Origin: a virus | Virus record (IMG/VR): IMGVR_UViG_3300036945_000814 | Location: 1 to 64,000 of that record | DNA: 64,000 nucleotides | Reading direction: 5' to 3' (one strand) | Shown here: positions 1 through 64,000 of the stretch, piece by piece | Position numbering within the stretch: position 1 is the first letter of the stretch | Layout of the letters: every line of letters begins with the position of its first letter | Notes under the pieces: model-generated | What the model was told of the DNA's origin: nothing | The model's database searches: none | What the model saw: the letters and a program-made list of their open reading frames with translations, nothing else | Translations under genes and position numbers: made by a program

Positions 1-477
1 CGCACCGCCATCTTCGCCTCCGCCCTCCGCCACCTCGCGGCCAACTTCGGGACCGACCGGGCGTTGACCCTCACCAACGACGAGGCAAAGGCGGTCTACG
101 CGCTCCTCTTGGTGCAGCCGGGCGTCGCCGCCGCGTCGGAGGAGCAGGAGGCCGAGATCGAGCGCCAGCGTGTCGCGCACATCGCCGGCATCAAGGCCGT
201 CACCGAGAAGTCCCTGCCCGCCGGCAGCACGTTCACGGTCACGGCCGAGGGGCAGCTCGACTACAAGAACACGCCGTGGATGCGCCCTGTCGTCGACGGC
301 GCCGTCTGCACCGTCCGCCGTTACCGGATGCGCTCCAGCAACGGCTGGAAGAAGACGCGCGAGCTGTCTTTCACCTTCACGGCCGCCGATGGCGAGCAGC
401 GGGATGGCATCCTCAATGACCCCCGCGCAAAAGACGTCGTCGTCGTGGCCGTCGCTGGCGCCGCGGTGTCGGTGTGA
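1..477 (+). CDS. hypothetical protein, probably 5'-truncated by the window edge
   Basis: Frame appears open from the window start with phage-like codon usage; stop overlaps the GTG of the next ORF. Confidence 0.6.
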   Translation, partial: RTAIFASALRHLAANFGTDRALTLTNDEAKAVYALLLVQPGVAAASEEQEAEIERQRVAHIAGIKAVTEKSLPAGSTFTVTAEGQLDYKNTPWMRPVVDGAVCTVRRYRMRSSNGWKKTRELSFTFTAADGEQRDGILNDPRAKDVVVVAVAGAAVSV

Positions 478-827
478 GCGGCGCGACTGAATGGATCCGC
501 TGCCGTTGTGGCGGCCTGACGCTCGCCTTCGTTGACCGCCGGGATGGCGCCCTTTGCGGGCAATGCGCCGAGGCCGCTGCCGTCGTCGTCGCCCGCTCCG
601 GCTACACCCACGTCGACCACGGGCGGCGTCTTGTCGGGTGCGCGTGCCCGACGTGCATGGAGATCACCGTCTCGAACGACATGAGCAAGCCCGAGCTGTG
701 CTCGGACTGCGAGCGGGCCGGGTGCGACGGCGTCGGCGAATGCCGCTGCGCCCCCGAGGACCACGACGACCTTCGCGCGGCCCGCGCGGCCGCAGGGATC
801 CACGACTTCCGAAAGGCGCCCCGATGA
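474..827 (+). CDS. small Cys-rich hypothetical protein
   Basis: Several CxxC/CxC motifs; GTGA and ATGA coupling on both sides. Confidence 0.6.
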   Translation: MSGATEWIRCRCGGLTLAFVDRRDGALCGQCAEAAAVVVARSGYTHVDHGRRLVGCACPTCMEITVSNDMSKPELCSDCERAGCDGVGECRCAPEDHDDLRAARAAAGIHDFRKAPR

Positions 828-1039
828 CCCTCCTCACCAACCCCTACGACTGGCACCGCGCCCCCGATCCTGCCGCCCCCGGCCCTTGCCCGGTCTGCGG
901 ATCTGGCGTCGCCGGCCGACGGCCGCACCGTCGCGGCAAGAGCGATCGGTTTTGGATCGTCCGCGGCGTGAATACACAACCCGTGGTGGTCGCTCCCACG
1001 GCCGACCACAAGGCGAGCGCAGATCCGATCGCCCCCTAG
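824..1039 (+). CDS. small hypothetical protein (MTLLTNPYDW...CPVC)
   Basis: ATG at 824 overlaps the upstream TGA; AAAGG upstream. Confidence 0.55.
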   Translation: MTLLTNPYDWHRAPDPAAPGPCPVCGSGVAGRRPHRRGKSDRFWIVRGVNTQPVVVAPTADHKASADPIAP

Positions 1040-1093
1040 ACACGGCGCCTGAGCTGTGGCGTCATGTGCGTGCGTTGAAGGGGCCGGTGTAAG

Positions 1094-2896
1094 ATGGATC
1101 TGCAATCAGTCGTGTGTGAGCTTCCGCGGTGGGAGCCGTTCATCCGTCGCTTTGTGGCAAAGGACTGGCTGCGTCATCGCCTCGCTGTCGAGACGGATGA
1201 CGTGCGCTCGGAATGCCGATGGCGCGCGCTTCAAGCCCTCGCACAGCTCCGGGCCAAGCGGCCTGCGCTCAAGGGCACCATCGACGAAACGCGCATCGTC
1301 AACCGGGCCATCGCCCGCGCTTTCGTCGACCTCATCCGAAAAGCGAACCGACTTTCTCGTTGCACCGACGAGACGACGGCGTACACCATCGAAAGCGGCG
1401 CGAGCTGGATACCCACAGCGTCGACGCCGTCATTGGAGGACGACTACATCGAGGCCGAGCACATGCGTGCCGTGCTCGATGCCTGTGAGCAGATCCGGTC
1501 GATCATGGGCGACGACGTCTACCAAGACGTCTTGCGCGCGGTCGATGGTGAGCAAGTCGTCGGCGTGCCCCGCGCCGACTCGTTGCGCGCCGCCGGTGTT
1601 CGACGTACAGCGATCCGATCTGCGCGACGCATTATCGCGCCAGACCACGGGATCAGGATTCCAACCCCGCCAAAAAGGACGACCCCTATGAGCGACAAGA
1701 CCGCAGCATCACTGAACGACGACGACCTCGCCCGCGTCGCGCTGACCTACAAGCAGATCCACGGCGCCAAGGTGGTTTCCTTGGATCGCGCTCATCTGCT
1801 CGAAAAGGTCGACGCCGTGAACCTCACCGCCGACGGCATCTACCCGTTCCCGCCGTGCTTCACCGACGCCACGCAGTACGACCCCGCCGATCAGGCGTGC
1901 GCCGAGGACTGCGACTTTCGCACCGAGTGCAGGGCCACGATCCCCGCCTACTACGAGCCCGCCATCGAGGCGCAGCTCGTCCAGCTCAAGGGCGGCGCCA
2001 CCGCTCCCGCGGCGAAGGTCGTCAAGGCCCCCAAGGCCGCCAAGGCCCCGAAGCCCGCCGTCGAGCCTGCCGCCGTCGCCGTCGAGCCGTCGCGACCCGA
2101 AACGAAGGGCGAGCAACTTTCTCGGATCGTCGAGAAGATCCAGCCCGCCCCCGCCGTCACAGCGGCCCCATTGAAGGAGGCCGAAGCCATGACCACGAAG
2201 ACCCCGAAGACCAAGACCGCCGCCAAGCCGAAGGCCGCCGCCAAGGCCGCCAAGCCGAAGGCAGAGAAGCCCGCGAAGGCCGCCGCCAAGCCGAAGGCAG
2301 AGAAGCCCGTGAAGGCCGCCAAGGCCGCCAAGGCGAAGAAGCCCCGCGAGCCCGGCAAGACCGTTCTGCACGCTCCTGTGGCCCTCTCGACGCGCGCTGG
2401 CGTGCTCAAGGGCAAGACGCGCAAGACGCGGCCCGACGGTCGCGTGTGGGCTCGGCTGCCGCAGGGCTCGGCCGCGGCGCTCGCCGAGCTTCCCGTCGGC
2501 ACCAAGCGTGAGCGTGATCTCGACGGCGTCCGCTACTTCGTCAAGAAGATCAAGGACGGCGAGACGGTGACGACCGCCGGCGGCGTCGAGCGCAAGCGCG
2601 ACGGCGTGTGGCGCTTGCTCGGCAAGGCCAAGATCGACAAGGACGGCAAGGCGGGCGACATGACCGCCCTTGACGTCGAGGGAAGCCTCGGCGTGATCAC
2701 GCGGTTCGTCACCGGCACGAACGTGTGGAGCGCATCGCGCTTCTGGTCGATCATCCCTGCGTTGCTCGATCCGAAAAGCCCGAGCTTCGCGCCGGCGAAG
2801 TGGAAGGCCGCGTCGATCTACGCCTACGGGACCGCGAAGGCCCCCAAGGCGAAGAAGGCGGCGAAGAAGGCGAAGGCGAAAGCGAAGGCGGCGTGA
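1094..2896 (+). CDS. fusion: sigma-factor-like N-terminus, Cys4 motif, Lys/Ala-rich histone-like linker, DUF2924-like C-terminal domain
   Basis: ETDDVRSECRWRALQAL...NRAIARAFVDLIRK resembles sigma region 2; AKPKA repeats; LPVGTKRERD...SLGVITRFVTGTNVWSASRFW resembles DUF2924; in-frame ATGs with SD at 1688 and 2189. Confidence 0.6.
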   Translation: MDLQSVVCELPRWEPFIRRFVAKDWLRHRLAVETDDVRSECRWRALQALAQLRAKRPALKGTIDETRIVNRAIARAFVDLIRKANRLSRCTDETTAYTIESGASWIPTASTPSLEDDYIEAEHMRAVLDACEQIRSIMGDDVYQDVLRAVDGEQVVGVPRADSLRAAGVRRTAIRSARRIIAPDHGIRIPTPPKRTTPMSDKTAASLNDDDLARVALTYKQIHGAKVVSLDRAHLLEKVDAVNLTADGIYPFPPCFTDATQYDPADQACAEDCDFRTECRATIPAYYEPAIEAQLVQLKGGATAPAAKVVKAPKAAKAPKPAVEPAAVAVEPSRPETKGEQLSRIVEKIQPAPAVTAAPLKEAEAMTTKTPKTKTAAKPKAAAKAAKPKAEKPAKAAAKPKAEKPVKAAKAAKAKKPREPGKTVLHAPVALSTRAGVLKGKTRKTRPDGRVWARLPQGSAAALAELPVGTKRERDLDGVRYFVKKIKDGETVTTAGGVERKRDGVWRLLGKAKIDKDGKAGDMTALDVEGSLGVITRFVTGTNVWSASRFWSIIPALLDPKSPSFAPAKWKAASIYAYGTAKAPKAKKAAKKAKAKAKAA

Positions 2897-3156
2897 CCGC
2901 CGGGGCGTGGTCCGTCAACCTCACCGATCCGTCTCGCACCAGACGCCTCACTGACGTCGAGTGCGAGGCGTTCTCGGCGCCCATGTTCATCACGGGCGCG
3001 CTGATCTGCGCCGAGGTCGTCTTTTGGAGCGCCCCGTGGTCGACGTGGATCGTGCTCGTGAGGGACCGCACGGGCCGCTCGTTCCCCGAGGGCGCCCGCG
3101 AGGTCGCCACGCACGAGCTTGACGACTACGCCCGCCTGATTCTCGGAGTGCGCTGA
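2893..3156 (+). CDS. hypothetical protein
   Basis: GTG 2893 overlaps the upstream TGA; stop abuts the polymerase ATG. Confidence 0.55.
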   Translation: MTAGAWSVNLTDPSRTRRLTDVECEAFSAPMFITGALICAEVVFWSAPWSTWIVLVRDRTGRSFPEGAREVATHELDDYARLILGVR

Positions 3157-5199
3157 ATGCTTTTCCCCGAGTACGGTTTGCTGCCAGCTCGGTTCGACGG
3201 TCGCGTCTCGGTTGTGACCGACGCCGCGGCGCTGCCGAGCTGGCACGCCCTACTCAAACGCCTCTCGGTCGAAAGCTGGGTGGCGTGGGACACCGAGACG
3301 TCAGGGTTCGACTACTTCAAGCAGGCTCGCATCATCGGGCACGTCTTCGGGTTCGATCTCGGCGACGGCCAAGGCCCGCGCGGCGTCTACTTCCCGATCC
3401 GTCACGCGACGCATGAGCAGCAGCTTCCCGTCGAGTGGGTGACGTGGATGGTGCAGGACATCCTCGGCGACCCGCGCGCGACCGTGCTCGGCCACAATCT
3501 CAAGTTTGATCTCAACTTCGCCGCCGCTGACGGCATCGTCTGTCGGGCCACGTTGCACGACACGATGATCATGATCGCGTTGCTCGACGAGAACCGGCCG
3601 AAGGAGCTGGAAAGCTGCGTCTACGACTTCGGCATCGACGAGCACGCCTACGAAATGAAGTCGGTGGTGCAGAAGATCCTCGGCGACGAGTGCAAGCGCC
3701 GCGGCTACAAAAAGAGCACGGCCCCCGGCTTCCTCTGGATCCCGCCGAGCATCCTCGGTCGCTACGGCTGCAAGGACGGCTACAACAGCCTCGCGCTCGC
3801 CGCGAAGCTCCTGCCCATGATCCACAACGGCGGCTTCGCCGAGCTGTACCAGACAGAAATGGATCTCACGCGCTACCTGCAACGCGCGGAGTTCATCGGC
3901 ACGCCCCTCGACATCCCCTACCTGCAAAACGTCCACCGCGTCGCCGAGCAGCAGGCCGACACCTTCCAGCGCGAGATCCATCGCCGTGTCGGGTTCGATC
4001 TCAAGCTGTCGAGCGACGTCGAGCTGCGGCGGTTCCTCTACGAGTCTGGCCCCGGCCGCTGTGGGTTCCCCGTCACGCACTACACGGAGAAGGGGCGACC
4101 GAAGCCGTGGGGCACCACGCCCGAGGAGCGCGCGGGCACGCCCTCGTGCGACTCGCGCGCGATCAAGGCGATGATGCGCCTCAACTGGCCGGGCACCGTC
4201 GAGGTGCTGTCGACGCTCCTGAAATGGCGCGAGCAGGACAAGATCCTGTCGACGTACACGACGCCGATGATCACCAAGAGCGACGCGAACGGGGTGCTGC
4301 ACACGTCGCTGAATCAGGTGAAGACGAACACGGGCCGCCTCTCGTCGAGCGGCCCCAACCTGCAAAACATCAAGACGCCTGACGACGAATCGAACGAGGT
4401 CGACGTCGTCAACATTCAGCGCGCGTTCCTCGTGCCCGAGGGCATGACGCGCCTGTACATCGACTTTTCACAGATCGAGCTTCGCGTGCTGGCCTTCGAG
4501 TGCCGTGATCCAACAATGGTCGCGGCGTTCATCAACAAAGAGGACATCCACACGCGCACGTCGATGGAATGCTTCAACAGCAAGGAGAAACGCTACCGAC
4601 GCATCGCCAAGGTGCTCAACTTCGGGATCAGCTACGGCATGTCGGCGATGGGCGTCATGGAGAACCTGAACGACAACGCGGACCCGGCCGCCGGCATCGA
4701 CTACGTCACCGAGGAACAAGCGCAGAGCTACTTGGATCGCTTCCACAAACGCTACCCGCGCGTCGGCGAGTGGTGCAAAGAGCTGTATGCGGACATGCGG
4801 CGGAAGAAAGATCCGTACTTCGTCAACCGCTTCGGCCGTCATCGCCGCATCCCCGAAATGAACCACGTCGGCGGCGGCCGTGGCCGTGCGGAACGGCAGG
4901 CCGTGGCGAGCTTCATTCAGGGCGAGGCCGCCGACATCAACAAGGTCGCGATGGTGCGCGTGGGCCGCCGGCTGGAGCAGGCACGAGCCCTCGGGCGCTA
5001 CAGCGGCAACCTGATCCTCACCGTCCACGACGAGAACCAGATCGACGTCGAGACGCGGTACGCCTACGAGGCTTGCATGGATCTCAAAGCCGACATGGAG
5101 CACTTCCCGCAGTTTCAACCGATCGACATCCTCGCGGCGGCCGAGTGGTCGACGACGACGTGGGCAGACAAAAAACCCGTAACGAAGAAGGCGGCATAG
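3157..5199 (+). CDS. polA: family A DNA polymerase with 3'-5' exonuclease domain
   Basis: Exo motifs WDTETSG, GHNLKFD, YGCKD; TGRLSSSGPNLQN; motif A DFSQIELR, motif B RRIAKVLNFGISYG, motif C VHDE. Confidence 0.97.
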   Translation: MLFPEYGLLPARFDGRVSVVTDAAALPSWHALLKRLSVESWVAWDTETSGFDYFKQARIIGHVFGFDLGDGQGPRGVYFPIRHATHEQQLPVEWVTWMVQDILGDPRATVLGHNLKFDLNFAAADGIVCRATLHDTMIMIALLDENRPKELESCVYDFGIDEHAYEMKSVVQKILGDECKRRGYKKSTAPGFLWIPPSILGRYGCKDGYNSLALAAKLLPMIHNGGFAELYQTEMDLTRYLQRAEFIGTPLDIPYLQNVHRVAEQQADTFQREIHRRVGFDLKLSSDVELRRFLYESGPGRCGFPVTHYTEKGRPKPWGTTPEERAGTPSCDSRAIKAMMRLNWPGTVEVLSTLLKWREQDKILSTYTTPMITKSDANGVLHTSLNQVKTNTGRLSSSGPNLQNIKTPDDESNEVDVVNIQRAFLVPEGMTRLYIDFSQIELRVLAFECRDPTMVAAFINKEDIHTRTSMECFNSKEKRYRRIAKVLNFGISYGMSAMGVMENLNDNADPAAGIDYVTEEQAQSYLDRFHKRYPRVGEWCKELYADMRRKKDPYFVNRFGRHRRIPEMNHVGGGRGRAERQAVASFIQGEAADINKVAMVRVGRRLEQARALGRYSGNLILTVHDENQIDVETRYAYEACMDLKADMEHFPQFQPIDILAAAEWSTTTWADKKPVTKKAA

Positions 5200-5200
5200 C

Positions 5201-5710
5201 ATGGATCGTGAATCAGCAGCACAGCACGTTCGCGCAGGCATGACCGGGATCGCCGCGGCGATGTCGTCAATGCGCCCGTTCACCATCAACGGCCAGACGT
5301 GGGCCGCGCAGCAGCTCATCGAGCTGCTTGTCGTCGACCCCGGCAACATCGACGTCCACATCGCGCACCTTCCTGCGTGGGTCGCGTTTTGGGGCGTCAC
5401 GAGCGGCGACGCCAAGCACAGTTTCGACGCGCACGAGGCCGCCTACCGCGTGGCCCGCGATCAATGGGCGATGAAGAAGCGCGCCGACGGCAAGATGACG
5501 AAAGACGCGCTGGACGAGGCGTGGCGCTGCACCCCGGAGTACCCGACGTGGTACGCGCAGAAGGCCGAGCTTGAGCGCGCGTGGAACGCCGCGCAGTTTG
5601 TCTACGAAGCCTTCAATCGAAAGAGCACGATGCTCTCCGCGCTGGCCCGGATGTACGCCGACGAGAAGATCGCCGGCGCCGCCGGGCGCAAGGACTACGG
5701 AGCGCGCTGA
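5201..5710 (+). CDS. UvsY-like recombination mediator (helical phage protein)
   Basis: Size, KMTKDALDEAWRCTPEY...EAFNRKSTML pattern and position between polymerase and SSB/RecA. Confidence 0.55.
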   Translation: MDRESAAQHVRAGMTGIAAAMSSMRPFTINGQTWAAQQLIELLVVDPGNIDVHIAHLPAWVAFWGVTSGDAKHSFDAHEAAYRVARDQWAMKKRADGKMTKDALDEAWRCTPEYPTWYAQKAELERAWNAAQFVYEAFNRKSTMLSALARMYADEKIAGAAGRKDYGAR

Positions 5711-5735
5711 CGACAAGCCCGCGCGCCAGCGATAG
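5711..5735 (+). promoter_or_regulatory. bipartite motif CGACAA-N12-GCGATAG, putative phage-sigma promoter upstream of SSB
   Basis: Same spacing recurs at 15613, 20440, 28427, 31299 and 34349. Confidence 0.7.
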
Positions 5736-5786
5736 AGATTCACAAGCCCACGAACGCCAGCCGAACCAACAGCAGGAGCCTCCCAG

Positions 5787-7325
5787 ATGACGCAGCCCCC
5801 GAACCCCTACGGCCCGCCGCCCGTCCACCAGCAGCAGCACGGCGTGCAGCTCGATCCCGCCCTCGCCGCCGAAATGGCGCGCTTGCAGCAGGCGGTCACG
5901 GCCCGCAGCAGCGGCCGCAGCGAGCACGAGAAGCGCGACGACGAGTGGTACGAGACGAACAAGCCCGACGCGGTCGGCCGCACGACCGAGGGCTACATCC
6001 TCGCTCTCCCGATCTCGTTGGCCTCTCCGGGCGCGCTTCCGTTCGCGATGACGGCGCAGCATCACATCACCGTGCGCGGCAAGCAGTCGTCGGTGATCTG
6101 CCCCAAGCGCGATGCGCAGATCCGAGATCCCGAGGGCCGCAACGGCCCCCCGCCTGAGTGTCCGATCTGTGACGCTGCGGAGTTCTGTTTCAAGGAAATG
6201 TACCGCTTCGAGAAGGGCACCGCCGAGGGCGAAATGTGGAAGCAGCGGGGCAAGGATCTCAACCCGCGCGACCGTTGCTTCATGAACGTCTTTGATCTCG
6301 ACAACGTGCAGGGTCACTGGAAGGTGAACGCCGAGACGGGCACCGCCGGCGCCGTGCCCAAGATTTGGGGCTTCGGCCCCGAGGTCATGAAGAAGCTCAT
6401 GGCGATTGCCGGTGAGGTCGGCCCGTTCTGGCACCCGTCCGCGTTCACGCGCCTCAAGATCCTCTGCACCCGCACCGGGACCGAGCAGCGGAACATCAAG
6501 TACGACGTCACGCTGACCATGCCGATCGCTGGCGTGCAGATCCCGCAGGGCTACGAGGGCGCGCTGCAACAGCTCATCGACATCGACTACTACCGCCGCG
6601 TCCGGCCTCTCGCCGAAATGGCCGCGTTCGTGCCCGGCTATGCGCGCGTCGGCGGTGAAGGCGGCGGCAGCATGGCCGCCCCGCCTGCGATCCCCAACCC
6701 CTACGCGCCGCCGCCCCCCAACCCCTACGCGCCCCCGCAGCAGCAGTACGCGCCGCCTCCGGCGCAGTACGCGCCCCCGCAGCAGCAGTACGCGCCGCCT
6801 CCGGCGCAGTACGCGCCACCCCCACAGGCCGCGCAGTACGCGCCCCCGGTCACGCCTCCGCCGGCACCCCCGCCGGCGCAGTACGCGCCACCCCCACAGG
6901 CCGCGCAGTACGCGCCCCCGGTCACGCCTCCGCCGGCACCCCCGCCGGCGCAGTACGCGCCACCCCCACAGGCCGCGCAGTACGCGCCGCCACCGCCGGC
7001 CCCTGCGGCCTACGCGCCTCCTGCGGCGGCCTACGCGCCCCCGCCGATGCCGGCCTACGCGCCCCCGCCCGCGGCGGCTCCCCCGCCGTACACGCCGCCG
7101 GCGGCTCCGGGCTACCCGCCTCCCCCGCCCGCCGGGCCGGCCTACTCGCCGCCGCCGGCCCCGCAGTACGCTCCGCCGGCGCCTTCGGCCCCGCCGTGGG
7201 ATCAGCAGCAGGCCGCCCCGCCCCCGGCGGCACCCCCGGTCCCTCCTATGGCGCCGCCGGCATCCTCGCCGCCGGCGCCGGCGGGAATGCCGTCGCTGCC
7301 GCCCCTGCCGCCCCTGCCGAGGTGA
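5787..7325 (+). CDS. gp32-like single-stranded DNA-binding protein with a ~220-aa Pro/Tyr/Gln-rich tail
   Basis: H..ICPK...CPIC Zn motif, RCFMNV, KIWGFG and GTEQRNIKYDV are typical of phage gp32-type SSBs; SD AGGAG; next to RecA. Confidence 0.75.
   Translation: MTQPPNPYGPPPVHQQQHGVQLDPALAAEMARLQQAVTARSSGRSEHEKRDDEWYETNKPDAVGRTTEGYILALPISLASPGALPFAMTAQHHITVRGKQSSVICPKRDAQIRDPEGRNGPPPECPICDAAEFCFKEMYRFEKGTAEGEMWKQRGKDLNPRDRCFMNVFDLDNVQGHWKVNAETGTAGAVPKIWGFGPEVMKKLMAIAGEVGPFWHPSAFTRLKILCTRTGTEQRNIKYDVTLTMPIAGVQIPQGYEGALQQLIDIDYYRRVRPLAEMAAFVPGYARVGGEGGGSMAAPPAIPNPYAPPPPNPYAPPQQQYAPPPAQYAPPQQQYAPPPAQYAPPPQAAQYAPPVTPPPAPPPAQYAPPPQAAQYAPPVTPPPAPPPAQYAPPPQAAQYAPPPPAPAAYAPPAAAYAPPPMPAYAPPPAAAPPPYTPPAAPGYPPPPPAGPAYSPPPAPQYAPPAPSAPPWDQQQAAPPPAAPPVPPMAPPASSPPAPAGMPSLPPLPPLPR
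6726..6986 (+). repeat. coding tandem repeats: 2x42 bp (6726-6809) and ~2.6x72 bp (6801-6986) encoding YAPPP units
   Basis: Exact copies visible in the sequence. Confidence 0.9.
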
Positions 7326-7519
7326 CGCGGATTCGCGGGCAGGTGTGGCTACCTGCTCGCGCTGACGGGATGCCGGTCTGCTTCGGCACGGCCGGATTCG
7401 ACGACGACGACAGATCGTGCCGCGACTGCAAGGTCGCCATGTGGTGCTCACCCGCGGCCGCAACCAAGCGACGACACACGCCGAGGCAGCAGGCCACGGC
7501 CCTACAGATCCGAGGATGA
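7322..7519 (+). CDS. small Cys4 (putative Zn-binding) protein
   Basis: GTG overlaps the SSB stop; PVCFG...DDDDRSCRDC...WC. Confidence 0.55.
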   Translation: MTRIRGQVWLPARADGMPVCFGTAGFDDDDRSCRDCKVAMWCSPAAATKRRHTPRQQATALQIRG

Positions 7520-7522
7520 TTC

Positions 7523-8710
7523 ATGGCGTTCCCACGCAAGCGCGGCGGCAAAGCAGCGGCCACAGCGGCAACGAACAAAGCGGCGAAGGCGCCGGCGAAA
7601 GCCGCGCCGACGGCAAAGAGCACGCCGGCGACCAAAGGCGCCAAGGGCAAGCTCCTTGACTTCGACGACGCCCTCGCCGCGCTTGTGAAGGGAGCGCCGA
7701 GCGGCGGCGACGCGCAAACGCTGCTCGGCGCCGAATCGCTCGACGATCTGTGGAGCAAGCCGCGCCACTACTTGAGCACGCGCTCGGTGGCCCTCGACGC
7801 CATCATCGGCGTCCCCGGCATCCCAAGCGGGCGCCTGACCGAGATTTACGGAGCGGAGGCCGCCGGCAAGTCGACCATCGTCGACCAGCTCATCGCCGAG
7901 ACGCAGAGCCGCGGCGGGCTCGCTGCCCTTGCCGACACCGAGCACGCCCGCGACTTGAGCTACATGGCGCGTCTCGGCGTCGACATCGAGCGAATGCCGT
8001 CGATCCAAGCTCACTCCATCGAAAGCGTGTTCGAGCATCTTCGGTATTGGGCCATCAAGGGCCGCGAAGCCCTCGGCCCCGACGTGCCCATGCTGTACGT
8101 CTGGGACAGCGTCGCCGGCACGCCGACGCGCGCCGAAATGAACGCCAGCGTCGATCAGAAGTTTCAGGCGGAGGCGGCCAAGGTCATCAAGCAGCAGTTT
8201 CGCGCCGTCACGCAGATCATCGCCGAGCATCAAGTCGCGTTCGTCTGCACGAACCAAGTCTACAAGAAAATGGGCAACTTTTTCGGTCCCGAGGATGAGA
8301 CGTATGGCGGTGGCGGGATCAAGTACCACGCGACCCTGCGCATCGGACTTCGGTACGCCGGGCAGGTGAAGCCCCGAGGGGCATCGGCCGAAGACCGCGT
8401 GCCGCAGATCGGCCAGCTCGTCGAGGCCAAAGTCACCAAGAACAAGATCGCGCCGCCGAACCGCTGGCGGAAGTTTGGGATCATCTACGGCTATGGCGTC
8501 GACAACACATGGTCGTTGTTCACCGATCTGCAAGGCAACGGCATCGCGCAAAGCGGGTCGTGGTTCTCGCTGACCGAAGAGGTGCAGGACGCCGTCGGCA
8601 TCAAGGTGCCGTCGTGGCAGGGCGGTCACTTCGGCCTCGCCGACGTGCTGCGCGAGCACCCCGCCCTCTACGCCAAGCTGCTCACCCTCTACGCGGAGAA
8701 GTGCAAATGA
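7523..8710 (+). CDS. recA: RecA/UvsX recombinase with Lys/Ala-rich N-terminal extension
   Basis: GIPSGRLTEIYG, Walker A GAEAAGKST, DTEHA, VWDSVA, TNQV, GGGGIKYHA, KNKIAPP. Confidence 0.96.
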   Translation: MAFPRKRGGKAAATAATNKAAKAPAKAAPTAKSTPATKGAKGKLLDFDDALAALVKGAPSGGDAQTLLGAESLDDLWSKPRHYLSTRSVALDAIIGVPGIPSGRLTEIYGAEAAGKSTIVDQLIAETQSRGGLAALADTEHARDLSYMARLGVDIERMPSIQAHSIESVFEHLRYWAIKGREALGPDVPMLYVWDSVAGTPTRAEMNASVDQKFQAEAAKVIKQQFRAVTQIIAEHQVAFVCTNQVYKKMGNFFGPEDETYGGGGIKYHATLRIGLRYAGQVKPRGASAEDRVPQIGQLVEAKVTKNKIAPPNRWRKFGIIYGYGVDNTWSLFTDLQGNGIAQSGSWFSLTEEVQDAVGIKVPSWQGGHFGLADVLREHPALYAKLLTLYAEKCK

Positions 8711-8910
8711 GCGGAGCCGTCGACACCACCAACAAGCACCTCGTCTCGACAATCGACGGCGGCGACGTCGTCATCATCAACCCGCCGCCGCGGCTGGCGC
8801 GCATGAGCCGCGTTGACGCGCTCACGTTCGCTGCTTGGATCGTCGTCGTCGCCGACACCGGCGACGACCCCACCTTCGCCGAGATTCGCGAAGCCATCGA
8901 GGGCACATGA
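8707..8910 (+). CDS. hypothetical protein
   Basis: ATGA coupling at both ends. Confidence 0.6.
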   Translation: MSGAVDTTNKHLVSTIDGGDVVIINPPPRLARMSRVDALTFAAWIVVVADTGDDPTFAEIREAIEGT

Positions 8911-9404
8911 ACCAGCCTGCCACCAAGCGACCACGAGGCCCTGCGCGGATGCGGCTCGACTCCCTCGACGGGAGCCTGACCGGCATGAGCAACGTGCTGC
9001 TCGATCGCGCGCGCACCTATCTCACAGGCGACGAGGTCTTCGAGGAGCTGTACCGGCACGCGGTGCAGCTTGAAAAGGACGTCGACGAAGGCGACGACGG
9101 CGAACGCATCGACGACTTGCAGATCGAGAAGAAGGCGTTGTTCAAGGGCGCCCGAGAGGCAGTCAAAGACCTCACAGAGAAGCACAAGGCGTATGAGGCC
9201 GCGGTGCGCCGCCTTGTCGACCTCAACGACAAGCTCTCTGCGCTCGCGGACAAGTGCGACGGCACCATCGCCGATGGGATCAACCTCAAGGAAGCGATCG
9301 ACGCGATCCACGACGATCTCGACGACGCGATCGGCGACATCCCCGACACCCAAGAGCCGATCGACGAGCTTCAGGGCGTCATCGACGACACGACCGAGGA
9401 CTGA
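8907..9404 (+). CDS. acidic coiled-coil hypothetical protein
   Basis: ATGA coupling; heptad-like D/E/L-rich sequence. Confidence 0.65.
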   Translation: MNQPATKRPRGPARMRLDSLDGSLTGMSNVLLDRARTYLTGDEVFEELYRHAVQLEKDVDEGDDGERIDDLQIEKKALFKGAREAVKDLTEKHKAYEAAVRRLVDLNDKLSALADKCDGTIADGINLKEAIDAIHDDLDDAIGDIPDTQEPIDELQGVIDDTTED

Positions 9405-9405
9405 C

Positions 9406-10422
9406 GTGATCATTTTTTCGGACCTCCACCTTGAGCCCAAGAGCGCCGAGACGGCGCTTGAGGTGCTTCGTCGCATCCCTGACGTGTGCAGGGCGCGGAA
9501 GGACAAGCACGTCGCGTTCCTCGGCGACTTCTGGATGGTCCGCCACACGCTGCCGGTGAAGCTGGCGCTCGACGCGCGCGACATCATGCGCTCGTGGTTC
9601 ACCTCGGGCGCCGTGGATCGGTTCGACGTTCTCGTCGGCAACCACGATCAGATCGACCTCGACGGGCGCAACGCGCTTGAGGTGTTCGACGACCTCGGGC
9701 ACGGCACCGTCGTCCACACCGAGCCCGGCTGGACGCCGGCCGGGTTCTGGCTGCCATACCGGCACACGCACGACGAGATCCGCGAGATCCTGCGGGCGGC
9801 GACGGCGACGGCGCGCAACGAGCCGCCCGTGTTGTTCGCGCACATCGGCCTGCTCGGCGCGTGGATGAACAACACCAAGCGCGACGACTTCGGCTTCCCC
9901 GCCAGCGAGATCGTCGACCTCGGATTCAAGCGCGTGTTCTGCGGCCACTACCACCGGCACAACATGGTGCAGAAGGGCGTGCTCTACGTCGGGTCGCCGT
10001 ATCAGGTGAGCTACGCCGAGGCCGATCAGGAGAAGGGCGTCCTCTCGTGGGACGGCCAGCGATCCGAGTTCATCCCGTGGGAGGTCGGCGCGCGCCACTA
10101 CAAGGTCGTGTTCGACGCCGACCACCCGGCGGCACTGGAAATGCCCCGCGTTCGCCCCGGTGACAAGCTGTGGGTCGTCGTCAAGGGCCAGATGGCCGGC
10201 GCCGCGCAAAAGGCCGTGCAGGACAACCTCACCGCGCTGGGCATCACCCCTGCGCGCATCGACGTCGACTTGCAGCCGGAGCTTGCCGCGGCCCGCATCG
10301 ACATCCGCCCCGAGGAAACCCGCGCGCAGCTCGCCGCGCGCTACGTCGCCGCGCAGGACATCCCCGAGGACTACCGCGCGCTCTTGCTCACCACGCTCGC
10401 CACCGTCACGAAGGCCCCATGA
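9406..10422 (+). CDS. sbcD: SbcD/Mre11 metallophosphoesterase nuclease
   Basis: FSDLH, LGD, VGNHD, FAH, GHYH, YVGSP motifs; GTG at 9406 after GAGGA (the ORF-track start at 9070 is too long). Confidence 0.93.
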   Translation: MIIFSDLHLEPKSAETALEVLRRIPDVCRARKDKHVAFLGDFWMVRHTLPVKLALDARDIMRSWFTSGAVDRFDVLVGNHDQIDLDGRNALEVFDDLGHGTVVHTEPGWTPAGFWLPYRHTHDEIREILRAATATARNEPPVLFAHIGLLGAWMNNTKRDDFGFPASEIVDLGFKRVFCGHYHRHNMVQKGVLYVGSPYQVSYAEADQEKGVLSWDGQRSEFIPWEVGARHYKVVFDADHPAALEMPRVRPGDKLWVVVKGQMAGAAQKAVQDNLTALGITPARIDVDLQPELAAARIDIRPEETRAQLAARYVAAQDIPEDYRALLLTTLATVTKAP

Positions 10423-10739
10423 GCGAAGCCGGTAACGCTCGCCGTTTGCGCGAGATCGAAAGGCGCGTCAGCCGCGCCACGTTCGCTCCGTGGTCTGTCG
10501 GCGACGACGCCGGCATCCGCCGGGGAGGTATCCGGTTGTTCGAGGGCGTGAAGGGCGGCGAGCAGGATCGCGACAACGCGCATTTTGTCGCCGCTGCACG
10601 GGACGACATCCCGTGGCTTCTGGCGCGTGTCGCGCAGCTTGAGGCCGCGTTGCAGACGCTCCCGAAGAACCCTTCGCGCAGCGCCATGAACGCGCTCGCC
10701 TTGGACGCGCTTGAGCGCGACCCGATTGACGAGGAATAG
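10419..10739 (+). CDS. Ead/Ea22-like small phage protein
   Basis: RATFAPW...DNAHFVAAARDDIPWLLARV pattern. Confidence 0.6.
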   Translation: MSEAGNARRLREIERRVSRATFAPWSVGDDAGIRRGGIRLFEGVKGGEQDRDNAHFVAAARDDIPWLLARVAQLEAALQTLPKNPSRSAMNALALDALERDPIDEE

Positions 10740-12752
10740 ATGCGCCTGCTCCACCTCACTGCTACCAACTTCGGCCCGTTCGCCGACCCCGGCGTCGACC
10801 TCGACCTCGCAGGGCAAGGGCTCGTCGCCGTCGTCGGCACCAACCGCACCGACCCCGGATTCGACGCCAACGGCGTCGGCAAGAGCAGCATCCTCGACGC
10901 GCTCATGTGGGCGCTGTTTGGCGAGACGGGCGCCCGCCGCGAGACGTCGAGCAACGACAGCGGGCTCAAGGGCGATGAGGTCGTCAACGAGCGCGCCGGC
11001 AAGGACTGCGTCGTCGTCGTCGACTTCGCGCGCGACAACGGGCAAGTCGTGCGCGTGCGCCGCTGGCGTCGCGCCAAGCCGGACGCCGACAGCAAGCGCG
11101 GCAGCGGCGTCGACGTTGCGGAGCGCGTTCACGAGGGAACGTCGGTGGCGTTCGTGCAGGTTGCCAACCTCGACAAGAGCAACGTGCAGGCCGCCATCGA
11201 CTCGCGACTCGGGTTCGATCGCACACTGTTTTGCCAGACGGTTGTTCGCGGGCAGGAGGACACGTTTTCGTTCGCGCAGGCCACGCCCAAAGAGCGGTTC
11301 GACATCCTCACGCAGATCGAAGACCTGTCGGAGCTGGACGCATGGGACGAGAGGTTTCGAGCCCGCGCGCGCTTGCTCGCTCACGAGCTGGCGGTCCTGT
11401 CCGGTGCGACCCGCGGCAAAGAGGCCACGATCACCGTCTACCGCGAGCAGGCCGTCCGCGACGCCGACGCCGCCGAGCGGTGGGAAAGCGACAGGCAGGG
11501 ACGCCTCGGTGAGCTGCACCGGCGCCACGGCGCCGCGCTCGGCGCCCTCGCCGAAGTCGACGCCCGCTTGGCGACCAAGGCCGACCACGGCGTGCGCCTT
11601 GCCGGCGTCGACGCCGCCCTCGCCGCCCTACAGCCGCCGGCAGAGCCCGCCGACCTCGCCGCGTGGGAGCAGCATCACCGCGAGCTGCAAGCGCAGCTCG
11701 GGGCAGCCCGCGGCGAACGGGACCGGATCTCGGCCAAGCTCACGCGCATGGCCGCGCAGCGTGAAGGTGAGTGCGAGTCGTGCGGGCAGGCCGTGACCGG
11801 CGATCACCTCACCGCGCACCGCGGGCAGCTTGAAGCCGACGCCTACGCCGCCAACGTGAAGCTCACCACGGTTTCGTCGTTGGCCAACGACGCCGCCGCC
11901 GTCATCCGTACCGCCCGACAAGCCTACGAGCAGGCACGGGCCGCTGTGCAGGCGCAGCGCGGGCAACTGGAGTACGAGCGCGGGCAACTGCTCGGCGCTC
12001 TCGGCGCCGCGCGGGCCGAAGAGGCCGGTCGCGCGCGCATCGTCGAGCAGCTTGTGCGCCTCGATGCCGACGTCGCATCGACGGCCAGCGCCGCCAACCC
12101 CGTGCAGGCCGTGTCCGCCGACCGTGAGGCCGTGCTTGCGGGCCTTGAGGCCGAGCTTGCCGCCGCCAAGGCCGCGGAGTCTGGCAAGGCCGCCGAGGCG
12201 GGCCTGTGCGAGTGGTGGACGCGCAATATCCCGTCGCTCAAGGCATGGATCTTCGACAGCGTCGTCGGGGAGATCACCCGCGAGGCAAACCGCTGGCTGT
12301 CGGTGCTCACCGGCGGCCTGTGCTGGGTCGAGGTCACGGCGACGTCGACCACGAAGGCCGGCGACGTGCGCGACAAGATCGGGCTCAAGTGCCTGCGCTG
12401 GAACCCTGACGGGACGACGACCGAGCGCGAGTACCGCCAATGGAGCGGCGGCGAAAAGCGGCGCATCGCACTGGCGATCGATTGGGCGCTCGCCCACCGT
12501 CTCGGCCAGCGGTCCAAGGGCGTCTGCACGTTCCTCGCGCTCGACGAGGTGGACCGACACCTTGACGCCGGAGGACGTTCCGGGCTCCTATCTGCCATTG
12601 ACATTCTTCGTCGCGAGAAGGAGAGCATTATTATCGTGTCTCACGATCCAGACTTCCGCGCGAAGCCCGACGTGACATGGCGTGTGATCAAACAATCGAC
12701 GGGTTCCGTCGTGGAGGTTTCAAGTGGTCGAAAAGATCAAAGCAAAGCATGA
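10740..12752 (+). CDS. sbcC: SbcC/Rad50 SMC-like ATPase
   Basis: NFGPF, Walker A NGVGKSS, Q-loop, coiled coil with CESC zinc hook, WSGGE signature, LALDE Walker B, IVSH. Confidence 0.95.
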   Translation: MRLLHLTATNFGPFADPGVDLDLAGQGLVAVVGTNRTDPGFDANGVGKSSILDALMWALFGETGARRETSSNDSGLKGDEVVNERAGKDCVVVVDFARDNGQVVRVRRWRRAKPDADSKRGSGVDVAERVHEGTSVAFVQVANLDKSNVQAAIDSRLGFDRTLFCQTVVRGQEDTFSFAQATPKERFDILTQIEDLSELDAWDERFRARARLLAHELAVLSGATRGKEATITVYREQAVRDADAAERWESDRQGRLGELHRRHGAALGALAEVDARLATKADHGVRLAGVDAALAALQPPAEPADLAAWEQHHRELQAQLGAARGERDRISAKLTRMAAQREGECESCGQAVTGDHLTAHRGQLEADAYAANVKLTTVSSLANDAAAVIRTARQAYEQARAAVQAQRGQLEYERGQLLGALGAARAEEAGRARIVEQLVRLDADVASTASAANPVQAVSADREAVLAGLEAELAAAKAAESGKAAEAGLCEWWTRNIPSLKAWIFDSVVGEITREANRWLSVLTGGLCWVEVTATSTTKAGDVRDKIGLKCLRWNPDGTTTEREYRQWSGGEKRRIALAIDWALAHRLGQRSKGVCTFLALDEVDRHLDAGGRSGLLSAIDILRREKESIIIVSHDPDFRAKPDVTWRVIKQSTGSVVEVSSGRKDQSKA

Positions 12753-13242
12753 GCCGGAGTGGCATCTGCTCGAAGGTTTCTTCACGCGCGAAGACGGCAT
12801 GGAGCCCGCGAGCATCGACGGCGTGCCCGTGCTCATCCCCGGCAAGCTCGGGGAAGTCCCCGTGATCCAGATTCCCGCGTCGGCGACGCCCGACGTGTTC
12901 GATCGGATCTCCAAGGCCGTCATTGAAGCCGCCGGCGTCGAGCCGTTCATCATCACGAGCAACGTGCAGATTCTCCGGTTCAAGCGAATCAGCGAGAAGA
13001 AGGCGAAGGCGATGATGGCGAAGACGAAAGAGCAACTGAGCAGAATCGGAGCAGAGCGTGATCGACTTCAAGGCGAAGATGAAGCAGCCGCCGACGCCGA
13101 CGCCGAAGAGGGCGATGGGGATGGATCTGAGCCCGACGGGCTCGGCGTTGGTGACGCTGGAGCAGACGGAGCCGAGGGGGCCGGTGACGGTGGTGGCGAT
13201 GACGCTGCTCAACCGGGGCTCGTCGAAGAACAAGAAGCCTGA
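12724..13242 (+). CDS. hypothetical protein with a long acidic C-terminal tail overlapping the resolvase gene
   Basis: GGAGG SD before the GTG; globular N-terminus; D/E/G tail. Confidence 0.7.
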   Translation: MVEKIKAKHEPEWHLLEGFFTREDGMEPASIDGVPVLIPGKLGEVPVIQIPASATPDVFDRISKAVIEAAGVEPFIITSNVQILRFKRISEKKAKAMMAKTKEQLSRIGAERDRLQGEDEAAADADAEEGDGDGSEPDGLGVGDAGADGAEGAGDGGGDDAAQPGLVEEQEA

Positions 13243-13741
13243 CGACGCGAACCTCAAGGGGTTCTCGACGGCCAACCTCGCCTACGTCGGCGCCGCCGTC
13301 GGGTACGAGCTGTCGACGCGCAAGCCCGGCATCGTCTGCCTTGAGGACTACTCCGGCGGCCACGGCCCGCAGGCGATCCACCTCCCGTTCATCGGTGAGG
13401 TGGGCGGCGTCGCGAAGCTGTGGATGCACCAGACGCAGGTGCGGTGGTACGAGCTGGCCGCGTCGACGCTCAAGAAGTTCGTCACGGGCTCCGGCGCCGG
13501 CAAGAAAGAGCAAATGTGGCTCGGCGCCTATAAGCGGTGGGGCGTCGACGCCACCGTGCTCGGCGACGACAACAACGTGCTCGACGCCTACTGCCTCGCC
13601 CGCGCCGGCCTCGCCCTCTTGTGGCACGAGGAAGATCCATCGACGATGACGAAGACCGACGCCGTCGCGCTCAAGCCGATCCGCGTCGGCGGATCGCCGC
13701 GCTTGAAGAAACCGAAAGCCAAGAAAGGGATCGACGAATGA
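13058..13741 (+). CDS. ruvC: RuvC-like Holliday junction resolvase (start may be 13079 or 13115)
   Basis: MGMDLSPTGSAL, VCLEDY, GEVGG, LKKFVTGSGAGKKEQM, DDNNVLDAY. Confidence 0.88.
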   Translation: MIDFKAKMKQPPTPTPKRAMGMDLSPTGSALVTLEQTEPRGPVTVVAMTLLNRGSSKNKKPDDANLKGFSTANLAYVGAAVGYELSTRKPGIVCLEDYSGGHGPQAIHLPFIGEVGGVAKLWMHQTQVRWYELAASTLKKFVTGSGAGKKEQMWLGAYKRWGVDATVLGDDNNVLDAYCLARAGLALLWHEEDPSTMTKTDAVALKPIRVGGSPRLKKPKAKKGIDE

Positions 13742-14196
13742 TGAACAACGACGACGCCGTTGCCCGCTGGGAGGCCCGCAACGCGAAAAAGCTCTTCGCC
13801 GAAGAAGTGCAGGCCATCGAAGACCGCCGCAAGAACCGCATGATCGCGTTCACGCGCACGGACCTCATGCGCGCGACGCTGGCCGAGGCCGCCTACCGGA
13901 CGGCCGTCGCCCTCGGCATCCCGCCCAACCTGTGCCGCGCTGCGCTCGTGCCCGACCCGGAGACGAAGAAGTACAAGCCCGGCATCGAGATCGACAAGAG
14001 CGTGCCCGTCGACGAGGTCGCCCTGCGGCACGTCTTCGGCTTCGCCTTTCGGCAGGTGAGCGAAGAATGGTCGTTTGACCTCGCCTACGCCGCCCACGAC
14101 GCGCAGTACGCCCCGCAGCTCGCTGAATCCATCCCCCGGAAAGAAGACCTCGCCGCCTTCGGCCAGCGCGTGAAGGCATGGCTGCAACCGGCATGA
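13738..14196 (+). CDS. hypothetical protein
   Basis: ATGA coupling; AAAGGG SD. Confidence 0.65.
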   Translation: MMNNDDAVARWEARNAKKLFAEEVQAIEDRRKNRMIAFTRTDLMRATLAEAAYRTAVALGIPPNLCRAALVPDPETKKYKPGIEIDKSVPVDEVALRHVFGFAFRQVSEEWSFDLAYAAHDAQYAPQLAESIPRKEDLAAFGQRVKAWLQPA

Positions 14197-15008
14197 GGCA
14201 ACCCGGCAAGCGCCCCCCGCCGCCACCGAAGGCGCCCCCGGCGAAGGTGGTGGCCCCGCCTCGTTCGCGTGCGCGTGCGCCGCTTGTGGTGGCGGAGCCG
14301 ACGCGCCGCACGCCGGCGGCCGATCTGTTCGCGTCCCTCGACGCCATCCGCGACGCCCACGATCCGACCGCCAGCGCGCAGAGCAAGCGGGAATGGTCGG
14401 GGTGGTTGCGCAAGCTCGCGGCCATGCTCGTGATCAACGACGACCTTGAGCGGTCTGTCGTGAGCTGGCACCGCGAGCATTTCTCGGATCTCATCGGGCT
14501 CGTGACGATACAGAAGTGGTGCCAAGCCGACGGCTGGCTACGCCAGCGTGAAGAACGGATCGCGAAGTTTCGCGAGGCCGTCGAGCGCCAGATCGGCACC
14601 GACAATGTCCGCGCGTTCGTCGACGATCTGCGACGCCTCGACGCCCTGCACACCGACGTCGCTGACAAGCTCGCAGGCAAGGGCAACACGATCAAGCGTC
14701 TCGTCCCCGAGGACGGCAAGATGGTGGAGCGCAGCGTCGACGTCATCCCGGCGACGTTCGACAAAAGATCCGAAGCAATCGCCGCCCTCGTCTCTCTCGA
14801 TCGCCGTCGCGACGAGAAGCGCAAGGGCGTGCTCGGCGGCCTGCCTTCCGCCCTCGGGACCGGGGCAGCACCCGGAGGCGTCACCGTGAGCACTACAATC
14901 ACCCTGAGCCCTGCCGTGGCGCGGGCAATGGCGCGGGCCAAGCTCGTTGCCGAGCGCGGCGAAGTCGAGGGCGTGACGGCGCCCGAGGAAGGCGAGGACG
15001 ACGAATGA
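14193..15008 (+). CDS. hypothetical protein, possible terminase small subunit
   Basis: TIQKWCQADGWLRQRE resembles the HTH end of TerS proteins; helical C-terminal half; Pro-rich N-terminus. Confidence 0.45.
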   Translation: MRQPGKRPPPPPKAPPAKVVAPPRSRARAPLVVAEPTRRTPAADLFASLDAIRDAHDPTASAQSKREWSGWLRKLAAMLVINDDLERSVVSWHREHFSDLIGLVTIQKWCQADGWLRQREERIAKFREAVERQIGTDNVRAFVDDLRRLDALHTDVADKLAGKGNTIKRLVPEDGKMVERSVDVIPATFDKRSEAIAALVSLDRRRDEKRKGVLGGLPSALGTGAAPGGVTVSTTITLSPAVARAMARAKLVAERGEVEGVTAPEEGEDDE

Positions 15009-15226
15009 GCGGCCAGCAAGTCGACCACCCGAAGCACTACGGCGGCGACACGCCCTATGAGGCGATCAAGGTCATCGAGGCGTGGCAGCTCGGGTTCTGC
15101 CTCGGCAACACGGTCAAGTACATCGCGAGGGCCGACCACAAGGGATCGCGCCTGACGGATTTGGAGAAGGCCGCGTGGTATCTCGCTCGTGAGATCCAAC
15201 GCGAGAAGGAACGCCAGAAGGGGTGA
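15005..15226 (+). CDS. DUF3310 (SaV-like) protein
   Basis: VDHPKHY, GFCLGNTVKYIARADHKG, DLEKAAWYL. Confidence 0.9.
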   Translation: MSGQQVDHPKHYGGDTPYEAIKVIEAWQLGFCLGNTVKYIARADHKGSRLTDLEKAAWYLAREIQREKERQKG

Positions 15227-15227
15227 C

Positions 15228-15602
15228 GTGGACAGTGTCGTCGTTCTGCGGCAGGCGTACAAACGCCCGACTCGTCCGGCTCCTCCGGCGTCGTTGCGGC
15301 GCGCCTACAAGCGGGGCCGCCACCCGTCTGACGAGCTGTTGCCGACCGCGCCGAAAGACCCGCGGCCAAAGTGGTTCCTCGACGTTCTCATGCTCGGCGC
15401 CGTCCGTTGTCCGCGGAAGTGGTCAGAGATCGCCATTGAGGGCTGCGCGCAGCTCCAAGCCTCGCAGCACGACCAATGCGCGGCCGTGAAGTGCGTTTTT
15501 CTCGGCAAGGGCGGGATGTTCATGGCCGAGGTGGACGCCTGCAAAAGAGCGGGGATCGCGCCGAAGACCGGGCCGCGAGGGAAGCTCCCGATCGTGCCGT
15601 GA
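15228..15602 (+). CDS. hypothetical protein with Cys cluster
   Basis: GTG after GAAGGGG; fills the gap between neighbouring genes. Confidence 0.55.
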   Translation: MDSVVVLRQAYKRPTRPAPPASLRRAYKRGRHPSDELLPTAPKDPRPKWFLDVLMLGAVRCPRKWSEIAIEGCAQLQASQHDQCAAVKCVFLGKGGMFMAEVDACKRAGIAPKTGPRGKLPIVP

Positions 15603-15612
15603 AGGCCGCCGC

Positions 15613-15637
15613 CGACAAGCGCGCATCGCGGCGATAG
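15613..15637 (+). promoter_or_regulatory. CGACAA-N12-GCGATAG motif
   Basis: Exact match, 7-10 nt before the next start. Confidence 0.7.
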
Positions 15638-15646
15638 ATCCCTGTG

Positions 15647-15988
15647 ATGACAAAACGAAAGACCCCGGCCGATGTCCGCCTTGCAGGCGGCGCCATGACC
15701 TTCGCAATGCTGCACGGCGACCACGCCGCGGCCACAGCCGCGCTCGTCGAGAAGTACGCCCGTCGGATCCAAGCCAGCCCCGCCGACGACGCGCGAGGAC
15801 ACCTCGTCCAGTTCGCCACCGAAGCCTTTGGAGGCTTCTGCGACCGCACGGCGGCCGGCTTCGTCGCGTGGGTCGAGGAGGGCGGCATTCAGTGCCCGTC
15901 GTGCGACGAAGGCACGGCGGAAATGCACCGCATCGACGACGAGGGAGGCTTTGCTTGCGCCGCCTGCGGCTACAAAGAGACGAGGTGA
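15647..15988 (+). CDS. hypothetical protein with C-terminal Zn ribbon
   Basis: CPSC...CAACG. Confidence 0.65.
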   Translation: MTKRKTPADVRLAGGAMTFAMLHGDHAAATAALVEKYARRIQASPADDARGHLVQFATEAFGGFCDRTAAGFVAWVEEGGIQCPSCDEGTAEMHRIDDEGGFACAACGYKETR

Positions 15989-16257
15989 GCGACGACGTCA
16001 TGCTCATCCTGACAGGCAGCGAGCACCGTCGGCTCGTCGAGCTGGCGTTGCGGACGCTCACGATCGACAGCATCGACGACGAGACGCACCTATTCATCCG
16101 CAAGCTCGTCCACCCACGACAGATCCAAGACATAGGAATAGGAGACGCCCACCATGACGACGACGACAACGACAAAGCCTGCCAAGTCCCCCCGCAAACG
16201 CAAAGCGGCTGCCCCCGGTGCGGATGCCCCGTCGGCTCCCGATTCATCCGTCGCTGA
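15985..16257 (+). CDS. hypothetical protein overlapping the clamp gene start
   Basis: GTGA coupling; the 3' part overlaps 16154. Confidence 0.4.
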   Translation: MSDDVMLILTGSEHRRLVELALRTLTIDSIDDETHLFIRKLVHPRQIQDIGIGDAHHDDDDNDKACQVPPQTQSGCPRCGCPVGSRFIRR

Positions 16258-17485
16258 CGACGGCGGCACGCTGGCCCGGATCCATGCCGCCGGCATCGCC
16301 TCTCTGGCGCCATCGTCGGCAATGGAGCCGCAGGCGCAGAGCCTCACGCGCGCGGACGCGGACGACGCTGCCGCCGATGCCGCCGCCGCCGAAGAGGCGG
16401 GCTCGCTGCTCGCGTCAGCCCTCGCGAGGGCCTTGAGGTTCGCGGACAAGGAGCGCGCCCTCGTCCGGCTCACCAGCGGGAGCGTGACGGCCACCAGCCC
16501 GCGGGGCACCATCATCGTGCCGTGGGATGCGCCCACGTTGCCCGCTGACGGCGTTGTGGTCGATGGCCGGCGGCTGCACCGCTGCCTGCGTGCCGCCGGC
16601 CCTGTCGCGCAGCTCCGGGTCGACAGCGCGCGGCTTGTCGTCAGCTTCGGCGCTCGTCGGTTCTCGCTCGCGCTCGTGCCCGAGCAGATCGACGCGCACG
16701 TCCCCACACGGGACGGCGTCGACTTTCAGCCGTTCTTCCCGTCGGTGTTCCGCGCGGCCGCGGCCTTTTCGGGCGACGACAAGATCGAGCCGCCGGAGCT
16801 GAGTGGCGTGAACATTTCCCGCGGCGGCTGCATCGCGTGCGATCGGCGTGGCCTCATCGCCACCACCGGCGCCACCGGCGCGCAGCTCGTGATCACGCTG
16901 CCTCGTGACACGTTCGACGGGCTCTCGGTCGGCGAGGATGGATCCGACGTCGTCTACCTTGGGGTTTCCTCCGAGGGCCACGCCGTCATCGTCGACCCGC
17001 GCACGGGAGAATGGCGCGTCGTCGTCGCGTGGTCGCCGTCGTTCCCTGACGTGCGTGGCGTGCTCTCTCGGTGGGATGCGGCCCTGACGGTCGACATCGA
17101 CAAGGCTGCTTTCGTCTCGGCGCTCAAGCAGTTTCGGATCGTGCAGTCGGCGGGCTCGTCGGTGAAGTTTCGCGTGTGGACGACAGCGCCCGCCGACGGG
17201 GCGGCGGCCGGCGACTGGATCGAAATGGAGGGCGGCGACCCCGGCGTCGCGTGCCAGTTTGTCGCGCGTCTCGGCGTGCGGATTCAGCGCCTCACGCCCG
17301 TCGGCGTGCCCGGCCACGACACGAGCATGATCCGCGTGTGCTTCGCCCTCGACGAGCTGTTGAAGCTCGCCGCCGCTCACCCCGGCGACGTGGTGCGCCT
17401 CGGCTTCGGCAAGGACGAACGCTCGCCCCTCATCGTCAAGAACGCCGCCTTCGAGGCCGGCGTGATGCCGATGGTGGACAGGTAG
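16154..17485 (+). CDS. dnaN: divergent DNA polymerase III beta sliding clamp homologue
   Basis: ELSGVNI...IACDRRGL (cf. LNGV...ATDGHRL), FPDVRGVL, IDKAAFVSALK, VCFALDELL, C-terminal GVMPM; SD AGGAG. Confidence 0.7.
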   Translation: MTTTTTTKPAKSPRKRKAAAPGADAPSAPDSSVADDGGTLARIHAAGIASLAPSSAMEPQAQSLTRADADDAAADAAAAEEAGSLLASALARALRFADKERALVRLTSGSVTATSPRGTIIVPWDAPTLPADGVVVDGRRLHRCLRAAGPVAQLRVDSARLVVSFGARRFSLALVPEQIDAHVPTRDGVDFQPFFPSVFRAAAAFSGDDKIEPPELSGVNISRGGCIACDRRGLIATTGATGAQLVITLPRDTFDGLSVGEDGSDVVYLGVSSEGHAVIVDPRTGEWRVVVAWSPSFPDVRGVLSRWDAALTVDIDKAAFVSALKQFRIVQSAGSSVKFRVWTTAPADGAAAGDWIEMEGGDPGVACQFVARLGVRIQRLTPVGVPGHDTSMIRVCFALDELLKLAAAHPGDVVRLGFGKDERSPLIVKNAAFEAGVMPMVDR

Positions 17486-17487
17486 CC

Positions 17488-17709
17488 ATGTTCGATGGGC
17501 AGCTCGTCATCGACTTTGCGACCGAGCTGCGGCGCCCCCCGCCGGGGTGGGCGTACTGCCCGTGCAGCAAGCTCGTGTCGCTCGCCGACGAGCCGGCCTT
17601 TGCCGAGGACGCGGCGGGCAACATGCGCGCATGGCACCGGCTGTGCCGCATGGCCGAGCACGACGAGCAACGCGCCAAGCGCGCACGACGGAGGCTGCAC
17701 GGTGTTTGA
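17488..17709 (+). CDS. small protein starting MFDGQLVIDF, with a Cys/His cluster
   Basis: ATG 2 nt after the clamp stop; CPC...HRLC. Confidence 0.6.
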   Translation: MFDGQLVIDFATELRRPPPGWAYCPCSKLVSLADEPAFAEDAAGNMRAWHRLCRMAEHDEQRAKRARRRLHGV

Positions 17710-18037
17710 GGGTCAACTGCTCATCGACTTCGGTATCACCGTCGCGTCCGCGTCGCCGCCTGCTCGCGCGTCGGCGCTCTCGACGTCGTCGGCGTCCTAC
17801 GCCGCGGCTGTCGCCACCGGGCAGCTTTCCAAAGCGCGTGCCGAGGTGGTGGAGGCGCTGAGAATGGCCGGCCCGATGACAGGGGCGGAGCTTGACGCAT
17901 GGATGACGGATCGCGGAGGCCGAGGGCACTACCACAAGAGGCTGTCCGAGCTGCGCCGCGCTGGCGCGGCGACGGACGACGGGGCGAGGCCCTGCCGCGT
18001 CACGGGGCGCAAGGCGCTTGTGTGGCGGGCGCTGTAG
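17702..18037 (+). CDS. small winged-helix protein starting MFEGQLLIDF
   Basis: GGAGG SD; GPMTGAEL...HKRLSELRRAG...RPCRVTGRKALVW. Confidence 0.65.
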   Translation: MFEGQLLIDFGITVASASPPARASALSTSSASYAAAVATGQLSKARAEVVEALRMAGPMTGAELDAWMTDRGGRGHYHKRLSELRRAGAATDDGARPCRVTGRKALVWRAL

Positions 18038-18046
18038 CCTCGGCTC

Positions 18047-18922
18047 ATGGACAAGCTCACCTCGTTCGTTTTCTCGGGCTCGGGCACGCGCCTGTTCGCT
18101 TTCATCGGCGCCCTGCGCGTGTTGTTCGCCGCCGGCTACAGACCGAAGCAGCTCATCGGCACCAGCGGAGGCGGGCTCATCGCGCTGTTCATCGCAGCGC
18201 ACTACGACCCCCGCGAGCCGATGGCAGTCCTCGACAAGCTCGAAGCGTTCGCGCGCGGCTTGCAGATCGGGAAGCTGCTCGACCCCGCATGGTTCCCGCG
18301 CTGGCCGCGGTACTGGCATGGGCCGTACAAGGGCGCGCGCATCCGCGCCAAGCTCGACGAGGCCCTGCCCGCGAAGTGGACCGACATGAAGCTGCCCGTC
18401 TTCGTGGTGACCAGCGACCGTAACGGCGACGTGGCGAAGGTGTGGGGCGAAGCCGACGGCATCGCTCCCGCTCTCGCAGGCCGTGCGACGATGTCGCTCC
18501 CCATCTTCGACGCCGTGGAGATCCAAGGGCACTACCACACCGACGGCGGCACGCGGGCCAACTATCCTCTCTCGTTCTTCGGCGACGACGAGAACGTCGT
18601 CGGGCTGCGCTTCCGACCCCTCGCCCACAAGGCCATCGCCGGGCCGGGCGAGAAGGCGCCGTCGGTGCAGACGTTCGCCAACACTGTCGAGTTCAACATC
18701 GACAACATCGACGACATGATCGAAGCGACGTCGCGGATGCACATGGCCGCCGCGCAGAAGGCATCGACCATCATGCTCGACGTGCCCGGCAGCGGCATGG
18801 ACTTCGACGTCGACGACGAGGACATCACCCGCCAGATCCAAGCGGGGGCCGCGAGCGCGAAGAAGTGGCTCACCGCCCGCAATCGCAATCCGGCGACGCC
18901 AGATCCGGGTGGGCTCTACTAA
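18047..18922 (+). CDS. patatin-like phospholipase
   Basis: FSGSG oxyanion loop, GTSGG nucleophile elbow, TMSLP, DGG catalytic Asp, NYP. Confidence 0.9.
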   Translation: MDKLTSFVFSGSGTRLFAFIGALRVLFAAGYRPKQLIGTSGGGLIALFIAAHYDPREPMAVLDKLEAFARGLQIGKLLDPAWFPRWPRYWHGPYKGARIRAKLDEALPAKWTDMKLPVFVVTSDRNGDVAKVWGEADGIAPALAGRATMSLPIFDAVEIQGHYHTDGGTRANYPLSFFGDDENVVGLRFRPLAHKAIAGPGEKAPSVQTFANTVEFNIDNIDDMIEATSRMHMAAAQKASTIMLDVPGSGMDFDVDDEDITRQIQAGAASAKKWLTARNRNPATPDPGGLY

Positions 18923-18971
18923 GAGATCCAAGGTCTTACGCGGATCTGTGATCCATGTACGCCTTAGTTCC

Positions 18972-19012
18972 TAGTCTCATGCTTGACACCGGAAACGAAG
19001 TGCGTAGGATGG
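18972..19012 (+). promoter_or_regulatory. early sigma70-type promoter cassette, copy 1 (TTGACA-N16-TAGGAT)
   Basis: TAGTCTCATGCTTGACACCGGAAACGA is identical at 18972, 23604 and 24582. Confidence 0.85.
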
Positions 19013-19036
19013 GCTCACCAACCACGGAGCCCGCCA

Positions 19037-19699
19037 ATGACCACCGCCACCGCCGCCGCCGTCCTGACCCCCGCCGAAGTCATCGCCATCATGGCCGCCA
19101 AGGCTCCTGCCCTTCGCGTCACCTTCCTCGCGCTGCTGGCGCGCGCCACCGCAGTCGCCAAGGCGCGCAAGACGCTCTCCGATGACGAGCTGAATGCGAT
19201 GAACGGTGAGGTCGGCGAGGCTCACCGCTCGTGCGGGTTTGGCGACGCCCACATGCTGTGCGAGGACCACCTCGTCGGCTCGCACCACGACAAGGTGCAG
19301 AAGGACGCGAACGGTCGATCGGTGTTTCACTACATGCCCGAAGCCGACAAGATCAAGGAGCAGACGTGCGAGGCGATGATCGCCCTCGTCGCCTCCCCCG
19401 AGGAGCGCGCCGCCCTCCGCCAGTGTGGGACCGACTGCTACAACACCGTGGCAGGCCGTCGTCGCCACGCGAGCAAGCTCGCCAACGCGACCGGCCGCGC
19501 CAACGACGCCGTCGCCGCCGCTGCCTTCGCCGTCGGCGAGAACGTCGAGGTCCACGCCTTCGGCCATTGGTACGACGGCGTCGTCAAGAGCTTCAACAAG
19601 AACGGCCGCGCCGTCGTCGAGTACACCACCGGCACCGGCATCACCCGTGAGAAGACGATGGAAGCCGACAAGATCCGCAAGGCCGGTGTGAGCGCGTGA
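19037..19699 (+). CDS. early hypothetical protein with possible C-terminal SH3/Tudor-like domain
   Basis: GGAG SD; FAVGENVEV...WYDGVV. Confidence 0.7.
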   Translation: MTTATAAAVLTPAEVIAIMAAKAPALRVTFLALLARATAVAKARKTLSDDELNAMNGEVGEAHRSCGFGDAHMLCEDHLVGSHHDKVQKDANGRSVFHYMPEADKIKEQTCEAMIALVASPEERAALRQCGTDCYNTVAGRRRHASKLANATGRANDAVAAAAFAVGENVEVHAFGHWYDGVVKSFNKNGRAVVEYTTGTGITREKTMEADKIRKAGVSA

Positions 19700-19707
19700 G
19701 CGCGGAG

Positions 19708-19738
19708 GAAAGGCCCTTTCACGAGGGCCTTTCTTTGT
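19708..19738 (+). terminator. intrinsic terminator
   Basis: GAAAGGCCCT-TTCACG-AGGGCCTTTC followed by TTTGT. Confidence 0.8.
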
Positions 19739-19779
19739 CTCATCTTTGCGACTATGCTCACGTTTTCGGAGGACCGCAC

Positions 19780-20025
19780 ATGACCACCACCCTCGCCGAC
19801 ATTTTCGCCGAAGAAGACGCGGCCGCCAGCGCCGCGTTCCGCGCCACGCAGACGCCGGGCACGCCCGAGTACCTGCGCGAGCAGGCACGGCTCGCCGCCG
19901 ACCGCGCGCGCCGTGACGCCGAGCCCGTCGCCGAGATCCCCGACCCCGACGAGGACGACGAGGACGACGAGGACGAGAGCGAAGAGGGCGACGACGAAGA
20001 GAACGACGAAGGCGAGGACGCATGA
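19780..20025 (+). CDS. small protein with an extremely acidic C-terminus
   Basis: GGAGGA SD; tail DEDDEDDEDESEEGDDEENDEGED. Confidence 0.7.
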   Translation: MTTTLADIFAEEDAAASAAFRATQTPGTPEYLREQARLAADRARRDAEPVAEIPDPDEDDEDDEDESEEGDDEENDEGEDA

Positions 20026-20450
20026 CCGCAGACGAGATCAAAGCCGGCGTCAAGCTGCTCAACCCCGGCGGCTACGAGGTCGACGGCCTCGTCGTCGAGG
20101 TGAAGGGCGGCAAGGCTCTTGTCGCCTACGACGACGGCCGGCAGAGCGAGTGGATCGGCGTGAAGCACCTCACGCGCAAGATCGGTCGCCCCGCCGGCGC
20201 CGGCGTGCGCGTGCCGCTGGCGCCGCGCACGGTGGGCATCGAGCGGCGTTTCGCCGAGGTGTTGAAGCGGGAAATGGCCCGCCAGAACCTCACATGGGAG
20301 GCCCTTGCGGAGCGCAGCGGCGTGAGCAGGGCGACCATCGCCCGGATCCTCGCCGACAACGCCTGCGGCGCCACCGACACCGTCGAGGCCCTTGCAGGCG
20401 CGCTTGGCATCGCCCCCGGCAAGTTTTGGGAGGTCACGGCGACAACGTGA
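20022..20450 (+). CDS. XRE-family HTH regulator with N-terminal SH3-like domain
   Basis: LTWEALAERSGVSRATIARIL...VEALAGALG. Confidence 0.85.
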   Translation: MTADEIKAGVKLLNPGGYEVDGLVVEVKGGKALVAYDDGRQSEWIGVKHLTRKIGRPAGAGVRVPLAPRTVGIERRFAEVLKREMARQNLTWEALAERSGVSRATIARILADNACGATDTVEALAGALGIAPGKFWEVTATT

Positions 20451-20464
20451 CCCGGCGGCGATAG
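20440..20464 (+). promoter_or_regulatory. CGACAA-N12-GCGATAG motif
   Basis: Exact match ending 7 nt before the MTase ATG. Confidence 0.7.
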
Positions 20465-20471
20465 GTAAGGC

Positions 20472-21341
20472 ATGGCAAAGAAGAAGACACCGAAGGCGGC
20501 CGAAGAAGCCACCGACCCGCCGCCGGCCGCGGCCACCCCCGTCACCCTCGCCTTCGAGGGTGACTGCTTCGCGTTGCTGGCCTCGCTCAAGGGCGCCAAC
20601 CTCGACGGCTGCATCACGGATCTCCCGTACCCAACGCTTGAGCGGCATCGCGCGCGCGGGACCACGACCCGGCTCAAGGCCAGCGCGGCCAGCTCGAACC
20701 CGTGGTTCGGCACGCTCAAGATCGACGAGCTGGCAACGGCGCTCAAAGGCATCTACGACGCGCTCAAGCCCGCGGCCTACGCCTTTGTCTTCGTGGACGA
20801 CTCCACGGCCCTCCTGCTCGCACACGAGCTGGGCGTGGCTCCTGCGCTGGCGAAGCTCATCTACCGGCCGACCTCCGAAGCTCCGCGCGACAGCATCGGC
20901 TTCGGATGGTGGAACCCGGCGACTTGGATCAAGACCAGCAACGCCGACCCGACCAAGCCCCGCGGCGGCGCCGGCTACCATTTCCCCGGCGCCACCGAGC
21001 GCATCCTGATCTTGGAAAAGGGCAAGAGCCAACTGCACGCGCAGTACCCCAACGCCTTCCTCGATCCGCGGCCGCTGCGCCAGAAGGGCGCCACGATCCA
21101 AAGCGCGACGGCCAAGCCCATCGCCATCGCCGAAAAGCTCGCGCGCGCCTTGAGCCCGCCCGGCGGCCGCATCCTCGATCCATTCATCGGGTCGGGCACG
21201 CACGCCGAGGGCATCCTGCGAGCCGGCTGCACACCCGTCGTCGGAGACGTGGACCTCAAGCTGTTCCGCGACTGGCAACGCAACGTGTTCAAGCGCGAGT
21301 GGTGCGAGCCCGCCAACGGGGCGTGGGAGCGGATGCGATGA
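20472..21341 (+). CDS. N4C/N6A DNA methyltransferase (beta class)
   Basis: EGDC, catalytic ITDLPY (variant of DPPY), TAKP, SAM-binding LDPFIGSGT in beta order. Confidence 0.85.
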   Translation: MAKKKTPKAAEEATDPPPAAATPVTLAFEGDCFALLASLKGANLDGCITDLPYPTLERHRARGTTTRLKASAASSNPWFGTLKIDELATALKGIYDALKPAAYAFVFVDDSTALLLAHELGVAPALAKLIYRPTSEAPRDSIGFGWWNPATWIKTSNADPTKPRGGAGYHFPGATERILILEKGKSQLHAQYPNAFLDPRPLRQKGATIQSATAKPIAIAEKLARALSPPGGRILDPFIGSGTHAEGILRAGCTPVVGDVDLKLFRDWQRNVFKREWCEPANGAWERMR

Positions 21342-21787
21342 CGGACGAAGGGAACATCATGACGACTTGGATCAACGTCAAGCTGCTCGCGCCTGAGTGC
21401 AAACCCGAGCGCAAGACGGCGGGCGCTGTCGGCTATGACCTCGTCGCGCGCGTCGCGGTCACCGTCCCGCCCGGCAAGGTCGGGAAGGTGCTGACCGGCG
21501 TGTGCCTTGAGCTGCACCCCGGCGAGGAAGCGCAGGTGCGCCCGCGCTCCGGGCTCTCGTTGCGGGGCATCATCGGCGTCCCCGGCACCGTCGACAGCGA
21601 CTACCGCGGCGAAGTCGGGTGCCTGCTGCACAACACGACCGCCGAGCCGTTCGCCGTCGAGGCCGGCGACCGCGTCGCGCAGCTCGTGTTCTCGCGCGTG
21701 CTGCTCCCCACGCTCACCGTGTGCGCCGAGCTTGGCAGCACCGACCGCGGCGAAGGCGGCTTCGGCTCGACGGGCGGCAAGGCATGA
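21338..21787 (+). CDS. dut: trimeric dUTPase (start may be 21359)
   Basis: GYDL, RPRSG, GTVDSDYRGE, GDRVAQL, RGEGGFGSTG. Confidence 0.96.
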   Translation: MTDEGNIMTTWINVKLLAPECKPERKTAGAVGYDLVARVAVTVPPGKVGKVLTGVCLELHPGEEAQVRPRSGLSLRGIIGVPGTVDSDYRGEVGCLLHNTTAEPFAVEAGDRVAQLVFSRVLLPTLTVCAELGSTDRGEGGFGSTGGKA

Positions 21788-22248
21788 CCGGCGTCGCGTT
21801 CATGGTGGCAAGATCCGTAGGACGGAGGCTACCGCCCATGCGTCTCACCCTCACCGTCGCGTCGACCATCGTCGACCAGCGCACCCGCGCGTCGTTCTCA
21901 CCCGCGTGCGTCGCCGATCTTGTCGTGCAGCTCAACACGCGCGAATACCCTGTGAGCTACGAATACCGCTCGGCGAGTCTGTGCGGGAAGTCGATCCCCG
22001 GCACCGCAAGGCTCGACGGAACCGACGTGCTCGTGGACGTCGAGGTAGCAGCCGCATGGTGGACGATCGACGAGCTGGAAAGAGTCGTAACCGATGGCAT
22101 CGGCGGTGGCGTCGCTGGCCGTTCGCTGTCCGAAAGCGCCGTCGGCACGATCCACACGACGGAGAAGATCCGTTTGACGGAGCTGACGCTGTTGCAGCTC
22201 CATTCGTCGGCCAACCCAAGGCGGCCCGCAACAAAGGCGGCAACGTGA
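21784..22248 (+). CDS. hypothetical protein
   Basis: ATGA/GTGA coupling; alternative start at 21838 with GGAGG. Confidence 0.5.
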   Translation: MTGVAFMVARSVGRRLPPMRLTLTVASTIVDQRTRASFSPACVADLVVQLNTREYPVSYEYRSASLCGKSIPGTARLDGTDVLVDVEVAAAWWTIDELERVVTDGIGGGVAGRSLSESAVGTIHTTEKIRLTELTLLQLHSSANPRRPATKAAT

Positions 22249-22760
22249 ACGTGCAAGAGCCCACCACGTTTTTCATGCCCGGCGACGACCCTCGCCCCGT
22301 GCTGTTGTCCGCGGTGACGATCCTCGATCGCGCCACGCTCCGACAGCTCGACGCGGAATCGCTGGCGCGTCTGTGGCACGACATCCACGCAGGCACCCGC
22401 GCGCGCTTGACGACGAGCGTCGCCCGCTTCTACCTCGACCACCACGACGTCACGATCCATGATGAGCCAGCATCGTGCGCGCTGGCGTGGGACGGCGACG
22501 ACAACGCCGTCGGCTATGTGCTCTCGGCGATGGCCTACAAGCACGTCGACCTTTCGCACGCCCTCGCCGACGTGGAGGACCACCGCGAGGGGGAATGGAT
22601 CAGGCTGCACACGAAGTGCGGATGCGAGTCGCGATCCATGCGCTACCCGGCGCCGCTCCCCTTGACGATTCACAAGAGCGTCGCAGGCGGAGGCGTGCGC
22701 ACGTTCCGCAAAGGCGCCGTCAACACCTTCGGCGCGACCACCTACCACGAGGTCACATGA
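22245..22760 (+). CDS. hypothetical protein
   Basis: GTGA/ATGA coupling. Confidence 0.55.
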   Translation: MNVQEPTTFFMPGDDPRPVLLSAVTILDRATLRQLDAESLARLWHDIHAGTRARLTTSVARFYLDHHDVTIHDEPASCALAWDGDDNAVGYVLSAMAYKHVDLSHALADVEDHREGEWIRLHTKCGCESRSMRYPAPLPLTIHKSVAGGGVRTFRKGAVNTFGATTYHEVT

Positions 22761-23308
22761 AGATCCGATCCGGCATGTTCGTGCTTGTTCGCCCCGGCGT
22801 TCTCCACGCCGTCGACGCCGACACCGTCTTTCGCGTGTGCCGCACCGTCGTCGACGACATCAGCGGAACCACGCCGCCGCCGATCGTGTCGCTGATCGTG
22901 CATTCGACGAGGGAGCTGTACGCGCCTCGGTTTTTGGAGGTGAACCCCGACGACGTGATCGAATACGTCTACCCGCCCGAGCGCCCGCCCGAGCCGCGTG
23001 ACGTGCTCACGGGCCTCACGGCGACCGAGGAAGCCACCGCCTACCGCCAGCGCCGCGACGCCAACCTGTACGGCACCGAGCCCCTGCCGCCGCTCGGGTG
23101 GGATGACGCCGCGCTCGTGTTCCGCACGCCGCACGGCCCGATCACGTTGCAGACGATCCGCGCCTTCGAGGGCACCTTGTTCGCCTCGGTGCCCGACCAG
23201 ATCCGGCCGGCGCTGGAGTGGCTTTGCCACCTCGTCGGCCCGCTCCGCGGCGATCTCGCCGCCGCTTCTCGAAACGAACGAATGAAGGGACAGCATGTTC
23301 ACGATTGA
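22757..23308 (+). CDS. hypothetical protein
   Basis: GAGG SD, ATGA coupling. Confidence 0.6.
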   Translation: MKIRSGMFVLVRPGVLHAVDADTVFRVCRTVVDDISGTTPPPIVSLIVHSTRELYAPRFLEVNPDDVIEYVYPPERPPEPRDVLTGLTATEEATAYRQRRDANLYGTEPLPPLGWDDAALVFRTPHGPITLQTIRAFEGTLFASVPDQIRPALEWLCHLVGPLRGDLAAASRNERMKGQHVHD

Positions 23309-23525
23309 CGACGCCCGCAACGCCATGAAGACCGCCGAGATCCACCTTGCCCGCTCGCCTGCCGTCGACGGCGGCACCGTGCGGATCACATGGATCCCGG
23401 CGAAAAACGCCTTCACGTTGCAGCATACGAATCGGGATGGCGCAGTCGTTTCGACGACGACAAGCACCACGCTCGAAAGCATTTTCGGCGCCTTTGACGA
23501 GAAGGCCAAGAAGGCCACGCGCTAA
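23295..23525 (+). CDS. hypothetical protein
   Basis: GAAGGG SD. Confidence 0.6.
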   Translation: MFTIDDARNAMKTAEIHLARSPAVDGGTVRITWIPAKNAFTLQHTNRDGAVVSTTTSTTLESIFGAFDEKAKKATR

Positions 23526-23544
23526 CGCGCGATGCCGATACATT

Positions 23545-23582
23545 GGATCTGCGCAGATAACCCCCCGGATCTGCGCAGATCC
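23545..23582. promoter_or_regulatory. tandem palindromic operator-like sites GGATCTGCGCAGATCC
   Basis: Perfect 16-bp palindrome at 23567-23582, partial copy at 23545-23558; variants at 24557 and 18942. Confidence 0.65.
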
Positions 23583-23603
23583 AACTTTATTTTCGGTTGT
23601 TTC

Positions 23604-23644
23604 TAGTCTCATGCTTGACACCGGAAACGATGCGCGTATGATGG
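23604..23644 (+). promoter_or_regulatory. early promoter cassette, copy 2 (TTGACA-N16-TATGAT), leaderless start
   Basis: Repeat core; ATG 6 nt after the -10 with no SD. Confidence 0.85.
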
Positions 23645-23648
23645 GCGC

Positions 23649-23876
23649 ATGAACACCGCCGCCCACATCGAGCTTCGCCTGACCATCACCAAGACCGGCG
23701 CCGTCCGCTACCACTACTGGCCCCGCCGCTCGTTCCGCACCCTGCCGATCGCTCGCGCCGAAGCCGAAGCGCGCATGGTGGCCGGCACCGCCCACGTCTA
23801 CGAGACTTGCGACTACCTCACCGGCGACGGCACCGCCGTCCGCACCAGCACGATCGCCGCCACGGAGATCCAATGA
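23649..23876 (+). CDS. early hypothetical protein
   Basis: Starts at the predicted +1 of the promoter. Confidence 0.7.
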   Translation: MNTAAHIELRLTITKTGAVRYHYWPRRSFRTLPIARAEAEARMVAGTAHVYETCDYLTGDGTAVRTSTIAATEIQ

Positions 23877-24550
23877 GCAGCACCGTCGTTCTCATCGCCT
23901 GCTGCGGCCAGAAGGCCGACACCGCCTGCAAGGCGCGCGACCTCTACCGCTCGCAGCTCTTTCGCAAGTCGGTGGCCTACGCCGAGCGCCGCGGGCTCGC
24001 GTGGGCCATCCTCTCCGCCGAGCACGGCGTGGTCATGCCCGACGACGTGATCGCGCCCTACGACGTGACCCTGACGAACATGAGCGCCGCCGAGCGCCGC
24101 GCGTGGGCGCGCAAGGTCAACGCGCAGATCCGCGCCACCTTCCCCGCCGCGCGCTTCGTCGTGCTCGCAGGCAAGCACTACCGCGCCGCACTCGACGGTG
24201 CGTGGATCCTCAAGACGCCTTGTTCGTCCGTGTCTGTCGACGTGCCGGCCGTGCTCACGCACGAGGCGCCGATGGAAGGCATGGGCATCGGCGACCAGCT
24301 CGGTTTTCTGACGCGCGATGCGGCCTGCTACATGCCCGAGGACGCGGCCGAGCTGCCCGGCGAGCCCGAGGTCGTGCGCGTGTGCGCCGCCTGCCTCGCC
24401 TGCATCCACACCGGCGCCGACCCCGACTTCCCCTTCGTCCTCGCCAGCGCCGCCGACTGCGAGGCCGCCGACCACGCCGACAACCAGCCCGACGCGCACG
24501 ACGCCTACGTCGATCGCTACGGCGACACCCTCGACCATTGGGATCGCTAA
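23873..24550 (+). CDS. DUF6884-like protein
   Basis: LIACCGQK...ARDLYRSQLF...WAILSAEHG...PYDVTL...LAGKHY...GIGDQL. Confidence 0.75.
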   Translation: MSSTVVLIACCGQKADTACKARDLYRSQLFRKSVAYAERRGLAWAILSAEHGVVMPDDVIAPYDVTLTNMSAAERRAWARKVNAQIRATFPAARFVVLAGKHYRAALDGAWILKTPCSSVSVDVPAVLTHEAPMEGMGIGDQLGFLTRDAACYMPEDAAELPGEPEVVRVCAACLACIHTGADPDFPFVLASAADCEAADHADNQPDAHDAYVDRYGDTLDHWDR

Positions 24551-24556
24551 CCCCGC

Positions 24557-24622
24557 GGATCTGTGCAGATCCAAACTATTTTAGTCTCATGCTTGACACC
24601 GGAAACGAAGTGCGTAGGATGG
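24557..24622 (+). promoter_or_regulatory. palindrome GGATCTGTGCAGATCC plus early promoter cassette copy 3 (TTGACA-N16-TAGGAT)
   Basis: 41 bp identical to copy 1; ATG 6 nt after the -10. Confidence 0.85.
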
Positions 24623-24626
24623 ACCC

Positions 24627-24806
24627 ATGAACACCACCACCGCCTACAGCCTGACCGCCTCACTGTTTGACGCCGCCAACGCCGTGATCGCCATGTTTGG
24701 CGGCCGCACGATGTGCCGCCGGTGGGGCAGCGAGGGCTTCACCGACTTCGCCGGCATGGTGACCATCGTCCGCCGTCAGACGGGCCTCAACCGCGACGCC
24801 GCCTGA
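24627..24806 (+). CDS. 59-aa early protein (absent from the ORF track)
   Basis: MNTTTAYSL...LNRDAA*; leaderless start; same ATGAACACC start as 23649. Confidence 0.6.
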   Translation: MNTTTAYSLTASLFDAANAVIAMFGGRTMCRRWGSEGFTDFAGMVTIVRRQTGLNRDAA

Positions 24807-24843
24807 ATCACCGCCACCGCCGCACACCGAAGGAGCAACCGCC

Positions 24844-25095
24844 ATGAGCCGCGACATCGAACAACGCATCGGCGCCCTTGCCATCGAAGCCTACGAAGCC
24901 GGCGACGCCGTCGGCGCTGGCGTGTGCCTCCGCGCCCTCGGCTACCGCATCGTCGCCGAGCCCGCCGAGGCCCGGTGGACCATCGGCCGCTTCCGCCTCG
25001 GCCCGCAGGACGTCACCGCCATCCGCACGGCAGCTCCGAACAAGGCCGCCGCGCTCAAGGCCGCGACCGCGATGCTCAAGGCCGGTGAGGCATGA
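24844..25095 (+). CDS. hypothetical protein
   Basis: AAGGAG SD. Confidence 0.7.
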   Translation: MSRDIEQRIGALAIEAYEAGDAVGAGVCLRALGYRIVAEPAEARWTIGRFRLGPQDVTAIRTAAPNKAAALKAATAMLKAGEA

Positions 25096-25295
25096 CCGCG
25101 CCGCGGGCCTCACGCTGCACGATCACCGAGTACGCCGGCGCCCCTGCCGTCGTCCTCAACCTGTCCGACGCCCTCGTCGTCGCGTGCGCGGACATCCTCG
25201 CCGACATCCCCGCGGACTTCGCCGACGAAGCCGCCCACGCGCGCAAGCGCATCAACCACGCCATCACAGAAGCCCGGAGCGCCACATGGTCATGA
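25092..25295 (+). CDS. hypothetical protein
   Basis: ATGA coupling. Confidence 0.55.
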   Translation: MTAPRASRCTITEYAGAPAVVLNLSDALVVACADILADIPADFADEAAHARKRINHAITEARSATWS

Positions 25296-25552
25296 TCCAA
25301 TACGCCCCCTTTGCCGTCACCAAGACCACCGTCGACGCCCTCGTGGCCGTGACCGGGTGGGGCGGCTCGTGCCCCGGCGAATGCCCCGCCACCGCCCTCA
25401 CCCCGAGCAGCCTCAAGGCGATGCTCAAGGCTGGCTACGTCGAGCCCGCCACCCGCGACGCCGCCCGGCCCGAGGTGCCCCGCTACCGCGCGACGCAGCT
25501 CGGGCAGATGGTGCTCACCCTCGCCGCGGCCGCCGCCAAGGTGGCCCCATGA
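25292..25552 (+). CDS. small winged-helix-like hypothetical protein
   Basis: SLKAMLKAGYVE...YRATQLG. Confidence 0.55.
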   Translation: MIQYAPFAVTKTTVDALVAVTGWGGSCPGECPATALTPSSLKAMLKAGYVEPATRDAARPEVPRYRATQLGQMVLTLAAAAAKVAP

Positions 25553-25740
25553 TCGGCCCGGTACGGCCCCCGCCCACGCCGCCCGTGTTGTGCCCCTCGT
25601 GCGAGCGCGCCGAGTGCCTGCTGTGGCGCAGGGAACGCCTCCGCCTGTTGAACGAGCGGGCTCTCCACAAGGCGATCAACTTCGGGATGTCGTGGGGCGG
25701 TACCGCCGCCACGCTCGTCGACTACGCGAGGAAACCATGA
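25549..25740 (+). CDS. 63-aa protein with CxxC..C and a PolA motif-B-like peptide
   Basis: KAINFGMSWG; ATGA coupling on both sides. Confidence 0.55.
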   Translation: MIGPVRPPPTPPVLCPSCERAECLLWRRERLRLLNERALHKAINFGMSWGGTAATLVDYARKP

Positions 25741-26051
25741 GCCGCTACAAGCTCCCCAACGTGTCGAGCAAGTACGGCGCGCCGATGGGCCGTCACGCCG
25801 ACGGCACCGGCACCCGCGAACGCTGCCGACTCTTCTACGTCCCGTTCGTCGACGGCGACTACGACCAAGGCGGCGCCTATTGGGGCAGCCCCGCGAACCT
25901 GTGGGCCTGCCTCGATGACGACTTGGATCCCATCGCGTTCGTTCGAGCTGGCGACCGCGCCGCTGCCTACGCCGCGGTTGTGGAAGCCGTCGGCCCGGTG
26001 AAGCTCGCCAAGCCCGTGAAGGGCACCACCAAGAAAGCAGGCACGCCATGA
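25737..26051 (+). CDS. hypothetical protein (YGAPMGR...DGDYDQGGAYWG)
   Basis: GAGGA SD; motif-rich sequence of a kind seen in other phages. Confidence 0.7.
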   Translation: MSRYKLPNVSSKYGAPMGRHADGTGTRERCRLFYVPFVDGDYDQGGAYWGSPANLWACLDDDLDPIAFVRAGDRAAAYAAVVEAVGPVKLAKPVKGTTKKAGTP

Positions 26052-26263
26052 AGGCCACCGTTGCAGGAAGCCCCGCCGAAGCACGCGAGCACGGCAACCC
26101 CCGCCCACGTCTCACCAGCGACGGCTACACCCGCACAGGAGGGAGCCCGACCCCGTGGCAGGTGAAGTGGGAGGGCCGCTGGCGCCGCGTCTACCTGACG
26201 CAGACGGGCAACATGGGAACGACGTTCATCCGCCCGTTCGTCGTCGTCGCGGTGACGCCATGA
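26048..26263 (+). CDS. hypothetical protein
   Basis: ATGA coupling; GRWRRVY. Confidence 0.6.
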   Translation: MKATVAGSPAEAREHGNPRPRLTSDGYTRTGGSPTPWQVKWEGRWRRVYLTQTGNMGTTFIRPFVVVAVTP

Positions 26264-26649
26264 CCCCGCGCCCCCGCCGCCCCGACATGCTCTTGAAGGC
26301 CCTCGTGCGCGAGGGCACCGGCGGCCCCGGCCACCCCGAAGGGAGATCCAACACCGTCGGCGCATGTTGGATCAACAAAGACGGCAGCATGTCGATCTCG
26401 CTCCGACCGGGTGTGGTTCTGAGCTGGAACGATGGCTTGCAGCTCACAGCGTTCCCGCCGTTCCCGCAAGGCCGGAGGACGGAGCGCCCGGACCCTGAGA
26501 TCCCCGAGACGGACGACCCCGGCCCGGACCCGTGGCAGGGACCAGAGCCCGTGGTGGCGGATCGCCTCGCCCCCGCCAAGGCCCAACACCCCGCCCACGT
26601 CGCTGCGCGCATCAAGCACGGCGACGGCGTCGACGAGAACACCCGATGA
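26260..26649 (+). CDS. hypothetical protein, possibly DUF736-like nucleic-acid binding
   Basis: VGACWINKDGSMSISL. Confidence 0.5.
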   Translation: MTPRPRRPDMLLKALVREGTGGPGHPEGRSNTVGACWINKDGSMSISLRPGVVLSWNDGLQLTAFPPFPQGRRTERPDPEIPETDDPGPDPWQGPEPVVADRLAPAKAQHPAHVAARIKHGDGVDENTR

Positions 26650-26804
26650 CCCTGCAAGACATCGTGAGCGCCCTGTTGGCAGACGAAACCGTGCAGGCCC
26701 GTGCGCAGACCGACCCGGTCATGCACGCCGTCTGTCAGACCCTCCGTCACGCCCTGCTAAAGATCCAAGCGGAAGCCACCGCAGATGAGGACTGCCCCGG
26801 ATGA
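26646..26804 (+). CDS. hypothetical protein
   Basis: ATGA coupling. Confidence 0.5.
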   Translation: MTLQDIVSALLADETVQARAQTDPVMHAVCQTLRHALLKIQAEATADEDCPG

Positions 26805-27196
26805 GCAAGAACCCCACAAGACCGTGCGCCGACTGCCCCTACCGCAAGGACGCCCCCGCCGGGCACTGGCACCCGGAGGAGTTCGAGAAGGTGAAGCGAG
26901 CGCAGCAAGGGGAGCGCGAGGGAGGCATGGCCGCCATGACCGGAGCCTTCGCCTGCCACAAGCACGCGAAGCTCCCGGCCAGCGACCGCGGATGGTGCGC
27001 CGGGTGGGCGCTACAGCAACGCGCCGACGGTGTGCCGAGCCTGTCGCTGCGCCTCATGCTGACGCGCCCCGACGCCCTCGCCGACTTCCAAGCTCTCGAC
27101 GGCACGGGGCTGGATCTCTACCCGAGCGTGAACGCGATGCTCAAGGCCAACGCGCACGCGAACAGCACCGCCAAAAGATCCAAGAGGAAGCCATGA
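26801..27196 (+). CDS. DUF6283-like Cys/His protein
   Basis: PCADCPYRKDAPAG...FACH...CAGW. Confidence 0.7.
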   Translation: MSKNPTRPCADCPYRKDAPAGHWHPEEFEKVKRAQQGEREGGMAAMTGAFACHKHAKLPASDRGWCAGWALQQRADGVPSLSLRLMLTRPDALADFQALDGTGLDLYPSVNAMLKANAHANSTAKRSKRKP

Positions 27197-27624
27197 GCGA
27201 CGAAAGATCCAAGGGCGACGACCCTACCAACGAGCCACGATCCAAGCACGACGCGCCGGGCATGGATCGCCGCCCCCACGCGCACGCCATCGCCGAAGCG
27301 ACCGTCAAGGCGCTCATGCGCTACCCGGACCACGGGCTCGCAGACACGGCCTATCCGCGCCTCGGACGTGAGGTCGTCGACGCCGCCCTCGACCGCCTGC
27401 TGCTCACCGCCCAGCGCGCCACCCTCAACGCCGCAAAGGCCGCCGAGGTGGAAGCGCGCTGCGCCTGCCTGACCGACCTCGTCGAGCGCGCGATCCCCCT
27501 GCTGGCCGATGCCACAGGAGGCGGCCGCTTGGCAGGCGACGCCCGCGCGGCCCTCGACGCCTTCGCCAAGGTCGCCGCCCGCGAGGCGGAGCTGCTGGCC
27601 GCGTTGCGTCAGGGGGGCTCATGA
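27193..27624 (+). CDS. hypothetical protein
   Basis: GAGGA SD, ATGA coupling. Confidence 0.55.
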   Translation: MSDERSKGDDPTNEPRSKHDAPGMDRRPHAHAIAEATVKALMRYPDHGLADTAYPRLGREVVDAALDRLLLTAQRATLNAAKAAEVEARCACLTDLVERAIPLLADATGGGRLAGDARAALDAFAKVAAREAELLAALRQGGS

Positions 27625-27900
27625 CCACGACTCCGGCGAAACTACTCAACCGAGGATCCGCCATCCGTCGTCGACGCCGCCGGGTGGTGGAAGCATCCCC
27701 GCTACAGCGAGTTTGAGCAGCGCGACGGCGCGCGAGGCTTTGCCGTCGCCGTGCGATCCATCAAACACAACTGGAAAACAGGCGGCGAGGAGGTGGAATG
27801 GAAACCCGGCGTCATGCAGGTTGCAGGTTGCCGATGTCTACCACCACAACGATCGCAGCCTCGTGAGGTGGTGATCCGGGCTGGCCGCGTTGCGTCGCCC

Positions 27901-27928
27901 TTGACAGTCTCGCGCGTTTGACGACAAT
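27901..27928 (+). promoter_or_regulatory. putative sigma70 promoter TTGACA-N16-GACAAT
   Basis: Same 16-bp spacing as the other promoters; upstream of the histone-like gene. Confidence 0.5.
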
Positions 27929-27999
27929 CGAAAGCAGTACAGCGGAGCCGGTTCGCGCGCGGCCCGCTTCAACCACGCGCGCATCGAAAGCAGGACACC

Positions 28000-28305
28000 A
28001 TGAGCAAGACGACGAAGAAGGCCGCGCCGAAGGCGAAGGCCGCCCCGAAGGCCGCGAAGGCGCCGGCGAAGAAGGCCCCCAAGGCGAAGGCCGCGCCGAA
28101 GGCGAAGGCGAAGGCCGCCCCCAAGCTCACCGACGCGCAGCTCAACGTGCTCAAGCGCGTGGCCGCGAGCGCCGACCAGAGCGCGACCGGGTTCGACCGC
28201 CGCACCCTCAACGCCCTGTCGGCGAAGAAGCTGATCGCGGGCACCAAGGCCGTGCGCGTCACGGCCGCCGGCAGCGCCTACCTCGGCGCCCCCGCGGCCG
28301 CCTGA
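28000..28305 (+). CDS. histone H1-like Lys/Ala-rich protein with small C-terminal winged helix
   Basis: AAPKAK repeats; LTDAQLNVL...LSAKKLI...VTAAG; AGGA SD. Confidence 0.8.
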   Translation: MSKTTKKAAPKAKAAPKAAKAPAKKAPKAKAAPKAKAKAAPKLTDAQLNVLKRVAASADQSATGFDRRTLNALSAKKLIAGTKAVRVTAAGSAYLGAPAAA

Positions 28306-28326
28306 CGGTTCGATCGAGCTGGAGCA

Positions 28327-28358
28327 GGAAGGCGCCCCACGCGGGCGCTTTTCTGTTT
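28327..28358 (+). terminator. intrinsic terminator
   Basis: GGAAGGCGCCC-CACGC-GGGCGCTTTTC-TGTTT. Confidence 0.7.
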
Positions 28359-28426
28359 CCGGGCTCGCATTCGATGGAACAGGCCGACCATCGGTCACAA
28401 TCAAACGACGTCCGATAGCGCGGTGG

Positions 28427-28451
28427 CGACAACGACGGACGCCGGCGATAG
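28427..28451 (+). promoter_or_regulatory. CGACAA-N12-GCGATAG motif
   Basis: Exact match ending 8 nt before ATG 28460. Confidence 0.7.
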
Positions 28452-28459
28452 ATCCGAGC

Positions 28460-29206
28460 ATGGGATCAGCTCTCTCGCCGAACGAACAACGCACCATCGA
28501 ACGTCACATCCGCGACGGTCGAACGCTCAAGTGGATCGTGCGACGCACAAACCGTGGGGCCGGTTCCGTTCACAGAGTTCGCCGAGCAATCGGCCTAGCA
28601 CGCGAGGCAACCGTGTCGATGACAGACGCAGACGTGGAATCGAGATCCAAGGCTTTTGTAGCTGCCATGTTGGAGCAGATACCGGAAAGGGTGCATCGGA
28701 TTGGCTCGTTCTTCGGTCTGCGTTCGATGCTCAAGGAGCTGTTTGACCATGCCGTTGTCGACGTCGACGGTCGCGCGCCATCCGCATCCGACCGGGAAGA
28801 GGTCGCCGTTGCGCACGCGAAGAGTCACAACATGATCGTGTTGGGGATGCAGCCGAACAAGCGAGTGCAGCGGATCAGCGTGCCCGACTTTCTGCGGTTG
28901 GCTCGTTCCTGTGAGCCGGTTCGCGTTGCTGTCGCATCGCTCAATCTCAACCCGTATCCGCCTCCGCCGCTGCCGCCCATGCCGCCGAAGTACACTGCTC
29001 CGCCTCCGCCTCCGCCTGCTCCGCCTCCGCCTGCTCCGCCTCCGCCGAACAAGGTGCTGTCCGCCGCCTTTGATCACCTCTTGCTTGAGGCGGCTCGATC
29101 CGGCCGCTTCGATGTCGTCTGGCAGGTGTCCGTCGCCTACGCACACTTCCACGCCCACAGCGGCGCTCGTGTCGTCATGCCGGCTGGCTACGCGGTGCAG
29201 CCATGA
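28460..29206 (+). CDS. hypothetical protein with N-terminal HTH-like segment and poly-Pro tract; atypical codon usage
   Basis: IRDGRTLKWIVRRTNRGAGSV; (CCTCCG)n repeat at about 28995-29046. Confidence 0.55.
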   Translation: MGSALSPNEQRTIERHIRDGRTLKWIVRRTNRGAGSVHRVRRAIGLAREATVSMTDADVESRSKAFVAAMLEQIPERVHRIGSFFGLRSMLKELFDHAVVDVDGRAPSASDREEVAVAHAKSHNMIVLGMQPNKRVQRISVPDFLRLARSCEPVRVAVASLNLNPYPPPPLPPMPPKYTAPPPPPPAPPPPAPPPPNKVLSAAFDHLLLEAARSGRFDVVWQVSVAYAHFHAHSGARVVMPAGYAVQP

Positions 29207-31323
29207 AACAAGGTGATCCAATGAACAAGAGCAATCGCCCGTCATGGGATGACTACTTCCTCGCCATCGCGCGCACCGTCGCCACACGCTCGCCCTGCGT
29301 GAAGCGACAGGTGGGCGCCGTGCTCGTCTCCGAAGACCGCGCGATCCTCGCCACGGGCTACAACGGCCCGCCCCGCGGCGCCCCCCACCGCGACGAGACA
29401 ACGTGCGTGCGCATCGGCATCCCGAGCGGTGAACGCGCCGACGTCGTCTGCTGTGCGCACGCCGAGATCAACGCCATCGCCCAAGCCGCGCGCCACGGCG
29501 TGCCCGTCAAGGGCTCGACGCTCTACGTCACGACGTCGCCGTGCGCGTGGTGCGCGAGATCCATCGTCAACGCCGGCGTCGTGCGCGTCGTGCGCGGCGG
29601 CGACTACGCCGACAAGGTGGCAGCCGACGTGTTCCGCGAGAGTGGCGTGCCCGTCGAGTGGGGCGGGCTGACGGGAGCGCAGATCCAAGCCGCCGTCGAC
29701 AAGGGCAAGGCCGACGCGGACAAGCTCCGCAAGGCCGGGTGGCAGCACGGGCTCTTGCCCGACCGCCAGCGCCCCGCCTACTGCCACGGCCAGTGCGTCA
29801 ACGCTCCCGAGGGTGCGCTGCCGCGGTTGCGCGAGTTCAACGTGCTTTGCGCCGGGTGCGTGCAGGAAATGGATCGGGCGACTGAGAAGGCCCTCACAGA
29901 CGCCGCCAACGACTCGGTCGATCCTGCCTACTGGCGTGGGAGCGATGACGGCGTAGCGGGCACCCTGCGCGCAATCACGGGCATCCTCGACGGCCCCTTG
30001 ACCTCCGATCCATCTTTCGGTGGCGCCGAGCTGAATGCCGTCGCCCGACGCATCATCGCGATCCGCACCGAGCTGGACGCCGTCCACAGCGACCTCGGCG
30101 CCGAGTGCGAAACACGGATCGCAGCCGAGCTTGTCGCCCGCACTGAGACGGCCATCGCCGTCGAGTTCAGTCTCGTCGCCGATGAGCGGGGCATGGAGCT
30201 GGACCGGATCAAGACCGAGATCCAACGCTCGCTGGCCGCGGCTGGCGTGCCGCTCCCTGACGAAGACCCGACAGCGCAAGGTGAGATCCCGATGGCCGTG
30301 GGGAAGCTCGACGCGGCCGCCACGCTGCTCAGCCTCCGCGTGCAGGCTCTTGAGGGCGGCATCCCCGCGATGATGGCCGTCGCCCAGATGGAGCGCGCCG
30401 AGGCCATCGATCAGGCGGGACGGGACGCCCGCCGCGCTGACGAGAACGCCGACGCGGCCGCTACGGCCCGCGCGAGCCTCGGCAGCTTCGTTGCGCTCAT
30501 TGACGTCTCGTGCGGCGGGAGCGGCACCGCTGCACCCGAGCGCGTGATCGAGAAGGTCCAGTCGATCCATTCCGAGCTGGCGCTCGCGCGCGACAGTTTC
30601 AGGCTGACCGACGAAGAGAACAACCGCTTGCGCGAAGAGAAGGCAGAGGCCCGCGACCGAGCGACGGGCATGACGGCCTCTCGCCACGTTCCAGCGAACA
30701 AAGACCCCGTGCGACTTGCGCTGGCCCATGTTCTCGGTCGTCTCGGCGGAGATCCAACCCCTCTCGTTCTCAACGACGCGACGGCAGAGGCGATGTCTGA
30801 TGAGATCCACGCTCTCGTGCAGCACCTCGAAGAACGCGCCCGCGACGCGATGGCCGCGGCGAACGGCAAGCTGTCTGACGAGATCCAAGCGGTACGCAAC
30901 GAGCGCGATGAGTGGGCCGCGAAGGCGCACAGCTCGCGCATGGAGTCGGACAGGGAGACGGCCCGCGCCGACAAGGGCGCCGCCGACGCCGCCCACAACG
31001 CGGGGCTCGTCATCGCCGAGAACCGGGAGCGGCAGAAGCTCCACGAAGAGATCCAACGCCTTGAGGCGTGGGTCGAGGGCAAGGGTTCTCTCGGCGAAGG
31101 CCGCGTCTCAAAGGCCGTGCTCAAGTACGCCCGCGATCACGAGGAGCGCACATGGACGGCCGCCGAGCGATCGGGCAAAGCCGCCATCACCCTCGACGCC
31201 GTCTACGCCGTCGCCCTCGACGCAAGCGTGAGCGGAAACCCGAGGGCGCTGGCCGAGATCCTTGATCTCTACAGCAAGCACAAAGCAAGCATGAAAGCCG
31301 ACAGCACCATCGGCCAGCGATAG
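29203..31323 (+). CDS. dCMP deaminase fused to a long coiled-coil region (start may be 29221)
   Basis: RPSWDDYF, RSPCVKRQVGAV, TGYNG, HAEINA, SPCAWC. Confidence 0.85.
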   Translation: MKQGDPMNKSNRPSWDDYFLAIARTVATRSPCVKRQVGAVLVSEDRAILATGYNGPPRGAPHRDETTCVRIGIPSGERADVVCCAHAEINAIAQAARHGVPVKGSTLYVTTSPCAWCARSIVNAGVVRVVRGGDYADKVAADVFRESGVPVEWGGLTGAQIQAAVDKGKADADKLRKAGWQHGLLPDRQRPAYCHGQCVNAPEGALPRLREFNVLCAGCVQEMDRATEKALTDAANDSVDPAYWRGSDDGVAGTLRAITGILDGPLTSDPSFGGAELNAVARRIIAIRTELDAVHSDLGAECETRIAAELVARTETAIAVEFSLVADERGMELDRIKTEIQRSLAAAGVPLPDEDPTAQGEIPMAVGKLDAAATLLSLRVQALEGGIPAMMAVAQMERAEAIDQAGRDARRADENADAAATARASLGSFVALIDVSCGGSGTAAPERVIEKVQSIHSELALARDSFRLTDEENNRLREEKAEARDRATGMTASRHVPANKDPVRLALAHVLGRLGGDPTPLVLNDATAEAMSDEIHALVQHLEERARDAMAAANGKLSDEIQAVRNERDEWAAKAHSSRMESDRETARADKGAADAAHNAGLVIAENRERQKLHEEIQRLEAWVEGKGSLGEGRVSKAVLKYARDHEERTWTAAERSGKAAITLDAVYAVALDASVSGNPRALAEILDLYSKHKASMKADSTIGQR
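31299..31323 (+). promoter_or_regulatory. CGACAG-N12-GCGATAG motif
   Basis: One mismatch; ends 8 nt before ATG 31332; its TAG is also the upstream stop. Confidence 0.6.
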
Positions 31324-31331
31324 GAACAAGC

Positions 31332-31952
31332 ATGAGCAACAACAACGACCCCTGCCCGAAGTGCGGCGAGCCCCTTGAGTACGACGAGGTCGACGTAGGC
31401 GTCGGCGTCATCCGCGGCAACGCGGGCTGCCCTGCGTGCCACTGGATGCCAGCGGCGTTGGTCGAGGACATCGCCGTCGCCGACCGCTACAAGGCCCGCG
31501 AGCGCACCGACCCACACGTCGAAGCGGTGGCGCGCGAGATCCAACGATTGCAGGCGTACACGCGCACGACGCAAGCGGCGTTCGACGATCTCGCCGTCGC
31601 CCAAGAGCGCAACGTGTGGCTCACGAGCCGCGTCGATGGGCTGCTTGAGGACAACAACCGCTACCTTGAGGAAGGCCGTCGATCACGTCGGGAGCTAACC
31701 GACGCGAAGACCGTCAATGCGCTCGTCGTTCGTCAGCTCGTGACGTTGCGCGAGGCGCTGGAGTTCTACGCCGACGAGAACAACTATGATGAGGCCGGCG
31801 TCTGCGGCACCGTGACGACATCGCACGATCCAACTTCCGTCGGCTCCGGCCCCGAGTCGGAAACAGATCCAGACCTCGGCGCCGTCGCCGAGCAGGCGTT
31901 GCAGGATGTCATGGGCATCGAGCGCACGCCCCTTGAGCCGGTGAAGCCATGA
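31332..31952 (+). CDS. Zn-ribbon plus coiled-coil hypothetical protein
   Basis: CPKCG...VDVGVG...CPACHW; LREALEFYA. Confidence 0.7.
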   Translation: MSNNNDPCPKCGEPLEYDEVDVGVGVIRGNAGCPACHWMPAALVEDIAVADRYKARERTDPHVEAVAREIQRLQAYTRTTQAAFDDLAVAQERNVWLTSRVDGLLEDNNRYLEEGRRSRRELTDAKTVNALVVRQLVTLREALEFYADENNYDEAGVCGTVTTSHDPTSVGSGPESETDPDLGAVAEQALQDVMGIERTPLEPVKP

Positions 31953-32650
31953 CTCAATCCGTCCCCACCTCTTTCGTTTCGGATCTCTTGTCGTGCTCCG
32001 CATCGACAGCCATCAAGCACATGCGGGCGCATGGGTTCGAGCCTGTTGGTCGAAGTGGCGTCTCTTTTCTTTGGAAGCGCGCCGACGTCGATACCGTCGC
32101 GGACGAGCGCCGCCGATGGCAGGAGCAGGATGGTGCGTCTCATCCGGCCGTGGCAGCTTGGATGGATCGCGACGAGCACGGCGCGGCCGAAGAGGCGCAG
32201 GATCGCGACATCGTCGCGGAGCGGTGGGGGAAGCCGCTCGATGCCGCCAAGCTCGCCGAGCACCGCGCAGCGGCAGACAGGCGCAAGGTGGGCGCCGATG
32301 CTGTCGTCACACGAGAAACCATCGTGGCGCTCACCAACGCGACCAACACCGGGCGACTTCGATCCAAGTCGATGAGGGACGCGGCGGAAGACGAACGGCG
32401 CTACCGCGCGCAGCACCCCCGACCAGCCCGTGTGTTCCGTTTGCCGCAAGGCTCGCCGCAGACATGGCGCGCGTCCTTGTACGAGGTCGTTGTCACAGAC
32501 GCCTTCGTCAAGGGAACCGACGCGCTGCGGGAGAAGCTGCTCATTGACGCGGGCTGCCGATTCCGCTTGTCGCCGCGTTTGACGTCGTGGGCGAAGAACG
32601 AATACTACGCCCGCCTGCGCCGAGAAGTTTTTGCAGACGGTGAAGCATGA
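31949..32650 (+). CDS. hypothetical protein
   Basis: ATGA coupling at both ends. Confidence 0.6.
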   Translation: MTQSVPTSFVSDLLSCSASTAIKHMRAHGFEPVGRSGVSFLWKRADVDTVADERRRWQEQDGASHPAVAAWMDRDEHGAAEEAQDRDIVAERWGKPLDAAKLAEHRAAADRRKVGADAVVTRETIVALTNATNTGRLRSKSMRDAAEDERRYRAQHPRPARVFRLPQGSPQTWRASLYEVVVTDAFVKGTDALREKLLIDAGCRFRLSPRLTSWAKNEYYARLRREVFADGEA

Positions 32651-33018
32651 GGCCGCCGCTCATCTACATTGCCGGCCCGTTCACTGGCCCGACCGCGTGG
32701 GACATCGCTGAGAACGTGCGCGAGGCTGAACGCTACGGGCTCTTGGTGGCGAAGGCCGGCGGGATGCCCGTTATCCCGCACGCCAACACGCATCTTTTTC
32801 ACGGGCAGCTCACCGCCGAGTTCTGGTACGCCGGGACGCTCGCTCTCATGCGCGCGTGCGACGGCGTGTTTCTCTGTCGACGTTGGCGCGACAGCGTGGG
32901 GGCAAAGAAAGAGGCTGCGGAGGCAGGGCGGCTCGGGCTGCCGACCTTCGACTACCAAGGGCCGCACAACGATCCTGCGATCGCTGACTTCGTGGCGGAC
33001 TGCGTCGGTGGGCCGTGA
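32647..33018 (+). CDS. DUF4406 / nucleoside 2-deoxyribosyltransferase-fold protein
   Basis: IYIAGPFTG...PH...CDGVFL...W..S.GA..E. Confidence 0.8.
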
Positions 33019-33584
33019 AGGTTCTAGTGTGTGGCGGCCGCGCGTTCGACGACTACGCGATGGTGATCCGCGTCTTGGATCGCGTCCATGAGTCGACGCC
33101 CGCCGGGATCTCCCTCGTGATCCACGGCGACGCCAACGGCGCGGACCGGCTCGGCGGCGCGTGGGCCGTGCTCCGCCGCCTGCCCGTGCAGGCGTTCCCC
33201 GCACGCTGGCAAGCGGAGGGCAAGGCCGCCGGCCCGCTCCGCAATCAACGGATGCTCGACGAGGGCAAGCCCGACCTCGTCGTCGGCTTCCCCGGCGGCA
33301 CCGGCACGCGCGACATGCTCACCCGCGCCGAGAAGGCCGGTGTGCTGCGCTACGAGCTGCCCACGCGCTTCATCCTCGACCCCGGCCCCGTCACATCCCG
33401 TTTCGACGGCCAGCGCCATCACATTCCCGCGCAGCGACTCGCCTACCTGTACGGCGTGCCGCTCAATCGCACCGTGAGCGCCGCAGAGACGCGCGGTCGG
33501 GGCAACTGGCCCGCCAACTGGCCCGTGCTCGCCCCGAGCTTTGACGGCACCTACGGCCCCGCAAGGGCCATCGAGGATCCATGA
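33015..33584 (+). CDS. SLOG (YspA/DUF2493) family protein
   Basis: [33 protein letters not shown]. Confidence 0.85.
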
Positions 33585-33883
33585 ACGACCGCGAGCGTTT
33601 CTACAGTCTCATGCGCGAGCTGCACACGGTCACCGAGCACAGCCGGCGCTCGGTGATCGCGGCGATGGACGACATCATCCGCAGGAACCAGAACGGCCCC
33701 CCGCACGGTCACGCCGACGGGTCGTTCTCCCCGGCGCAATGGACGATCGCCCGCGACCTCATCTACGCGATCGAAAACTTCAACACCGCGTGGCGCAAGG
33801 CCCTCGCCCTCGCGGCCCCCGACCTCATGGCCGCCGCGCCCCCGGATCGCGACGGCTTCATCGACGACGATCTTCCCTTCTGA
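33581..33883 (+). CDS. small protein ending in an SSB-like tail (DDDLPF)
   Basis: GAGGA SD; C-terminus GFIDDDLPF. Confidence 0.65.
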
Positions 33884-33897
33884 CGACGAGGTGATTC

Positions 33898-34137
33898 ATG
33901 GCAAGAGGCATCAACGACGAGACGACGCGCCGCACCGGCGACGGCGACGACAAGCACGAGATCGAGGACTGCACGGCCGTCGGCAGCACTGAGAAGGCGC
34001 TGCGCGTGATCGTGCATGGCACGGCAATGTGGATCCCGCTGTCGCAGATCCATGACGACAGCGAGGTCTTCGAGAAGAACCACACCGGGACGCTCGCGGT
34101 CAAAGGTTGGTTCGCGCGCAAAAACGGCTGGGCGTAA
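33898..34137 (+). CDS. small phage protein (TEKAL...WIPLSQI)
   Basis: GAGG SD; motif common in phage small beta proteins. Confidence 0.7.
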   Translation: MARGINDETTRRTGDGDDKHEIEDCTAVGSTEKALRVIVHGTAMWIPLSQIHDDSEVFEKNHTGTLAVKGWFARKNGWA

Positions 34138-34142
34138 CCGCT

Positions 34143-34355
34143 GTGGACTGTGAGACGTGCGGCGACCTTGGCTATGCTTGGATCCCGTGCGTCCGCTACA
34201 GCAGCTCGCATGTGCATCGGAAGGGCGAGGCGGCCCGCGCCATCGTCGCCCACCGTGAGCGGTTCCGCGCCCCGTGCGACTGTGAGCGCGGCGCCGAATG
34301 GATCGAGGCCCGGAGGAGCGGCGAGGAGCTGACCGACGCCGCCGATGACGACTAG
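34143..34355 (+). CDS. small Cys-containing hypothetical protein
   Basis: CETCGD...PCDC. Confidence 0.45.
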   Translation: MDCETCGDLGYAWIPCVRYSSSHVHRKGEAARAIVAHRERFRAPCDCERGAEWIEARRSGEELTDAADDD

Positions 34356-34373
34356 GCCGCCCACCAGCGATAG
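34349..34373 (+). promoter_or_regulatory. CGACTA-N12-GCGATAG motif
   Basis: One mismatch; followed by GGAGG SD and ATG 34394. Confidence 0.65.
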
Positions 34374-34393
34374 ATTCACTCGGAGGTTCTACA

Positions 34394-34864
34394 ATGACCG
34401 CACACGCAGCCCTGCCCCCTCTCCCTCACAACGTGGTCGCCATGAAGCCCACCAAAGCCACCGTCACGATCACCGGCCCCGACGGCAAGACGTCAGGCGC
34501 CATCGACCTCAAGAAGCTCGAAAAGGCCGCCGACATGCTCGCCGAGGCCACCGGGCGCAAGCCCGGCAAGCGCCCCGTCGTCGACGTCGACCCCGAAGAG
34601 GTCGCCAAGCTGGAGAAGCTGCTCGGCGAAGAAGCCGTGGCCGCCCTCCGCGACTGCGACCACGCCGAGCTGCGCGAGCGCATCGTCACCCTGTCCGAGC
34701 ATGAGGTCGAGACGGAACAGGCGATGAAAAAAGACGACGGCATGGCCGCCTTGAAGGAACAGCTCAAGAACGCCGCGGCCACCTACAAAGAGACGATCAA
34801 GTTTCTCAAGGCCCGCCGCCGCTTCGCCGTCCTGCTCATGGCCGAGCGCGGGCGCCCGGTGTGA
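34394..34864 (+). CDS. hypothetical coiled-coil protein
   Basis: GGAGG SD. Confidence 0.75.
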   Translation: MTAHAALPPLPHNVVAMKPTKATVTITGPDGKTSGAIDLKKLEKAADMLAEATGRKPGKRPVVDVDPEEVAKLEKLLGEEAVAALRDCDHAELRERIVTLSEHEVETEQAMKKDDGMAALKEQLKNAAATYKETIKFLKARRRFAVLLMAERGRPV

Positions 34865-36781
34865 GCGACCCCAACCCCTTCGACGATGAGGCCGACACCG
34901 ACCCGCAGGGCGCACCCGTCCTGCACGTCGAGGGGAATGTCGTGCGCTACCGCGGCGAAGCGTTCGACCTCACCGGCATCGTCTTCGCCGACGACGTCGC
35001 GAGGATCAAGCGCCTCGCCGCGTGGCTCGACGAAGTCAACGAGCGCCAGCGGCTTGCACAGCACGCCCGCACCCACCCCGGAAAGTTCTGATGCCCGACG
35101 AAACCAAGACCATCACCGAGAACCTTGCCGCCCTCGCCGACACGCTCGGGACGTGGGCGGCTTTCGCCTCTCGATGCGCCGCCGCCGTCCACAAGGACAT
35201 CCCCGGCGGCCGCACGCTGCACATGAGCCTCGGTGTCCTCGCCGGTTCGCTCAACTATGCCCGCAACGAGGCCCGCCGGGCCTCCGACTGGAAACCCGAT
35301 GAGCGATGAAGCCCACGACGAGATCCAAGCACTCCGCACGGCGCTCAAACAGGCCACGGCCGAGCGCGACGCCGCGCGCGTGCTCGTGATCGAGGCCGAG
35401 CGGTTCCTGCGGGACGCGGGCGCCCTCGACCTCCCCACGGGATGCACCGACCACGTCAACGTCGTGGCGCTCGCCTTCCGCGCTTCCTGCACCCTCGAAC
35501 GTATGCGGCGCGAGCTGGCCGCCGCCAAAGGAGCCCCGTGACCACGATCCGAATCATCGCGCAGATCCAGTACACCGGCGTCGAGCCCCGCATGGTCAGC
35601 AAGTCTTTCGACATTGCCCGCGACCTCGTCGCCGACCCCATCGAGGTCAACGACGTGCTCGTCCTCGGGACCGACTTCCTTTCGACCCGCGTGCTCATTT
35701 CCGCGGCGCAGGGCGGCGACCCGCCGACCTTCCGTCGCGAGATCCTTGCCGTCGGCACCGCGGTTGACGTCGACGTGGCCGTCAACCTCGCCGAAGTCGC
35801 AGGGTGGACGGTCGACCGATGATCGGCACACCGCAACTGCACCAACGAGCGAGCGGCACCTATCGCGTCGACGGAATGAACCTCGCCGACACCCGCGTGC
35901 GCCTCACGTTCCCCGCGTCGTTCGACGTCGAGGCCATGCGCGGCGTCACTGTCGACGCCACCGTGTTCGCCGAGCGGCCCGACAGCACGCACCCGCTGTG
36001 GTGCGACTTCAAGCACCCCGGCGACGGCCACTGGCGCTCCGTGTTCGCGCAACGTGCTTGGATCGAAGCCTCGACCGAGCCCGCCACCCCTGCCGAGCCC
36101 GCCATCAAGCGCGGGCCATTCAAGAGGCCCCCACGATGACGCCGCTCTTCGCCGCCCTCATCACCCCCGTGCTCATGGCCTCCGGCGACGGCGTCGCCCA
36201 CGGATGGCCGGGACCGCCGAAGCGCAAACGCGCCCCGAAAGCCAAGCGCAAGAAGCGCAAGGCCGTGAAGGCCGCACGAAAGGAGCAACGATGATCCAAA
36301 CCCTGCACTACCGCCCCGACGACGACTGCCTCGTCGTCGTCAACGAAGACGGCACCATCGCCGCCGCAACCAACGCCAGCGACTTGCTCGCCCGCAAGAC
36401 GCAAGACCCCGAGGCCGCCAAGGTCGGGCTCCTGCGGTTCCTCGACTTCAAGGACTGGCAGGCCAAGGTCGCTGGCCGCGTCCTGTGGACGGGCTCCGTC
36501 GAAAGCGCGATGGCGACGGCACCGCGCCTGCGGCCGCGCCTGTGAGCTTCGCGGCGTTCTCTCGGCGCTCGTGGTGGCACGAGCGGCTTCCCGCCGCTCC
36601 GCCTCCGCCTGTGCTTCCGCTCGTCGCTGGCACGCCCTACGACGATCTTTTGATCGCCACGGATCAGGCGCTACGGGTCGCCAACGAAGCACACCGGCGC
36701 GTGCTTCGGGCCATAGGGCCGCGCCACATCGACCCGCTCACCCTCGCGAACGAGAACCCCGAGCACATCCCGCGGCTGTGA
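34861..36781 (+). CDS. run of 8 translationally coupled small hypothetical ORFs (34861-35091, 35091-35309, 35299-35541, 35538-35822, 35819-36139, 36136-36294, 36291-36545, 36542-36781)
   Basis: Contiguous start/stop overlaps; no recognisable motifs. Confidence 0.55.
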
Positions 36782-36811
36782 GACTGTGAACGTCCGGGCT
36801 ATGCTGCCCGG

Positions 36812-37912
36812 ATGACGCTCCCCTCCAAAGCCGAAGCCGAAGACTTTTTCTCGCAGCTCCGTCGCTTTTCCAAGCGGCTCGTGAACAAGGCGCTCCCCGG
36901 CACCGCCGACAGCAGCCCGAACATGAAGCCGTACAGCAAGGGCAAGCCCAAGGGCGCGATCCTGCACTACACGGCGTCGGGCAACTGGCAGAGCCCGGTC
37001 AAGTGGTTCAACGACTTCAAGGTGTGCAGCGCCCACGTCGTCGTCGCCCACAACCTCGACCCCATCGCCGCCGGCCTCGCCGATGACCTTCCGCTCGTGA
37101 AGGCGCTCCCCGTCACCGTGATCCAATGCATCGACCCGCGGCAGGCCGCATGGCACGCGACGTGGGCCAACGGCCTCTGCTACGGCATCGAGAACCGAAA
37201 CGCCGGGCTCGTGAAGCGCGACAACCCGAGCGCCCCATGGCGACACTGGCCGCCAGCGAAGGGCAACCCCGACGAATGGACCTCGCTTGCCCCCAAGACC
37301 GGCCAAGGCTACGTCGCGACCTCCGACACCCTCGGCTACGAGCCCTACAGCAAGGCGCAGCTCGCCGCGAACGTCATCCTGCTCCGCTACGTCGGCGCCC
37401 TCGGCGGCGCCGCCCTTGAGCCCCATTGGGTGCTTCCTCACAGCGCCGTGCAGGGCAACAAGTACGACACCGGCCCGCTCTTTCCGATCCATGAGATCCG
37501 CCGTCTCGCGTGCATCGACACGGCCGCCGATCCCATGACCGCCCTCGAAACCATCGAGCCCGACGAGGCCACGTCCGGCGACGACCTCGACATCCCGCCG
37601 ACGGGTGAGCACCTTGAGCAAGCACCCTTGCAGGAGCGCGAGGCCATCGAAGCCGCCATCGCAGGGCTCGCCGTCGTCGAGGCCCACATCCCGAACAAGC
37701 CGCACGCCTTCGCCCACCTCGTGCGGCCGAGCCTCGACAAGCTCGGGTTCTTCGTCCCCTCACCGCCCGATCCCCGCGTCGTCGACGTGTGGCTGCGTCG
37801 CGCGCTTTGGATCTTTCAGACCGGCATCAAGATCGAAGCGACGTGCGTGCCCGATGACGTCACACGCGCCAAGCTCGCCGAGCGGCTGGCGACGCTTGGC
37901 CTCCCCGCGTGA
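36812..37912 (+). CDS. N-acetylmuramoyl-L-alanine amidase (endolysin) with C-terminal peptidoglycan-binding-like domain
   Basis: ILHYTA, SAH, AWHA, GIE, PHSAV..NKYDTG; RALWIFQ...TCVPDDVT; TATGCT -10 lies 6 nt before the ATG. Confidence 0.85.
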   Translation: MTLPSKAEAEDFFSQLRRFSKRLVNKALPGTADSSPNMKPYSKGKPKGAILHYTASGNWQSPVKWFNDFKVCSAHVVVAHNLDPIAAGLADDLPLVKALPVTVIQCIDPRQAAWHATWANGLCYGIENRNAGLVKRDNPSAPWRHWPPAKGNPDEWTSLAPKTGQGYVATSDTLGYEPYSKAQLAANVILLRYVGALGGAALEPHWVLPHSAVQGNKYDTGPLFPIHEIRRLACIDTAADPMTALETIEPDEATSGDDLDIPPTGEHLEQAPLQEREAIEAAIAGLAVVEAHIPNKPHAFAHLVRPSLDKLGFFVPSPPDPRVVDVWLRRALWIFQTGIKIEATCVPDDVTRAKLAERLATLGLPA

Positions 37913-39600
37913 GCGCCCCCGTCGACCTCGAAGCGATGTCACCGGCCGACGCCAACGCCGTCGAGCTGGCGATGCAGCGCGCGAGCGTTGCCTACTTCGC
38001 TTCCCGCAACCTCTCGGGTCCGCCGGAGGCGCCCTACAACGGGCGTTTCATCGTCGGCGACCACCACCTTGAATGGGATGAGCTTGCGACTTCGGATCGC
38101 GTCTGCGTGCTTGCCCCGCGCGATCACGGCAAGTCGTTTTTCTGGAACAAGGCTTTCCCGATCTGGAAAGCAGCCTTCGGACTGCCGGGGCAGATCGGCT
38201 ACATTTTCTCGGTCAATCAGGACAAAGCCAACGAAATGCTCCAGATTCTCGTCGAGGAGCTGACAGGCAATCCGCGGCTCGCGTGGCTCACCCCCGTCGA
38301 TTGGGAACGACGGTGGAGCAAGCGCCGCATCCGCCTCACCACCGGCGTCGAGATCCGTGCAAGAGGCTTCGGCGTCAAGGTCCGCGGCGGCCATCCACAT
38401 TGGATCGTCAACGACGACATCCTGAGCGACGAGAACATTTACAGCGAGACGATCCGCAACAAGGCGATCGACTACTACCTGTCCGCCATCACGAACATGG
38501 TCGTGCCCGGCGGCCAGATCGCGACCATCGGCACGCCGATGCACCAAGCCGACCTCTACGCGCACCTCCGCGACAGCGGCCGATACAAAATGTGGGAGAA
38601 GCCCGCGCTCGATCGCGTGACGGGCAAGGCGCTGTGGCCCGCCCGCTACAACGAGGCCCTGCTCGCCGACCGCAAGCAGGAGATCGGCTCCGTCCGGTTC
38701 ACGCGCGAGTTCCTTGTGCGGCCCATGTCCGACGACATGAGCTTGTTCCCGTCGTACCTCTTCGACGGCGAGCCCTTCCGCCAGCGCAACGTGAAGATGG
38801 GGATGCCCCTCGGGTTCTGGCAGGCCCTTGGGATCCGCTGCTACATCGGCGTCGACATCGCACTGAGCGCCGAGACGGGCGCCGACTATCTCGTGATCTT
38901 CGTCCTCGGGATCGACGGCGACGGCAACCGCTGGGTCGTGGACATCCACCGCGACAAGGGCGTGCCCTACGCCCGGCAGCTCGACCTCATCGTCGAATAC
39001 AGCCGCCGCTACGACGCCGCCCTCGTGTTCGTCGAGGCCAACCAAGCGCAGCGCGTGTGGGGCGACGAGCTGATCCGCACGACCGACATCCCGATCAAGA
39101 AGTTCACCACGATCGGCAAGGGCGTCGGCGCCGGCAAAACGATGTCGCAGACCGCGAACAAGAACGACCTCGCCAAAGGCGTGCCGTCGTTGCGTCCGCT
39201 GCTCGAAAACAAGAAGTGGCGATGCCCGCAAGGCGACACGCAGTCCGTCGAGAAGGCGCGTATCTGGATCGGCGAAATGAACGCCTTTTCTTGGATCAAC
39301 GGCAAGGTGCAGGGCGTCGGCTCCCACGACGACACCGTCATGGCAGCATGGATCGCAGAGCAGGCCGTGCGCCGCGGCGGGTTCTCGGCGAGCTTCGGAG
39401 ACGGTGAGGGGGAGATCGATCCCCGTGCGCTGGCGAAGCACGCCGAGCGCATCGCCGCTCTTGCCGAGGGCCGCGGGCCAGCGGACAATGGGGCCGCGGC
39501 TTCCGTCAATCCAAGCGGGAGCAGCGGCAACCTCGGCGCGTCTGATATGACTTCGGATCAACAGCTTTGGGCCGCGGTCCCGTTCTACCAGCAAGGGTGA
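37909..39600 (+). CDS. terL: terminase large subunit
   Basis: APRDHGKS Walker A, VRGGHP..IVNDDI, IGTP, LWP, nuclease GVDIA, VEAN, HDDTVMA. Confidence 0.95.
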   Translation: MSAPVDLEAMSPADANAVELAMQRASVAYFASRNLSGPPEAPYNGRFIVGDHHLEWDELATSDRVCVLAPRDHGKSFFWNKAFPIWKAAFGLPGQIGYIFSVNQDKANEMLQILVEELTGNPRLAWLTPVDWERRWSKRRIRLTTGVEIRARGFGVKVRGGHPHWIVNDDILSDENIYSETIRNKAIDYYLSAITNMVVPGGQIATIGTPMHQADLYAHLRDSGRYKMWEKPALDRVTGKALWPARYNEALLADRKQEIGSVRFTREFLVRPMSDDMSLFPSYLFDGEPFRQRNVKMGMPLGFWQALGIRCYIGVDIALSAETGADYLVIFVLGIDGDGNRWVVDIHRDKGVPYARQLDLIVEYSRRYDAALVFVEANQAQRVWGDELIRTTDIPIKKFTTIGKGVGAGKTMSQTANKNDLAKGVPSLRPLLENKKWRCPQGDTQSVEKARIWIGEMNAFSWINGKVQGVGSHDDTVMAAWIAEQAVRRGGFSASFGDGEGEIDPRALAKHAERIAALAEGRGPADNGAAASVNPSGSSGNLGASDMTSDQQLWAAVPFYQQG

Positions 39601-39604
39601 CTCC

Positions 39605-42600
39605 ATGAGCCTGATCCTCGACCTCAAGAAAAGCGCCGCCATCCTGAACGCAGGCGGCGAGGGGCAAGAGAAGCGGTGGACGCGCTATCCGGGCGCCGCC
39701 AGCATGTTCAACGCCCGCGACGCCGAGCACCGCGAGACGCAGCGGCTCATGACGCAGATGCCCACGCCGAAGCTCGCCATCAGCGACGGCAACTTCACGA
39801 GCCCCGACGACGTGGTGAAGGGCCTCGGCTTTGGCGCCACCGACGAGACGTTGTGGGCGCACCGCGTGGCCCGCATGGTCGCCCGCGCGCCGAGCGAAAT
39901 GGCGCTGCGCAAGGCTGTCGTCGGCGACCTCCGCGGCGAGGCCCTTGAGCCCCCGCTGCGCGCCGAGCTTGGCCGCCGCATCCTCTCGCTGTACCGGCAG
40001 AGCGCCGGCGGCAAGCCGCTTGAGAAGGGCTTTCCGCCGAAGAAGGGCGCTCCGCCCGCCGGCGGCCGCCCGCCCATGATGGGCGCCCCCGACGAAGACG
40101 AGGGCAACAGCGCCGGCGGCGACGGCGCCGCCGGTCCCGCCCCGATGCCGAAGCCCGCGATGAAGCCGGGCGGCCCGATGGGCAAGCCCGCCTCTCTCGG
40201 CGGCAAGCCCGGCGAGGCCCCCGGCGGCGTCGGCCGCAACCCCGCCGTCGACGCCGCGGAGCTGACCGAGCTGCCCGACGACAAGAGCCTGTTGCAGAAC
40301 AAGATCCATGCGCTGCACGAAGACCTCAAGAGCTGCCAAGGCCCGATCACCGGCAACGCCGCGCTGATCCACATGCACAACGACATCAAGGCGCAGATGC
40401 GCGCCGCCTACCGCGATCCGAACCCCGAGATCGTGAGCGACATCGATCACAAGATCCATCACTTCAAGAAGATGCTCGAAGGCCCGCCCCCGCCCGAGGT
40501 CGACCCCAACGACCCCAACGCGCAGGGCGACCCCGGCGCCGGTGGCTACGGCGACCGTGGCGGCCCGCCCAAGCCCGGAGCGATGGCCGGATCCCCGCCC
40601 TCCGGCCGGCAGCCCGGCAAGCGCCCTCCGCCGCCGCCCATGATGGGCAAGAGCGAGCGCGCCAAGGGCGCCCGAAAAGGAGGGCCACCCCGCCCTTTTG
40701 ACCTTGGCCGCCGCGCGATTGCCGCGGCGGCCTTCGACGACTTCTGCAAGGGCGCCGGACACAAGTACCTGCGGCGCCTGCCGACGGGGAAGGCGAAGCC
40801 GCGCTATCGCTACATCTACAACGCCGCCAAGGCCGTCGACACCAAGGCGCGCCCGAGCGTCGGCGAGAAGATCAAGGTCGATCACAACGGACAGGCCGGT
40901 CACTACGAGGTGAAGCGCGTCATGCGCTCCGGGCAGGTCGAGATCCATCACGACGAGACGGGTCACCGCATGGTGATCCACCGATCCAAGCTGCACGACC
41001 TCGTGCGCGACGTCCACGCACCCGCCAAGCTCGACCGCCAGCTCGAAAACCAACGCCTCGACGAAGCGCACCGCAAGGTCGACATGCTTCCCCGATCCAA
41101 GCAGGGCGTGCTCGACAGTATCAAGGCCGCGAGCGGCATCGACGACCACGACCTCGCACAAGCCGACGCGGCCTACGCCGCGTGGAAGGGCCGCGGCCGC
41201 AAAGGCCCGAAGCCGACGCGCGCTGGCAAGGGCGGCGAGCTTGACTCGTTCTCCGGCGACCTCAAGCGCGGCAAGCACTACTCGTCGCTGCTCGAAGCGT
41301 TCGAGGTCGCCACCAAGGGCGCAAAGACGTGGCGCGACATCGCGCCCGTGATCCAACAGCTCCGCGAGGTGCCGGGATTCGAGAACGCGCACCTTCCCGA
41401 AGACGCCTTGCTGCGGCACGCGATGCAGGACCGGGAGCGCGAAGACGCCCCCGACACGCGCCGCGTGGACCCCGAGACGTATGGATCGACGCTGTCGAAC
41501 ACCGTCGATGACGGCGGCTTTGACTGGACGAGCGGCGAGCAGCACCCGGCCCTGTCCACGCCCTCGCAGCTCAAGGCGGCGAAGAAGCGCGCCGCAGCAG
41601 CGAAGAAGGCCGGCAAGGCCGCCGAGCCCGTCGCCCCGCCGCGCGAGGCCCCCGCCGTCGCCGACGACGAGCCCTACACGCCGTCGGACCCCGACGCCCC
41701 CGGCGCGGACAGTGGCGAGCCCGAGCCCGCCGGCGATGTTTCTTTCGACTTCGGCGCCAGCGCGCCCGACGAGCCCGATGAGTGGGGAACCGATATGTGG
41801 CGATCCGACGTGAACCTTGTCCTCGATCTGCGCAAGGCCGCGGACATTTTCGACGGCGTCTCCAAAGAGGAAGCGCGTGGCCTCGCCCGTGCGCTCAACG
41901 TCGACATGGGGAAGATCGATCTCGCACAGTGGAAGCGGGGCATCGCGCATGAGCGCGAGCACTCCGACCTCACCCGCGACCCCGTCAAGATCGCGCGCAT
42001 CGCTCTCGCCCACCTCAAAGAAGATCCATCGTACTACGTCAAGCTCGGCAAGATGGAGAAGGCCGACGGCGGCACCGTGACGATGAAGGCCCCCAAGGCG
42101 CCCGCGCCGCCAGCGCCAAAGGCCCCCGCTCCCGCCCCCAAGGCCCCGAGCGCGTCTCCCGCTCCCGCCGCCGCCCCCAAGCCCCCGAGCGCCCCCGCGC
42201 CGTCCGCAGGGGCATCCACGGCCGTCGGCCGGGCACCGAAGCCCCCGAGCGCCAGCGCGCCCCCGCCGCCGTCGGCGAAGCCGACGGCGCCCCCGCCGTC
42301 GAGCGCAGCAGCTCCGACCAAGGCCGGCCCGGCCCCGAGCGAGCCCGCGCACGCCAAGTTCCAAGAGCTGCAAGCCAAGCACGCCGAGGCCCTGTCGTCG
42401 CTCCAAAGCGCGCACGCCGCCATGACCGCGCACGCCGAGAAGCACGGCATCGCCATGCCCTCGTCGAGCGCGCCGCCGACGACGTCGAACGCACCGACGG
42501 CGATCTCGGGCAGCGGCCCGCGCGTCGACCACAGCGTCGCCCGCGGTCCAAGCTCGGCAGCGCCCGCCGCCCCGGCGGCGCACGATGACGACGTGTTCGC

Positions 42601-45600
42601 CCCCATCGGTTCCGGCGGAGGTGCCACCGGCGTCGCCCGCAAGACGCCCGCCCCCGGCAAGCCTGCCGCTGGCAGCGACGGCAGCGAGTTCAAGCACCTT
42701 TCCGGCCCCGTCTCCGGCGAGACGCCCGAGGAGTCGGTGCCCAAGGCCGACGGCATCCTCGCCCACGGCGTCGTCGGTCACACGTCGAGCGGCAAGCAGG
42801 TGTCGCTCGGCATGAACACCGACAAGCTCACGCCGCAGGAGGCGCACGAGGCGTCGTTGCTGCACCGTGACGCGCAGGAGCACTTGCTCAACGCGGCACG
42901 GCACACGGGCAACGCCGAGTACAAGACCGCCGCGCGTGCGCACCTCGACGCCGAGTTTTCGCACGCATCGAGCAGCGTGAGCGCGACCGCTCAAGCCACC
43001 GATCCGACTGAGCAGAAGCCGTGGGCCGGTCCCGGCGGAGGCGGGCCGGGCGCGCGCACCGCGGACGAGCACAAGCAGCAGGCGGCGGCCACGGACGCTG
43101 TCGCCGACAAGCACGAGGCGGCCGGAAACACCAAGCTGGCGACGGTGTACCGCACCGCCGCTGACGCATCACGCAAGGCAGCGGCCTCGGCCCCGGCGAA
43201 GCCCGGCGCGGCGCCTGCGGCGCACGATGACGACGTGTTCGCACCGATGGGATCGGCCACGAAGTCTCTGTCGGCGGTGTGGGATCGGTTGTCCGCGTGG
43301 CACCCGTCGCCCATGTGGGCGGGCGAGGACATCGGCATGAGCTTCGGCCACCTTCTGAGCAAGGCGATGGGCGTCGAGCAGGCCGGGCACAAGTACATCA
43401 AGCGCACAGCCAAGGCCGGCGGCGGGTACGACTACGTCTACGCCGACGAGCCCCACAGCAAGGAAACGCTCAAGGGTGCGCCCATCGGGTCGACCTTGAC
43501 GGCGCTGCACAATGGATCGTCGGCGACGTACACGAAGAAGGGCAAGGACGACTGGCACGGCGCCACCGGCGGCCCGATCTCGTCGGGATGGTTCGTGGGC
43601 AAGCCCGGAATGCTCACGCACGGCCCCGCACACCCCGAGCCCGTCCACGCGCCGGCGCCGGCGCCCGTCGCAGCTCCGCCGGCACCGAAGCCCACGGCCT
43701 CGAAGCCTGCCGGCAAGCCCGTGCAGGGCAGCCTGTTTGACATGCTGACGGCGCCCGCCCCGGCGGCCGAGCGCCCCAACAACTTCGAGACGATGCCCGA
43801 CAAGCCGGCGGCGTCACCGATGGCGGAGGCCGTGAAGGAAGCCGAGAAGCAGCCGGCGACGTTCGAGGTGCAGGCCGCTGCGGCCATCGACGACGCGAAC
43901 GCCGCCGACGACCGCGGCGACGAGGCCGCCCACCGCGAAGCAAGCAAGCGCCTCGCCGAGATCCGATCTGCGGCCGCCGAGGCCGAAAAGCCCGCAGCGC
44001 CCGAGCGCGACCGCCCCAACAACTTCGTCACCATGCCGGATCCCGAGCCCGGCGAGGCCAAGCCGAAGGCGCCGTCGGCCGCCGAGAAGACGAAGCGCGA
44101 GAAGTTCGAGGAAGCCAAGGCCAAGGCCGGCGCAGCCTCACCGATGGCCGAAGCGACGAAGGAAGCCACCAAGCAGCCCGCCGACGTGAGCGGCGCGTGG
44201 AAGCTCACCTACGACGCGGAGGCGGAAGACGCGGAAGAGGCCAAGATCAGCGAGCGCCACGCGAAGTTTCTGGAGGACAAGAAGAAGGCCCTCGCCGTCG
44301 CCGAACGCGCTCAAAAGAGCGCGCAGCACAGCATCGACTACGACAAAGAGCACTTCAAGATGAAGCGCGACGGCGTGCCGTGGGCCGCGAAGCCGACGCA
44401 GCTCAAGTCGCTGCAACTGCGCACCGCAGAGCTGGCGCACGCCAAGATGGATCTTGAGTACTCCACGCAGCGTTTTGCAGGCGCCGCCAAAGAGCGAGCG
44501 GAGCAGCGCGCCACCCGCAAGGCCGCCGCGGAGCGCCATGTGCGTGAAGCCCCGGAGCGCACGAAGGTCGCAGCCGCGGCCCGCGAGCGCATCGCCGCCG
44601 AAGAGGCACGCCAGAAGGCGGCCCGGCTCGTGATGACCGAGTCGACGAAGACCTCCCGCCAGCGCGAGCGCGAGACGGGTGAGCACATCGCCGCTTCGGC
44701 AAAGGACCGCTCAGACGAACGTCGCATGATCACGACGGGCGACCTTGGATCGATGACGTTCTCCGACGCGCACCGTCTCGTGAACAAGCGGAACGCGATG
44801 CCGGTCTACGGCGCCGACGAGTTCCAAGCCAAGGGCGCGAGCCCCGGCGCGGCCCACATGGGCCTCGCGCTGGCGAACCTCATCGCGCCGTCGCCGCCCG
44901 AGGACAGTGACGACGCCCGCCGCCGGTACCTTGAGGGCATCCGCCTCGTGCATGGCGTGCTGGACAGCGCGAACACCGTCGCCGACTACGCCGAGGCGCG
45001 CAAAGAGCTTGCGGCCATGCACAGCGGCGACAACGTCCCGAAGACGGAGATCCATTCAGCCGTCAAAAAGACGGCTGACGAAAAGGCGGCTGACGTCAGA
45101 AAATACCAAGCGGACTACCGCGCTTGGCAGTCCTCCCACAGCGGCACTCGCCCCGAGTCGCCGCAGGACTATCACGGCATCACCACCTACCCCGGAAACT
45201 ACATCCGCGAGGTGTTGACGCCCCGTGTGAAGGCGCAAGATCCAGACCTTGAGGTCGGCTACGAGTACGTCGATTCTGGCGGCGCCGGTGAGCGTCTGTC
45301 GTTCTTCACCTATTCCAAGTCGAGGAAAGAGGCGATGCGCAAGACCATCGACGCCCTCGGCAAGAGGTTCGTCGATCATGTGGTCGGCGACGGGAAGGTC
45401 TGGAACGACGCGAAGGCCAAGGCGCAGGAAGCCGAAGACATGGGCCTTGCCGGGTGGGATCACCTCGACAAGACCGACGAGGAAAAGGCACGAGCGCGGG
45501 AAGCCACCAAAGCCGAGAAGGCGAAGCTGGCGGAGAACGAGAGTGGCAGCGGCAAGGAAACCAAGCTCCGCTGGCGCCGGTCGATCTCGAAAAAGCCCGC

Positions 45601-46618
45601 CGTGATCGGCGCCAAGGTCACGATCACAGACTCGGACCCCGAGCGGTTCCGCAAGACCTTCAACTTCCGTGGCGAGCAGCCCGGCGAGGCCATCCCCGAC
45701 GCCGAGCTGAATCACCACCGCAAGTACGCCGAAATGGCGTTCCACGACCTCGCCGACGTGCTCGGCATCGAGCCCCGGCAGGTGTCGATGAACGGTCGGC
45801 TCGCGATGGCGTTTGCCGCGCGCGGCAAGGGCGGAGCGATGGCCCACTATGAGCCGGCGGAAAAGGTCATCAACGTCACCCGGTTCGCAGGTGCCGGTAC
45901 CGTCGCCCACGAGTGGGGGCACTTCATGGACAACATCGTCGCCGAGCTGCACCGAGGTGGGTCCACCAAGAGCGCCGTGTACGCATCCGCGGGTGAGGGC
46001 GAGGGGATGCCGGCGGAGCTTGCCGCGGCCTACGCGAAGTTCAACGCCGCGCTGAAAGAGCCGAACCCCAAGACGATCGAACGCTTGAAGAAGGATCACG
46101 CCGACCTCGACAAAGAGTACGAGGACACGCGGAAAATGCTGAGAGAACACCCCGCGAACACGAGGGCCGACAAGACACCCGAGCAGCGCAAGGCCGACGT
46201 GGACAGCTACAACGTGATCGTCAAGAACCTTGGGCACATTTCCACGCAGCAAAAGCTCATCCAAAACTTCCTGCGCAACCCGACGTCGGACTACATGCAC
46301 GACGCCATCGGCCGCGACGGCGGAAGGCGCGGCAAGTATTGGTCGAACCCGCAGGAGCTTTTCGCCCGCGCCTTTGAGAGTCATGTGCAGCACAAGCTCG
46401 AAAGCCAAGGCCGGCGCAACAGCTACCTCGTCGACGGCGCTGTCGGCCCCGGCAGCCCCTACCCGCAGGACGATGAGCTGTCGAAGATCCACGGCGCGAT
46501 CGGTGGCATCATCACGGCCATTCACGGCGCCAAGCTCTTCGAGAAGGCCCTCAAGGCGCTATCGTCTGTCCCGCTGACGGCGCGGCGGCGCGGCCCCAAG
46601 CTCGTGATCGCCGCTTAG
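39605..46618 (+). CDS. giant polyvalent protein (2337 aa) with DUF5661-like module and C-terminal LPD1 (HExxH) domain
   Basis: GIAHEREH...IALAHLKEDPSYY (about 41840-42055); AFHDLADVL...LAMAFAARG...AHYEP...AHEWGHFMD...YWSNPQELFARAFE (about 45640-46480). Confidence 0.8.
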   Translation: MSLILDLKKSAAILNAGGEGQEKRWTRYPGAASMFNARDAEHRETQRLMTQMPTPKLAISDGNFTSPDDVVKGLGFGATDETLWAHRVARMVARAPSEMALRKAVVGDLRGEALEPPLRAELGRRILSLYRQSAGGKPLEKGFPPKKGAPPAGGRPPMMGAPDEDEGNSAGGDGAAGPAPMPKPAMKPGGPMGKPASLGGKPGEAPGGVGRNPAVDAAELTELPDDKSLLQNKIHALHEDLKSCQGPITGNAALIHMHNDIKAQMRAAYRDPNPEIVSDIDHKIHHFKKMLEGPPPPEVDPNDPNAQGDPGAGGYGDRGGPPKPGAMAGSPPSGRQPGKRPPPPPMMGKSERAKGARKGGPPRPFDLGRRAIAAAAFDDFCKGAGHKYLRRLPTGKAKPRYRYIYNAAKAVDTKARPSVGEKIKVDHNGQAGHYEVKRVMRSGQVEIHHDETGHRMVIHRSKLHDLVRDVHAPAKLDRQLENQRLDEAHRKVDMLPRSKQGVLDSIKAASGIDDHDLAQADAAYAAWKGRGRKGPKPTRAGKGGELDSFSGDLKRGKHYSSLLEAFEVATKGAKTWRDIAPVIQQLREVPGFENAHLPEDALLRHAMQDREREDAPDTRRVDPETYGSTLSNTVDDGGFDWTSGEQHPALSTPSQLKAAKKRAAAAKKAGKAAEPVAPPREAPAVADDEPYTPSDPDAPGADSGEPEPAGDVSFDFGASAPDEPDEWGTDMWRSDVNLVLDLRKAADIFDGVSKEEARGLARALNVDMGKIDLAQWKRGIAHEREHSDLTRDPVKIARIALAHLKEDPSYYVKLGKMEKADGGTVTMKAPKAPAPPAPKAPAPAPKAPSASPAPAAAPKPPSAPAPSAGASTAVGRAPKPPSASAPPPPSAKPTAPPPSSAAAPTKAGPAPSEPAHAKFQELQAKHAEALSSLQSAHAAMTAHAEKHGIAMPSSSAPPTTSNAPTAISGSGPRVDHSVARGPSSAAPAAPAAHDDDVFAPIGSGGGATGVARKTPAPGKPAAGSDGSEFKHLSGPVSGETPEESVPKADGILAHGVVGHTSSGKQVSLGMNTDKLTPQEAHEASLLHRDAQEHLLNAARHTGNAEYKTAARAHLDAEFSHASSSVSATAQATDPTEQKPWAGPGGGGPGARTADEHKQQAAATDAVADKHEAAGNTKLATVYRTAADASRKAAASAPAKPGAAPAAHDDDVFAPMGSATKSLSAVWDRLSAWHPSPMWAGEDIGMSFGHLLSKAMGVEQAGHKYIKRTAKAGGGYDYVYADEPHSKETLKGAPIGSTLTALHNGSSATYTKKGKDDWHGATGGPISSGWFVGKPGMLTHGPAHPEPVHAPAPAPVAAPPAPKPTASKPAGKPVQGSLFDMLTAPAPAAERPNNFETMPDKPAASPMAEAVKEAEKQPATFEVQAAAAIDDANAADDRGDEAAHREASKRLAEIRSAAAEAEKPAAPERDRPNNFVTMPDPEPGEAKPKAPSAAEKTKREKFEEAKAKAGAASPMAEATKEATKQPADVSGAWKLTYDAEAEDAEEAKISERHAKFLEDKKKALAVAERAQKSAQHSIDYDKEHFKMKRDGVPWAAKPTQLKSLQLRTAELAHAKMDLEYSTQRFAGAAKERAEQRATRKAAAERHVREAPERTKVAAAARERIAAEEARQKAARLVMTESTKTSRQRERETGEHIAASAKDRSDERRMITTGDLGSMTFSDAHRLVNKRNAMPVYGADEFQAKGASPGAAHMGLALANLIAPSPPEDSDDARRRYLEGIRLVHGVLDSANTVADYAEARKELAAMHSGDNVPKTEIHSAVKKTADEKAADVRKYQADYRAWQSSHSGTRPESPQDYHGITTYPGNYIREVLTPRVKAQDPDLEVGYEYVDSGGAGERLSFFTYSKSRKEAMRKTIDALGKRFVDHVVGDGKVWNDAKAKAQEAEDMGLAGWDHLDKTDEEKARAREATKAEKAKLAENESGSGKETKLRWRRSISKKPAVIGAKVTITDSDPERFRKTFNFRGEQPGEAIPDAELNHHRKYAEMAFHDLADVLGIEPRQVSMNGRLAMAFAARGKGGAMAHYEPAEKVINVTRFAGAGTVAHEWGHFMDNIVAELHRGGSTKSAVYASAGEGEGMPAELAAAYAKFNAALKEPNPKTIERLKKDHADLDKEYEDTRKMLREHPANTRADKTPEQRKADVDSYNVIVKNLGHISTQQKLIQNFLRNPTSDYMHDAIGRDGGRRGKYWSNPQELFARAFESHVQHKLESQGRRNSYLVDGAVGPGSPYPQDDELSKIHGAIGGIITAIHGAKLFEKALKALSSVPLTARRRGPKLVIAA

Positions 46619-46620
46619 GC

Positions 46621-46657
46621 GTCTCACGGTTGACACTACGAATGGAGCGCCTACAAT
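46621..46657 (+). promoter_or_regulatory. sigma70-type promoter GTCTCA-nnn-TTGACA-N16-TACAAT
   Basis: Near-consensus; shares the GTCTCA element and 16-bp spacer with the early cassettes. Confidence 0.75.
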
Positions 46658-46664
46658 GGTTCGC

Positions 46665-49600
46665 ATGACCACACACGACACCATCGAAGACGCTTCCTTC
46701 GGTTTGCTGCTCAAGGCCGACATCGACGACGCCCTCGACGATCTCGAAAAGGCTTTCGGGTCGGAGCGGGCCGGCCACAAGTACAGCTCCCGCCGACGCA
46801 ACGCGAAAGGCGAGTGGGAGTACGAGTACGCCACCGACAAGACGAAGGCGCACGCGCAAATGGCGTTCACCTTCGCCGCGGCGCACGGCACCCCCGAGCA
46901 GCAGGATCGCGCCCTCGACGTGCTCAAGCGCGTCGAGCCGGACAGGTGGCCCGACCACGTCCACGCGGCCAACGTCGCGCACGAGGCCGCGGTCATCCAC
47001 GCGGCGAACGTCGCCCACGAAGCGGCCGCCCGACCCCTGCCACCATCGCCAGCGCACGAGCACAGCCCCCCGGCCGCCGCCGCGCCCCCTGCCGTCGTGA
47101 GGTTCACGCAGGGCGAGCCCAAGCCCGCCGTCGCCGCGGCCCGTGCGCTGGATGCCTCCCGTGCGAGCCTGATCCGCGCTGGCATCGGCCTGCGCGCCAA
47201 CGCAGAAGAGAAGACCCCTATCGAGGCCGTGGCCGGCCGCGCGGCCGCGCTTCGCAGCTCCGCCTCGTCGCTTTTCAATGAGTCGATCCGCATGGGCATC
47301 GTGAACGACGACCCGCGCACCGCGCGGAAGTTCACGGCCGAGGAACATCGGGCGCTGGCCGCCGCGCACACCGCCCTCTTCGACGAGTTCCGCGAGCTGT
47401 ACGCGCGCTCGATGACGATGCGCATTCGCCCGCCCTCCGGCATGACCGCCGCCGACGCCGATGCGCTCCGCTCCCAGCTCGAACGCGACTTCAAGGGGCA
47501 CGCCAAGCTCGCTCAAGCCCACAACGACGCCGCCAACGCGGCGTCGGGCAAGCCCGCACCCGCGGCCGCTGTGCCGCTCGTGGTCGCGCCTGTGGCGACT
47601 TCGGTCGCTCCGGCGCTGGACGCCGGCCCGGTGCAGCTCATGGACGCCGCCGCCCGCCTCATCGCCGAGCGTGCGAGCGGCGCGCCGCCGGCGTTCAAGG
47701 CCGTCGACAACAACCGCGTCACCATCGGTGGCGTCAAGATGATCGTGCAGGGTGGCTTCCTCGGCGACGCTCCCGCGCACCGCGCGTGGGCGGAGACGGC
47801 CGGCACGTTCTCGGCCGACGCGCAGCACTTCGACGGCGGCCGGGCCTACCGCGTCGCCACCGAGGCGGAGCGTGTGGCCGCCGTGGCGATGATCCCGCGT
47901 CTCCGCGGCTCCGTGAACGTCAACGCGCCCGCACCGGCCCCTGCCCCGGCGCCCGTCGTCGCCGAGCCCGTGCGCCCCGTCGACGACTTCACCGGCGCGT
48001 TCAGGGCGCTGAGTGACGGCAGCGGCGCCGAAGAGATCGTGACGCTCCCGTCGGGATCCAAGATCGGGCTGTCCTACGTCAGCGGACAGGCCAAGGCGCG
48101 CCCCGTCGGAGGCGGCATCGGCCGCAAATGGGATGCGACCGCGACGAAGCGCGCCCTCGCCGCCTTCGAGGCCAAGGTCGCCGCCCTCGGCCCCGCGTGG
48201 CACGCCGCCCACAACGCCATGTACGGCGTCGCCGCCGCCCCGACGCCGCTCGTGGTGGCGCCCGTGGAGACGGCCGCGCCGAAGCGCAAGCGCGCCAACA
48301 ACTTCGAGACGATGCCCGACGGCGACAGGCCCAACAACTTCGACACGATGCCCGAGGAGATCAAAGACCCGTCGCCGCGCGCCACAAAGATCCGAGAAAA
48401 CCGCGAAGCTCGCGAAGCCGAAGCCGCGTTGGAAGCCGGAGCCGAGCGACTGACGGGCGAAGAACGCCACGCCGCCCTGACCCGCATGGGCCAACACTTG
48501 CACGAGGTGCAGGACTTCCGGGCCGGCAAAGACGACACGGGCATGAGCGGCGCCGACATGCTGACGTGGCGCCGATCGACCACCGCACCCCGCAAGGCCA
48601 GCGTCCTCCGCAAGTACCGCCGCCAGCTCGTCGAGAGTTTCGGCGACCTCTACTTCAAGGCCGGGCTGCACGAGAAGGAGCCGATCCCCAAGGGGCACGT
48701 TCCTGCCGTCGGCGAATGGACCGAGCGCGGCGGGCTCGTCATCAAGGCCGACGGCTACCTCGGGACGAAGTTCAACGCATGGAAGAACCTGCTCAAAGAG
48801 CACGGCTTTCGCTGGAATGGATCACGCGGCGACGAAAGCGCCGACGGGATGCACGCAGAGAAGGCGGCGCTGCTCGACATCCCCGGCTTCATCGAGGCGG
48901 CGAACAAGATCGGGATCCATGTCGAGATCCCCGAGAAGCCCGAGGTCGCCCTCGATGCGCCAGCGGCGGCCAACGAGCCCGAGGCGCCCCTGCCCACGCC
49001 CGAGCGGCCGTCGGCGGATCGCCCGACGACCACCGAGGACACGCAGCGGGTCATCAACGCCATTCGCGCCAAGCAGGGCCAGCGCGGCACCGTCGCCGTC
49101 ACCGTGAAGCCCGACGGCAAGTTTGCTTTCTACGCCGTCGACTACCGCAAGACCGAGGTGCCCGGCTCGTTCAACCACATCATGTCGAACAAGAACGGGC
49201 AGATCACCGGGCTCATGGAGGTCGACTCCAAGGACGCTTTCTCGCGCACCACCTACGACGCCGCCCTCGTGACCGAGGCGCTTGGCAAGCTCCGCGACGC
49301 CAACCCGACCTTCCATTTCTACATCGACCCGAAGGCCGCCGCCGCCATCGACAAGGCCGGCGCCGACAAGGCCGCAGCCGAGAAGCCGATCCCAGAAGTC
49401 GAGGCCCTGCTTGCCGACGGCTTCGCGCTCAAGCCCTACCAGAACGCGATGGTGCGGTTCCTCGACAGCAACGACGGCAACGCCATCGTCGGCGACGAAA
49501 TGGGCCTTGGCAAGACGCTGCAATCGCTCGCGTGGGTGGCGAAGAACAACAAGAAGGCCATCGTCGTCGTCCCCAAGGTCGTGCGCCGCACTTGGATCGA

Positions 49601-50987
49601 AGAGGCGCACAAGTTTTTCCCCGGACACTTCAACGCGAAAGAGCTGCGATCCAAGGATCTGCTCACGAAGAAGAAGGCCAAGGCCGGCAAGGCCGACGCC
49701 GGCGGCCTCTCGTTCATCGACGAGCTGATGGCAACCGACAGCCCGATGGATCTCACGGGCAAGAACCTCGTGACGGTCAACTACGAGTCGCTTGAGAAGT
49801 TCATGCCCTACCTCAAGGCCGCCGGGTTCGACACGATCATCGTCGACGAATCGCACCGCGCGAAGAACCCGAAGGCGAAGACGACGCAGGTGATCCAAGC
49901 CATCGCGAAGACGATGAAGCATCGCATCCTCATGTCCGGCACCGCGGTCAAGAACGGCAAGGATGAGCTTTTCACGCAGCTCGAAATGGTGAAGCCCGGC
50001 CTGTGGGGCTCGGCGAAGGAGATCAAGTTTTCCACGCATGGCGCTGCGTGGAACAAGATGCGGGACCACTACCTCGCGCGATCCAAGAAGAACGTGCTCA
50101 AGGATCTCCCCGAGAAGACGACCACGATCAGCCTGCTCTACGCCCCCGGCGCGCCGGACATCGGCAAGATGAAAGAGCCGACGCCGCCACCGGCGAACGC
50201 CACCGCGAAGCAGATTGCGGCCTACGAAAAGGCCGCCGAAGAGTGGGAATCGTGGATGGAAGGGGCCGCCGACGGCGACGGCATCAACGAGGACATCGGC
50301 GATCTCATGGACGGCGGGTCGTCGATCGGCGAGTACAGCCGCGTCCGCGGCCAGCTCGCGCTGGCGAAGGTCGACGGCACCGTCGACATGGTGCAGGAGA
50401 TCCTTGATAGCTCCGACAGCAAGGTGCTCGTGTTCACCGAGTCGGTTGCCGCGGCGAAAGCCATCGCCGAAAAGCTCGGCAGCGAGGCGATCCTGCACTA
50501 CGGGCAGCAGAGCGACGACAAGCGCGAAGACGCGAAGAAGGAGTTTCAGCGCGAGGGATCCCCCAAGCGCGTGTTCGTCTCGACCCGCCCGTCGCTGGCC
50601 GTCGGCGCCACGCTCACGGCCGCCGACAAGGTCGTGTTCAACGACCTCCCGTGGACGGCCGCCGACGTGCGCCAAGCCGAGGACCGCGCGCACCGCGTGG
50701 GCCAGAAGAACGCCGTCAACGTCTACTGGAACGTCGCCGAGGACAACAAGTTCGACGAGAACGTCTCCGCCATCCTCCGCCGGAAGTACGACCTCTCGAA
50801 GAAGATCAACGAGGGGCAGCAGCTTTCGCCCGAAGAAAAGGCGTGGATGAGCAAGCCCGTCACCATGCGCGAAGTCATGGATCGCATCAAGGGCAAGCCC
50901 TCCGGCCCGCCCGAGCCCAAGATCGAAAAGAGCGCCAAGGCGCAGCTCCGCGACATGACCCGCGCGCTGATCAAAGCGGCAAGCTAG
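46665..50987 (+). CDS. large protein with C-terminal SNF2/SWI2 helicase-ATPase
   Basis: LKPYQ, GDEMGLGKT, NYE, DESH, MSGT, QAEDRAHRVGQ; ATG 46665 preferred because ATG 46656 overlaps the -10. Confidence 0.9.
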   Translation: MTTHDTIEDASFGLLLKADIDDALDDLEKAFGSERAGHKYSSRRRNAKGEWEYEYATDKTKAHAQMAFTFAAAHGTPEQQDRALDVLKRVEPDRWPDHVHAANVAHEAAVIHAANVAHEAAARPLPPSPAHEHSPPAAAAPPAVVRFTQGEPKPAVAAARALDASRASLIRAGIGLRANAEEKTPIEAVAGRAAALRSSASSLFNESIRMGIVNDDPRTARKFTAEEHRALAAAHTALFDEFRELYARSMTMRIRPPSGMTAADADALRSQLERDFKGHAKLAQAHNDAANAASGKPAPAAAVPLVVAPVATSVAPALDAGPVQLMDAAARLIAERASGAPPAFKAVDNNRVTIGGVKMIVQGGFLGDAPAHRAWAETAGTFSADAQHFDGGRAYRVATEAERVAAVAMIPRLRGSVNVNAPAPAPAPAPVVAEPVRPVDDFTGAFRALSDGSGAEEIVTLPSGSKIGLSYVSGQAKARPVGGGIGRKWDATATKRALAAFEAKVAALGPAWHAAHNAMYGVAAAPTPLVVAPVETAAPKRKRANNFETMPDGDRPNNFDTMPEEIKDPSPRATKIRENREAREAEAALEAGAERLTGEERHAALTRMGQHLHEVQDFRAGKDDTGMSGADMLTWRRSTTAPRKASVLRKYRRQLVESFGDLYFKAGLHEKEPIPKGHVPAVGEWTERGGLVIKADGYLGTKFNAWKNLLKEHGFRWNGSRGDESADGMHAEKAALLDIPGFIEAANKIGIHVEIPEKPEVALDAPAAANEPEAPLPTPERPSADRPTTTEDTQRVINAIRAKQGQRGTVAVTVKPDGKFAFYAVDYRKTEVPGSFNHIMSNKNGQITGLMEVDSKDAFSRTTYDAALVTEALGKLRDANPTFHFYIDPKAAAAIDKAGADKAAAEKPIPEVEALLADGFALKPYQNAMVRFLDSNDGNAIVGDEMGLGKTLQSLAWVAKNNKKAIVVVPKVVRRTWIEEAHKFFPGHFNAKELRSKDLLTKKKAKAGKADAGGLSFIDELMATDSPMDLTGKNLVTVNYESLEKFMPYLKAAGFDTIIVDESHRAKNPKAKTTQVIQAIAKTMKHRILMSGTAVKNGKDELFTQLEMVKPGLWGSAKEIKFSTHGAAWNKMRDHYLARSKKNVLKDLPEKTTTISLLYAPGAPDIGKMKEPTPPPANATAKQIAAYEKAAEEWESWMEGAADGDGINEDIGDLMDGGSSIGEYSRVRGQLALAKVDGTVDMVQEILDSSDSKVLVFTESVAAAKAIAEKLGSEAILHYGQQSDDKREDAKKEFQREGSPKRVFVSTRPSLAVGATLTAADKVVFNDLPWTAADVRQAEDRAHRVGQKNAVNVYWNVAEDNKFDENVSAILRRKYDLSKKINEGQQLSPEEKAWMSKPVTMREVMDRIKGKPSGPPEPKIEKSAKAQLRDMTRALIKAAS

Positions 50988-51017
50988 AGTAGATCCGTTC
51001 ACCCCCGAGGACCGCCC

Positions 51018-53276
51018 ATGAGCACCAACGAAGCCACCGCCCTCTTGAACGACTCGCCGCTGCTCAAGTCGGACGACGGCCACAAGTACGTCAAGCGTGA
51101 GGGGATGCCCGGCGCCTACAAGTACACCTACGCCGACGGCAGCACCGGCCACACCGAGCACAAGCCCACGTTTCAGCTCGGCGCCGCGGCGCATCAACAG
51201 GGCCTCTTCGGCGCCAGCTCCTACGAGAAGAAGCCGGCGAAGCCGAAGGCCCCCGATCCCTTGGCGCACCGGCAGGTCGATATGTTCGCGCCGAAGCCGG
51301 CAGCCGCCACAGCGCCCGCGCCCGCGCCCGCGCCCGAGCCCGCGTCGAAGTTTGACGAGGTCGTTTCAGCCGCCTACACGCAGCGCGCCCGCGAGGCCGG
51401 CGCTGCCTCGGCCCATGCTCGCGAAATGGATCAAGCCGGCTACCACGGAGGCATCAGCAACGCCCACAGGCACGCCGCTTCCGCGCATCGTCGAGCCGGC
51501 GAGGCCGCCATCGCCCTTGGTCACGGCGCCAACACCGCCATGCACGGCAAGCAGATGGCGCACCACGAGAAGCAGGCGGATCTCGACGACGACATCGCCG
51601 CACGCCACGCCGCAACGCGCAGCGGTGCCGCAAAGGAGGCTTCCGACCGCGTCATGGCTATCGCCGACAAGGCGAAGAAGACGACGATGGTCGACACGCC
51701 CGCGGGGCCGCGTGAGTCCACGCCGGGCGGGCTCAAATGGTACGGCGACAAGCCCCACAACCCGGAGGCGCTGGCCGCGGCGCGTGAGGCTTACGGCAGC
51801 GCCAAGTCCGAAGGCCGCAGCGACAAGCTGGCCCACAGCAAGGCGTCGAAGGCCGCGCAGAAGCACCTCGGCGGCGTCACCGGCGCGTGGGATCACGCGA
51901 CGCACGCTCAAGAGCTGCACGATCACGCGAACGGGAACCGGCACGAGATCCCCGGCGGCGCCGACCGCGCAGGGCCACCGCCCCGTGCGCCCGCGAAGAA
52001 GAAGTCCCCGAAGGCGCAGGCCACGCACGCGGCCAAGGTCGCCGACGCCGCTTCGGCGAAAGAAAACGCCGCCGATCACGCGCACGACATGGGATCCAAG
52101 GCGACCACCCTTTCCACGGCCGCCCACCGCCTTTCCAACGCCGGCGGCGACATGGGAAGCGCGAACCACCAAGCCGCGCACGAGGCGCACAAGGCCGCCG
52201 CCGCTGCCAACCGCGAGGCCGCCTCGGCGTTCCAGCAGCCGGGCGCCAGCGTGAGCATTGCAGGCAAGTCGTTCTCGTCGCTGCACGAGGAGCGCGCGAA
52301 GGCGCACGACGAGAAGGCCGGCGATCACTGGCGCGAGGCGGTCAAGGCGCGCTCCGACGAAGAGGGTGAGCCATTCAGCCAAGCCGCGACGCACAAGGTC
52401 GACGGCACGAAGAAGACGGATCTCGACAAGCTGCACGAAGGTGTGGCGGACCTCAAGCCATCCGCCATGCGCAGCGACGGGCACTTCACGCGGGCTGCCG
52501 ACAAGTTCAAGGCGCTGCGCGACCACATCCACGAGAAGGTCGGCGCCCATCCCGCGCACGCGCACGCGAGCAAGGCGTTCACCCTCGCCAACACCGCGGC
52601 GCAGTCGTCCGGCAGCTACGACGTCAAGACGCGCCGCGAGCACATGGAAGGCGCGCAGCAGCACGCGCAGAAAGCGATCGACGCGATGAAGGGCATGGGC
52701 AAGAGCATGGATCACGAGGTCGGAATCTCCCGCTTCCAAGACCGCTCCGCCGGCCGTCCCGCCGCCGGCGGCGTGTACGACGGGCTCGGCTCCGGCATGG
52801 TCGATCCCACCGTGGATCGCCCGCGCTACGCCGGCCGCGCCCCCAATCAGGTGATCGCCGTCGGCGTCGCTGGCGACAGCAACGACCGCAACACCTTCGC
52901 CTACCAGAAGGGCCGGCAGTCCGGCGCCACGTTGGATCTGGCGAAGTCGGCGATGATCGGCGCCGTCAAGGACGGCTACCGGATGCAGCTCATCGCCGTC
53001 GCCGACGCCAACCCCGTTGCCTCGCTCATCATGCGCGGCCGCGTGGAAGGCGAGCGCCCGATGGTGCCCGCCGAGCTGCGCAAGAGTGTGCAGCTTTCCG
53101 CGCCCGACCCCGACGCCGTCGTCGCCTTCGCCGCGGCTGCCCTCAAGGCTGCCAGCGACCGCAACCCGCAGCTTCGGGAAGGGCTCTCGCGCCTCGGCGT
53201 CTCCCGTGCCACCCTGTACGCGACCCTTGAGGCGCTGGCCCTCACACCGGCAGGGATGACCGCCGGCAACCGATAG
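51018..53276 (+). CDS. His/Ala-rich helical protein, probably virion-internal
   Basis: HxxAAxAH-type repeats; GHKY motif at the N-terminus; directly upstream of the portal. Confidence 0.7.
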   Translation: MSTNEATALLNDSPLLKSDDGHKYVKREGMPGAYKYTYADGSTGHTEHKPTFQLGAAAHQQGLFGASSYEKKPAKPKAPDPLAHRQVDMFAPKPAAATAPAPAPAPEPASKFDEVVSAAYTQRAREAGAASAHAREMDQAGYHGGISNAHRHAASAHRRAGEAAIALGHGANTAMHGKQMAHHEKQADLDDDIAARHAATRSGAAKEASDRVMAIADKAKKTTMVDTPAGPRESTPGGLKWYGDKPHNPEALAAAREAYGSAKSEGRSDKLAHSKASKAAQKHLGGVTGAWDHATHAQELHDHANGNRHEIPGGADRAGPPPRAPAKKKSPKAQATHAAKVADAASAKENAADHAHDMGSKATTLSTAAHRLSNAGGDMGSANHQAAHEAHKAAAAANREAASAFQQPGASVSIAGKSFSSLHEERAKAHDEKAGDHWREAVKARSDEEGEPFSQAATHKVDGTKKTDLDKLHEGVADLKPSAMRSDGHFTRAADKFKALRDHIHEKVGAHPAHAHASKAFTLANTAAQSSGSYDVKTRREHMEGAQQHAQKAIDAMKGMGKSMDHEVGISRFQDRSAGRPAAGGVYDGLGSGMVDPTVDRPRYAGRAPNQVIAVGVAGDSNDRNTFAYQKGRQSGATLDLAKSAMIGAVKDGYRMQLIAVADANPVASLIMRGRVEGERPMVPAELRKSVQLSAPDPDAVVAFAAAALKAASDRNPQLREGLSRLGVSRATLYATLEALALTPAGMTAGNR

Positions 53277-53284
53277 GAGCCCGC

Positions 53285-55045
53285 GTGGACCTCATCAAGC
53301 CCGAGCAGATCCGCGCCATGATGGCGACGGCCATCGAGTCAAAGCTCTCGCAGGCCGTGCATGACGCGACCGGCGAGGCCATCGAGCGGCTTGTCGAGGC
53401 GCAGATCCAAGATCAGCTCGCCCCGATGATGGGCGGGCTGCTCGCCAAGGGCAACGGCGGCGACCCCGGCCCGCGCCCCGGCCAGCTCTCGCAGACGACG
53501 GCCGCCGACCCCAAGGGCCTGCTCTACGATCCGTTCACGGCCCTCGACCAGATGGGCTTTCGCGAGCGCCCGAGCGCCATCACGTTCCGCACGCTCGGCG
53601 AAATGGCCCGGCGGGTGCCGCCGTTCTCGGCGTACCTGCAAACGCGGTTGAACCAGATGGCCGCCTTCTGCGAGCCGCAACCCGACGAGCACAGCGTCGG
53701 GTTCAAGTTTGTCCTCAAGGACAAGCAGGCGAACCTGTCGAAGAAGATGCAGCGCCGCAACGACGAGCTGACCCGGTGGCTCTCGGCGATGGGCGACCCC
53801 GAGCTGAACATCAAGCGCGACAAGTTTGGCGCGTGGATGCGCAAAAGCATGTGGGATTCCCTCGTCTACGATCAGATGACGACGGAGATCGTGCCCCGCA
53901 AAGATGGATCGGCGCCGTCGTACATCCGCGCGCTCGACGCCGCCACGATCCGTGTTTCCGACACGCTCGACGAGGTCGACTACATCGACGAGACGATCCA
54001 ATACGTTCAGATTTACGACGACACGATCATCGCGGAGTTCAAGGAACACGAAATGATCTTCGGGATCCGAAACCCGCGCAGCGACATTCGCTACAGCGGC
54101 TACGGAATGCCCGAGCTGGAAATGCTGATCAGCATCGTCACCGCGCTCCTTTGGGGCATCGACTACAATGCCAAGTTTTTCTCGCAGGGCTCGGTCGCGA
54201 AGGGCCTGCTCAACTTCAAGGGCGCCATCCCCGAGAAGGAGCTGATCGCGTTCCGCCGTCAGTGGTACTCGATGATCACCGGCGTGCAGAACGCTTGGCG
54301 CACTCCCGTCGTCAACGCGGAAGACGTGCAATGGCTCAACATGCAGTCGAGCAACCGCGACATGGAGTTTGCGGCTTGGATCGACTGGCTGCTCAAGGTG
54401 ACGTGCGCCGTCTGCCAGATCGCCCCCGAAGAGATCGGGTTTCAGTTTGGCAACGCGGGCCAGACCTCGACGATGTCGGAGGGCTCGCAGGCCGACAAGC
54501 TGGCGCAGAGCAGGGACAAGGGCCTCATCCCTCTCGCCAAGTTTGTCTGCGAACAGCTCAACGACAAGGTGATCGACAAGCTCGACAACCGCTTCCGGTT
54601 GGAGTTTGCCGGCGTGAACGCACGCACCGCCGAGGCGTTGATCGACTTGCAGACCAAAGAGGTCAAGACCGTCAAGACCGTCGACGAGGTCCGCAAAGAG
54701 CGCGGCGAAGATCCATTGCCCGACGGGCTCGGCGCCGTCATCCTCGACTCGGTGTGGTTGCAGTTCATGCAGGCGAAGAACGCCGAGAAGCAGCAACAGC
54801 AGCAGGCCGGAGGCGGCGACGGCTACGGCGCCCCGCCCGGCTCCCCGCAGATGGACGGCGCGCCCCCGTGGGAAGGCGACGGCACCGATCAGCAGGAGCA
54901 ACCGGACGATGCCGGCCAAGGCGGCGACGTTGACGCGGGAGGCGCACCGCCCGACGATGTGCAGAAGAGCGGACGCAGCGGCTTCGGCCTTTCGCCGGCC
55001 CAACAGCGCGCGCTCCGCACGTTGGATCTTGAGGTCGATCTGTGA
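53285..55045 (+). CDS. portal protein (SPO1/Twort-like)
   Basis: RNPRSD..GYGMPELE, YNAKFFSQG, FRRQW...NAW.TPV, DMEF..W, PEEIGF, DEVR..RG..P. Confidence 0.92.
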   Translation: MDLIKPEQIRAMMATAIESKLSQAVHDATGEAIERLVEAQIQDQLAPMMGGLLAKGNGGDPGPRPGQLSQTTAADPKGLLYDPFTALDQMGFRERPSAITFRTLGEMARRVPPFSAYLQTRLNQMAAFCEPQPDEHSVGFKFVLKDKQANLSKKMQRRNDELTRWLSAMGDPELNIKRDKFGAWMRKSMWDSLVYDQMTTEIVPRKDGSAPSYIRALDAATIRVSDTLDEVDYIDETIQYVQIYDDTIIAEFKEHEMIFGIRNPRSDIRYSGYGMPELEMLISIVTALLWGIDYNAKFFSQGSVAKGLLNFKGAIPEKELIAFRRQWYSMITGVQNAWRTPVVNAEDVQWLNMQSSNRDMEFAAWIDWLLKVTCAVCQIAPEEIGFQFGNAGQTSTMSEGSQADKLAQSRDKGLIPLAKFVCEQLNDKVIDKLDNRFRLEFAGVNARTAEALIDLQTKEVKTVKTVDEVRKERGEDPLPDGLGAVILDSVWLQFMQAKNAEKQQQQQAGGGDGYGAPPGSPQMDGAPPWEGDGTDQQEQPDDAGQGGDVDAGGAPPDDVQKSGRSGFGLSPAQQRALRTLDLEVDL

Positions 55046-55416
55046 AAGCTCTCCGCTCGCTCAAGCTCACCCTCACCGGCGACACCGACGCCGCCAAGCT
55101 CTTTGAGCAGGTCTTTGACCGGCAGGAGGACGTGGCGACGGTCGTCGCGTGGGAGAACAGCGGGATCCGCCGCGTAGCGGCCGCGGCCATCGGCGCCGCC
55201 ATCCCCTTCGGCGGCATCACCACCGCGTCGATGCTGCTCATCGCCAGCGACAAGGACATCGTCGTGCGCATCAACGGCGGCGCCGAGAACATCGCCGTGA
55301 AGAAGGCGACCGCTGGCCGCGGCGTCTTCTACCTTGAGGGCGCTGTCACCTCGGTCGTGATAGACAATCCCGGCACCGAAGACGCGACCATCGTGTACGC
55401 CCTCGCGGGCGTGTAG
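55042..55416 (+). CDS. small beta-rich hypothetical protein (structural?)
   Basis: GAGG SD, GTGA coupling. Confidence 0.7.
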   Translation: MKALRSLKLTLTGDTDAAKLFEQVFDRQEDVATVVAWENSGIRRVAAAAIGAAIPFGGITTASMLLIASDKDIVVRINGGAENIAVKKATAGRGVFYLEGAVTSVVIDNPGTEDATIVYALAGV

Positions 55417-55461
55417 CATCGGATCTCAACACTACGGGCGTGCCCCGAAGGAGAAGCAGCA

Positions 55462-55866
55462 ATGGCCTTGAAGACCACCCTCACCCCTGCCGAGCACGCC
55501 AACGTCGTGCAGGGGCTCACCCTCCCTCTCACCCTCTCCGGCAACGTCGCCGGCGCGATGTCGACCGGCACCAAGGGCCAGATGCTCTTGGATGGCCCCT
55601 CGGCCATCCGCAACATCCGCGCGCGTCTCGGCGTGTGCGGCACCGTCGGCGCCACCGTCGTCGAGGTCAAGAAGAACGGCGCCGTCGTCGCTTCCGTCTC
55701 GATCGACAACACGGCCGCCGACCCGACGCAGCTCGTGGGCCTCCCCACGTCCGATGCGCTGGCGAAGTGTGACGCGGGCGACCTCATCGAGATCGCCGTG
55801 TCGGCCATCGGCACCGGCTCGACGGACCTCGTCGCGACGGCCCACATCGACCGCCGCTTCGAGTGA
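55462..55866 (+). CDS. small beta-rich hypothetical protein (structural?)
   Basis: AAGGAG SD. Confidence 0.75.
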   Translation: MALKTTLTPAEHANVVQGLTLPLTLSGNVAGAMSTGTKGQMLLDGPSAIRNIRARLGVCGTVGATVVEVKKNGAVVASVSIDNTAADPTQLVGLPTSDALAKCDAGDLIEIAVSAIGTGSTDLVATAHIDRRFE

Positions 55867-56141
55867 GCGACCGCGGCGCCCCAAAGGCCCGCATTCGCGT
55901 CGAGCTTTCGCCCGGCGTCGTGGCAACGCACGATGTCCGGGCGAAGCTCGTTTCACAGGTGGCCGCACAGCTCGGCGTCGACCCGCACGCGGACTGCACG
56001 CACGGCGACCTCGAAAAGAGCGACAAGCCGGCGCCAAAGCTCCGGCACCGCGCCCCGCAAGAGGGCATCGAGCAGGCAGTCAGGCTCTATGAGGCCATGC
56101 TGCGCGCCATGATCGACGACATCGCCGCGGCCTTGAAGTAG
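55863..56141 (+). CDS. hypothetical protein
   Basis: GTGA coupling; contains LEKS. Confidence 0.6.
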   Translation: MSDRGAPKARIRVELSPGVVATHDVRAKLVSQVAAQLGVDPHADCTHGDLEKSDKPAPKLRHRAPQEGIEQAVRLYEAMLRAMIDDIAAALK

Positions 56142-56162
56142 CGTCGCGGAGGAGATTCCCCC

Positions 56163-59100
56163 GTGGCGCTGTGGACTGCCGATCAGCTTGCGAAAGTCCG
56201 CGCCGTCATCGCGCGGCACCATGCGGCGATCACCATCGCCATCTTCGGACACAAGGCCCTGCCCGACGACCTCGTCAAAGACCTCCGGGCCTCCGGCATC
56301 CCCGTGCCCACCGGCCCGCAGCTCATCGACGACGCCTTCACCTACGGGCAGCTCGTTGCCCTCCTTCGCGATCCGAAGCTCGCCACCAAGAGCCCCGCCG
56401 AGATCGCCGAGCTTGTGGCCGCCCGCAAGATCCCGTTGCAGCTCACGCCGTCTGAGAAGGCCGCCGTCGAAGTCGCGCGCACGCACGCCGGGCAGTACGT
56501 CGTCGGCCTCGGCACCCGCGTCGCGGGGCAGGTCATGGCCGCCGTCACCGGCGCCGAGGCCAACCTCACCCCCGAGCGCATGGTCGAGATCATTCAGGAC
56601 AAGACCGCCGGCAACCTCGCCCGGCGCGAGACGATCGACAGCCTGAGATCCGACCTCGGGCACGCGATGGGCAACTGGACCCGCGACTGGCAGCGCATCG
56701 CGATGACCGAGTCGAACAACGCGATCCAAGAAGGCACCGCGGCCACCATCGAGAAAGAGCACGGCGTCGACGAGCTTGTGTCGAAGATGCCGCGCCCCGA
56801 CGCCTGCCCGGACTGCAAGCGCCTGTACCTCCGCGGCGGCGAGCCCATCATTTTCAAGCTCTCCGAGCTGCGTGCCAACGGCAGCAACGTCGGCCGAAAG
56901 AAGCGCGACTGGAAGCCGACCATCGAGGCCGTCCACCCGTGGTGCGGATGCGTGCTCGTGCGAATCCCCGCGGGCATGGTCTGGGAGGACGGCGAGCTTG
57001 TCGTCGACAAGGCGGAGAAAAGCCAAGCGGGTATTGAAATGCCCGCCCGGCCCGCATTTCAATACCCGCTGCGGAAAGCCGCCCGCAAGCTCCACGGTCG
57101 CCTCACGTTTGCCGGGATGCCGATCAGCATCGAGAACCGCCGGGGCTCGTTCCGCCATTGGTTCGACCCGGTCGCCAAAGAGCACGGCAAGACCAAGGTG
57201 CTTTTCCCCTACGGCTACATCCGGCTCACCGAGGCCGCCGACGGCGACCACGTCGACGTCTACGTCGGCCCGCTCAAGACGGCGCCCAACGTCTACGTCG
57301 TCCACCAACGCAAGAAGAAACCGGATGGATCTTTCGGCGGCTACGACGAGGACAAGGCCATGCTCGGTTTCCCGTCGGCCAGCGCGGCGAAGCGGGCCTA
57401 CCTCGCGCACTACAGCGACCCGAGATTCTTCGGGGCGATGACGACCATGACCGTCGCCGAGTTCAAGGTAAAGCTCGTGGAGAACCGGGGGCGAAAGATC
57501 ACGAAGGCATGGCGCGAGCCGACGGCGCTCGTGATCGACATGCTGGCGAAGAGCTATGCCCCGTGCGTGCGCTGTGGCGAAATGTCGAAGGAGTCGAGCA
57601 GCGACGGCGCCGAGCCGTGCTGGACGTGTCGCAAGGCGCTCGAAGCCGCCGGTACGCCCTACGTTCGCGCCGGGTGGAAAGACGGCGTGGAGCTGGCGAA
57701 AGCCGGCGGCCCGTACATCGGCCCCAAGGGCGGCAAATGGGCCGACCCCGAGCACACCGTTGCGTGGCAAGAGCCCGGCGGCGTCGAGAGCCTGCCCCAC
57801 CTTGAGGACGAAAAATGGGATGACGGCACCGTCGTTCGCTGGCGGCAAAGCCCGTTCGTTCACGCGCCGCCCCGGTCAAAGCCGCAGCTCCCGTCGTCAA
57901 CGCCAACCTCGATCGAGCACGTTCCCCTCGACAAGCTGCACGCAACGCAGAAGCGCGTCACCGAGGGGGGCGTGCAGAAGTACCTCGACAAGCCGTTGAA
58001 CGCGGCCGCCGACGACAAGCTCGATCTCCCGCTCGTCACCGTCGACAAAGACGGCAAGCACTTCATTCAGGACGGGCACCACCGTCTCACGGCCGCCAAG
58101 CTCCGCGGCGAGGCGTCCGTTCCCGTCCGGGTGCAGCGAGAAAAGGCCGAGGAGAAGAAAACGCACGAACCGCTGGCGCCCGACTACGAGCCGAAGGTCG
58201 GCGACGAGCACGCGATCCCCGGCCCGCACGGCATGGCCGCGTTCACGGCGCGCATCGAGCACGTCGGCGACGACCATGTGCGGATCTCGCAGAACCACGG
58301 CGACGAGCGTCGCGGCACAGGGGCTCACGGTACAAGGGTGCCGAAAGCGGCGGTGTCGCACTTCGTCAACGACCTCCGCGGCGTCGTTCACGGCCCGCCG
58401 TCGAGCGACCCGCGCGTGCAGGCGGTACTCGACGGCAAGGCCGAGCACCTTGGCAAAGGCGACGACGGCATCGCCTTCCGCGTCGGCGACACCGTCGTCA
58501 AGGCGTCGACGACGGTGCCCTACCAACCGTTCAACGAAAACTACTTGACGCCGGCGACGGCGGCCGAGCGCATGGTCGAGCAGGTGAACACGTCGAACGC
58601 GATGCACGCCGACGGCGTGCCCGGCATCATGCGTTCCGAGCTTGTCCACAACGGCGACAAGGCGTTTCAGATCAAGCCCTACGTCGAGATCCCCGACAAG
58701 CTCACCCGCGAACAACTCGACAGCGTCGCCGATTCAGTGCTCAAGGCGCACGCCGCCGGCTACACGTTCAACGACGAGATCCAAGTAGGCGTTCACGAGG
58801 GCAAGCTCGTTCACTTCGACACCGGCAAGGCGGCGAAGGCGCCCGACGAGAAGCGCCTCAAAGAAAGAGCCGAAGACGACGAGGAACGCCTCAAAGACCT
58901 CTTCGCCAAGCACGGCGAGAAGTTCCAGACGACGAAAGAGAAGCACAACCCGCTCATCGAGTGGGAGGAAATGGCGTCGCGAGATCCAAAGAAGATGACA
59001 GATGCCGAGCGCAGCAAGCACGCCTCGCTTCTGTGGATGCACAGCCTCAAGGTGAAGTCGTTTCGCGATCGGGCTGATCCCGTCGACAAAGACTTCTACG

Positions 59101-59621
59101 ACGTGGTCTACAACAACCAAGAGATCGAAGACGCCATCAATCGGTTCAAGTCGCCGATCCGAGAAGCCATCGACGTGCTCAAGTCTGCGTTCGATTCCAT
59201 GAGCGCCGGTGAATCCATCGAGCAGCTTGGCCGCTCGACGTCGCGACTCGGTATGATGAGCTGGCGTGGAAACGAAGACTCACCCCGGCCCGAGCGCCCC
59301 GCGGACATCGTCGGGATCACCGACGACATGGGGCTCACCGTCAAGGGGCGGAAGAAGCGAAAGAAGAAGCACGCCGAGGACAAAGCCGACGCGCGACGCA
59401 GCCGGTTGTCGCCCGCAGACCGCTTCGCCGCCGCCAAGCGGATGCCCAAAAAGGACGCCGTGAAGCCCCTCGCCCCCGACGCGCTCAAGGAAGCCCGTGA
59501 GCAGTCGCGAGACGCCGTGGAAGCCAAGCGCGAGCGCATCCGCGACGACCTCGCTCGGCGGCAGGCGAACAAGCCCCCGATGGATCCCATCCGCATTGCG
59601 CGAGCGAAGGGAGAATCGTGA
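56163..59621 (+). CDS. MuF-like head morphogenesis protein fused to inorganic-pyrophosphatase-like, ParB-like and kinase-like domains
   Basis: RIAMTE...ACPDC...HPWCGC; SIENRRGS...YGYI...DGDHVDVYVG...DEDKAMLGF; LHATQ...DGHHR; LGKGDDG...VVK...HFDTG. Confidence 0.8.
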   Translation: MALWTADQLAKVRAVIARHHAAITIAIFGHKALPDDLVKDLRASGIPVPTGPQLIDDAFTYGQLVALLRDPKLATKSPAEIAELVAARKIPLQLTPSEKAAVEVARTHAGQYVVGLGTRVAGQVMAAVTGAEANLTPERMVEIIQDKTAGNLARRETIDSLRSDLGHAMGNWTRDWQRIAMTESNNAIQEGTAATIEKEHGVDELVSKMPRPDACPDCKRLYLRGGEPIIFKLSELRANGSNVGRKKRDWKPTIEAVHPWCGCVLVRIPAGMVWEDGELVVDKAEKSQAGIEMPARPAFQYPLRKAARKLHGRLTFAGMPISIENRRGSFRHWFDPVAKEHGKTKVLFPYGYIRLTEAADGDHVDVYVGPLKTAPNVYVVHQRKKKPDGSFGGYDEDKAMLGFPSASAAKRAYLAHYSDPRFFGAMTTMTVAEFKVKLVENRGRKITKAWREPTALVIDMLAKSYAPCVRCGEMSKESSSDGAEPCWTCRKALEAAGTPYVRAGWKDGVELAKAGGPYIGPKGGKWADPEHTVAWQEPGGVESLPHLEDEKWDDGTVVRWRQSPFVHAPPRSKPQLPSSTPTSIEHVPLDKLHATQKRVTEGGVQKYLDKPLNAAADDKLDLPLVTVDKDGKHFIQDGHHRLTAAKLRGEASVPVRVQREKAEEKKTHEPLAPDYEPKVGDEHAIPGPHGMAAFTARIEHVGDDHVRISQNHGDERRGTGAHGTRVPKAAVSHFVNDLRGVVHGPPSSDPRVQAVLDGKAEHLGKGDDGIAFRVGDTVVKASTTVPYQPFNENYLTPATAAERMVEQVNTSNAMHADGVPGIMRSELVHNGDKAFQIKPYVEIPDKLTREQLDSVADSVLKAHAAGYTFNDEIQVGVHEGKLVHFDTGKAAKAPDEKRLKERAEDDEERLKDLFAKHGEKFQTTKEKHNPLIEWEEMASRDPKKMTDAERSKHASLLWMHSLKVKSFRDRADPVDKDFYDVVYNNQEIEDAINRFKSPIREAIDVLKSAFDSMSAGESIEQLGRSTSRLGMMSWRGNEDSPRPERPADIVGITDDMGLTVKGRKKRKKKHAEDKADARRSRLSPADRFAAAKRMPKKDAVKPLAPDALKEAREQSRDAVEAKRERIRDDLARRQANKPPMDPIRIARAKGES

Positions 59622-59839
59622 GGTGCCCCGAGTGCAACGCGCAGCTCATGCAAAAGAGCGAGGGCAAGCTCAAGCTGCGCGTGCCGATCCTCGTCTTTTC
59701 CGCCGACGGCGAGTCGTGCGTCACCAACTGCCAGCGATGCAAGGCAGAGATCCCCCTGCCCCTCACGCTCGCAAAAAGCGCGGTGCCCGCGGATGAACCG
59801 CCACCGCGGCTCGTCACCACGCGCTTGACGCGGTCGTGA
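59618..59839 (+). CDS. small Zn-ribbon protein
   Basis: CPEC...CQRC; GGAG SD. Confidence 0.7.
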   Translation: MRCPECNAQLMQKSEGKLKLRVPILVFSADGESCVTNCQRCKAEIPLPLTLAKSAVPADEPPPRLVTTRLTRS

Positions 59840-59899
59840 TCCAGACCCTAGCCTGACCATCGACACCCAATGGCCTTGACCACGAACGGTCAAAAGAGG

Positions 59900-59938
59900 C
59901 GGGCGGTACAGCGAAAGCTGCGCCGCCCGTTTTCGTTT
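59900..59938 (+). terminator. GAAA-tetraloop hairpin plus U tract immediately before the protease RBS
   Basis: CGGGCGGTACAGC-GAAA-GCTGCGCCGCCCG-TTTTCGTTT. Confidence 0.65.
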
Positions 59939-59951
59939 CAGGAGATCCATT

Positions 59952-60794
59952 TTGCAGGAATCAGACGCTCCGGCATTCAACTTCGACTTCGACATCGAAG
60001 TGTTCGAGAAGGCCGGCGTCGCTCCTGAGAAGGCGCGCCGCATCGGCGGCTTCGTGTCCACGAGCGCCCTCGACAAGCAGGGCGAGCGCGTCTTGCAGGA
60101 AGGGCTCGACTTTTCCCCGTTCCTGCAAGACGGGTGGTTCAACGACAACCACAGCAAGGCCACCGCCGACATCGTCGGCTTCCCCGAGACGGCCAAGCTC
60201 ATCCGCAAGGGCGAGCGCCTGCCGAGCGGCACGTCGGCCGACAAGACCGGATGGTTCGTCGAGGGCTACCTCCTGCAAGGGCACCCGCCGAGCGACCGTA
60301 TCTGGGAGCTGGCGAAGGCGTTGCAGAAGACGCCGCGGCGTCTCGGGTTCTCCGTCGAGGGCCGCGTCACGCAGCGGATGAACAAGGCCGGCGAGCCCAT
60401 CGTCGCCCGCGCCGTCGTCAAAAACGTCGCGGTCACCAACTGCCCCGTCAACAATCAGACGTCGCTCGAAGTGCTCGCCAAGAGCCTGAGCGCCATCGAA
60501 ATGAGCAAGGCGCTTGAGGTCGGGCCGCCGCCCGGTCCCGCGAGCGACCCCGGCTCCATCCCCGCCGGCGTGCCCCTGTCGGGCATGGGCGCGGGCCGCG
60601 TGCTCATGCCTGAGTCGATCGGCGGCTACGCCGGCGCCTTCGGCAACCCCAACGGTGCGCAGCCCCGGAAGAAGAAGAAGAAGAAGCTCACCAAGAGCGC
60701 CGCGTTGGATCTCATTCACAGCCGCTATCCGGGCATCACCAACCACACGGCGGCGCGGATCTTCCGCTTCGCTGTCGCACACGCCTCTCACTGA
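59952..60794 (+). CDS. prohead protease (SPO1/Twort-like)
   Basis: GFVST..LDKQGE...GLDFS...FNDNH, LGFSVEG, VAVTNCPVN; AGGAG SD before a TTG start. Confidence 0.9.
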   Translation: MQESDAPAFNFDFDIEVFEKAGVAPEKARRIGGFVSTSALDKQGERVLQEGLDFSPFLQDGWFNDNHSKATADIVGFPETAKLIRKGERLPSGTSADKTGWFVEGYLLQGHPPSDRIWELAKALQKTPRRLGFSVEGRVTQRMNKAGEPIVARAVVKNVAVTNCPVNNQTSLEVLAKSLSAIEMSKALEVGPPPGPASDPGSIPAGVPLSGMGAGRVLMPESIGGYAGAFGNPNGAQPRKKKKKKLTKSAALDLIHSRYPGITNHTAARIFRFAVAHASH

Positions 60795-60814
60795 GAGAGC
60801 AGGAGAAGAACCAC

Positions 60815-61723
60815 ATGGCGAAGAAGCACCCCACCCTCGACACCGAGCCCCTTTTCAAGAGCGACGACGGCGACCTCGACGACGAGCCCGGTATGCCCGA
60901 AGCCGAGGACGCCGACGAGGACGACGAGGACGAGGACGGCGACGGCGTCGACGACGAGGAAGAGGAGCAGATGAAGTCGGATCTCACCGAGGACACGCTC
61001 ATCAAGGCGCTCGACGAGATGGACAGCATCGCCGTCGCCGCGTCCAACGGAATCTCGCCGCGGGAGCAGGCCCTCGCCTCCAAGCTCGCGTCTGGCACCC
61101 CCCTCACCAAGTCGGAGCGTGCCGAGCTGGCCGCGGCCGGCGAACCGATGGCCAAAAGCCACAAGGAGTCTTTCGTGGAGAATCCGCAGATCGCGCAGGG
61201 TTTCGAGGTTTCCGAGTTCCTCGACGCCGCGCTCACCAAGGTCGCCGAAGCCCTCGACACCAACCGCGAGGAAATGACCAAGTCCTTCGGCGAGGTCGGC
61301 GAGTTCAACCGCGCCCTCGCCAAGTCGCTCAACGCCCTCGGCGCCGTCGTCATCGCGCAGGACAAGAAGATCCGGCAGCTCGAAAAGAGCCTCGCCGGTG
61401 AAGCTCCCCGGCGCGTGGTCGAAGCGGCCCCCGCCAAGGGCGTCACCTCCTCGCGCAGCTCCGTCGGCCAGCGGGTCAACGACAGCGGCGGGATGCGCAA
61501 GTCGCAGGCCGCCGGCGGCGCCACGCTCACCAAGGGCATGATCCTCGACACCCTCGACGATCAGATCGCCAAGAGCGACGGCCAGCGCGGCGTGGTCGAC
61601 GGCGTCGACCTCGTGCTCGAAAGCTCGCGCTACGAGACGACGCAGCTCCTCTCCCCCGACGCCATGCGCCTCGTCTGCAAGGCGCGCGGGATCGACCCCT
61701 CCACCCTCGGGCTGAACGGCTGA
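60815..61723 (+). CDS. scaffolding-like protein
   Basis: Acidic and helical, between protease and MCP, about 11 xxK[SAG] motifs. Confidence 0.75.
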   Translation: MAKKHPTLDTEPLFKSDDGDLDDEPGMPEAEDADEDDEDEDGDGVDDEEEEQMKSDLTEDTLIKALDEMDSIAVAASNGISPREQALASKLASGTPLTKSERAELAAAGEPMAKSHKESFVENPQIAQGFEVSEFLDAALTKVAEALDTNREEMTKSFGEVGEFNRALAKSLNALGAVVIAQDKKIRQLEKSLAGEAPRRVVEAAPAKGVTSSRSSVGQRVNDSGGMRKSQAAGGATLTKGMILDTLDDQIAKSDGQRGVVDGVDLVLESSRYETTQLLSPDAMRLVCKARGIDPSTLGLNG

Positions 61724-61785
61724 TCGCCGGCTGAATCCCGTTCACGACCACCGTTCACTTCACAGAAGATCCAAGGAGAATCACC

Positions 61786-63225
61786 ATGAGCTACGGTACT
61801 TTTGTCGGCGCTTCCGACTACGACGGCATCGAAGGCTTCGGCTCGGCGAGCGCCGAGGAAATGCAGAACCTCAACAAAGCCTTGCGCTCCGGTCAGGACC
61901 GCAACGCCCCCGGCACCGTCGTCGCTGGCGACGGCTTCACCCTCAAGCCTGAGAGCTTGGATCGCACGTTGAAGAACGTGACGTACCGGATGGAGCACAT
62001 CCAGTTCTGGAAGTTCCTCGACAAGACCCCGGCCTACAACACGGTCGAGGAGTACAGCCGGCTCCGTGAGTACGGCAACGGCGTCGCGGCCTTCATCGAG
62101 GAAGGCGAGCTGCCCGCCGAGGACGACGCGACCTACTCGCGTGAGTTCAACATCGTGAAGTACATGGGCACGACCCGGCGCATCACGCATGTGATGCAGA
62201 CCGTGCGCACCCACATCGGCTCCGCGGTCGCGCAGGAGACGGTCAACGGCACCATGTGGCTGCTCCGGCAGGTCGAGAAGGCGCTGTTCTACGCCGACTC
62301 GTCGATGGTCCCGGCCGAGTTCGACGGCCTCTTCACGCAGCTCGAAGCGCAGTCGCCGAACATCGTCGACATGCGCGGCAAGCCGCTCAACCAAGACGTG
62401 ATCGAGGAAGCCGCGCACGTCATCCGGGCTTCGCCCAACTACGGCATCCCGACGGATCTGTGGATGGCCGACGGCGTCTACAGCGACCTCGCGCGCCTGT
62501 TCTACCCCACGCAGCGCAGCGAGATCCCGACCCCGGCCAGCGCCGGTGACGGGTACGTCGGCTTCGCGGTGAAGGGGATGCGCACGCAGGCCGGCCCGAT
62601 CCGGTTCCAGCCCGACGTGTTCATCGAGCCCGGTCGCGCCCCCGCGGCCGCTGGCATCGGCGACATCGCCAAGCGCCCCGGCCTCCCCACCATCGGCGTC
62701 GCCGCCGCTGGCGCCCCCGGTGGCGGTGAGGTGTCCCTGTTCGTCGGCGCCAGCGAGGACTTCCGCTACCGCGTGGTCGCGAAGAACCGCTACGGCCTGA
62801 GCGTCCCCGTGGACGTGAACGGCGGCGCCGCGATCACCGTGGCCGCCGGCCAGAAGGTGTCGTTCACGATCACCGACGGTTCGCCGTTGGCCTCGTGCTA
62901 CGTCATCTACCGCACCAAGGCGAACGGCCTGCTCGTCGACGCCGTCGAAATGATCACCGTGCGTCGCACCGGCGCCGTCACGGCTTTCGGCGATCTCAAC
63001 AAGGATCTGCCCGGCACCACGAAGGCCGCGCTGTTGCAGGGCAACCGCGAGAACATCATGGTCAAGCAGCTCGCGCCGTTCACGCGCATCCCGCTCGCCA
63101 CCGTCGACACGTCGATGCGTTGGTCGCAGGTGCTCTACCTGACGCTCACCCTGCACAGCCCGAACAAGAACGTGCTGTTCAAGAACGTCGGCCGCATCGA
63201 GGGCACCAAGAACCTCGCCGTCTGA
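61786..63225 (+). CDS. major capsid protein (SPO1/Twort-like)
   Basis: LNKAL, LKPESLD, YNTVEEY, FYADS...EFDGL, DMRG; AAGGAG SD. Confidence 0.93.
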   Translation: MSYGTFVGASDYDGIEGFGSASAEEMQNLNKALRSGQDRNAPGTVVAGDGFTLKPESLDRTLKNVTYRMEHIQFWKFLDKTPAYNTVEEYSRLREYGNGVAAFIEEGELPAEDDATYSREFNIVKYMGTTRRITHVMQTVRTHIGSAVAQETVNGTMWLLRQVEKALFYADSSMVPAEFDGLFTQLEAQSPNIVDMRGKPLNQDVIEEAAHVIRASPNYGIPTDLWMADGVYSDLARLFYPTQRSEIPTPASAGDGYVGFAVKGMRTQAGPIRFQPDVFIEPGRAPAAAGIGDIAKRPGLPTIGVAAAGAPGGGEVSLFVGASEDFRYRVVAKNRYGLSVPVDVNGGAAITVAAGQKVSFTITDGSPLASCYVIYRTKANGLLVDAVEMITVRRTGAVTAFGDLNKDLPGTTKAALLQGNRENIMVKQLAPFTRIPLATVDTSMRWSQVLYLTLTLHSPNKNVLFKNVGRIEGTKNLAV

Positions 63226-63232
63226 TGGTGAC

Positions 63233-63297
63233 GCCGGGGTGAACCCCGGCTAGGATGAGGGCCGTTGCGCGATCCGTGCAACGGCCCTTTCCCTTTT
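63233..63297 (+). terminator. two hairpins after the MCP; the second is an intrinsic terminator
   Basis: GCCGGGGTGAACCCCGGC, then AGGGCCGTTGCGC-GATCC-GTGCAACGGCCCT-TTCCCTTTT. Confidence 0.8.
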
Positions 63298-63309
63298 CGC
63301 GGAGACAAC

Positions 63310-63837
63310 GTGGCGAAGAAACTGTTTTGCAAGTTCACCCACGAGCGCGGCGAAAAAGTGTTCGTCGGCGGCAAGCTCTACGTCATCGGCGCTGACGGGT
63401 TCCTTGAGGTGGACGACGCGCACGCGCCGCTGCTCCTGCTCAACGACGCGAAGTGGGCCGACCCCGCGGTGACGTCCCCCTACAAGCGCCCCACCGGGCC
63501 GCCGGCGCTCATCCTCGCCGACGCCCAAGGCCGCGAGCTTCCCCCGGCCGAGGCGGCCAAGATTCAGCAGGCAGCCGCCCTCAAGGCCGTGGAGCTTGCC
63601 ACCAAGGCGCCCGAGCCCGAGCCCGCCCCGGTCCCGCCCGAGCCCGAGGTCGTCGAGCCTGAGCCCGCCCCGGCGGAATGGCCGACCATGAGCACCGACA
63701 GCTCGAAGCGCGACATGCTGGCGAACCTCGAAAAGCTCAAGGCCGCGGGTCATGTGGCCGCCGCCGACTTCCACGACAAGATGAGCAAGATGGATCTGCT
63801 TGAGGTCATCGAGCGCGCCTACGACTCGATGGCCTGA
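63310..63837 (+). CDS. hypothetical protein downstream of the MCP
   Basis: GGAG SD before GTG 63310; PE-rich linker. Confidence 0.7.
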   Translation: MAKKLFCKFTHERGEKVFVGGKLYVIGADGFLEVDDAHAPLLLLNDAKWADPAVTSPYKRPTGPPALILADAQGRELPPAEAAKIQQAAALKAVELATKAPEPEPAPVPPEPEVVEPEPAPAEWPTMSTDSSKRDMLANLEKLKAAGHVAAADFHDKMSKMDLLEVIERAYDSMA

Positions 63838-63898
63838 TCGCGTTGCGCTCACGCGCACGCACCGTGATACTTGAACCACCACCCCACCGGAGGCACCC

Positions 63899-64000
63899 AT
63901 GTCCAACCTTTCCGCCGAGCAGAAGGCCGCGCTCAACAAGCTCGGTGATCACTTCCCCGGCCTCGGTCGCACCGACGGCATCGTCCCCGCGCAGCTCGGC
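63899..64000 (+). CDS. 5' part of a gene truncated by the window end
   Basis: GGAGG SD, ATG 63899. Confidence 0.6.
   Translation, partial: MSNLSAEQKAALNKLGDHFPGLGRTDGIVPAQLG

What the first reader, a model, noticed from the sequence alone, without database searches (positions are those of the whole stretch)
16154..18037. Phage beta-clamp homologue followed by two mini-proteins that both start with a clamp-binding-like motif
Seen: 17488 starts MFDGQLVIDF and 17702 starts MFEGQLLIDF, and the rest of the two proteins is unrelated (Cys/His cluster versus winged helix). Known: hexameric clamp-binding motifs are of the QLxLxL/F type (DinB QLVLGL, Hda QLSLPL). Inference: a clamp plus dedicated riders or inhibitors. 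A family A polymerase does not normally require a beta clamp and no loader is visible in this window, so the clamp may serve transcription or act as a decoy.
Basis: partly seen in the sequence, partly recalled or inferred. Interest (0 to 1): 0.7.

Follow-up and report, generated by a model that had tools for sequence, protein, structure and literature searches.

The report
Phage sliding clamp with tagged riders
An uncultured 107-kb phage encodes a very divergent DNA sliding clamp but no clamp loader, and the small unrelated genes directly after it all begin with the same short peptide, which looks like the hook that bacterial proteins use to dock on a sliding clamp; binding has not been measured.

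Summary
ORF 16154-17485 has no Pfam or PHROG hit. Its AlphaFold model matches bacterial DnaN beta clamps (Foldseek E 1e-20, TM 0.75), and a family profile aligns to E. coli and M. tuberculosis DnaN, keeping several residues that line the peptide cleft (TD..L, FPD..V, C-terminal MPM).

The next two ORFs are translationally coupled. They start MFDGQLVIDF and (GTG) FEGQLLIDF and are otherwise unrelated: a CCHC zinc mini-protein and a winged-helix protein. The motif fits the hexapeptide clamp-binding consensus and lies in a disordered tip. It is conserved in orthologues despite synonymous DNA differences. No other protein in the genome has it.

In the one related contig I could fetch, a third unrelated small protein sits between clamp and mini-protein 1 and starts MKRRGQLPLDL. 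The slot after the clamp therefore takes exchangeable tagged proteins.

The complete genome has no clamp loader, and its family A polymerase has no clamp motif.

Best reading (0.6): small DNA-binding proteins tethered to the phage and/or host clamp. This resembles Mu MuC/Mor and T4 gp33/gp55, on a phage-encoded beta-type clamp. Binding and function are untested.

The scan has noted clamp-docking tags in other genomes. I found no sequence relative of this one in earlier notes.

The parts
16154..17485 (+). Divergent beta-type (DnaN-fold) sliding clamp, 443 aa. The three-domain clamp core spans about residues 85-443.
   Evidence: No Pfam or PHROG hit. The AF2 model (pLDDT 72) matches bacterial DnaN structures (Foldseek E 1.6e-20, TM to target 0.75) and annotated phage beta clamps. 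The family profile hits the M. tuberculosis clamp at E 6.7e-8. hhalign to E. coli DnaN gives 91.5%, E 8.7e-7. The C-terminus GVMPMVDR aligns to E. coli VVMPMRL.
16154..16408 (+). N-terminal extension of the clamp, about 85 aa and disordered. It has a basic head (KSPRKRK, an S/TPKK-like motif), a conserved [RK][IL]HxxG motif, and then an acidic Ala/Asp/Glu stretch.
   Evidence: pLDDT is below 50 for residues 1-68. The extension is kept across the family; the first 25 residues have net charge +3 to +11 in most members, and P0018 has repeated SPAKK/TPAKK.
17488..17709 (+). Mini-protein 1, 73 aa: N-terminal tag, short Pro-rich linker, CCHC putative zinc module, basic tail.
   Evidence: GC3 is 0.86. 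Four orthologues at 59-88% identity all keep G-Q-x-x-I-D-F at the N-terminus, plus C24, C26, H50 and C53. No family hit.
17497..17517 (+). Tag of mini-protein 1: G-Q-L-V-I-D-F (residues 4-10).
   Evidence: Fits the consensus Q-aliphatic-x-[L/M]-x-[F/L], with I at position 4. It is invariant at G, Q, I, D and F in the orthologues.
17702..18037 (+). Mini-protein 2, 111 aa, GTG start: N-terminal tag, Ala/Ser/Pro-rich linker of about 28 aa, winged helix-turn-helix.
   Evidence: PHROG 1123, E 3e-11, over residues 17-110 only. In the AF2 model residues 1-28 have pLDDT below 50 and the fold is confident from about residue 45. Weak Foldseek hits are all winged-helix proteins: TFE-alpha, MarR, PadR, ScpB. 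Its homologues P0029 and P0030 lack the N-terminal tag.
17711..17731 (+). Tag of mini-protein 2: G-Q-L-L-I-D-F (residues 4-10).
   Evidence: The peptide matches mini-protein 1, with 5 synonymous and 3 non-synonymous nucleotide differences over the first 10 codons besides ATG/GTG. No further copy in six frames of the genome.

Best explanation
ORF 16154 encodes a phage-borne, bacterial-type (DnaN-fold) sliding clamp. It keeps several residues that line the canonical peptide-binding cleft between domains II and III and the C-terminus, and it has gained a basic/acidic N-terminal tail.

The small genes translationally coupled to its 3' end encode adaptor proteins. Each has a G-Q-(L/R)-x-(I/L)-D-(F/L) clamp-binding motif at its N-terminal tip, then a flexible linker, then a small nucleic-acid-binding-type domain (CCHC zinc module, winged helix, or an unknown domain in a relative).

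The motif docks these proteins in the cleft of the phage clamp and possibly also the host beta clamp. They are then carried on, or recruited to, replicating phage DNA. The slot after the clamp gene accepts exchangeable tagged proteins.

The phage has no clamp loader. The clamp would therefore be loaded by the host loader, which uses the same cleft, or held on DNA by its basic tail.

Shown: the fold, the remote homology, partial conservation of the cleft, the conservation, portability and disorder of the motif, and the absence of a loader.
Inferred: binding, the binding partner, and the biological role. The most plausible role is coupling a regulatory step such as late transcription to replication, as in Mu and T4.
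For: Clamp identity:
- Foldseek E 1e-20 to many DnaN structures and to phage beta clamps.
- Profile hits to DnaN.

Cleft (with family alignment):
- IACDRRGLIA aligns to E. coli VATDGHRLAV. T172 is C here and T in most of the family; L177 is kept.
- FPDVRGVL aligns to FPDYRRVL, with P242 and V247 kept.
- VMPM aligns to VMPM (M362, P363, M364).

Motif:
- Only these two of 87 proteins have a terminal consensus motif, with P about 9e-6 for both ORFs after the clamp.
- Orthologues P0009-P0012 keep it.
- Synonymous differences between the two copies show selection on the peptide.
- It sits in a disordered tip.
- Homologues of the mini-protein 2 domain lack it, so it is an add-on.

Portability:
- In L001 a third, unrelated 109-aa ORF lies between the clamp and mini-protein 1. 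It starts V-KRRGQLPLDL, where QLPLDL is an exact QLxLxL.
- Both L001 ORFs overlap their upstream stops by GTGA.

Precedents:
- MuC has QHDLF at residues 2-6, and Mor/C family members have N-terminal CBMs needed for transcription (PMC12867686).
- T4 gp33 and gp55 share the polymerase's clamp epitope (PMC2988020).
- E. coli alpha has QVELEF, and the hexapeptide consensus is stated in bioRxiv 10.64898/2026.09.19.751633.

No loader.
Against: - No binding test or complex model was possible.
- Position 4 of the motif is Ile in the window, where the consensus has Leu or Met. Position 2 is Arg in two orthologues.
- The residue aligned to E. coli N320 (N336 in M. tuberculosis, which binds the motif's Gln) is Arg or Lys in this family, and R176 is Gly. 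The cleft is therefore not identical.
- The comparative support rests on one fetched related locus, plus one more inferred from a shared contig length (P0004 and P0011).
- No replication enzyme of the phage carries the motif, so the clamp's classical polymerase client is unidentified.
- Three cultured phages with canonical clamps show no such tagged neighbours.
Confidence: 0.6

Rival explanations
1. The tagged mini-proteins target the host's beta clamp, not the phage clamp. They occupy its clefts to shut down or redirect host replication and repair, while the divergent phage clamp escapes them or replaces the host clamp.
For: The motif fits the general bacterial consensus. An IMG/VR pattern scan found the same N-terminal GQLxIDF on small orphan proteins in four other phages (L054, L042, L101, L033). 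Those phages have no detectable clamp of either type, so in them only a host partner is available. MuC overexpression is toxic through the host clamp (PMC12867686). Phages are known to inhibit host clamps (Twort Gp168, PMC8565349).
Against: The tagged genes are translationally coupled to the phage clamp gene in both loci, and the exchangeable slot is exactly there. The phage clamp keeps much of the cleft, so it is unlikely to be blind to the motif. The cargo domains look like DNA-binding modules rather than mere plugs. The four outside examples are few and partly expected by chance. This rival does not exclude the best explanation.
Confidence: 0.2
2. The shared N-terminal peptide is not a clamp-binding motif. 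It is a tag for another common partner or process, such as another phage protein, a protease or chaperone, or a requirement of coupled translation initiation.
For: The motif is short and low in information. Consensus-like hexapeptides occur 8 times in the proteome. Ile at position 4 and Arg at position 2 are atypical. No binding data exist.
Against: The position next to a clamp gene, the exact QLPLDL in the relative, conservation of the anchor positions Q1, L/I4 and F/L6, the disordered context, and synonymous variation that argues against an RNA-level signal. The peptide does not resemble the known N-terminal ClpX recognition motifs (my own knowledge, not tested).
Confidence: 0.15
3. The resemblance is a by-product of a recent local duplication of a gene start, or of wrong gene calls, and has no function.
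For: The two copies lie only 214 nt apart.
Against: The DNA differs at 9 of 30 positions while 8 of 10 residues are kept. GC3 supports both frames. Orthologues at 59-88% identity keep the tag. A third unrelated ORF in L001 carries it with different codons.
Confidence: 0.03

Closest known systems
Phage Mu MuC and Mor (Mor/C family late and middle transcription activators) acting through the host beta clamp (PMC12867686)
   Same: These are small helix-turn-helix phage proteins with a clamp-binding motif at the very N-terminus (MuC has QHDLF at residues 2-6; the family consensus is Qx[D/E][L/M]F). The motif is portable and needed for function.
   Different: Mu uses the host clamp and encodes none. 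Here the tagged genes are coupled to a phage-encoded clamp. The motif is a hexapeptide (QLxIDF or QLPLDL). The cargo domains are not Mor/C (no Pfam or PHROG hit to that family). Function is untested.
Phage T4 gp45 clamp with gp33 and gp55 (and gp43) sharing one clamp-binding epitope (PMC2988020)
   Same: A phage-encoded clamp. Two small unrelated proteins carry the same terminal clamp epitope on a flexible linker. The clamp gene lies downstream of Mre11/Rad50-type genes in both genomes.
   Different: T4 gp45 is a PCNA-like trimer with its own loader (gp44/62), and its epitopes are C-terminal. Here the clamp is a three-domain DnaN type, no loader is encoded, the tags are N-terminal, and the polymerase lacks the tag.
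Bacterial beta clamp (DnaN) and its clients with QL[SD]LF or QLxLxL motifs, such as Hda (N-terminal QLSLPL), Pol IV (QLVLGL) and Pol III alpha (QVELEF)
   Same: Three-domain fold, several cleft-lining residues kept, C-terminal MPM. The motif fits Q-aliphatic-x-[L/M]-x-[F/L]. An N-terminal position is known from Hda.
   Different: Only 15-20% identity. The Pfam DnaN models miss it. It has an extra 85-aa N-terminal tail and a near-neutral core (pI about 7, against 5.25 for E. coli). N320 and R176 are not kept.
Phage polIII-beta homologues, some in genomes without clamp loaders (Kazlauskas and Venclovas 2011, PMC3201878; many annotated phage beta clamps in BFVD)
   Same: A phage-encoded beta-type clamp without a loader and with a less acidic surface, which that paper links to direct DNA binding.
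   Different: This family is undetectable with the standard models. It is rare: 18 clusters among 1.8 billion representatives, none in cultured phages. It comes with tagged mini-proteins. Three canonical phage clamps that I inspected have no such neighbours.
Staphylococcus phage Twort Gp168, a small phage protein that inhibits the host beta clamp (PMC8565349)
   Same: A small phage protein aimed at a beta clamp.
   Different: Gp168 blocks the DNA channel and has no cleft-binding motif, and there is no phage clamp next to it.

Membership tests
Bacterial-type beta sliding clamp (DnaN / Pol III beta) | Three tandem clamp domains (DnaN fold) | tested here: met
   AF2 model with three beta-alpha-beta-beta-beta x2 domains. 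The top 500 PDB hits are DnaN chains, best E 1.6e-20 and TM to target 0.75. BFVD hits are phage beta clamps.
Bacterial-type beta sliding clamp (DnaN / Pol III beta) | Sequence homology to DnaN | tested here: met
   Only at profile level: hmmsearch of the family profile against PDB gives E 6.7e-8, and hhalign to E. coli DnaN gives 91.5%, E 8.7e-7. The single sequence and the Pfam DnaN models find nothing.
Bacterial-type beta sliding clamp (DnaN / Pol III beta) | Hydrophobic peptide-binding cleft (E. coli T172, L177, P242, V247, M362-M364, plus N320, R176) | tested here: inconclusive
   By alignment, L177, P242, V247, M362, P363 and M364 are kept. T172 is Cys here and Thr in most of the family. 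R176 is Gly and N320 is Arg/Lys.
Bacterial-type beta sliding clamp (DnaN / Pol III beta) | Head-to-tail homodimeric ring around DNA | not testable with these tools
   Only single-chain prediction was available.
Bacterial-type beta sliding clamp (DnaN / Pol III beta) | Cognate AAA+ clamp loader in the same genome | tested here: not met
   PF13177 and PF00004 found nothing in six frames of the complete genome, while the controls were positive. Walker A motifs occur in the RecA-like protein, the terminase and the DnaB-like protein, and otherwise only in proteins that do not look like loaders. A host loader may serve.
Clamp-binding-motif clients (QL[SD]LF / QLxLxL) | Sequence fits Q-aliphatic-x-[L/M]-x-[F/L] | tested here: met
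   QLVIDF and QLLIDF are near-consensus, with Ile at position 4. QLPLDL in L001 is exact. Orthologues have QRLIDF and QLEIDF. The consensus is as quoted.
Clamp-binding-motif clients (QL[SD]LF / QLxLxL) | Motif in an exposed, disordered terminal or linker segment | tested here: met
   Residues 1-28 of mini-protein 2 have pLDDT below 50 and are followed by an Ala/Ser/Pro linker. Pro-rich linkers follow the tag in mini-protein 1 and in the L001 protein.
Clamp-binding-motif clients (QL[SD]LF / QLxLxL) | Anchor positions conserved while neighbouring residues vary | tested here: met
   G, Q, I/L, D and F/L are invariant in seven sequences from three unrelated cargo families. Positions 2 and 3 vary.
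Clamp-binding-motif clients (QL[SD]LF / QLxLxL) | Physical binding to the clamp cleft | not testable with these tools
   No multimer prediction or experiment was possible. The clamp and mini-protein genes are in different frames, so no natural read-through fusion could be folded.
Clamp-coupled transcription factors (T4 gp33/gp55; Mu Mor/C) | Small factor with a terminal clamp epitope | tested here: met
   See the rows above.
Clamp-coupled transcription factors (T4 gp33/gp55; Mu Mor/C) | Homology to gp33, gp55 or Mor/C, or binding to RNA polymerase or late promoters | tested here: not met
   Only the homology half was tested. There is no Pfam or PHROG hit to these families. Mini-protein 2 is a generic winged helix. 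Binding to RNA polymerase or promoters could not be tested. The resemblance is functional analogy only.

The most novel reading that the evidence does not exclude
This phage runs a private beta-type clamp as a mobile platform for regulation rather than for its own polymerase. The clamp is loaded on replicating phage DNA by the host loader or held by its own basic tail. It carries exchangeable N-terminally tagged DNA-binding mini-proteins that switch on late genes or mark replicated DNA. That would be a DnaN-based counterpart of T4 gp45-gp33-gp55, with a plug-in gene slot after the clamp. The same N-terminal tag would be a widespread phage device for riding host clamps.
Probability: 0.2. Interest if true: 0.8.

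Novelty: new variant of a known kind. Interest (0 to 1): 0.6.

Why it matters
Sliding clamps are the hubs of DNA replication, and use of the clamp for transcription has so far been shown for T4 and, in 2026, for Mu. This locus would add a third arrangement: a phage-encoded, bacterial-type clamp with no loader, no tagged polymerase, and a gene slot that takes interchangeable tagged mini-proteins.

The idea is directly testable with three small proteins and a few peptides. The work also defines a clamp family that standard annotation misses, and a simple N-terminal signature (M-x(0-8)-G-Q-x-x-[IL]-D-[FL]) that could flag clamp-riding proteins among the many small unknown phage genes.

Tried and rejected
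Searches for related loci:
I could not fetch the contigs of the 20-odd clamp relatives from Logan and ENA, so the comparative test rests on L001.
- IMG/VR scans with the clamp alignments and with the mini-protein 1 alignment found no relative.
- Cultured phages have no tblastn match to the clamp or to mini-protein 2 and its homologue.
- 'Relatives' are not defined for a virus record.

Family and feature searches:
- Pfam and PHROGs give nothing for the clamp, mini-protein 1 or the L001 protein.
- The protein Atlas gave only weak leads: winged-helix families for mini-protein 2 and small zinc fingers for mini-protein 1.
- I looked for a clamp motif on the phage PolA and the other replication proteins and found none.
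- I looked for tagged small genes around canonical clamps of Caulobacter phage Sansa, Mycobacterium phage DS6A and Arthrobacter phage Richie and found none.

Rejected readings:
- Recent duplication, because of the synonymous differences.
- A longer mini-protein 2 starting at ATG 17495, because of its codon-position GC pattern.
- The 387-aa database start of the clamp, because the N-terminal tail is conserved across the family.
Full report
**Setting.** The window is the first 64 kb of a single 107,025-bp IMG/VR virus record with 67% GC, which CheckV rates 100% complete. Almost all genes are on the + strand.

The replication and recombination genes are:
- family A polymerase with 3'-5' exonuclease, 3157-5199
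- RecA-like protein, 7523-8710
- Mre11/Rad50-like pair, 9070-12752
- RuvC-like resolvase, 13058-13741
- at the other end of the contig, a UvsW-like helicase, a DnaB-like helicase and a primase

The finding lies at the 3' end of this block. No promoter-like or convincing terminator-like site occurs between 12.5 and 18.9 kb. A strong promoter-like site (10 of 12 positions) follows at 18983.

**The observation.** ORF 16154-17485 has 443 codons and AGGAGA upstream. ORF 17488-17709 has 73 codons and starts MFDGQLVIDF. ORF 17702-18037 has 111 codons, a GTG start, GGAGG 8 nt upstream, and begins FEGQLLIDF.

Third-position GC is 0.87, 0.86 and 0.83 in these frames. The in-frame extension of the third ORF back to 17495 has a non-coding GC pattern. 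Public gene calls use the same starts.

The two 30-nt starts differ at nine positions, five of them synonymous, so the peptide is under selection and not the DNA. Beyond residue 12 the two proteins show no similarity. The motif occurs nowhere else in six frames of the genome.

Among 87 called proteins, only these two have a consensus clamp-binding motif within 16 residues of an end. About 0.26 N-terminal cases are expected, and P is about 9e-6 for both ORFs after the clamp.

**The clamp.**
- The single sequence hits nothing in Pfam, PHROGs or PDB sequences.
- Only eight close relatives turned up among 5.8 billion clusters, and 18 among 1.84 billion representatives. None are in cultured phages, in IMG/VR apart from this record, or in the reference prokaryote genomes.
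- An AlphaFold model built on the eight-sequence alignment has mean pLDDT 72. Residues 1-68 are disordered and the rest forms three clamp domains.
- Foldseek finds at least 500 PDB matches, and every match listed is a DnaN chain. The best is the M. tuberculosis clamp at E 1.6e-20, TM 0.75 and 15-20% identity. In the viral library it matches annotated phage beta clamps.
- A 23-sequence family profile hits a mycobacterial clamp (PDB 8dj6) at E 6.7e-8. hhalign to E. coli DnaN gives 91.5% probability over residues 66-365.

In that alignment three cleft segments line up:
- IACDRRGLIA pairs with VATDGHRLAV.
- FPDVRGVL pairs with FPDYRRVL.
- GVMPMV pairs with VVMPMR.

The hydrophobic cleft residues L177, P242, V247 and M362-P363-M364 are therefore kept. 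T172 is Cys here and Thr in most relatives. R176 is Gly, and N320, which binds the motif's Gln, is Arg/Lys. The cleft is present but not identical.

**The N-terminal tail.** The whole family has an 85-aa N-terminal tail. It has a basic head with S/TP[KR][KR] motifs, a conserved [RK][IL]HxxG, and then an acidic Ala/Asp/Glu stretch. The core is near neutral (pI about 7, against 5.25 for E. coli DnaN).

This fits the pattern described for viral clamps without loaders, which are less acidic and are proposed to bind DNA directly (PMC3201878).

**No loader, no tagged polymerase.** Six-frame searches of the complete genome with DNA_pol3_delta2 and AAA found nothing, while all controls were positive. 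Walker A motifs occur in the RecA-like protein, the terminase and the DnaB-like helicase. The remaining matches are in proteins that do not look like loaders.

The polymerase and the other replication proteins have no clamp-motif-like sequence, terminal or internal.

**The mini-proteins.**
- Mini-protein 1 has four orthologues at 59-88% identity. All keep G-Q-x-x-I-D-F within the first ten residues, together with C24, C26, H50 and C53. This suggests a CCHC zinc module followed by a basic tail.
- Mini-protein 2 matches PHROG 1123 (unknown function) only from residue 17 on. Its model has a disordered tip (residues 1-28) and linker, then a confident winged helix-turn-helix. The weak PDB matches are all winged-helix proteins.
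- The two detectable homologues of mini-protein 2 start directly with the folded domain and lack the tag. One of them ends in QGDLF, which fits the Mu-type motif Qx[D/E][L/M]F. This is a lead only.

**The related locus.** L001 is a 10.3-kb metagenome contig, collinear with the window from the Rad50-like gene to the dUTPase-like gene, and its clamp is 64-66% identical.

Two small ORFs follow its clamp there, each overlapping the upstream stop by GTGA:
- a 109-aa protein found nowhere in the window, which starts V-KRRGQLPLDLGAW
- the mini-protein 1 orthologue, which starts V-TLVGQRLIDF

QLPLDL is an exact QLxLxL. Mini-protein 2 and the patatin-like gene are absent from L001, and a PAPS-reductase-like gene takes their place.

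In the two loci, then, every small gene directly after the clamp carries the tag, and none of the later genes does. There are four such ORFs from three unrelated cargo families. A third locus probably has the same pairing, because P0004 (clamp) and P0011 (mini-protein 1) both come from a 17,393-bp contig.

**Interpretation.** The consensus quoted in the recent literature is Q-aliphatic-x-[L/M]-[F/L] or Q-aliphatic-x-[L/M]-x-[F/L]. Examples are QLVLGL (Pol IV) and QVELEF (Pol III alpha).

The invariant positions here (Q1, I/L4, F/L6) are the anchor positions of that consensus. The variable positions are 2 and 3. The tag is terminal and disordered.

N-terminal motifs on small phage regulators now have a direct precedent. 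MuC carries QHDLF at residues 2-6, Mor/C family members have N-terminal motifs, and mutating them abolishes clamp binding and clamp-activated late transcription (PMC12867686). T4 gp33 and gp55 share the polymerase's clamp epitope on flexible linkers (PMC2988020).

The best reading is therefore a phage clamp with small tethered adaptor proteins. The cargo is DNA-binding in type rather than enzymatic, and the polymerase is untagged. Together these point to a regulatory or DNA-marking role rather than processive synthesis by PolA. This last step is inference.

**Which clamp do the tags bind?** A degenerate DNA scan of IMG/VR for GQLxIDF returned mostly internal matches in unrelated structural proteins. 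It also found four small orphan proteins that start with the tag at credible gene starts:
- L054: MGQLTIDF, with a strong Shine-Dalgarno sequence
- L042: MPDRTGQLVIDF, with a stop codon two codons before the ATG
- L101: MPPSDGQLEIDF, upstream of terminase genes in a provirus
- L033: MKDPNSPPGQLEIDF

L042 has only sub-threshold winged-helix hints in Pfam. L101 looks helix-turn-helix-like only by eye. Their genomes have no detectable clamp of either type.

This is a small sample. About two N-terminal cases would be expected by chance among the roughly 45 distinct contexts. If it is real, the tag can work with host clamps, so the host clamp remains a possible or additional partner in the present phage.

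**Verdict.** This is a new variant of a known kind:
- The clamp family is new to the standard libraries.
- The architecture has not been described to my knowledge: a loader-less beta-type phage clamp followed by a slot of N-terminally tagged, exchangeable mini-proteins.
- The principle, clamp-binding tags on small phage proteins, is known.

Earlier notes of this scan describe similar clamp-docking tags in other genomes. None is a sequence relative of this locus.

Noticed in passing
window 16154-16408: The clamp family has a conserved N-terminal tail of about 85 aa. It has a basic head with S/TP[KR][KR] motifs (P0018 has repeated SPAKK/TPAKK), a conserved [RK][IL]HxxG motif, and an acidic Ala/Asp/Glu stretch. 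It could be a DNA-binding or self-regulating appendage of a clamp that has no loader.
   Followed up: partly
window 16154 versus 16322: The public gene call for the clamp (P0001, 387 aa) starts at Met57. The longer 443-aa form is supported by conservation of the tail across the family.
   Followed up: yes
window about 15985-16257: A small ORF (MLILTGSEHRRLVEL...IQDIG) lies between the zinc-ribbon protein and the clamp. It is conserved in L001 (4794-5144) and overlaps the clamp start by about 100 nt in another frame. Its function is unknown.
   Followed up: no
window 18047-18922: A patatin-like phospholipase (Pfam E 2e-19) directly follows mini-protein 2. It is absent from the related contig L001, where a PAPS-reductase-like gene (phrog_424) sits instead. 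The region after the clamp is a variable cargo zone.
   Followed up: partly
P0029 (homologue of mini-protein 2): This homologue lacks the N-terminal tag but ends in ...SRQGDLFASEITG. QGDLF fits the Mu MuC-type motif Qx[D/E][L/M]F, so this winged-helix family may carry clamp tags at either end.
   Followed up: no
L054 217-540; L042 2119-2436 (-); L101 8005-8385 (-); L033 1032-1340: Small orphan proteins in four other IMG/VR phages start with M-x(0-8)-GQLxIDF at credible gene starts. No clamp is detectable in those genomes. The N-terminal clamp tag may be widespread.
   Followed up: partly
L127 1078-3606 (Arthrobacter phage Richie gp78): The helicase/methylase encoded two genes upstream of that phage's canonical beta clamp ends in ...KQDMPSLFDLEDLSDAS. 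This resembles a C-terminal clamp-binding tail.
   Followed up: no
window 33581-33883: A 100-aa protein ends in FIDDDLPF, an SSB-tip-like motif, as another first-reader note says. I saw the C-terminus in my listing of protein termini.
   Followed up: no
G000 101763-106531 and window 1-13741: The replication module runs across the ends of the linear record (helicases and primase at the 3' end, polymerase and SSB at the 5' end). This is consistent with a complete, circularly permuted genome.
   Followed up: partly

Follow-up and report, generated by a model that had tools for sequence, protein, structure and literature searches.

Candidate prohead protease sites at the leaders and some module joints of giant polyvalent proteins in an uncultivated phage

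In phage T4, the prohead takes up cargo enzymes that are trimmed and then injected with the DNA, and the scaffold is cut many times. The short N-terminal leaders of the T4 cargo (IPI-III and Alt) end in the tripeptide site of the prohead protease gp21. The roles of T4 propeptides are summarised in PMC10052503, where 9 substrates and 14 sites identified by mass spectrometry are given for SPN3US. A single code runs across capsid, portal, protease and ejection proteins in the giant phages phiKZ, 201phi2-1 and SPN3US (gp245, A-X-E), some of whose substrates are cut several times. Phage polyvalent proteins have been described by Iyer, Burroughs, Anand, de Souza and Aravind in 2017 (PMC5512222), who, in the passages drawn on here, proposed autoprocessing by the zincin domain and cited the P1 Dar proteins (DarA, DdrB) as anti-restriction cargo, some of it polyvalent, that is proteolytically processed and incorporated into the head.

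The window analysed here, positions 1-64,000 of a 107-kb, high-GC uncultivated phage (IMGVR_UViG_3300036945_000814), contains the head module. As in T4, its candidate cargo bears N-terminal leaders ending in a predicted prohead protease site. The protease is, however, of the SPO1 type (phrog_1028) rather than a gp21-type Peptidase_S77, with Lys instead of Glu at P1, and the predicted cargo consists of giant mosaic multi-enzyme proteins that contain internal sites and would keep N-terminal tags. One code for several classes of head protein, with some substrates cut repeatedly, would be shared with the giant phages; the motif differs, the genome is only 107 kb, and sites lie also between exchangeable enzyme modules, whereas giant phages cut mostly N-terminal propeptides. 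The candidate cargo proteins resemble the polyvalent proteins described in those passages of PMC5512222 in domain set (LPD1 zincin, DUF5661, SNF2, InPase, ParB-like), in lying among head genes, in being extremely mosaic and in their predicted packaging and delivery. A prohead-protease code or leader tags were not found in those passages, and the strings "HKY" and "linker" are absent from the paper's text. Processed polyvalent head cargo is also a feature of P1 Dar, a likeness by description alone. The protease, scaffold and capsid protein are homologous to those of Herelleviridae (SPO1 gp3.2, gp3.3 and gp6.1; A511 Cps), and a Lys-specific leader cut, predicted here, and a site-rich scaffold are shared with that family. 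In SPO1, no giant gene lies in the portal-protease interval, the one interval inspected; A511 differs in that Leu occupies P2 instead of P3, and gp85, the putative scaffold of A511, shows no enrichment for the P3 motif. The locus would represent a variant form of the T4/phiKZ scheme for processing head cargo, here acting on polyvalent proteins of the Iyer type.

The head-gene block and its lysine code

Packaging and head genes surround the giant multi-enzyme ORFs (Table 1), in the order TerL, 2337-aa, SNF2 and 752-aa proteins, portal, three small ORFs, 1152-aa protein, 73-aa ORF, protease, scaffold and major capsid protein. At least two effector or enzymatic domains were found per chain in the 2337-aa (DUF5661 and HExxH/LPD1), 1443-aa (SNF2 and further modules) and 1152-aa (InPase, ParB-like part and kinase-like fold) proteins. 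Pfam bore out LPD1, SNF2 and InPase as named in a first-pass annotation of the DNA; the ParB-like assignment is weak and the kinase-like one reflects weak fold matches only. Every motif checked sits where that annotation had placed it.

Table 1. Head-block genes, domains and candidate cleavage sites (arrow, predicted cut)
Feature	Position (nt)	Strand	Detail
2337-aa polyvalent protein	39605..46618	+	
N-terminal leader MSLILDLKK↓S, 2337-aa protein	39623..39634	+	
FCK↓G then GHKY module 1, 2337-aa protein	40742..40831	+	GAGHKYLRRLPTGKAKPRYRYIY
Junction site LVLDLRK↓A, 2337-aa protein	41828..41839	+	13 aa upstream of DUF5661
DUF5661, 2337-aa protein	41876-42061	+	aa 758-819; Pfam
MEK↓A at DUF5661 C-terminal edge	42053..42064	+	
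LSK↓A then GHKY module 2, 2337-aa protein	43355..43453	+	
Zincin-like part, 2337-aa protein	46316-46522 (LPD1)	+	HEWGH aa 2102; LPD1 aa 2238-2306 (Pfam)
FEK↓A, 2337-aa protein	46538..46549	+	23 aa before C-terminus
1443-aa SNF2 helicase protein	46656..50987	+	Pfam; helicase region about aa 925-1349
Tandem N-terminal sites LLK↓A, LEK↓A, then GHKY module, SNF2 protein	46707, 46743, 46773	+	
C-terminal sites IEK↓S, LIK↓A, SNF2 protein	50922, 50967	+	
752-aa protein	51018..53276	+	No known family
Leader and GHKY module, 752-aa protein	51060-51143 (GHKY)	+	MSTNEATALLNDSPLLK↓SDDG
Three C-terminal sites, 752-aa protein	52695, 52938, 53076	+	
Portal	53285..55045	+	Pfam and PHROG; candidate trimming sites LAK↓G (aa 53), VQK↓S (aa 559), near both ends
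1152-aa polyvalent protein	56163..59621	+	
InPase-flanking sites LRKA, ITKA, 1152-aa protein	57069, 57498	+	
73-aa Cys-rich ORF	59618..59839	+	Sites MQK↓S, LAK↓S
Prohead protease, SPO1 type	59952..60794	+	phrog_1028 at 2.9e-41
Scaffold	60815..61723	+	11 hydrophobic-x-K-[SAG] sites, mostly [LM]xK↓S
Major capsid protein, SPO1 type	61786..63225	+	phrog_752 at 3.7e-81
Capsid protein leader site MQNLNK↓A	61870-61881	+	LNK↓A = aa 29-32

The phrog_1028-family protease, about 40% identical to Herelleviridae proteases, adjoins the scaffold and the phrog_752 capsid protein (32-34% identical to its best-matching SPO1-type counterparts in Bacillus phages), an arrangement that constitutes an SPO1/Herelleviridae-type head maturation module. 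A strict motif, [LMF]xK[AS], and a loose one, hydrophobic-x-K-[SAG], were counted against within-protein shuffles. Strict sites were strongly enriched in the protease (6 versus 0.5 expected, z 7.7) and scaffold (8 versus 0.6, z 9.5), and the 73-aa ORF had 2 versus 0.1, both here and in G001 and G002. Pooled, the three held 16 strict sites where 1.3 were expected, a result repeated in G001/G002, G004 and PHB04. Scaffold site richness likewise recurred in G001, G002, G004, PHB04 and SPO1, whose own scaffold has 11 sites versus 1.3 expected; a related-loci search with the scaffold as query found nothing. Aligned by eye, the candidate NLNK↓A leader site of the capsid protein matches DALNK↓A of SPO1, and it is close to the ALK↓S after which mature Cps is annotated as starting in the A511 record. 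The portals of G004 and PHB04 likewise bear terminal sites. The P1-Lys code of the SPO1-type prohead protease is real and family-wide, as the SPO1 scaffold and the A511 annotation indicate, and the protease of this phage most likely cuts after Lys in hydrophobic-x-K↓[SAG].

Candidate sites in the giant proteins

The first-pass observation that almost every protein of the block carries the motif exceeds chance for the protease, scaffold and 73-aa ORF but not for the long proteins, with the giants borderline (z 1.3-2.3). Strict sites numbered 7 versus 4.1 expected in the 2337-aa protein (z 1.5), 3 versus 2.7 in the SNF2 protein, 4 versus 1.4 in the 752-aa protein (z 2.2) and 3 versus 1.7 in the 1152-aa protein, giving 17 versus 10.0 for the four together (z 2.3; loose motif, 32 versus 25.5). 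Elsewhere the motif rate was 1.2 times expectation in early genes and 0.75 times in the tail half of the genome. Counts so near to composition would suit an explanation in which the substrates are restricted to the core of the head (capsid protein, scaffold, protease, perhaps portal) and the matches in the giants are chance or lineage-inherited, with no processing role. So would the failure of a flank PSSM, trained on relatives' head-core sites, to separate cargo from control sites (p 0.45; scaffold composition confounds partly).

The placement of the sites argues against that explanation, which we consider quite unlikely. Ten of 20 independently defined module breakpoints had a site within 10 aa versus 2.3 expected (0/5000 simulations), and seven control motifs showed no enrichment at the same 20 breakpoints; the statement that sites often fall at domain borders is thus statistically true, with about half of the breakpoints lacking a site. 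A recurrent, uncatalogued GHKYxxR...YxY module was preceded by a site within 30 aa in 39 of 41 sequence clusters (background 0.17), and in one of the two exceptions the site lay 33 aa upstream. Among 139 polyvalent proteins, 49% had a site in the first 28 aa, versus 15% background; short leaders ending in a site were found in the 2337-aa, SNF2 and 752-aa proteins and in PHB04. Several internal joints have one site, or two around an acidic spacer of ~12 aa, and many sites are followed immediately by a small basic-aromatic tag, GHKYxxR...YxY or GGPYIGPKGGxW. A full-text literature search for the tag peptides IGPRGG and GHKYI/L returned no relevant paper.

The 2337-aa protein has candidate cuts after K9, K382, K744, K819, K1253 and K2314. 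The LDLxK↓[SAG] of its leader recurs in cargo proteins of G000, G001 and G002 and resembles the PHB04 leaders. Its HSPs with relatives break at aa 379, 745 and 1256. GHKY module 1 opens a ~95-aa module common to 10 other proteins, whose HSPs start at aa 372-382, and the HSPs with P0001/P0002 stop exactly at aa 745, where in those proteins a GHKY module follows the same site. Other DUF5661 proteins have the same ending, DPxYYxKLxxIEK↓A, and continue directly into InPase. Only two site columns, K1253 (LSK↓A) and K2314 (FEK↓A), were kept in 6/6 LPD1-family homologues, conservation that speaks against chance matches; no site was found between them. A PDB sequence search with this protein gave noise only.

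In the SNF2 protein, the terminal sites were kept in 4/4 homologues, while interior matches were not conserved, as expected if the latter are incidental; in G001, where SNF2 continues into additional fused modules, the C-terminal sites have been lost. The leader of the 752-aa protein resembles EPLFK↓SDDG of the scaffold, and matching sites of the protein are present also in the G002 homologue.

The 1152-aa protein consists of a conserved N-terminal domain (aa 1-285; CxxC...HPWCxC in the alignment consensus), InPase (aa 311-437), a small piece rich in Cys, a GGPYIGPKGG leader with a ParB-like part from aa 514 (a weak match), a kinase-like fold (about aa 661-1008) and a helical tail. Foldseek with the whole model gave weak kinase-fold matches only. 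A Phage_Mu_F identity for the N-terminus was rejected, as no Pfam hit was obtained even at E 5 (aa 1-310; 30 homologues). In PB1-like phages, homologues carry the annotation minor head protein, and InPase homologues are labelled minor head or virion proteins. Comparison of the sites with AlphaFold borders, a check proposed at the outset, gave a divided result in this protein: 5-6 of 10 sites (K305, K448, K463, K513 and K1007 among them) fall in or at low-confidence linkers, but K728, K765, K780 and K861 map within the folded domain, away from junctions. These four, which also agree with a core-only substrate range, are probably chance matches.

Sites on both InPase flanks were present in 72 of 114 homologues. 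Since the N-flank site sits within the Pfam InPase profile and MEK↓A within that of DUF5661, some sites may be domain features. This overlap would also fit an explanation in which motif and leader are not cut but mediate docking or targeting (to scaffold, portal or the inside of the capsid) or serve as a conserved module-end cap. Stand-alone InPase genes end in MIK↓A and a hydrophobic tail resembling a loading peptide, and LVLDLxK recurs at extreme N- and C-termini, where a cut would remove only 2-9 residues; one LDLKK↓AG lies just 2 aa from a C-terminus, where cutting would serve no purpose. Against it, the annotated A511 Cps cut is at the same tripeptide, the motif is packed into scaffolds, which are expected to be degraded in proheads, and site and GHKY are separated by a variable stretch of 4 to 33 aa, often rich in Gly, unlike a folded unit. 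A purely non-cleaved role is accordingly unlikely. Docking and cutting are in any case compatible, as the T4 targeting sequence does both.

Relatives and the candidate cutting enzyme

In homologue neighbourhoods drawn from IMG/VR loci, leader and junction-subset sites were kept in relatives at 46-94% capsid protein identity, and modules were found fused, split or moved among proteins of G001, G002, G004 and P0001-P0028. In the cultured Bordetella phage PHB04, the portal-protease interval contains RelA/SpoT, InPase, methylase and helicase as individual genes, with the mini-leaders VIVFLK↓A, VGAVVLLK↓A, MIILLTK↓A and MKPILFLK↓A. Their match to the code further disfavours restriction of the substrates to core head proteins. 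As read from these genes, an unfused state of comparable predicted cargo enzymes exists in PHB04; a literature search for proteomics of PHB04 or its relatives found none.

Site-flanked InPase was accompanied by a phrog_1028 protease in 16/16 records at least 80% complete (shared ancestry not corrected), and InPase without site flanks in 2 of 5-6 such records (kinship ignored). Phages with site-less InPase, one of them of 195 kb, have K-x-A flanks, which may be a second code. A Peptidase_S77 match in the 195-kb phage, the only one from the two records searched, was a false positive on a fibre-like protein. By contrast, LPD1 was present in 3 of 19 code-carrying records at least 80% complete and absent from the complete G004 and PHB04 records. 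Of the two families compared, the Lys code thus appears to travel with the SPO1-type protease and not with the LPD1 zincin.

This distribution bears on whether the joints could be cut by another enzyme, either the zincin-like peptidase that the cargo itself carries (HEWGH plus LPD1) or, once ejection has occurred, a protease of the host. The 2337-aa protein does have an intact HExxH and LPD1 helix, autoprocessing of polyvalent proteins is predicted in the passages cited from PMC5512222, and the flanks of cargo sites are unlike those of scaffold sites. The core P3/P1/P1' pattern of the cargo sites is nevertheless that of the scaffold and capsid-leader sites and, taken with the sparse occurrence of LPD1, makes a separate cutter very unlikely.

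A model for cargo processing

The motif of the scaffold and protease recurs at the leaders and at some module joints of the giants, which the head protease therefore probably trims and, in part, cuts inside the capsid. We regard it as rather probable, on the genomic evidence, that the giants are polyvalent cargo whose leaders and some of whose joints are read by the SPO1-type head protease inside the prohead. The four neighbouring proteins (2337, 1443, 752 and 1152 aa) would be cargo built of swappable modules, under a code that is dense in the scaffold and the protease itself and would be read once in the capsid-protein leader. From the observed patterns, their positions and their conservation, we infer the identity of the cutter, the packaging and the ejection: cargo precursors would enter the prohead, the protease would strip leaders and tails, the 2337-aa and 1152-aa chains would be split only where a joint is marked, yielding an estimated 4-6 pieces per chain, and the products would remain in the head and exit with the DNA.

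Because many domain borders have no site, leader trimming with partial segmentation is proposed and not one cut per enzyme. The first-pass annotation's polyproteins cut into separate enzymes are consistent with the marked leaders and junction subset, but that description is overstated: about half of the breakpoints are without a site, as is aa 1253-2314 of the 2337-aa protein, and the conserved SNF2 sites lie only at the two ends. Leader and tail trimming plus partial segmentation would fit better.

More tentatively, and with somewhat less than even confidence, a general grammar may apply to a large class of polyvalent proteins: leader, hydrophobic-x-K↓[SAG], optional tag and enzyme module, read by the prohead protease. 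The leader would be short and hydrophobic or acidic, and the optional tags basic-aromatic (GHKYxxR..YxY, GPYIGPRGGKW, GW.PIPGGHKGG). Under such a grammar, cargo genes could be freely fused, split and swapped, as cleavage in the prohead would regenerate discrete proteins. The N-terminal tags left on the products would be uncatalogued signals that hold them on DNA or the capsid wall or direct their exit through the tail, and each phage lineage would show a junction code that co-varies with its protease family.

If the proposed processing is correct, polyvalent proteins would be ready-packed collections of injected enzymes with borders that are legible in the sequence, and their mature products would be predictable from metagenomes. 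The free fusion and splitting of polyvalent genes would be explained, and small leader or tag peptides could be used to load foreign proteins into phage heads. The published autoprocessing idea would be replaced by one that is testable in the cultured Bordetella phage PHB04.

Composition and site content of the head module

The source virus record is 107,025 bp long and complete (CheckV), and its first 64 kb, at 67% G+C, carry all genes on the + strand. No close relative at the DNA level was found in the GenBank phage collection. The capsid protein shares 32-34% identity with the best-matching SPO1-type capsid proteins, those of Bacillus phages, and the protease shares ~40% with Herelleviridae proteases. 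Ranked by capsid protein identity, the related IMG/VR records are G002 and G003 (both 94%), G001 (77%) and G004, a more distant, complete 105-kb phage (46%). A strongly outnumbers T at 40001-52000, across the giant putative cargo genes, where AT skew reaches 0.26-0.30; over the first 40 kb of the window it ranges from 0.04 to 0.19. In G001 the large terminase subunit (TerL) has 984 residues versus 563 in the window (ORF 12792-15746 of the reverse-complemented stretch, L018-L020); ~360 added residues separate the segments aligned to aa 6-76 and aa 51-560 and could represent an intein or a homing-endonuclease insertion.

Features of the window, with observed [LMF]xK[AS] sites and the number expected from within-protein shuffles
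Feature	Position (nt)	Strand	Observed/expected	Remarks
101-aa ORF	28000-28305	+		33% Ala, 19% Lys, GC3 0.99; composition like histone-H1-type DNA-binding protein
Amidase	36812-37912	+
TerL	37909-39600	+
2337-aa protein		+	7/4.1	First head gene after TerL; DUF5661 and LPD1
AHEREH motif of DUF5661	~41945-41962			aa 781-786 of 2337-aa protein; HExxH-like
GHKY module, four copies	40760, 43388, 46776, 51081 (H codons)			Each closely 3' of a site
1443-aa SNF2 protein		+	3/2.7	Second head gene
752-aa protein		+	4/1.4	Third head gene; family unassigned
Portal, then three small ORFs		+
1152-aa protein		+	3/1.7	Next head gene; contains InPase
73-aa ORF	59618-59839	+	2/0.1	Between 1152-aa gene and protease; sites MQK/S and LAK/S
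Prohead protease		+	6/0.5	phrog_1028
Scaffold		+	8/0.6	Between protease and major capsid protein
Major capsid protein		+		phrog_752

The first-pass annotation had placed hydrophobic-x-K-[S/A/G] motifs in almost every protein from 39605 to the major capsid protein, and its coordinates were right for every motif examined. The implied excess holds for the protease, scaffold and 73-aa ORF, which together contain 16 core sites ([LMF]xK/[AS], the slash marking the predicted cut) versus 1.3 expected (z 13), but the four giant proteins stay near expectation (17 versus 10.0, z 2.3; 32 versus 25.5 with the loose motif). Elsewhere, site frequency is 1.2x in the early genes and 0.75x in the tail half of the genome. 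The same pattern of counts was obtained for G001, G002, G003 and the distant G004. The site signal of the giant proteins is positional, not numerical. The 73-aa ORF, which overlaps the 1152-aa gene at its stop codon, encodes two CxxC pairs (zinc-ribbon-like); it is conserved, and equally enriched in sites, in G001 and G002.

The scaffold of phage SPO1 (gp3.3) contains 11 hydrophobic-x-K-[ASG] sites versus 1.3 expected and its protease 8 versus 1.6, and its capsid leader, DALNK/A, lines up by eye with NLNK/A of the window's capsid protein. For Listeria phage A511, RefSeq annotates the mature capsid protein as starting at residue 24, after QEDALK/S. On these grounds the cleavage of SPO1/Twort-type capsid precursors after Lys, taken as known in the first-pass annotation, stands, with the caveat that A511 has Leu at P2. 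The Lys-type protease code is a family trait.

The unfused state is represented by the cultured Bordetella phage vB_BbrM_PHB04 (PHB04), in which the scaffold has 8 sites versus 1.6 expected and the protease 6 versus 1.4. Its portal-to-protease interval encodes RelA/SpoT, a Ser/Thr phosphatase, InPase, a 2097-aa methylase and a 1518-aa helicase, each in its own gene. Four of these genes start VIVFLK/A, VGAVVLLK/A, MIILLTK/A and MKPILFLK/A, mini-leaders that, by analogy, look like T4 capsid-targeting sequences in a Lys code. The PHB04 InPase gene ends in PAMIK/ALVLFLAARPAN.

Position of sites relative to modules

By BLAST comparison with G001 and G002, the giant proteins of the window are mosaic: their modules have been fused, split or moved. 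A site lies within 10 residues of the breakpoint in 10 of the 20 breakpoints drawn from these alignments versus 2.3 expected (0 of 5000 simulations), and seven control motifs, with R/E/D/Q at P1, a non-small P1' or a non-hydrophobic P3, showed no enrichment there. The remaining breakpoints, about half, are without a site. The 1152-aa homologue of G001 has its N-terminal domain on an ORF of its own (366 aa, 26250-27350, reverse-complemented stretch), which overlaps the next ORF (27332-32296, 1654 aa, SNF2 fused to InPase) by 19 nt; a frameshift, either programmed or due to a sequencing error, could account for the overlap, as could a true split of the gene at a module border.

Sites also precede a ~22-residue module, GH[KR]Y(I/L/V)xR-x(3-6)-G-x-[YW]-x-Y-x-Y. 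A search seeded with this GHKY module returned 28 polyvalent proteins with LPD1, Zeta-toxin, RelA/SpoT, InPase, SNF2, ParB or DUF5661 domains. A site was present within 30 residues upstream in 39 of 41 sequence clusters (background 0.17); of the two exceptions, one has a site at -33 and the other carries the module at residue 5 of the protein. Site and module are 4 to 33 residues apart, frequently with a Gly-rich stretch between them, and this variable spacing speaks for a site outside the module's fold. Two sites frequently flank a ~12-residue acidic amphipathic spacer, K/SxDxLDxLxxLxK/A. The module has no entry in the precomputed Pfam lists, the string HKY is absent from the text of Iyer et al. 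(PMC5512222), and a full-text literature search for GHKYI/GHKYL returned no relevant paper. Other tags that likewise follow sites are of the GW.PIPGGHKGG type and GGPYIGPKGGxW; the latter is internal in the 1152-aa protein (aa 514) and 11 residues from the N-terminus in one G004 protein. Among 139 polyvalent proteins, 49% have a site in the first 28 residues versus a background of 15%.

InPase was analyzed in 120 homologues with 114 internal domains, 72 of which are flanked on both sides, by LEK/AxKLHGR just before and MIK/A 10-14 residues after the domain; 15 have neither site. In all 15 proteins lacking such flanks (P0056, P0084, P0091, P0092, P0094, P0102, P0104, P0107, P0108, P0110, P0111, P0116, P0130, P0139 and P0144), K-[TKQE]-[AS] precedes the domain and K-[IV]-A follows it, which may constitute a second junction code. 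Two complete 177-195-kb records holding P0094 relatives (46-61% identity) lack the phrog_1028 protease. In many phages, InPase genes that stand alone end in PAMIK/A plus a hydrophobic tail of 8-14 residues (e.g. ALVLFLAARPAN, ALLFRLPAAG and ALVVFPAAQ...; loci L057, L058, L087-L091, L099-L102) that may serve as a removable loading peptide at the C-terminus. Both the N-flank InPase site and the MEK/A of DUF5661 fall inside their Pfam profiles and so may double as domain features. DUF5661 itself (~65 aa), in which homologue P0035 has EHELEH as its HExxH-like motif, could be metal-binding or a minimal zincin remnant.

In an AlphaFold model of the 1152-aa protein (30-sequence alignment, mean pLDDT 66.6), the sites after K305, K448, K463, K513 and K1007 are in or at low-confidence linkers, whereas four non-breakpoint sites (K728, K765, K780 and K861) lie within strands or a helix of a folded domain with weak kinase-fold matches. 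This division agrees with the ~5 chance matches expected in this protein.

Candidate protease

Cargo sites share their core P3/P1/P1' pattern with the sites of the scaffold and the capsid leader. Among InPase-bearing IMG/VR records at least 80% complete, the phrog_1028 protease is present in 16 of 16 with site-type InPase flanks and in 2 of 5-6 without, being absent from complete 195-kb and 202-kb genomes of the latter kind (hypergeometric p ~0.008, with shared phylogeny ignored). In nine InPase-bearing records (G020, G039-G041, G047, G048, G050, G052 and G054), the match to this protease is broken by a single in-frame TGA, which could indicate recoding, read-through or a protease/scaffold junction.

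The giant proteins correspond to the polyvalent proteins described by Iyer et al. 2017 (PMC5512222), where packaging and autoprocessing by a zincin were predicted. Self-cleavage of the cargo by LPD1, as suggested there, is compatible with the intact zincin of the 2337-aa protein (HEWGH at aa 2102), but of 19 records that bear the code only 3 yielded LPD1, which the complete records of G004 and PHB04 lack. Together with the shared core pattern and the 16 of 16 co-occurrence, this distribution favours the prohead protease as the enzyme that would cut the cargo, although another peptidase may do so.

Proposed processing and relation to known systems

The first-pass annotation had interpreted the giant ORFs as polyproteins cut into separate enzymes. 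The 2337-aa protein has no site between aa 1253 and 2314, and only the columns K1253 and K2314 are kept throughout its six homologues. In the SNF2 protein, sites are kept at the ends only, and in G001 the C-terminal ones have been lost at the very point where additional modules are joined to SNF2. Residues flanking cargo sites are unlike those flanking scaffold sites, and a remnant, LDLKK/AG, lies two residues from the C-terminus of one G001 protein. Judged from sequence, leader and tail trimming with partial segmentation would describe the data better than a full polyprotein; the original observation is partly confirmed and its interpretation partly supported. Leaders and tails would be trimmed from all four giant proteins. 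The 2337-aa chain would be partly segmented into predicted pieces ~10-382, 383-744, 745-1253 (possibly cut again at 819) and 1254-2314; for the 1152-aa chain, cuts are predicted at ~305, 448/463, 513 and 1007.

The proposed logic, with sites here predicted from sequence, is the same as that of T4, in which the gp21 protease recognizes an L/I-x-E code and acts on targeting leaders and the cargo IPs and Alt. It is likewise that of the phiKZ/SPN3US group, where mass spectrometry identified 14 sites of the gp245 protease (A-X-E code) distributed over 9 substrates (PMC10052503). What appears new is the putative tie between polyvalent proteins and a Lys-specific protease code of SPO1 type; also apparently new are the mini-leaders, the GHKY and GPYIGPRGGKW tags that would be retained, and the series of fused and split forms across relatives.

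Follow-up and report, generated by a model that had tools for sequence, protein, structure and literature searches.

A recurrent basic hairpin module coupled to a candidate prohead-protease site in giant phage head-cluster proteins

Here we describe a short peptide element, the HKY module, which recurs in giant proteins of a phage genome and is a real and widespread module unnamed by Pfam and NCBIfam. The module is coupled to an LxK[ASG] site, is found in head gene modules ahead of variable effector domains, and takes the form of a hairpin in a structural model. We see an even chance that this ~40-residue element is the header of capsid-packaged polyvalent (multi-effector) phage proteins, meaning in effect 'cut here, keep this handle' on cargo to be packaged in the capsid. 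Polyvalent proteins are thought to constitute an anti-defence 'first strike' that is injected with the phage DNA, and, to our knowledge, no mechanism has been described for the entry of MuF-less polyvalent proteins into the head or for the processing of chains of 2000 residues. A header coupled to a head-protease motif would, if the reading is right, supply a concrete rule for both.

The original prediction had placed four copies of the peptide HKYxxR...YxYxY in three giant proteins. A six-frame regular-expression scan of the window (the whole 64-kb stretch of DNA that was analysed) recovered exactly these four, all on the plus strand and each in frame where it had been placed: two in ORF1 (aa ~385 and aa ~1261), one in ORF2 (aa ~40) and one in ORF3 (aa ~21), the three carrier ORFs being adjacent and located between terminase and portal. 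When the entire 107,025-bp genome was searched with profiles, the same four copies came back and no fifth. The K[ASG] motif that had been noted near every copy is also there, with an [LIMFV]xK[ASG] tetrapeptide preceding each (FCKG, LSKA, LEKA and LLKS), and the sequences behind the copies are, as claimed, without relation beyond the hairpin. The genes lie in the order TerL, ORF1-3, portal, ORF4 (MuF), protease, scaffold and major capsid protein (MCP), and ORF1-3 are devoid of MuF. The features are as follows.

37909..39600, plus strand: large terminase, directly upstream of the cargo ORFs
39605..46618, plus strand: ORF1, candidate polyvalent cargo protein of 2337 aa; two HKY modules, DUF5661 (aa 758-819), LPD1 (aa 2238-2306)
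40700..40831, plus strand: HKY module 1; leader helix, FCKG (40742-40753), Gly turn, hairpin (H at 40760)
40841..41032, plus strand: Tudor/SH3-like beta-barrel after module 1; subfamily with GAKF...GHF.V...HDETG
43328..43453, plus strand: HKY module 2; LSKA (43355-43366), 8-residue linker, hairpin
46656..50987, plus strand: ORF2, 1443 aa; N-terminal HKY module, SNF2-family helicase (aa 886-1389)
46716..46841, plus strand: HKY module 3; LEKA (46743-46754), linker, hairpin
51018..53276, plus strand: ORF3, 752 aa; no known family, HKY module at aa ~15-40
51021..51143, plus strand: HKY module 4; LLKS (51060-51071), then hairpin
53285..55045, plus strand: portal protein, SPO1-like, directly downstream of the cargo ORFs
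56163..59621, plus strand: ORF4, polyvalent minor head protein of 1152 aa; MuF-like, InPase and ParB-like domains
57648..57815, plus strand: second recurrent module, in ORF4; LAKA site, then GP[YF]IGP[KR]GGKW..W
59952..60794, plus strand: prohead (head maturation) protease, phrog_1028, SPO1-like; invariant His67/Ser134/Glu136
60815..61723, plus strand: scaffolding protein; 11 LxK[S/A/G] sites (1.3 expected), acidic N-terminal tract
61786..63225, plus strand: major capsid protein, SPO1/SU10-like; conserved LNKA (aa 29-32)

The protease matches phrog_1028 with an E-value of 2.9e-41 and is 35-45% identical to Herelleviridae proteases. As a separate observation, the leader of module 4 is similar to the N-terminus of the scaffold protein of the same phage.

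The motif is short, and this is all that speaks for the similarity being due to chance or composition, or to a recent local duplication without function. In 3000 residue shuffles of ORF1-3, however, the pattern occurred 0.0007 times per shuffle compared with the four copies observed, and the four copies have mutually unrelated flanks. Furthermore, a profile of the module searched against 1.84 billion proteins matched 1,326 protein clusters at E<=1e-3, with 1-5 copies per protein, and the module is present in more than 100 viral contigs that differ greatly in GC content and sequence. Chance similarity is refuted by the shuffles and the profile result, and we regard the likelihood of this explanation as negligible.

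Pfam returned no family at E<=10 for any of the four modules, and the NCBIfam matches were at chance level only. A known Pfam LPD was rejected as the identity of the module since there was no Pfam match; RHS/YD and MORN repeats were rejected since they gave no profile match and the copies are single units, hundreds of residues apart. The module was not found among solved structures (top PDB sequence match, E 0.98), and the ESM Atlas yielded sub-threshold, unnamed viral clusters only. A tblastn search of 50,697 cultured phages and the PLSDB plasmids with ORF3, the 67-aa modules and the 130-aa module-plus-barrel produced no real match, a search for related loci with ORF3 found none, and a full-text literature search for HKYIKR-type and IGPRGG-type strings retrieved nothing relevant. 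The ten clusters examined were all metagenomic, with 'hypothetical protein' as the best name; true modules made up ~7 of 120 pattern matches in genome contigs, every one in MAGs. The profile had no match in SPO1 or in Chryseobacterium phage MA9V-3, with which the head type is shared, and therefore this protease or capsid does not require the module. For more than 1,300 unannotated protein clusters, the module offers an annotation handle.

Three parts make up the module: first a short helix with L-x-K-[A/G/S] at its end, next 2-10 residues of Gly-rich linker, and last a basic, tyrosine-rich beta-hairpin of 18 residues, which contains the HKYxxR...YxYxY pattern. The hairpin fold, as originally proposed, was reproduced for copy 1 by AlphaFold2, which predicts a helix (residues 9-28) and a hairpin (33-38/46-50), both at pLDDT 80-88, and then a Tudor/SH3-like barrel (pLDDT >94 over residues 67-104). 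The net charge of the hairpin averages +4.0 and is at least +2 in 96% of cases (background +0.26), and there are ~5 aromatic residues per hairpin. The barrel gave a Foldseek E of ~0.01 against known structures, and its VIA-align superpositions on Tudor/SH3 folds (rmsd 1.7-2.7 Å over 49-58 residues) have Z-scores of 5-6.7, which is the range of common arrangements. In the AlphaFold2 model it resembles CarD and the C-terminal Tudor domains of UvrD/PcrA, with middling Z and no sequence similarity; the likeness does not imply function, and the hairpin lies outside the aligned range.

Since the AlphaFold2 helix terminates at KGAG, LxK[GA] could be merely a helix C-cap. Cap and hairpin would then form an uncleaved inter-domain unit, i.e. 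a nucleic-acid-binding mini-domain acting in the infected cell, which would help effectors (ParB-like, SNF2, methylases, Tudor-like) to engage DNA or RNA, the tetrapeptide being structural. The basic and aromatic character of the hairpin agrees with this, as does the fact that DNA-acting domains or a Tudor/SH3-like barrel often come next; however, cargo that is not DNA-acting is seen as well (Zeta toxin, glutamine deamidase, InPase, RelA/SpoT and scaffold-like segments). Moreover, the spacing between K and hairpin ranges from 3 to 11 residues, unlike that of a fixed cap, the tetrapeptide equals the motif for which scaffolds and proteases show independent enrichment, and the site is retained even when a mere 7-15 residues are N-terminal to it. 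We consider such an uncleaved unit unlikely, if still deserving of some weight.

Matches to the profile had been expected to be confined to head-module proteins, after an xK[AS] site and with variable cargo. They do occur in large head-cluster phage proteins, follow xK[A/G/S] in ~90% of cases and precede variable domains, but the confinement has to be relaxed to 'almost all'. The domains behind the modules include ddrB-ParB, SNF2, LPD1, Zeta toxin, InPase and ART-PolyVal, among others, and the median spacing is 430 residues after the last module and 324 between successive modules. In relatives, the module ORFs adjoin homologues of the portal, MuF, protease, terminase and capsid genes of this phage. 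Polyvalent proteins unite a number of unrelated effector or LPD domains in a single huge chain, and such domains are seen here: DUF5661 and LPD1 in ORF1, SNF2 in ORF2, and MuF-like, InPase and ParB-like domains in ORF4. The proteins are encoded among the virion genes of a portal-terminase phage, in a synteny that is repeated in relatives. Modules also sit exactly at the junctions of portal|...MuF and S78 protease|scaffold-like fusions.

These surroundings also bear on the possibility that the hairpin docks on portal or MuF in place of the MuF anchor, in which case cargo would be held at the portal vertex and ejected first. The portal gene adjoins the module ORFs almost always, several proteins have the module fused straight after portal domains, and MuF is missing from ORF1-3. 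Yet the tag would be redundant where the module is already portal-fused, and 3-5 modules per phage with cargo of very different sizes sit poorly with a docking role; we judge it very unlikely.

The proposed cut site is closely tied to the hairpin. In ~90% of modules an [LIMFV]xK[ASG] tetrapeptide lies 3-11 residues upstream, and the stricter LxK[ASG] is found within 14 residues upstream in 62/81 and 285/315 modules, compared with 2/242 control windows. The site logo across modules has Leu at P3 (68%), Lys at P1, A/G/S at P1' and acidic residues at P4-P5. Scaffold proteins of the lineage, and that of SPO1, show a 6-9-fold enrichment of LxK[S/A/G]: there are 11 sites in this phage (1.3 expected), 9-15 in five relatives (1.3-1.9 expected) and 11 in SPO1 (1.4 expected). 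The proteases are themselves enriched (7 versus 1.4 expected in this phage, 8 versus 1.5 in SPO1), and LNKA at the N-terminus of the capsid protein is conserved. The enrichment in scaffolds and proteases, SPO1 included, and the conservation at the MCP N-terminus make it very likely that LxK[S/A/G] is the motif at which the encoded SPO1/HK97-like prohead protease cuts. The enrichment and the capsid LNKA lend independent support to the idea of a putative cut site ahead of each copy. Two findings count against a cut-site header, namely that the motif is not enriched in ORF1-3 as wholes and that the P1' preference differs, being Ser in scaffold sites and Ala or Gly in modules.

We found no measured motif in the literature on SPO1/Herelleviridae protease cleavage specificity, and the motif therefore rests on these statistics together with HK97 gp5, which is cleaved, reportedly according to Duda and co-workers, after Lys103 (Lys103|Ser104). 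For the SPO1/Herelleviridae-type prohead protease, the scaffold counts supply LxK|S/A/G as an inferred cleavage motif. The HK97 protease gp4 is likewise said, by Duda and co-workers, to have a C-terminal capsid-targeting tail that binds the capsid delta domain. HK97 shares with the header reading a Lys-cutting protease superfamily and a short peptide that brings a passenger to the inside of the procapsid; in HK97 this tag is the C-terminal tail of the protease, whereas HKY is a repeated N-terminal hairpin on cargo.

A phrog_1028 protease is encoded in 19/25 module-bearing contigs and in 8/9 of the near-complete ones, and a Peptidase_S78 protease was detected in 4 of the six contigs without phrog_1028 (five searched). 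This strong co-occurrence, and a coupling of site and hairpin that is obligatory even at extreme N-termini, would also suit a single protease-recognition unit, in which the hairpin serves as an exosite for docking to the prohead protease and cargo enters the procapsid on the inactive protease, to be freed on firing, the substrate itself being the address. Against this, scaffold and capsid sites come without a hairpin, which means that the protease needs none, and one protease itself bears the hairpin, fused C-terminally. We regard a recognition unit of this kind as distinctly unlikely. More probably, the header marks a predicted head-protease cut and would give the released pieces a common handle.

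On the preferred header reading, events could unfold as follows. Judging by genomic context, the giant proteins would enter the procapsid along with scaffold, portal and protease. The SPO1/HK97-like prohead protease would then cleave after Lys, as the motif statistics suggest, converting the polyprotein into cargo pieces and parting portal from MuF and protease from scaffold where these are naturally fused. The hairpin would be retained at or near the new N-terminus of each piece where, by its composition (+4, aromatic), it may serve as a common polyanion- or protein-binding handle, first tethering the cargo to the acidic scaffold or the capsid interior and, once the scaffold is gone, to packaged DNA or the portal region. 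The pieces would thus remain in the head and exit with the genome.

In T4, the internal proteins and Alt have a capsid-targeting sequence (CTS) upstream of the prohead-protease cut, which is discarded (PMC10052503; Mullaney & Black 1996 as cited there), and the head and ejection proteins of phiKZ and SPN3US have N-terminal propeptides (PMC10052503). The protease motifs, LxE in T4 and AxE in SPN3US, are repeated in scaffold or propeptide regions (PMC10052503). Like the HKY header, these signals pair a short element with a prohead-protease motif, and their carriers are head-packaged and injected. The suggested analogy with the T4 CTS thus holds as far as a short, motif-coupled signal is concerned, but fails for an N-terminal address that is removed: in T4, phiKZ and SPN3US the address is upstream and is discarded, while the HKY hairpin is C-terminal to LxK[ASG], with leaders of 7-15 residues, and would stay on the cargo. 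HKY differs further in its internal recurrence, up to 5 times in polyproteins, and in the inferred P1 Lys instead of Glu, and shares no sequence similarity with these signals. MuF/SPP1 gp7-anchored effectors and the P1 Dar proteins are head-internal anti-defence cargo delivered with the DNA (PMC5512222; PMC12810830); MuF and DarA/Hdf effectors use a folded anchor, whereas HKY is a ~40-residue module that is also found in proteins without MuF.

Polyvalent proteins and their LPD modules were described by Iyer, Burroughs, Anand, de Souza and Aravind in 2017 (PMC5512222). Like the proteins described there, HKY carriers combine LPD1, DUF5661, ddrB-ParB, InPase, ART-PolyVal, SNF2 and MuF/portal fusions and lie by portal and terminase. 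The same main text proposes processing of polyvalent proteins, by zincin-like metallopeptidase domains, and does not name the HKY hairpin; the module may overlap with an LPD for which no Pfam family was ever made.

A broader reading, which we put forward tentatively and lean against, is that LxK|G/A-HKY works across the lineage as a portable signal to 'package, excise and co-inject', with a second GP[YF]IGPKGGKW module of the same class. If so, any domain behind the header would be loaded into SPO1-like or HK97-like procapsids, the prohead protease would free the cargo, and the DNA would carry it into the host; such phages would encode a programmable cargo polyprotein. In laboratory phage-bacterium work, the header could also be used to bring foreign proteins into phage capsids. 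AlphaFold2 modelled the second tag with a pLDDT of 60 and no secondary structure, and a hairpin is therefore unsupported for it. The tag itself, predicted at ~57690, is present at aa 511-545 of ORF4; GPYIGPKGGKW is single-copy in this genome and is a real recurrent module too.

The source record (107,025 bp; CheckV 100% complete; GC content 67.7%), whose first 64 kb make up the window, carries on its + strand a head-gene region with the order amidase, large terminase, ORF1, ORF2, ORF3, portal, two small ORFs, ORF4, protease, scaffold and major capsid protein (MCP). SPO1 and other Herelleviridae have portal, protease and capsid proteins that share 31-45% identity with those encoded here.

Head-gene features of the window
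37909-39600, + strand: large terminase
39605-46618, + strand: ORF1, giant cargo ORF, 2337 aa
between ORF1 and ORF3, + strand: ORF2, giant cargo ORF, 1443 aa
between ORF2 and portal, + strand: ORF3, giant cargo ORF, 752 aa
53285-55045, + strand: portal
after the portal and two small ORFs, + strand: ORF4, polyvalent minor head protein, 1152 aa, with MuF-like, InPase and ParB-like domains
59952-60794, + strand: prohead protease, family phrog_1028
60815-61723, + strand: scaffold
61786-63225, + strand: MCP

The original prediction placed four copies of an HKYxxR...YxYxY peptide in ORF1-3, each by a K[ASG] motif and each heading unrelated sequence. Our translations agree with its text for all four copies; a [LIMFV]xK[ASG] tetrapeptide precedes every one (4/4), and the stretches behind the hairpins share no mutual relationship. 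A six-frame scan of the window yielded these four copies and no further matches, as did a profile search of the whole genome, while shuffled ORF1-3 gave 0.0007 matches per shuffle. We refer to the site, the linker and the basic, Tyr-rich hairpin (~40 residues) as the HKY module.

The HKY module forms a family and is more than a local repeat. Used as queries against 5.8 billion proteins, the four copies retrieved large proteins with one to three copies, either N-terminal or internal. A degenerate DNA pattern located IMG/VR loci, at least 113 of them, in which 78 ORFs carry 81 distinct modules. The profile search suggested along with the original prediction was run with A3, a 40-position profile built from these 81 modules; among 1.84 billion representatives it matched 1,326 clusters with E ≤ 1e-3, of which 140 reached E ≤ 1e-10, in proteins of 88-3135 aa with up to five copies each and, as anticipated, with varied downstream domains. 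LxK[A/G/S] lies upstream of the hairpin His in 62/81 IMG/VR modules and in 285/315 modules of the representatives, compared with 2/242 control windows. All ten clusters that we looked up are metagenomic and bear only the name 'hypothetical protein'. Pfam and NCBIfam models gave no match, no PDB chain containing the module was found, tblastn recovered no copy from cultured phages and plasmids, and a profile search of SPO1 and Chryseobacterium phage MA9V-3 found it absent from both; in prokaryotic assemblies it occurs on only a handful of contigs, all from MAGs. One UniProt protein, from an uncultured phage and labelled only as a DdrB-like domain protein, matches in both structure and sequence. 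We found no published name for the module in Pfam, NCBIfam or the main text of the 2017 polyvalent-protein paper (PMC5512222).

The site logo has Leu at P3 (68%), Lys at P1, Ala > Gly > Ser at P1' and acidic residues at P4-P5, and 3-11 residues separate the Lys from the hairpin His. Hairpins have a median of 18 residues, contain about five aromatic ones and average a net charge of +4.0 (background, +0.26). Roughly half of the carrier proteins have a module in their first 30 residues; the stretch behind the last module has a median of 430 residues (5th percentile 119), and the distance between successive modules is 324 residues. AlphaFold2 was run on A2, a 31-sequence alignment of the subfamily that includes copy 1 (mean pLDDT 82). 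The model has a helix at 9-28 that ends at KGAG, then the predicted beta-hairpin at 33-38/46-50 (pLDDT 80-88), in agreement with the fold proposed originally. Behind the hairpin come a linker modelled with low confidence, a barrel of four strands at 67-104 (pLDDT above 94) and lastly a long helix. In the window the barrel, GAKF...GHF.V...HDETG, occupies 40841-41032 (ORF1 aa ~413-476), and it is conserved behind the module in a large subfamily. It resembles Tudor/SH3-like domains with middling scores (Foldseek E about 0.01; VIA Z 5-6.7), in alignments that leave the hairpin out of the aligned range; the Tudor domains of CarD and UvrD/PcrA, which bind RNA polymerase, are among its weak structural matches.

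We put at about even probability that the HKY module is a cut-site-plus-handle header of cargo: the prohead protease would cut after the Lys of LxK[A/G/S], and the basic aromatic hairpin would stay at the front of each freed cargo piece, near the new N-terminus. Cleavage after a lysine has a precedent in HK97 gp5, which is cut after Lys103. Three independent statistics point to LxK[A/G/S] as a putative protease site. The motif occurs 11 times in the scaffold of this phage (1.3 expected), 9-15 times in those of five relatives (1.3-1.9 expected) and 11 times in that of SPO1 (1.4 expected), counts never equalled in 1000-2000 shuffles, and it occurs seven times in the protease (1.4 expected; SPO1, 8 versus 1.5). 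The proteases have a conserved LAKS right behind the catalytic domain, and the capsid proteins of this phage, SPO1 and the relatives share a conserved LNKA at residues ~21-32. From the enrichment in scaffold and protease together with the capsid LNKA we infer a likely cleavage motif of an SPO1/Herelleviridae-type protease. The same pattern is seen for the LxE and AxE motifs in the propeptides and scaffolds of T4 and SPN3US, respectively (PMC10052503). The motif [LIMFV]xK[S/A/G] is 5-9-fold enriched in the scaffold and prohead protease of this lineage, with cultured phage SPO1 included (window 60815-61723 and 59952-60794; SPO1, L118:1928-3432).

The protease family of the window co-occurs with the module on 19/25 contigs, and on 8/9 near-complete ones; five of the six remaining contigs were searched, and four of these encode a Peptidase_S78 protease. 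One protease homologue (L009:7775-9412, +) has a ~270-residue insertion, which may be an intein-like element, immediately ahead of the conserved PVN motif. ORF3 begins with a leader and site that are almost the same as the first site in this phage's scaffold:

51018-51080, + strand: ORF3 leader and site, ..PLLKSDDG
60815-60880, + strand: first scaffold site, ..PLFKSDDG

This likeness may reflect scaffold mimicry or merely extended protease specificity. Recognition by the protease is also at the centre of another reading, in which the module would be a protease exosite ('substrate as address'); we regard it as improbable.

Several observations speak against cleavage. The site motif is not enriched in ORF1-3 as wholes, and P1' is preferentially Ser in the scaffold sites but Ala or Gly in the modules. 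Moreover, conservation of the motif may be partly structural, since AlphaFold2 ends a helix there. The varying Lys-to-hairpin gap, for its part, makes a role of LxK[A/G/S] as a helix cap alone less likely. The module might also be an uncleaved nucleic-acid-binding mini-domain, which we consider unlikely, though worth some weight. In ORF1 (39605-46618), LxK[A/G/S] motifs at aa 742 and 817 flank DUF5661 (758-819) and one at aa 2312 follows LPD1 (2238-2306), so that sites tend to fall at domain borders, with a total count not above chance.

Across module-bearing loci, whose flanks are short, homologues of the portal were found at 26 loci, of the MuF protein at 22, of the protease at 15, of the terminase at 12 and of the capsid protein at 10, with terminase-cargo-portal and portal-cargo-MuF as recurrent gene orders. 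The module also sits exactly at fusion junctions:

P0198, P0201, L012:2179-5025 and L032:2010-4733: portal-HKY-cargo fusions, with a MuF domain at the end of P0198 and P0201
P0203 (= L080:5911-7212): S78 protease-HKY-acidic coiled-coil scaffold-like tail fusion

With such neighbours the module might instead be a docking tag for portal or MuF, which we judge very improbable. The domains behind it comprise ddrB-ParB, SNF2 helicases, LPD1, Zeta toxin, InPase, DUF5661, RelA/SpoT, ART-PolyVal, glutamine deamidase, methylases, SAM lyase, NUDIX and topoisomerase IB. Iyer et al. (PMC5512222) describe the same repertoire for phage-type polyvalent proteins, and the carriers belong among polyvalent proteins. 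A 426-aa topoisomerase IB-like protein (P0194; PF01028) has an N-terminal LLKS leader and HKY hairpin, which suggests, from its sequence, a packaged topoisomerase.

As a cut-site-plus-handle header, the module would have its nearest functional counterparts in the capsid-targeting sequence of T4 and the propeptides of phiKZ/SPN3US. Its polarity would be the opposite, because the conserved part would remain on the cargo; it also differs in repeating internally within polyproteins and in its inferred P1 residue. Given the charge and aromatic face of the hairpin, and cargo that has no other common element, we favour polyanions as partners of the handle: while the head assembles this would be the hyper-acidic tract of the scaffold, and later the packaged DNA.

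A second candidate tag, the LAKA-GGPYIGPKGGKW segment of ORF4, had also been proposed, and it proved to be a real recurrent module:

57648-57815, + strand: GP[YF]IGP[KR]GGKW..P.HT..W module, ORF4 aa ~496-551

It is absent from Pfam, and AlphaFold2 gave no confident structure for it. This genome has one copy, the fetched loci have 19 and the representative proteins 22; LxK[A/G/S] usually lies upstream, and the second tag often shares proteins with the HKY module.
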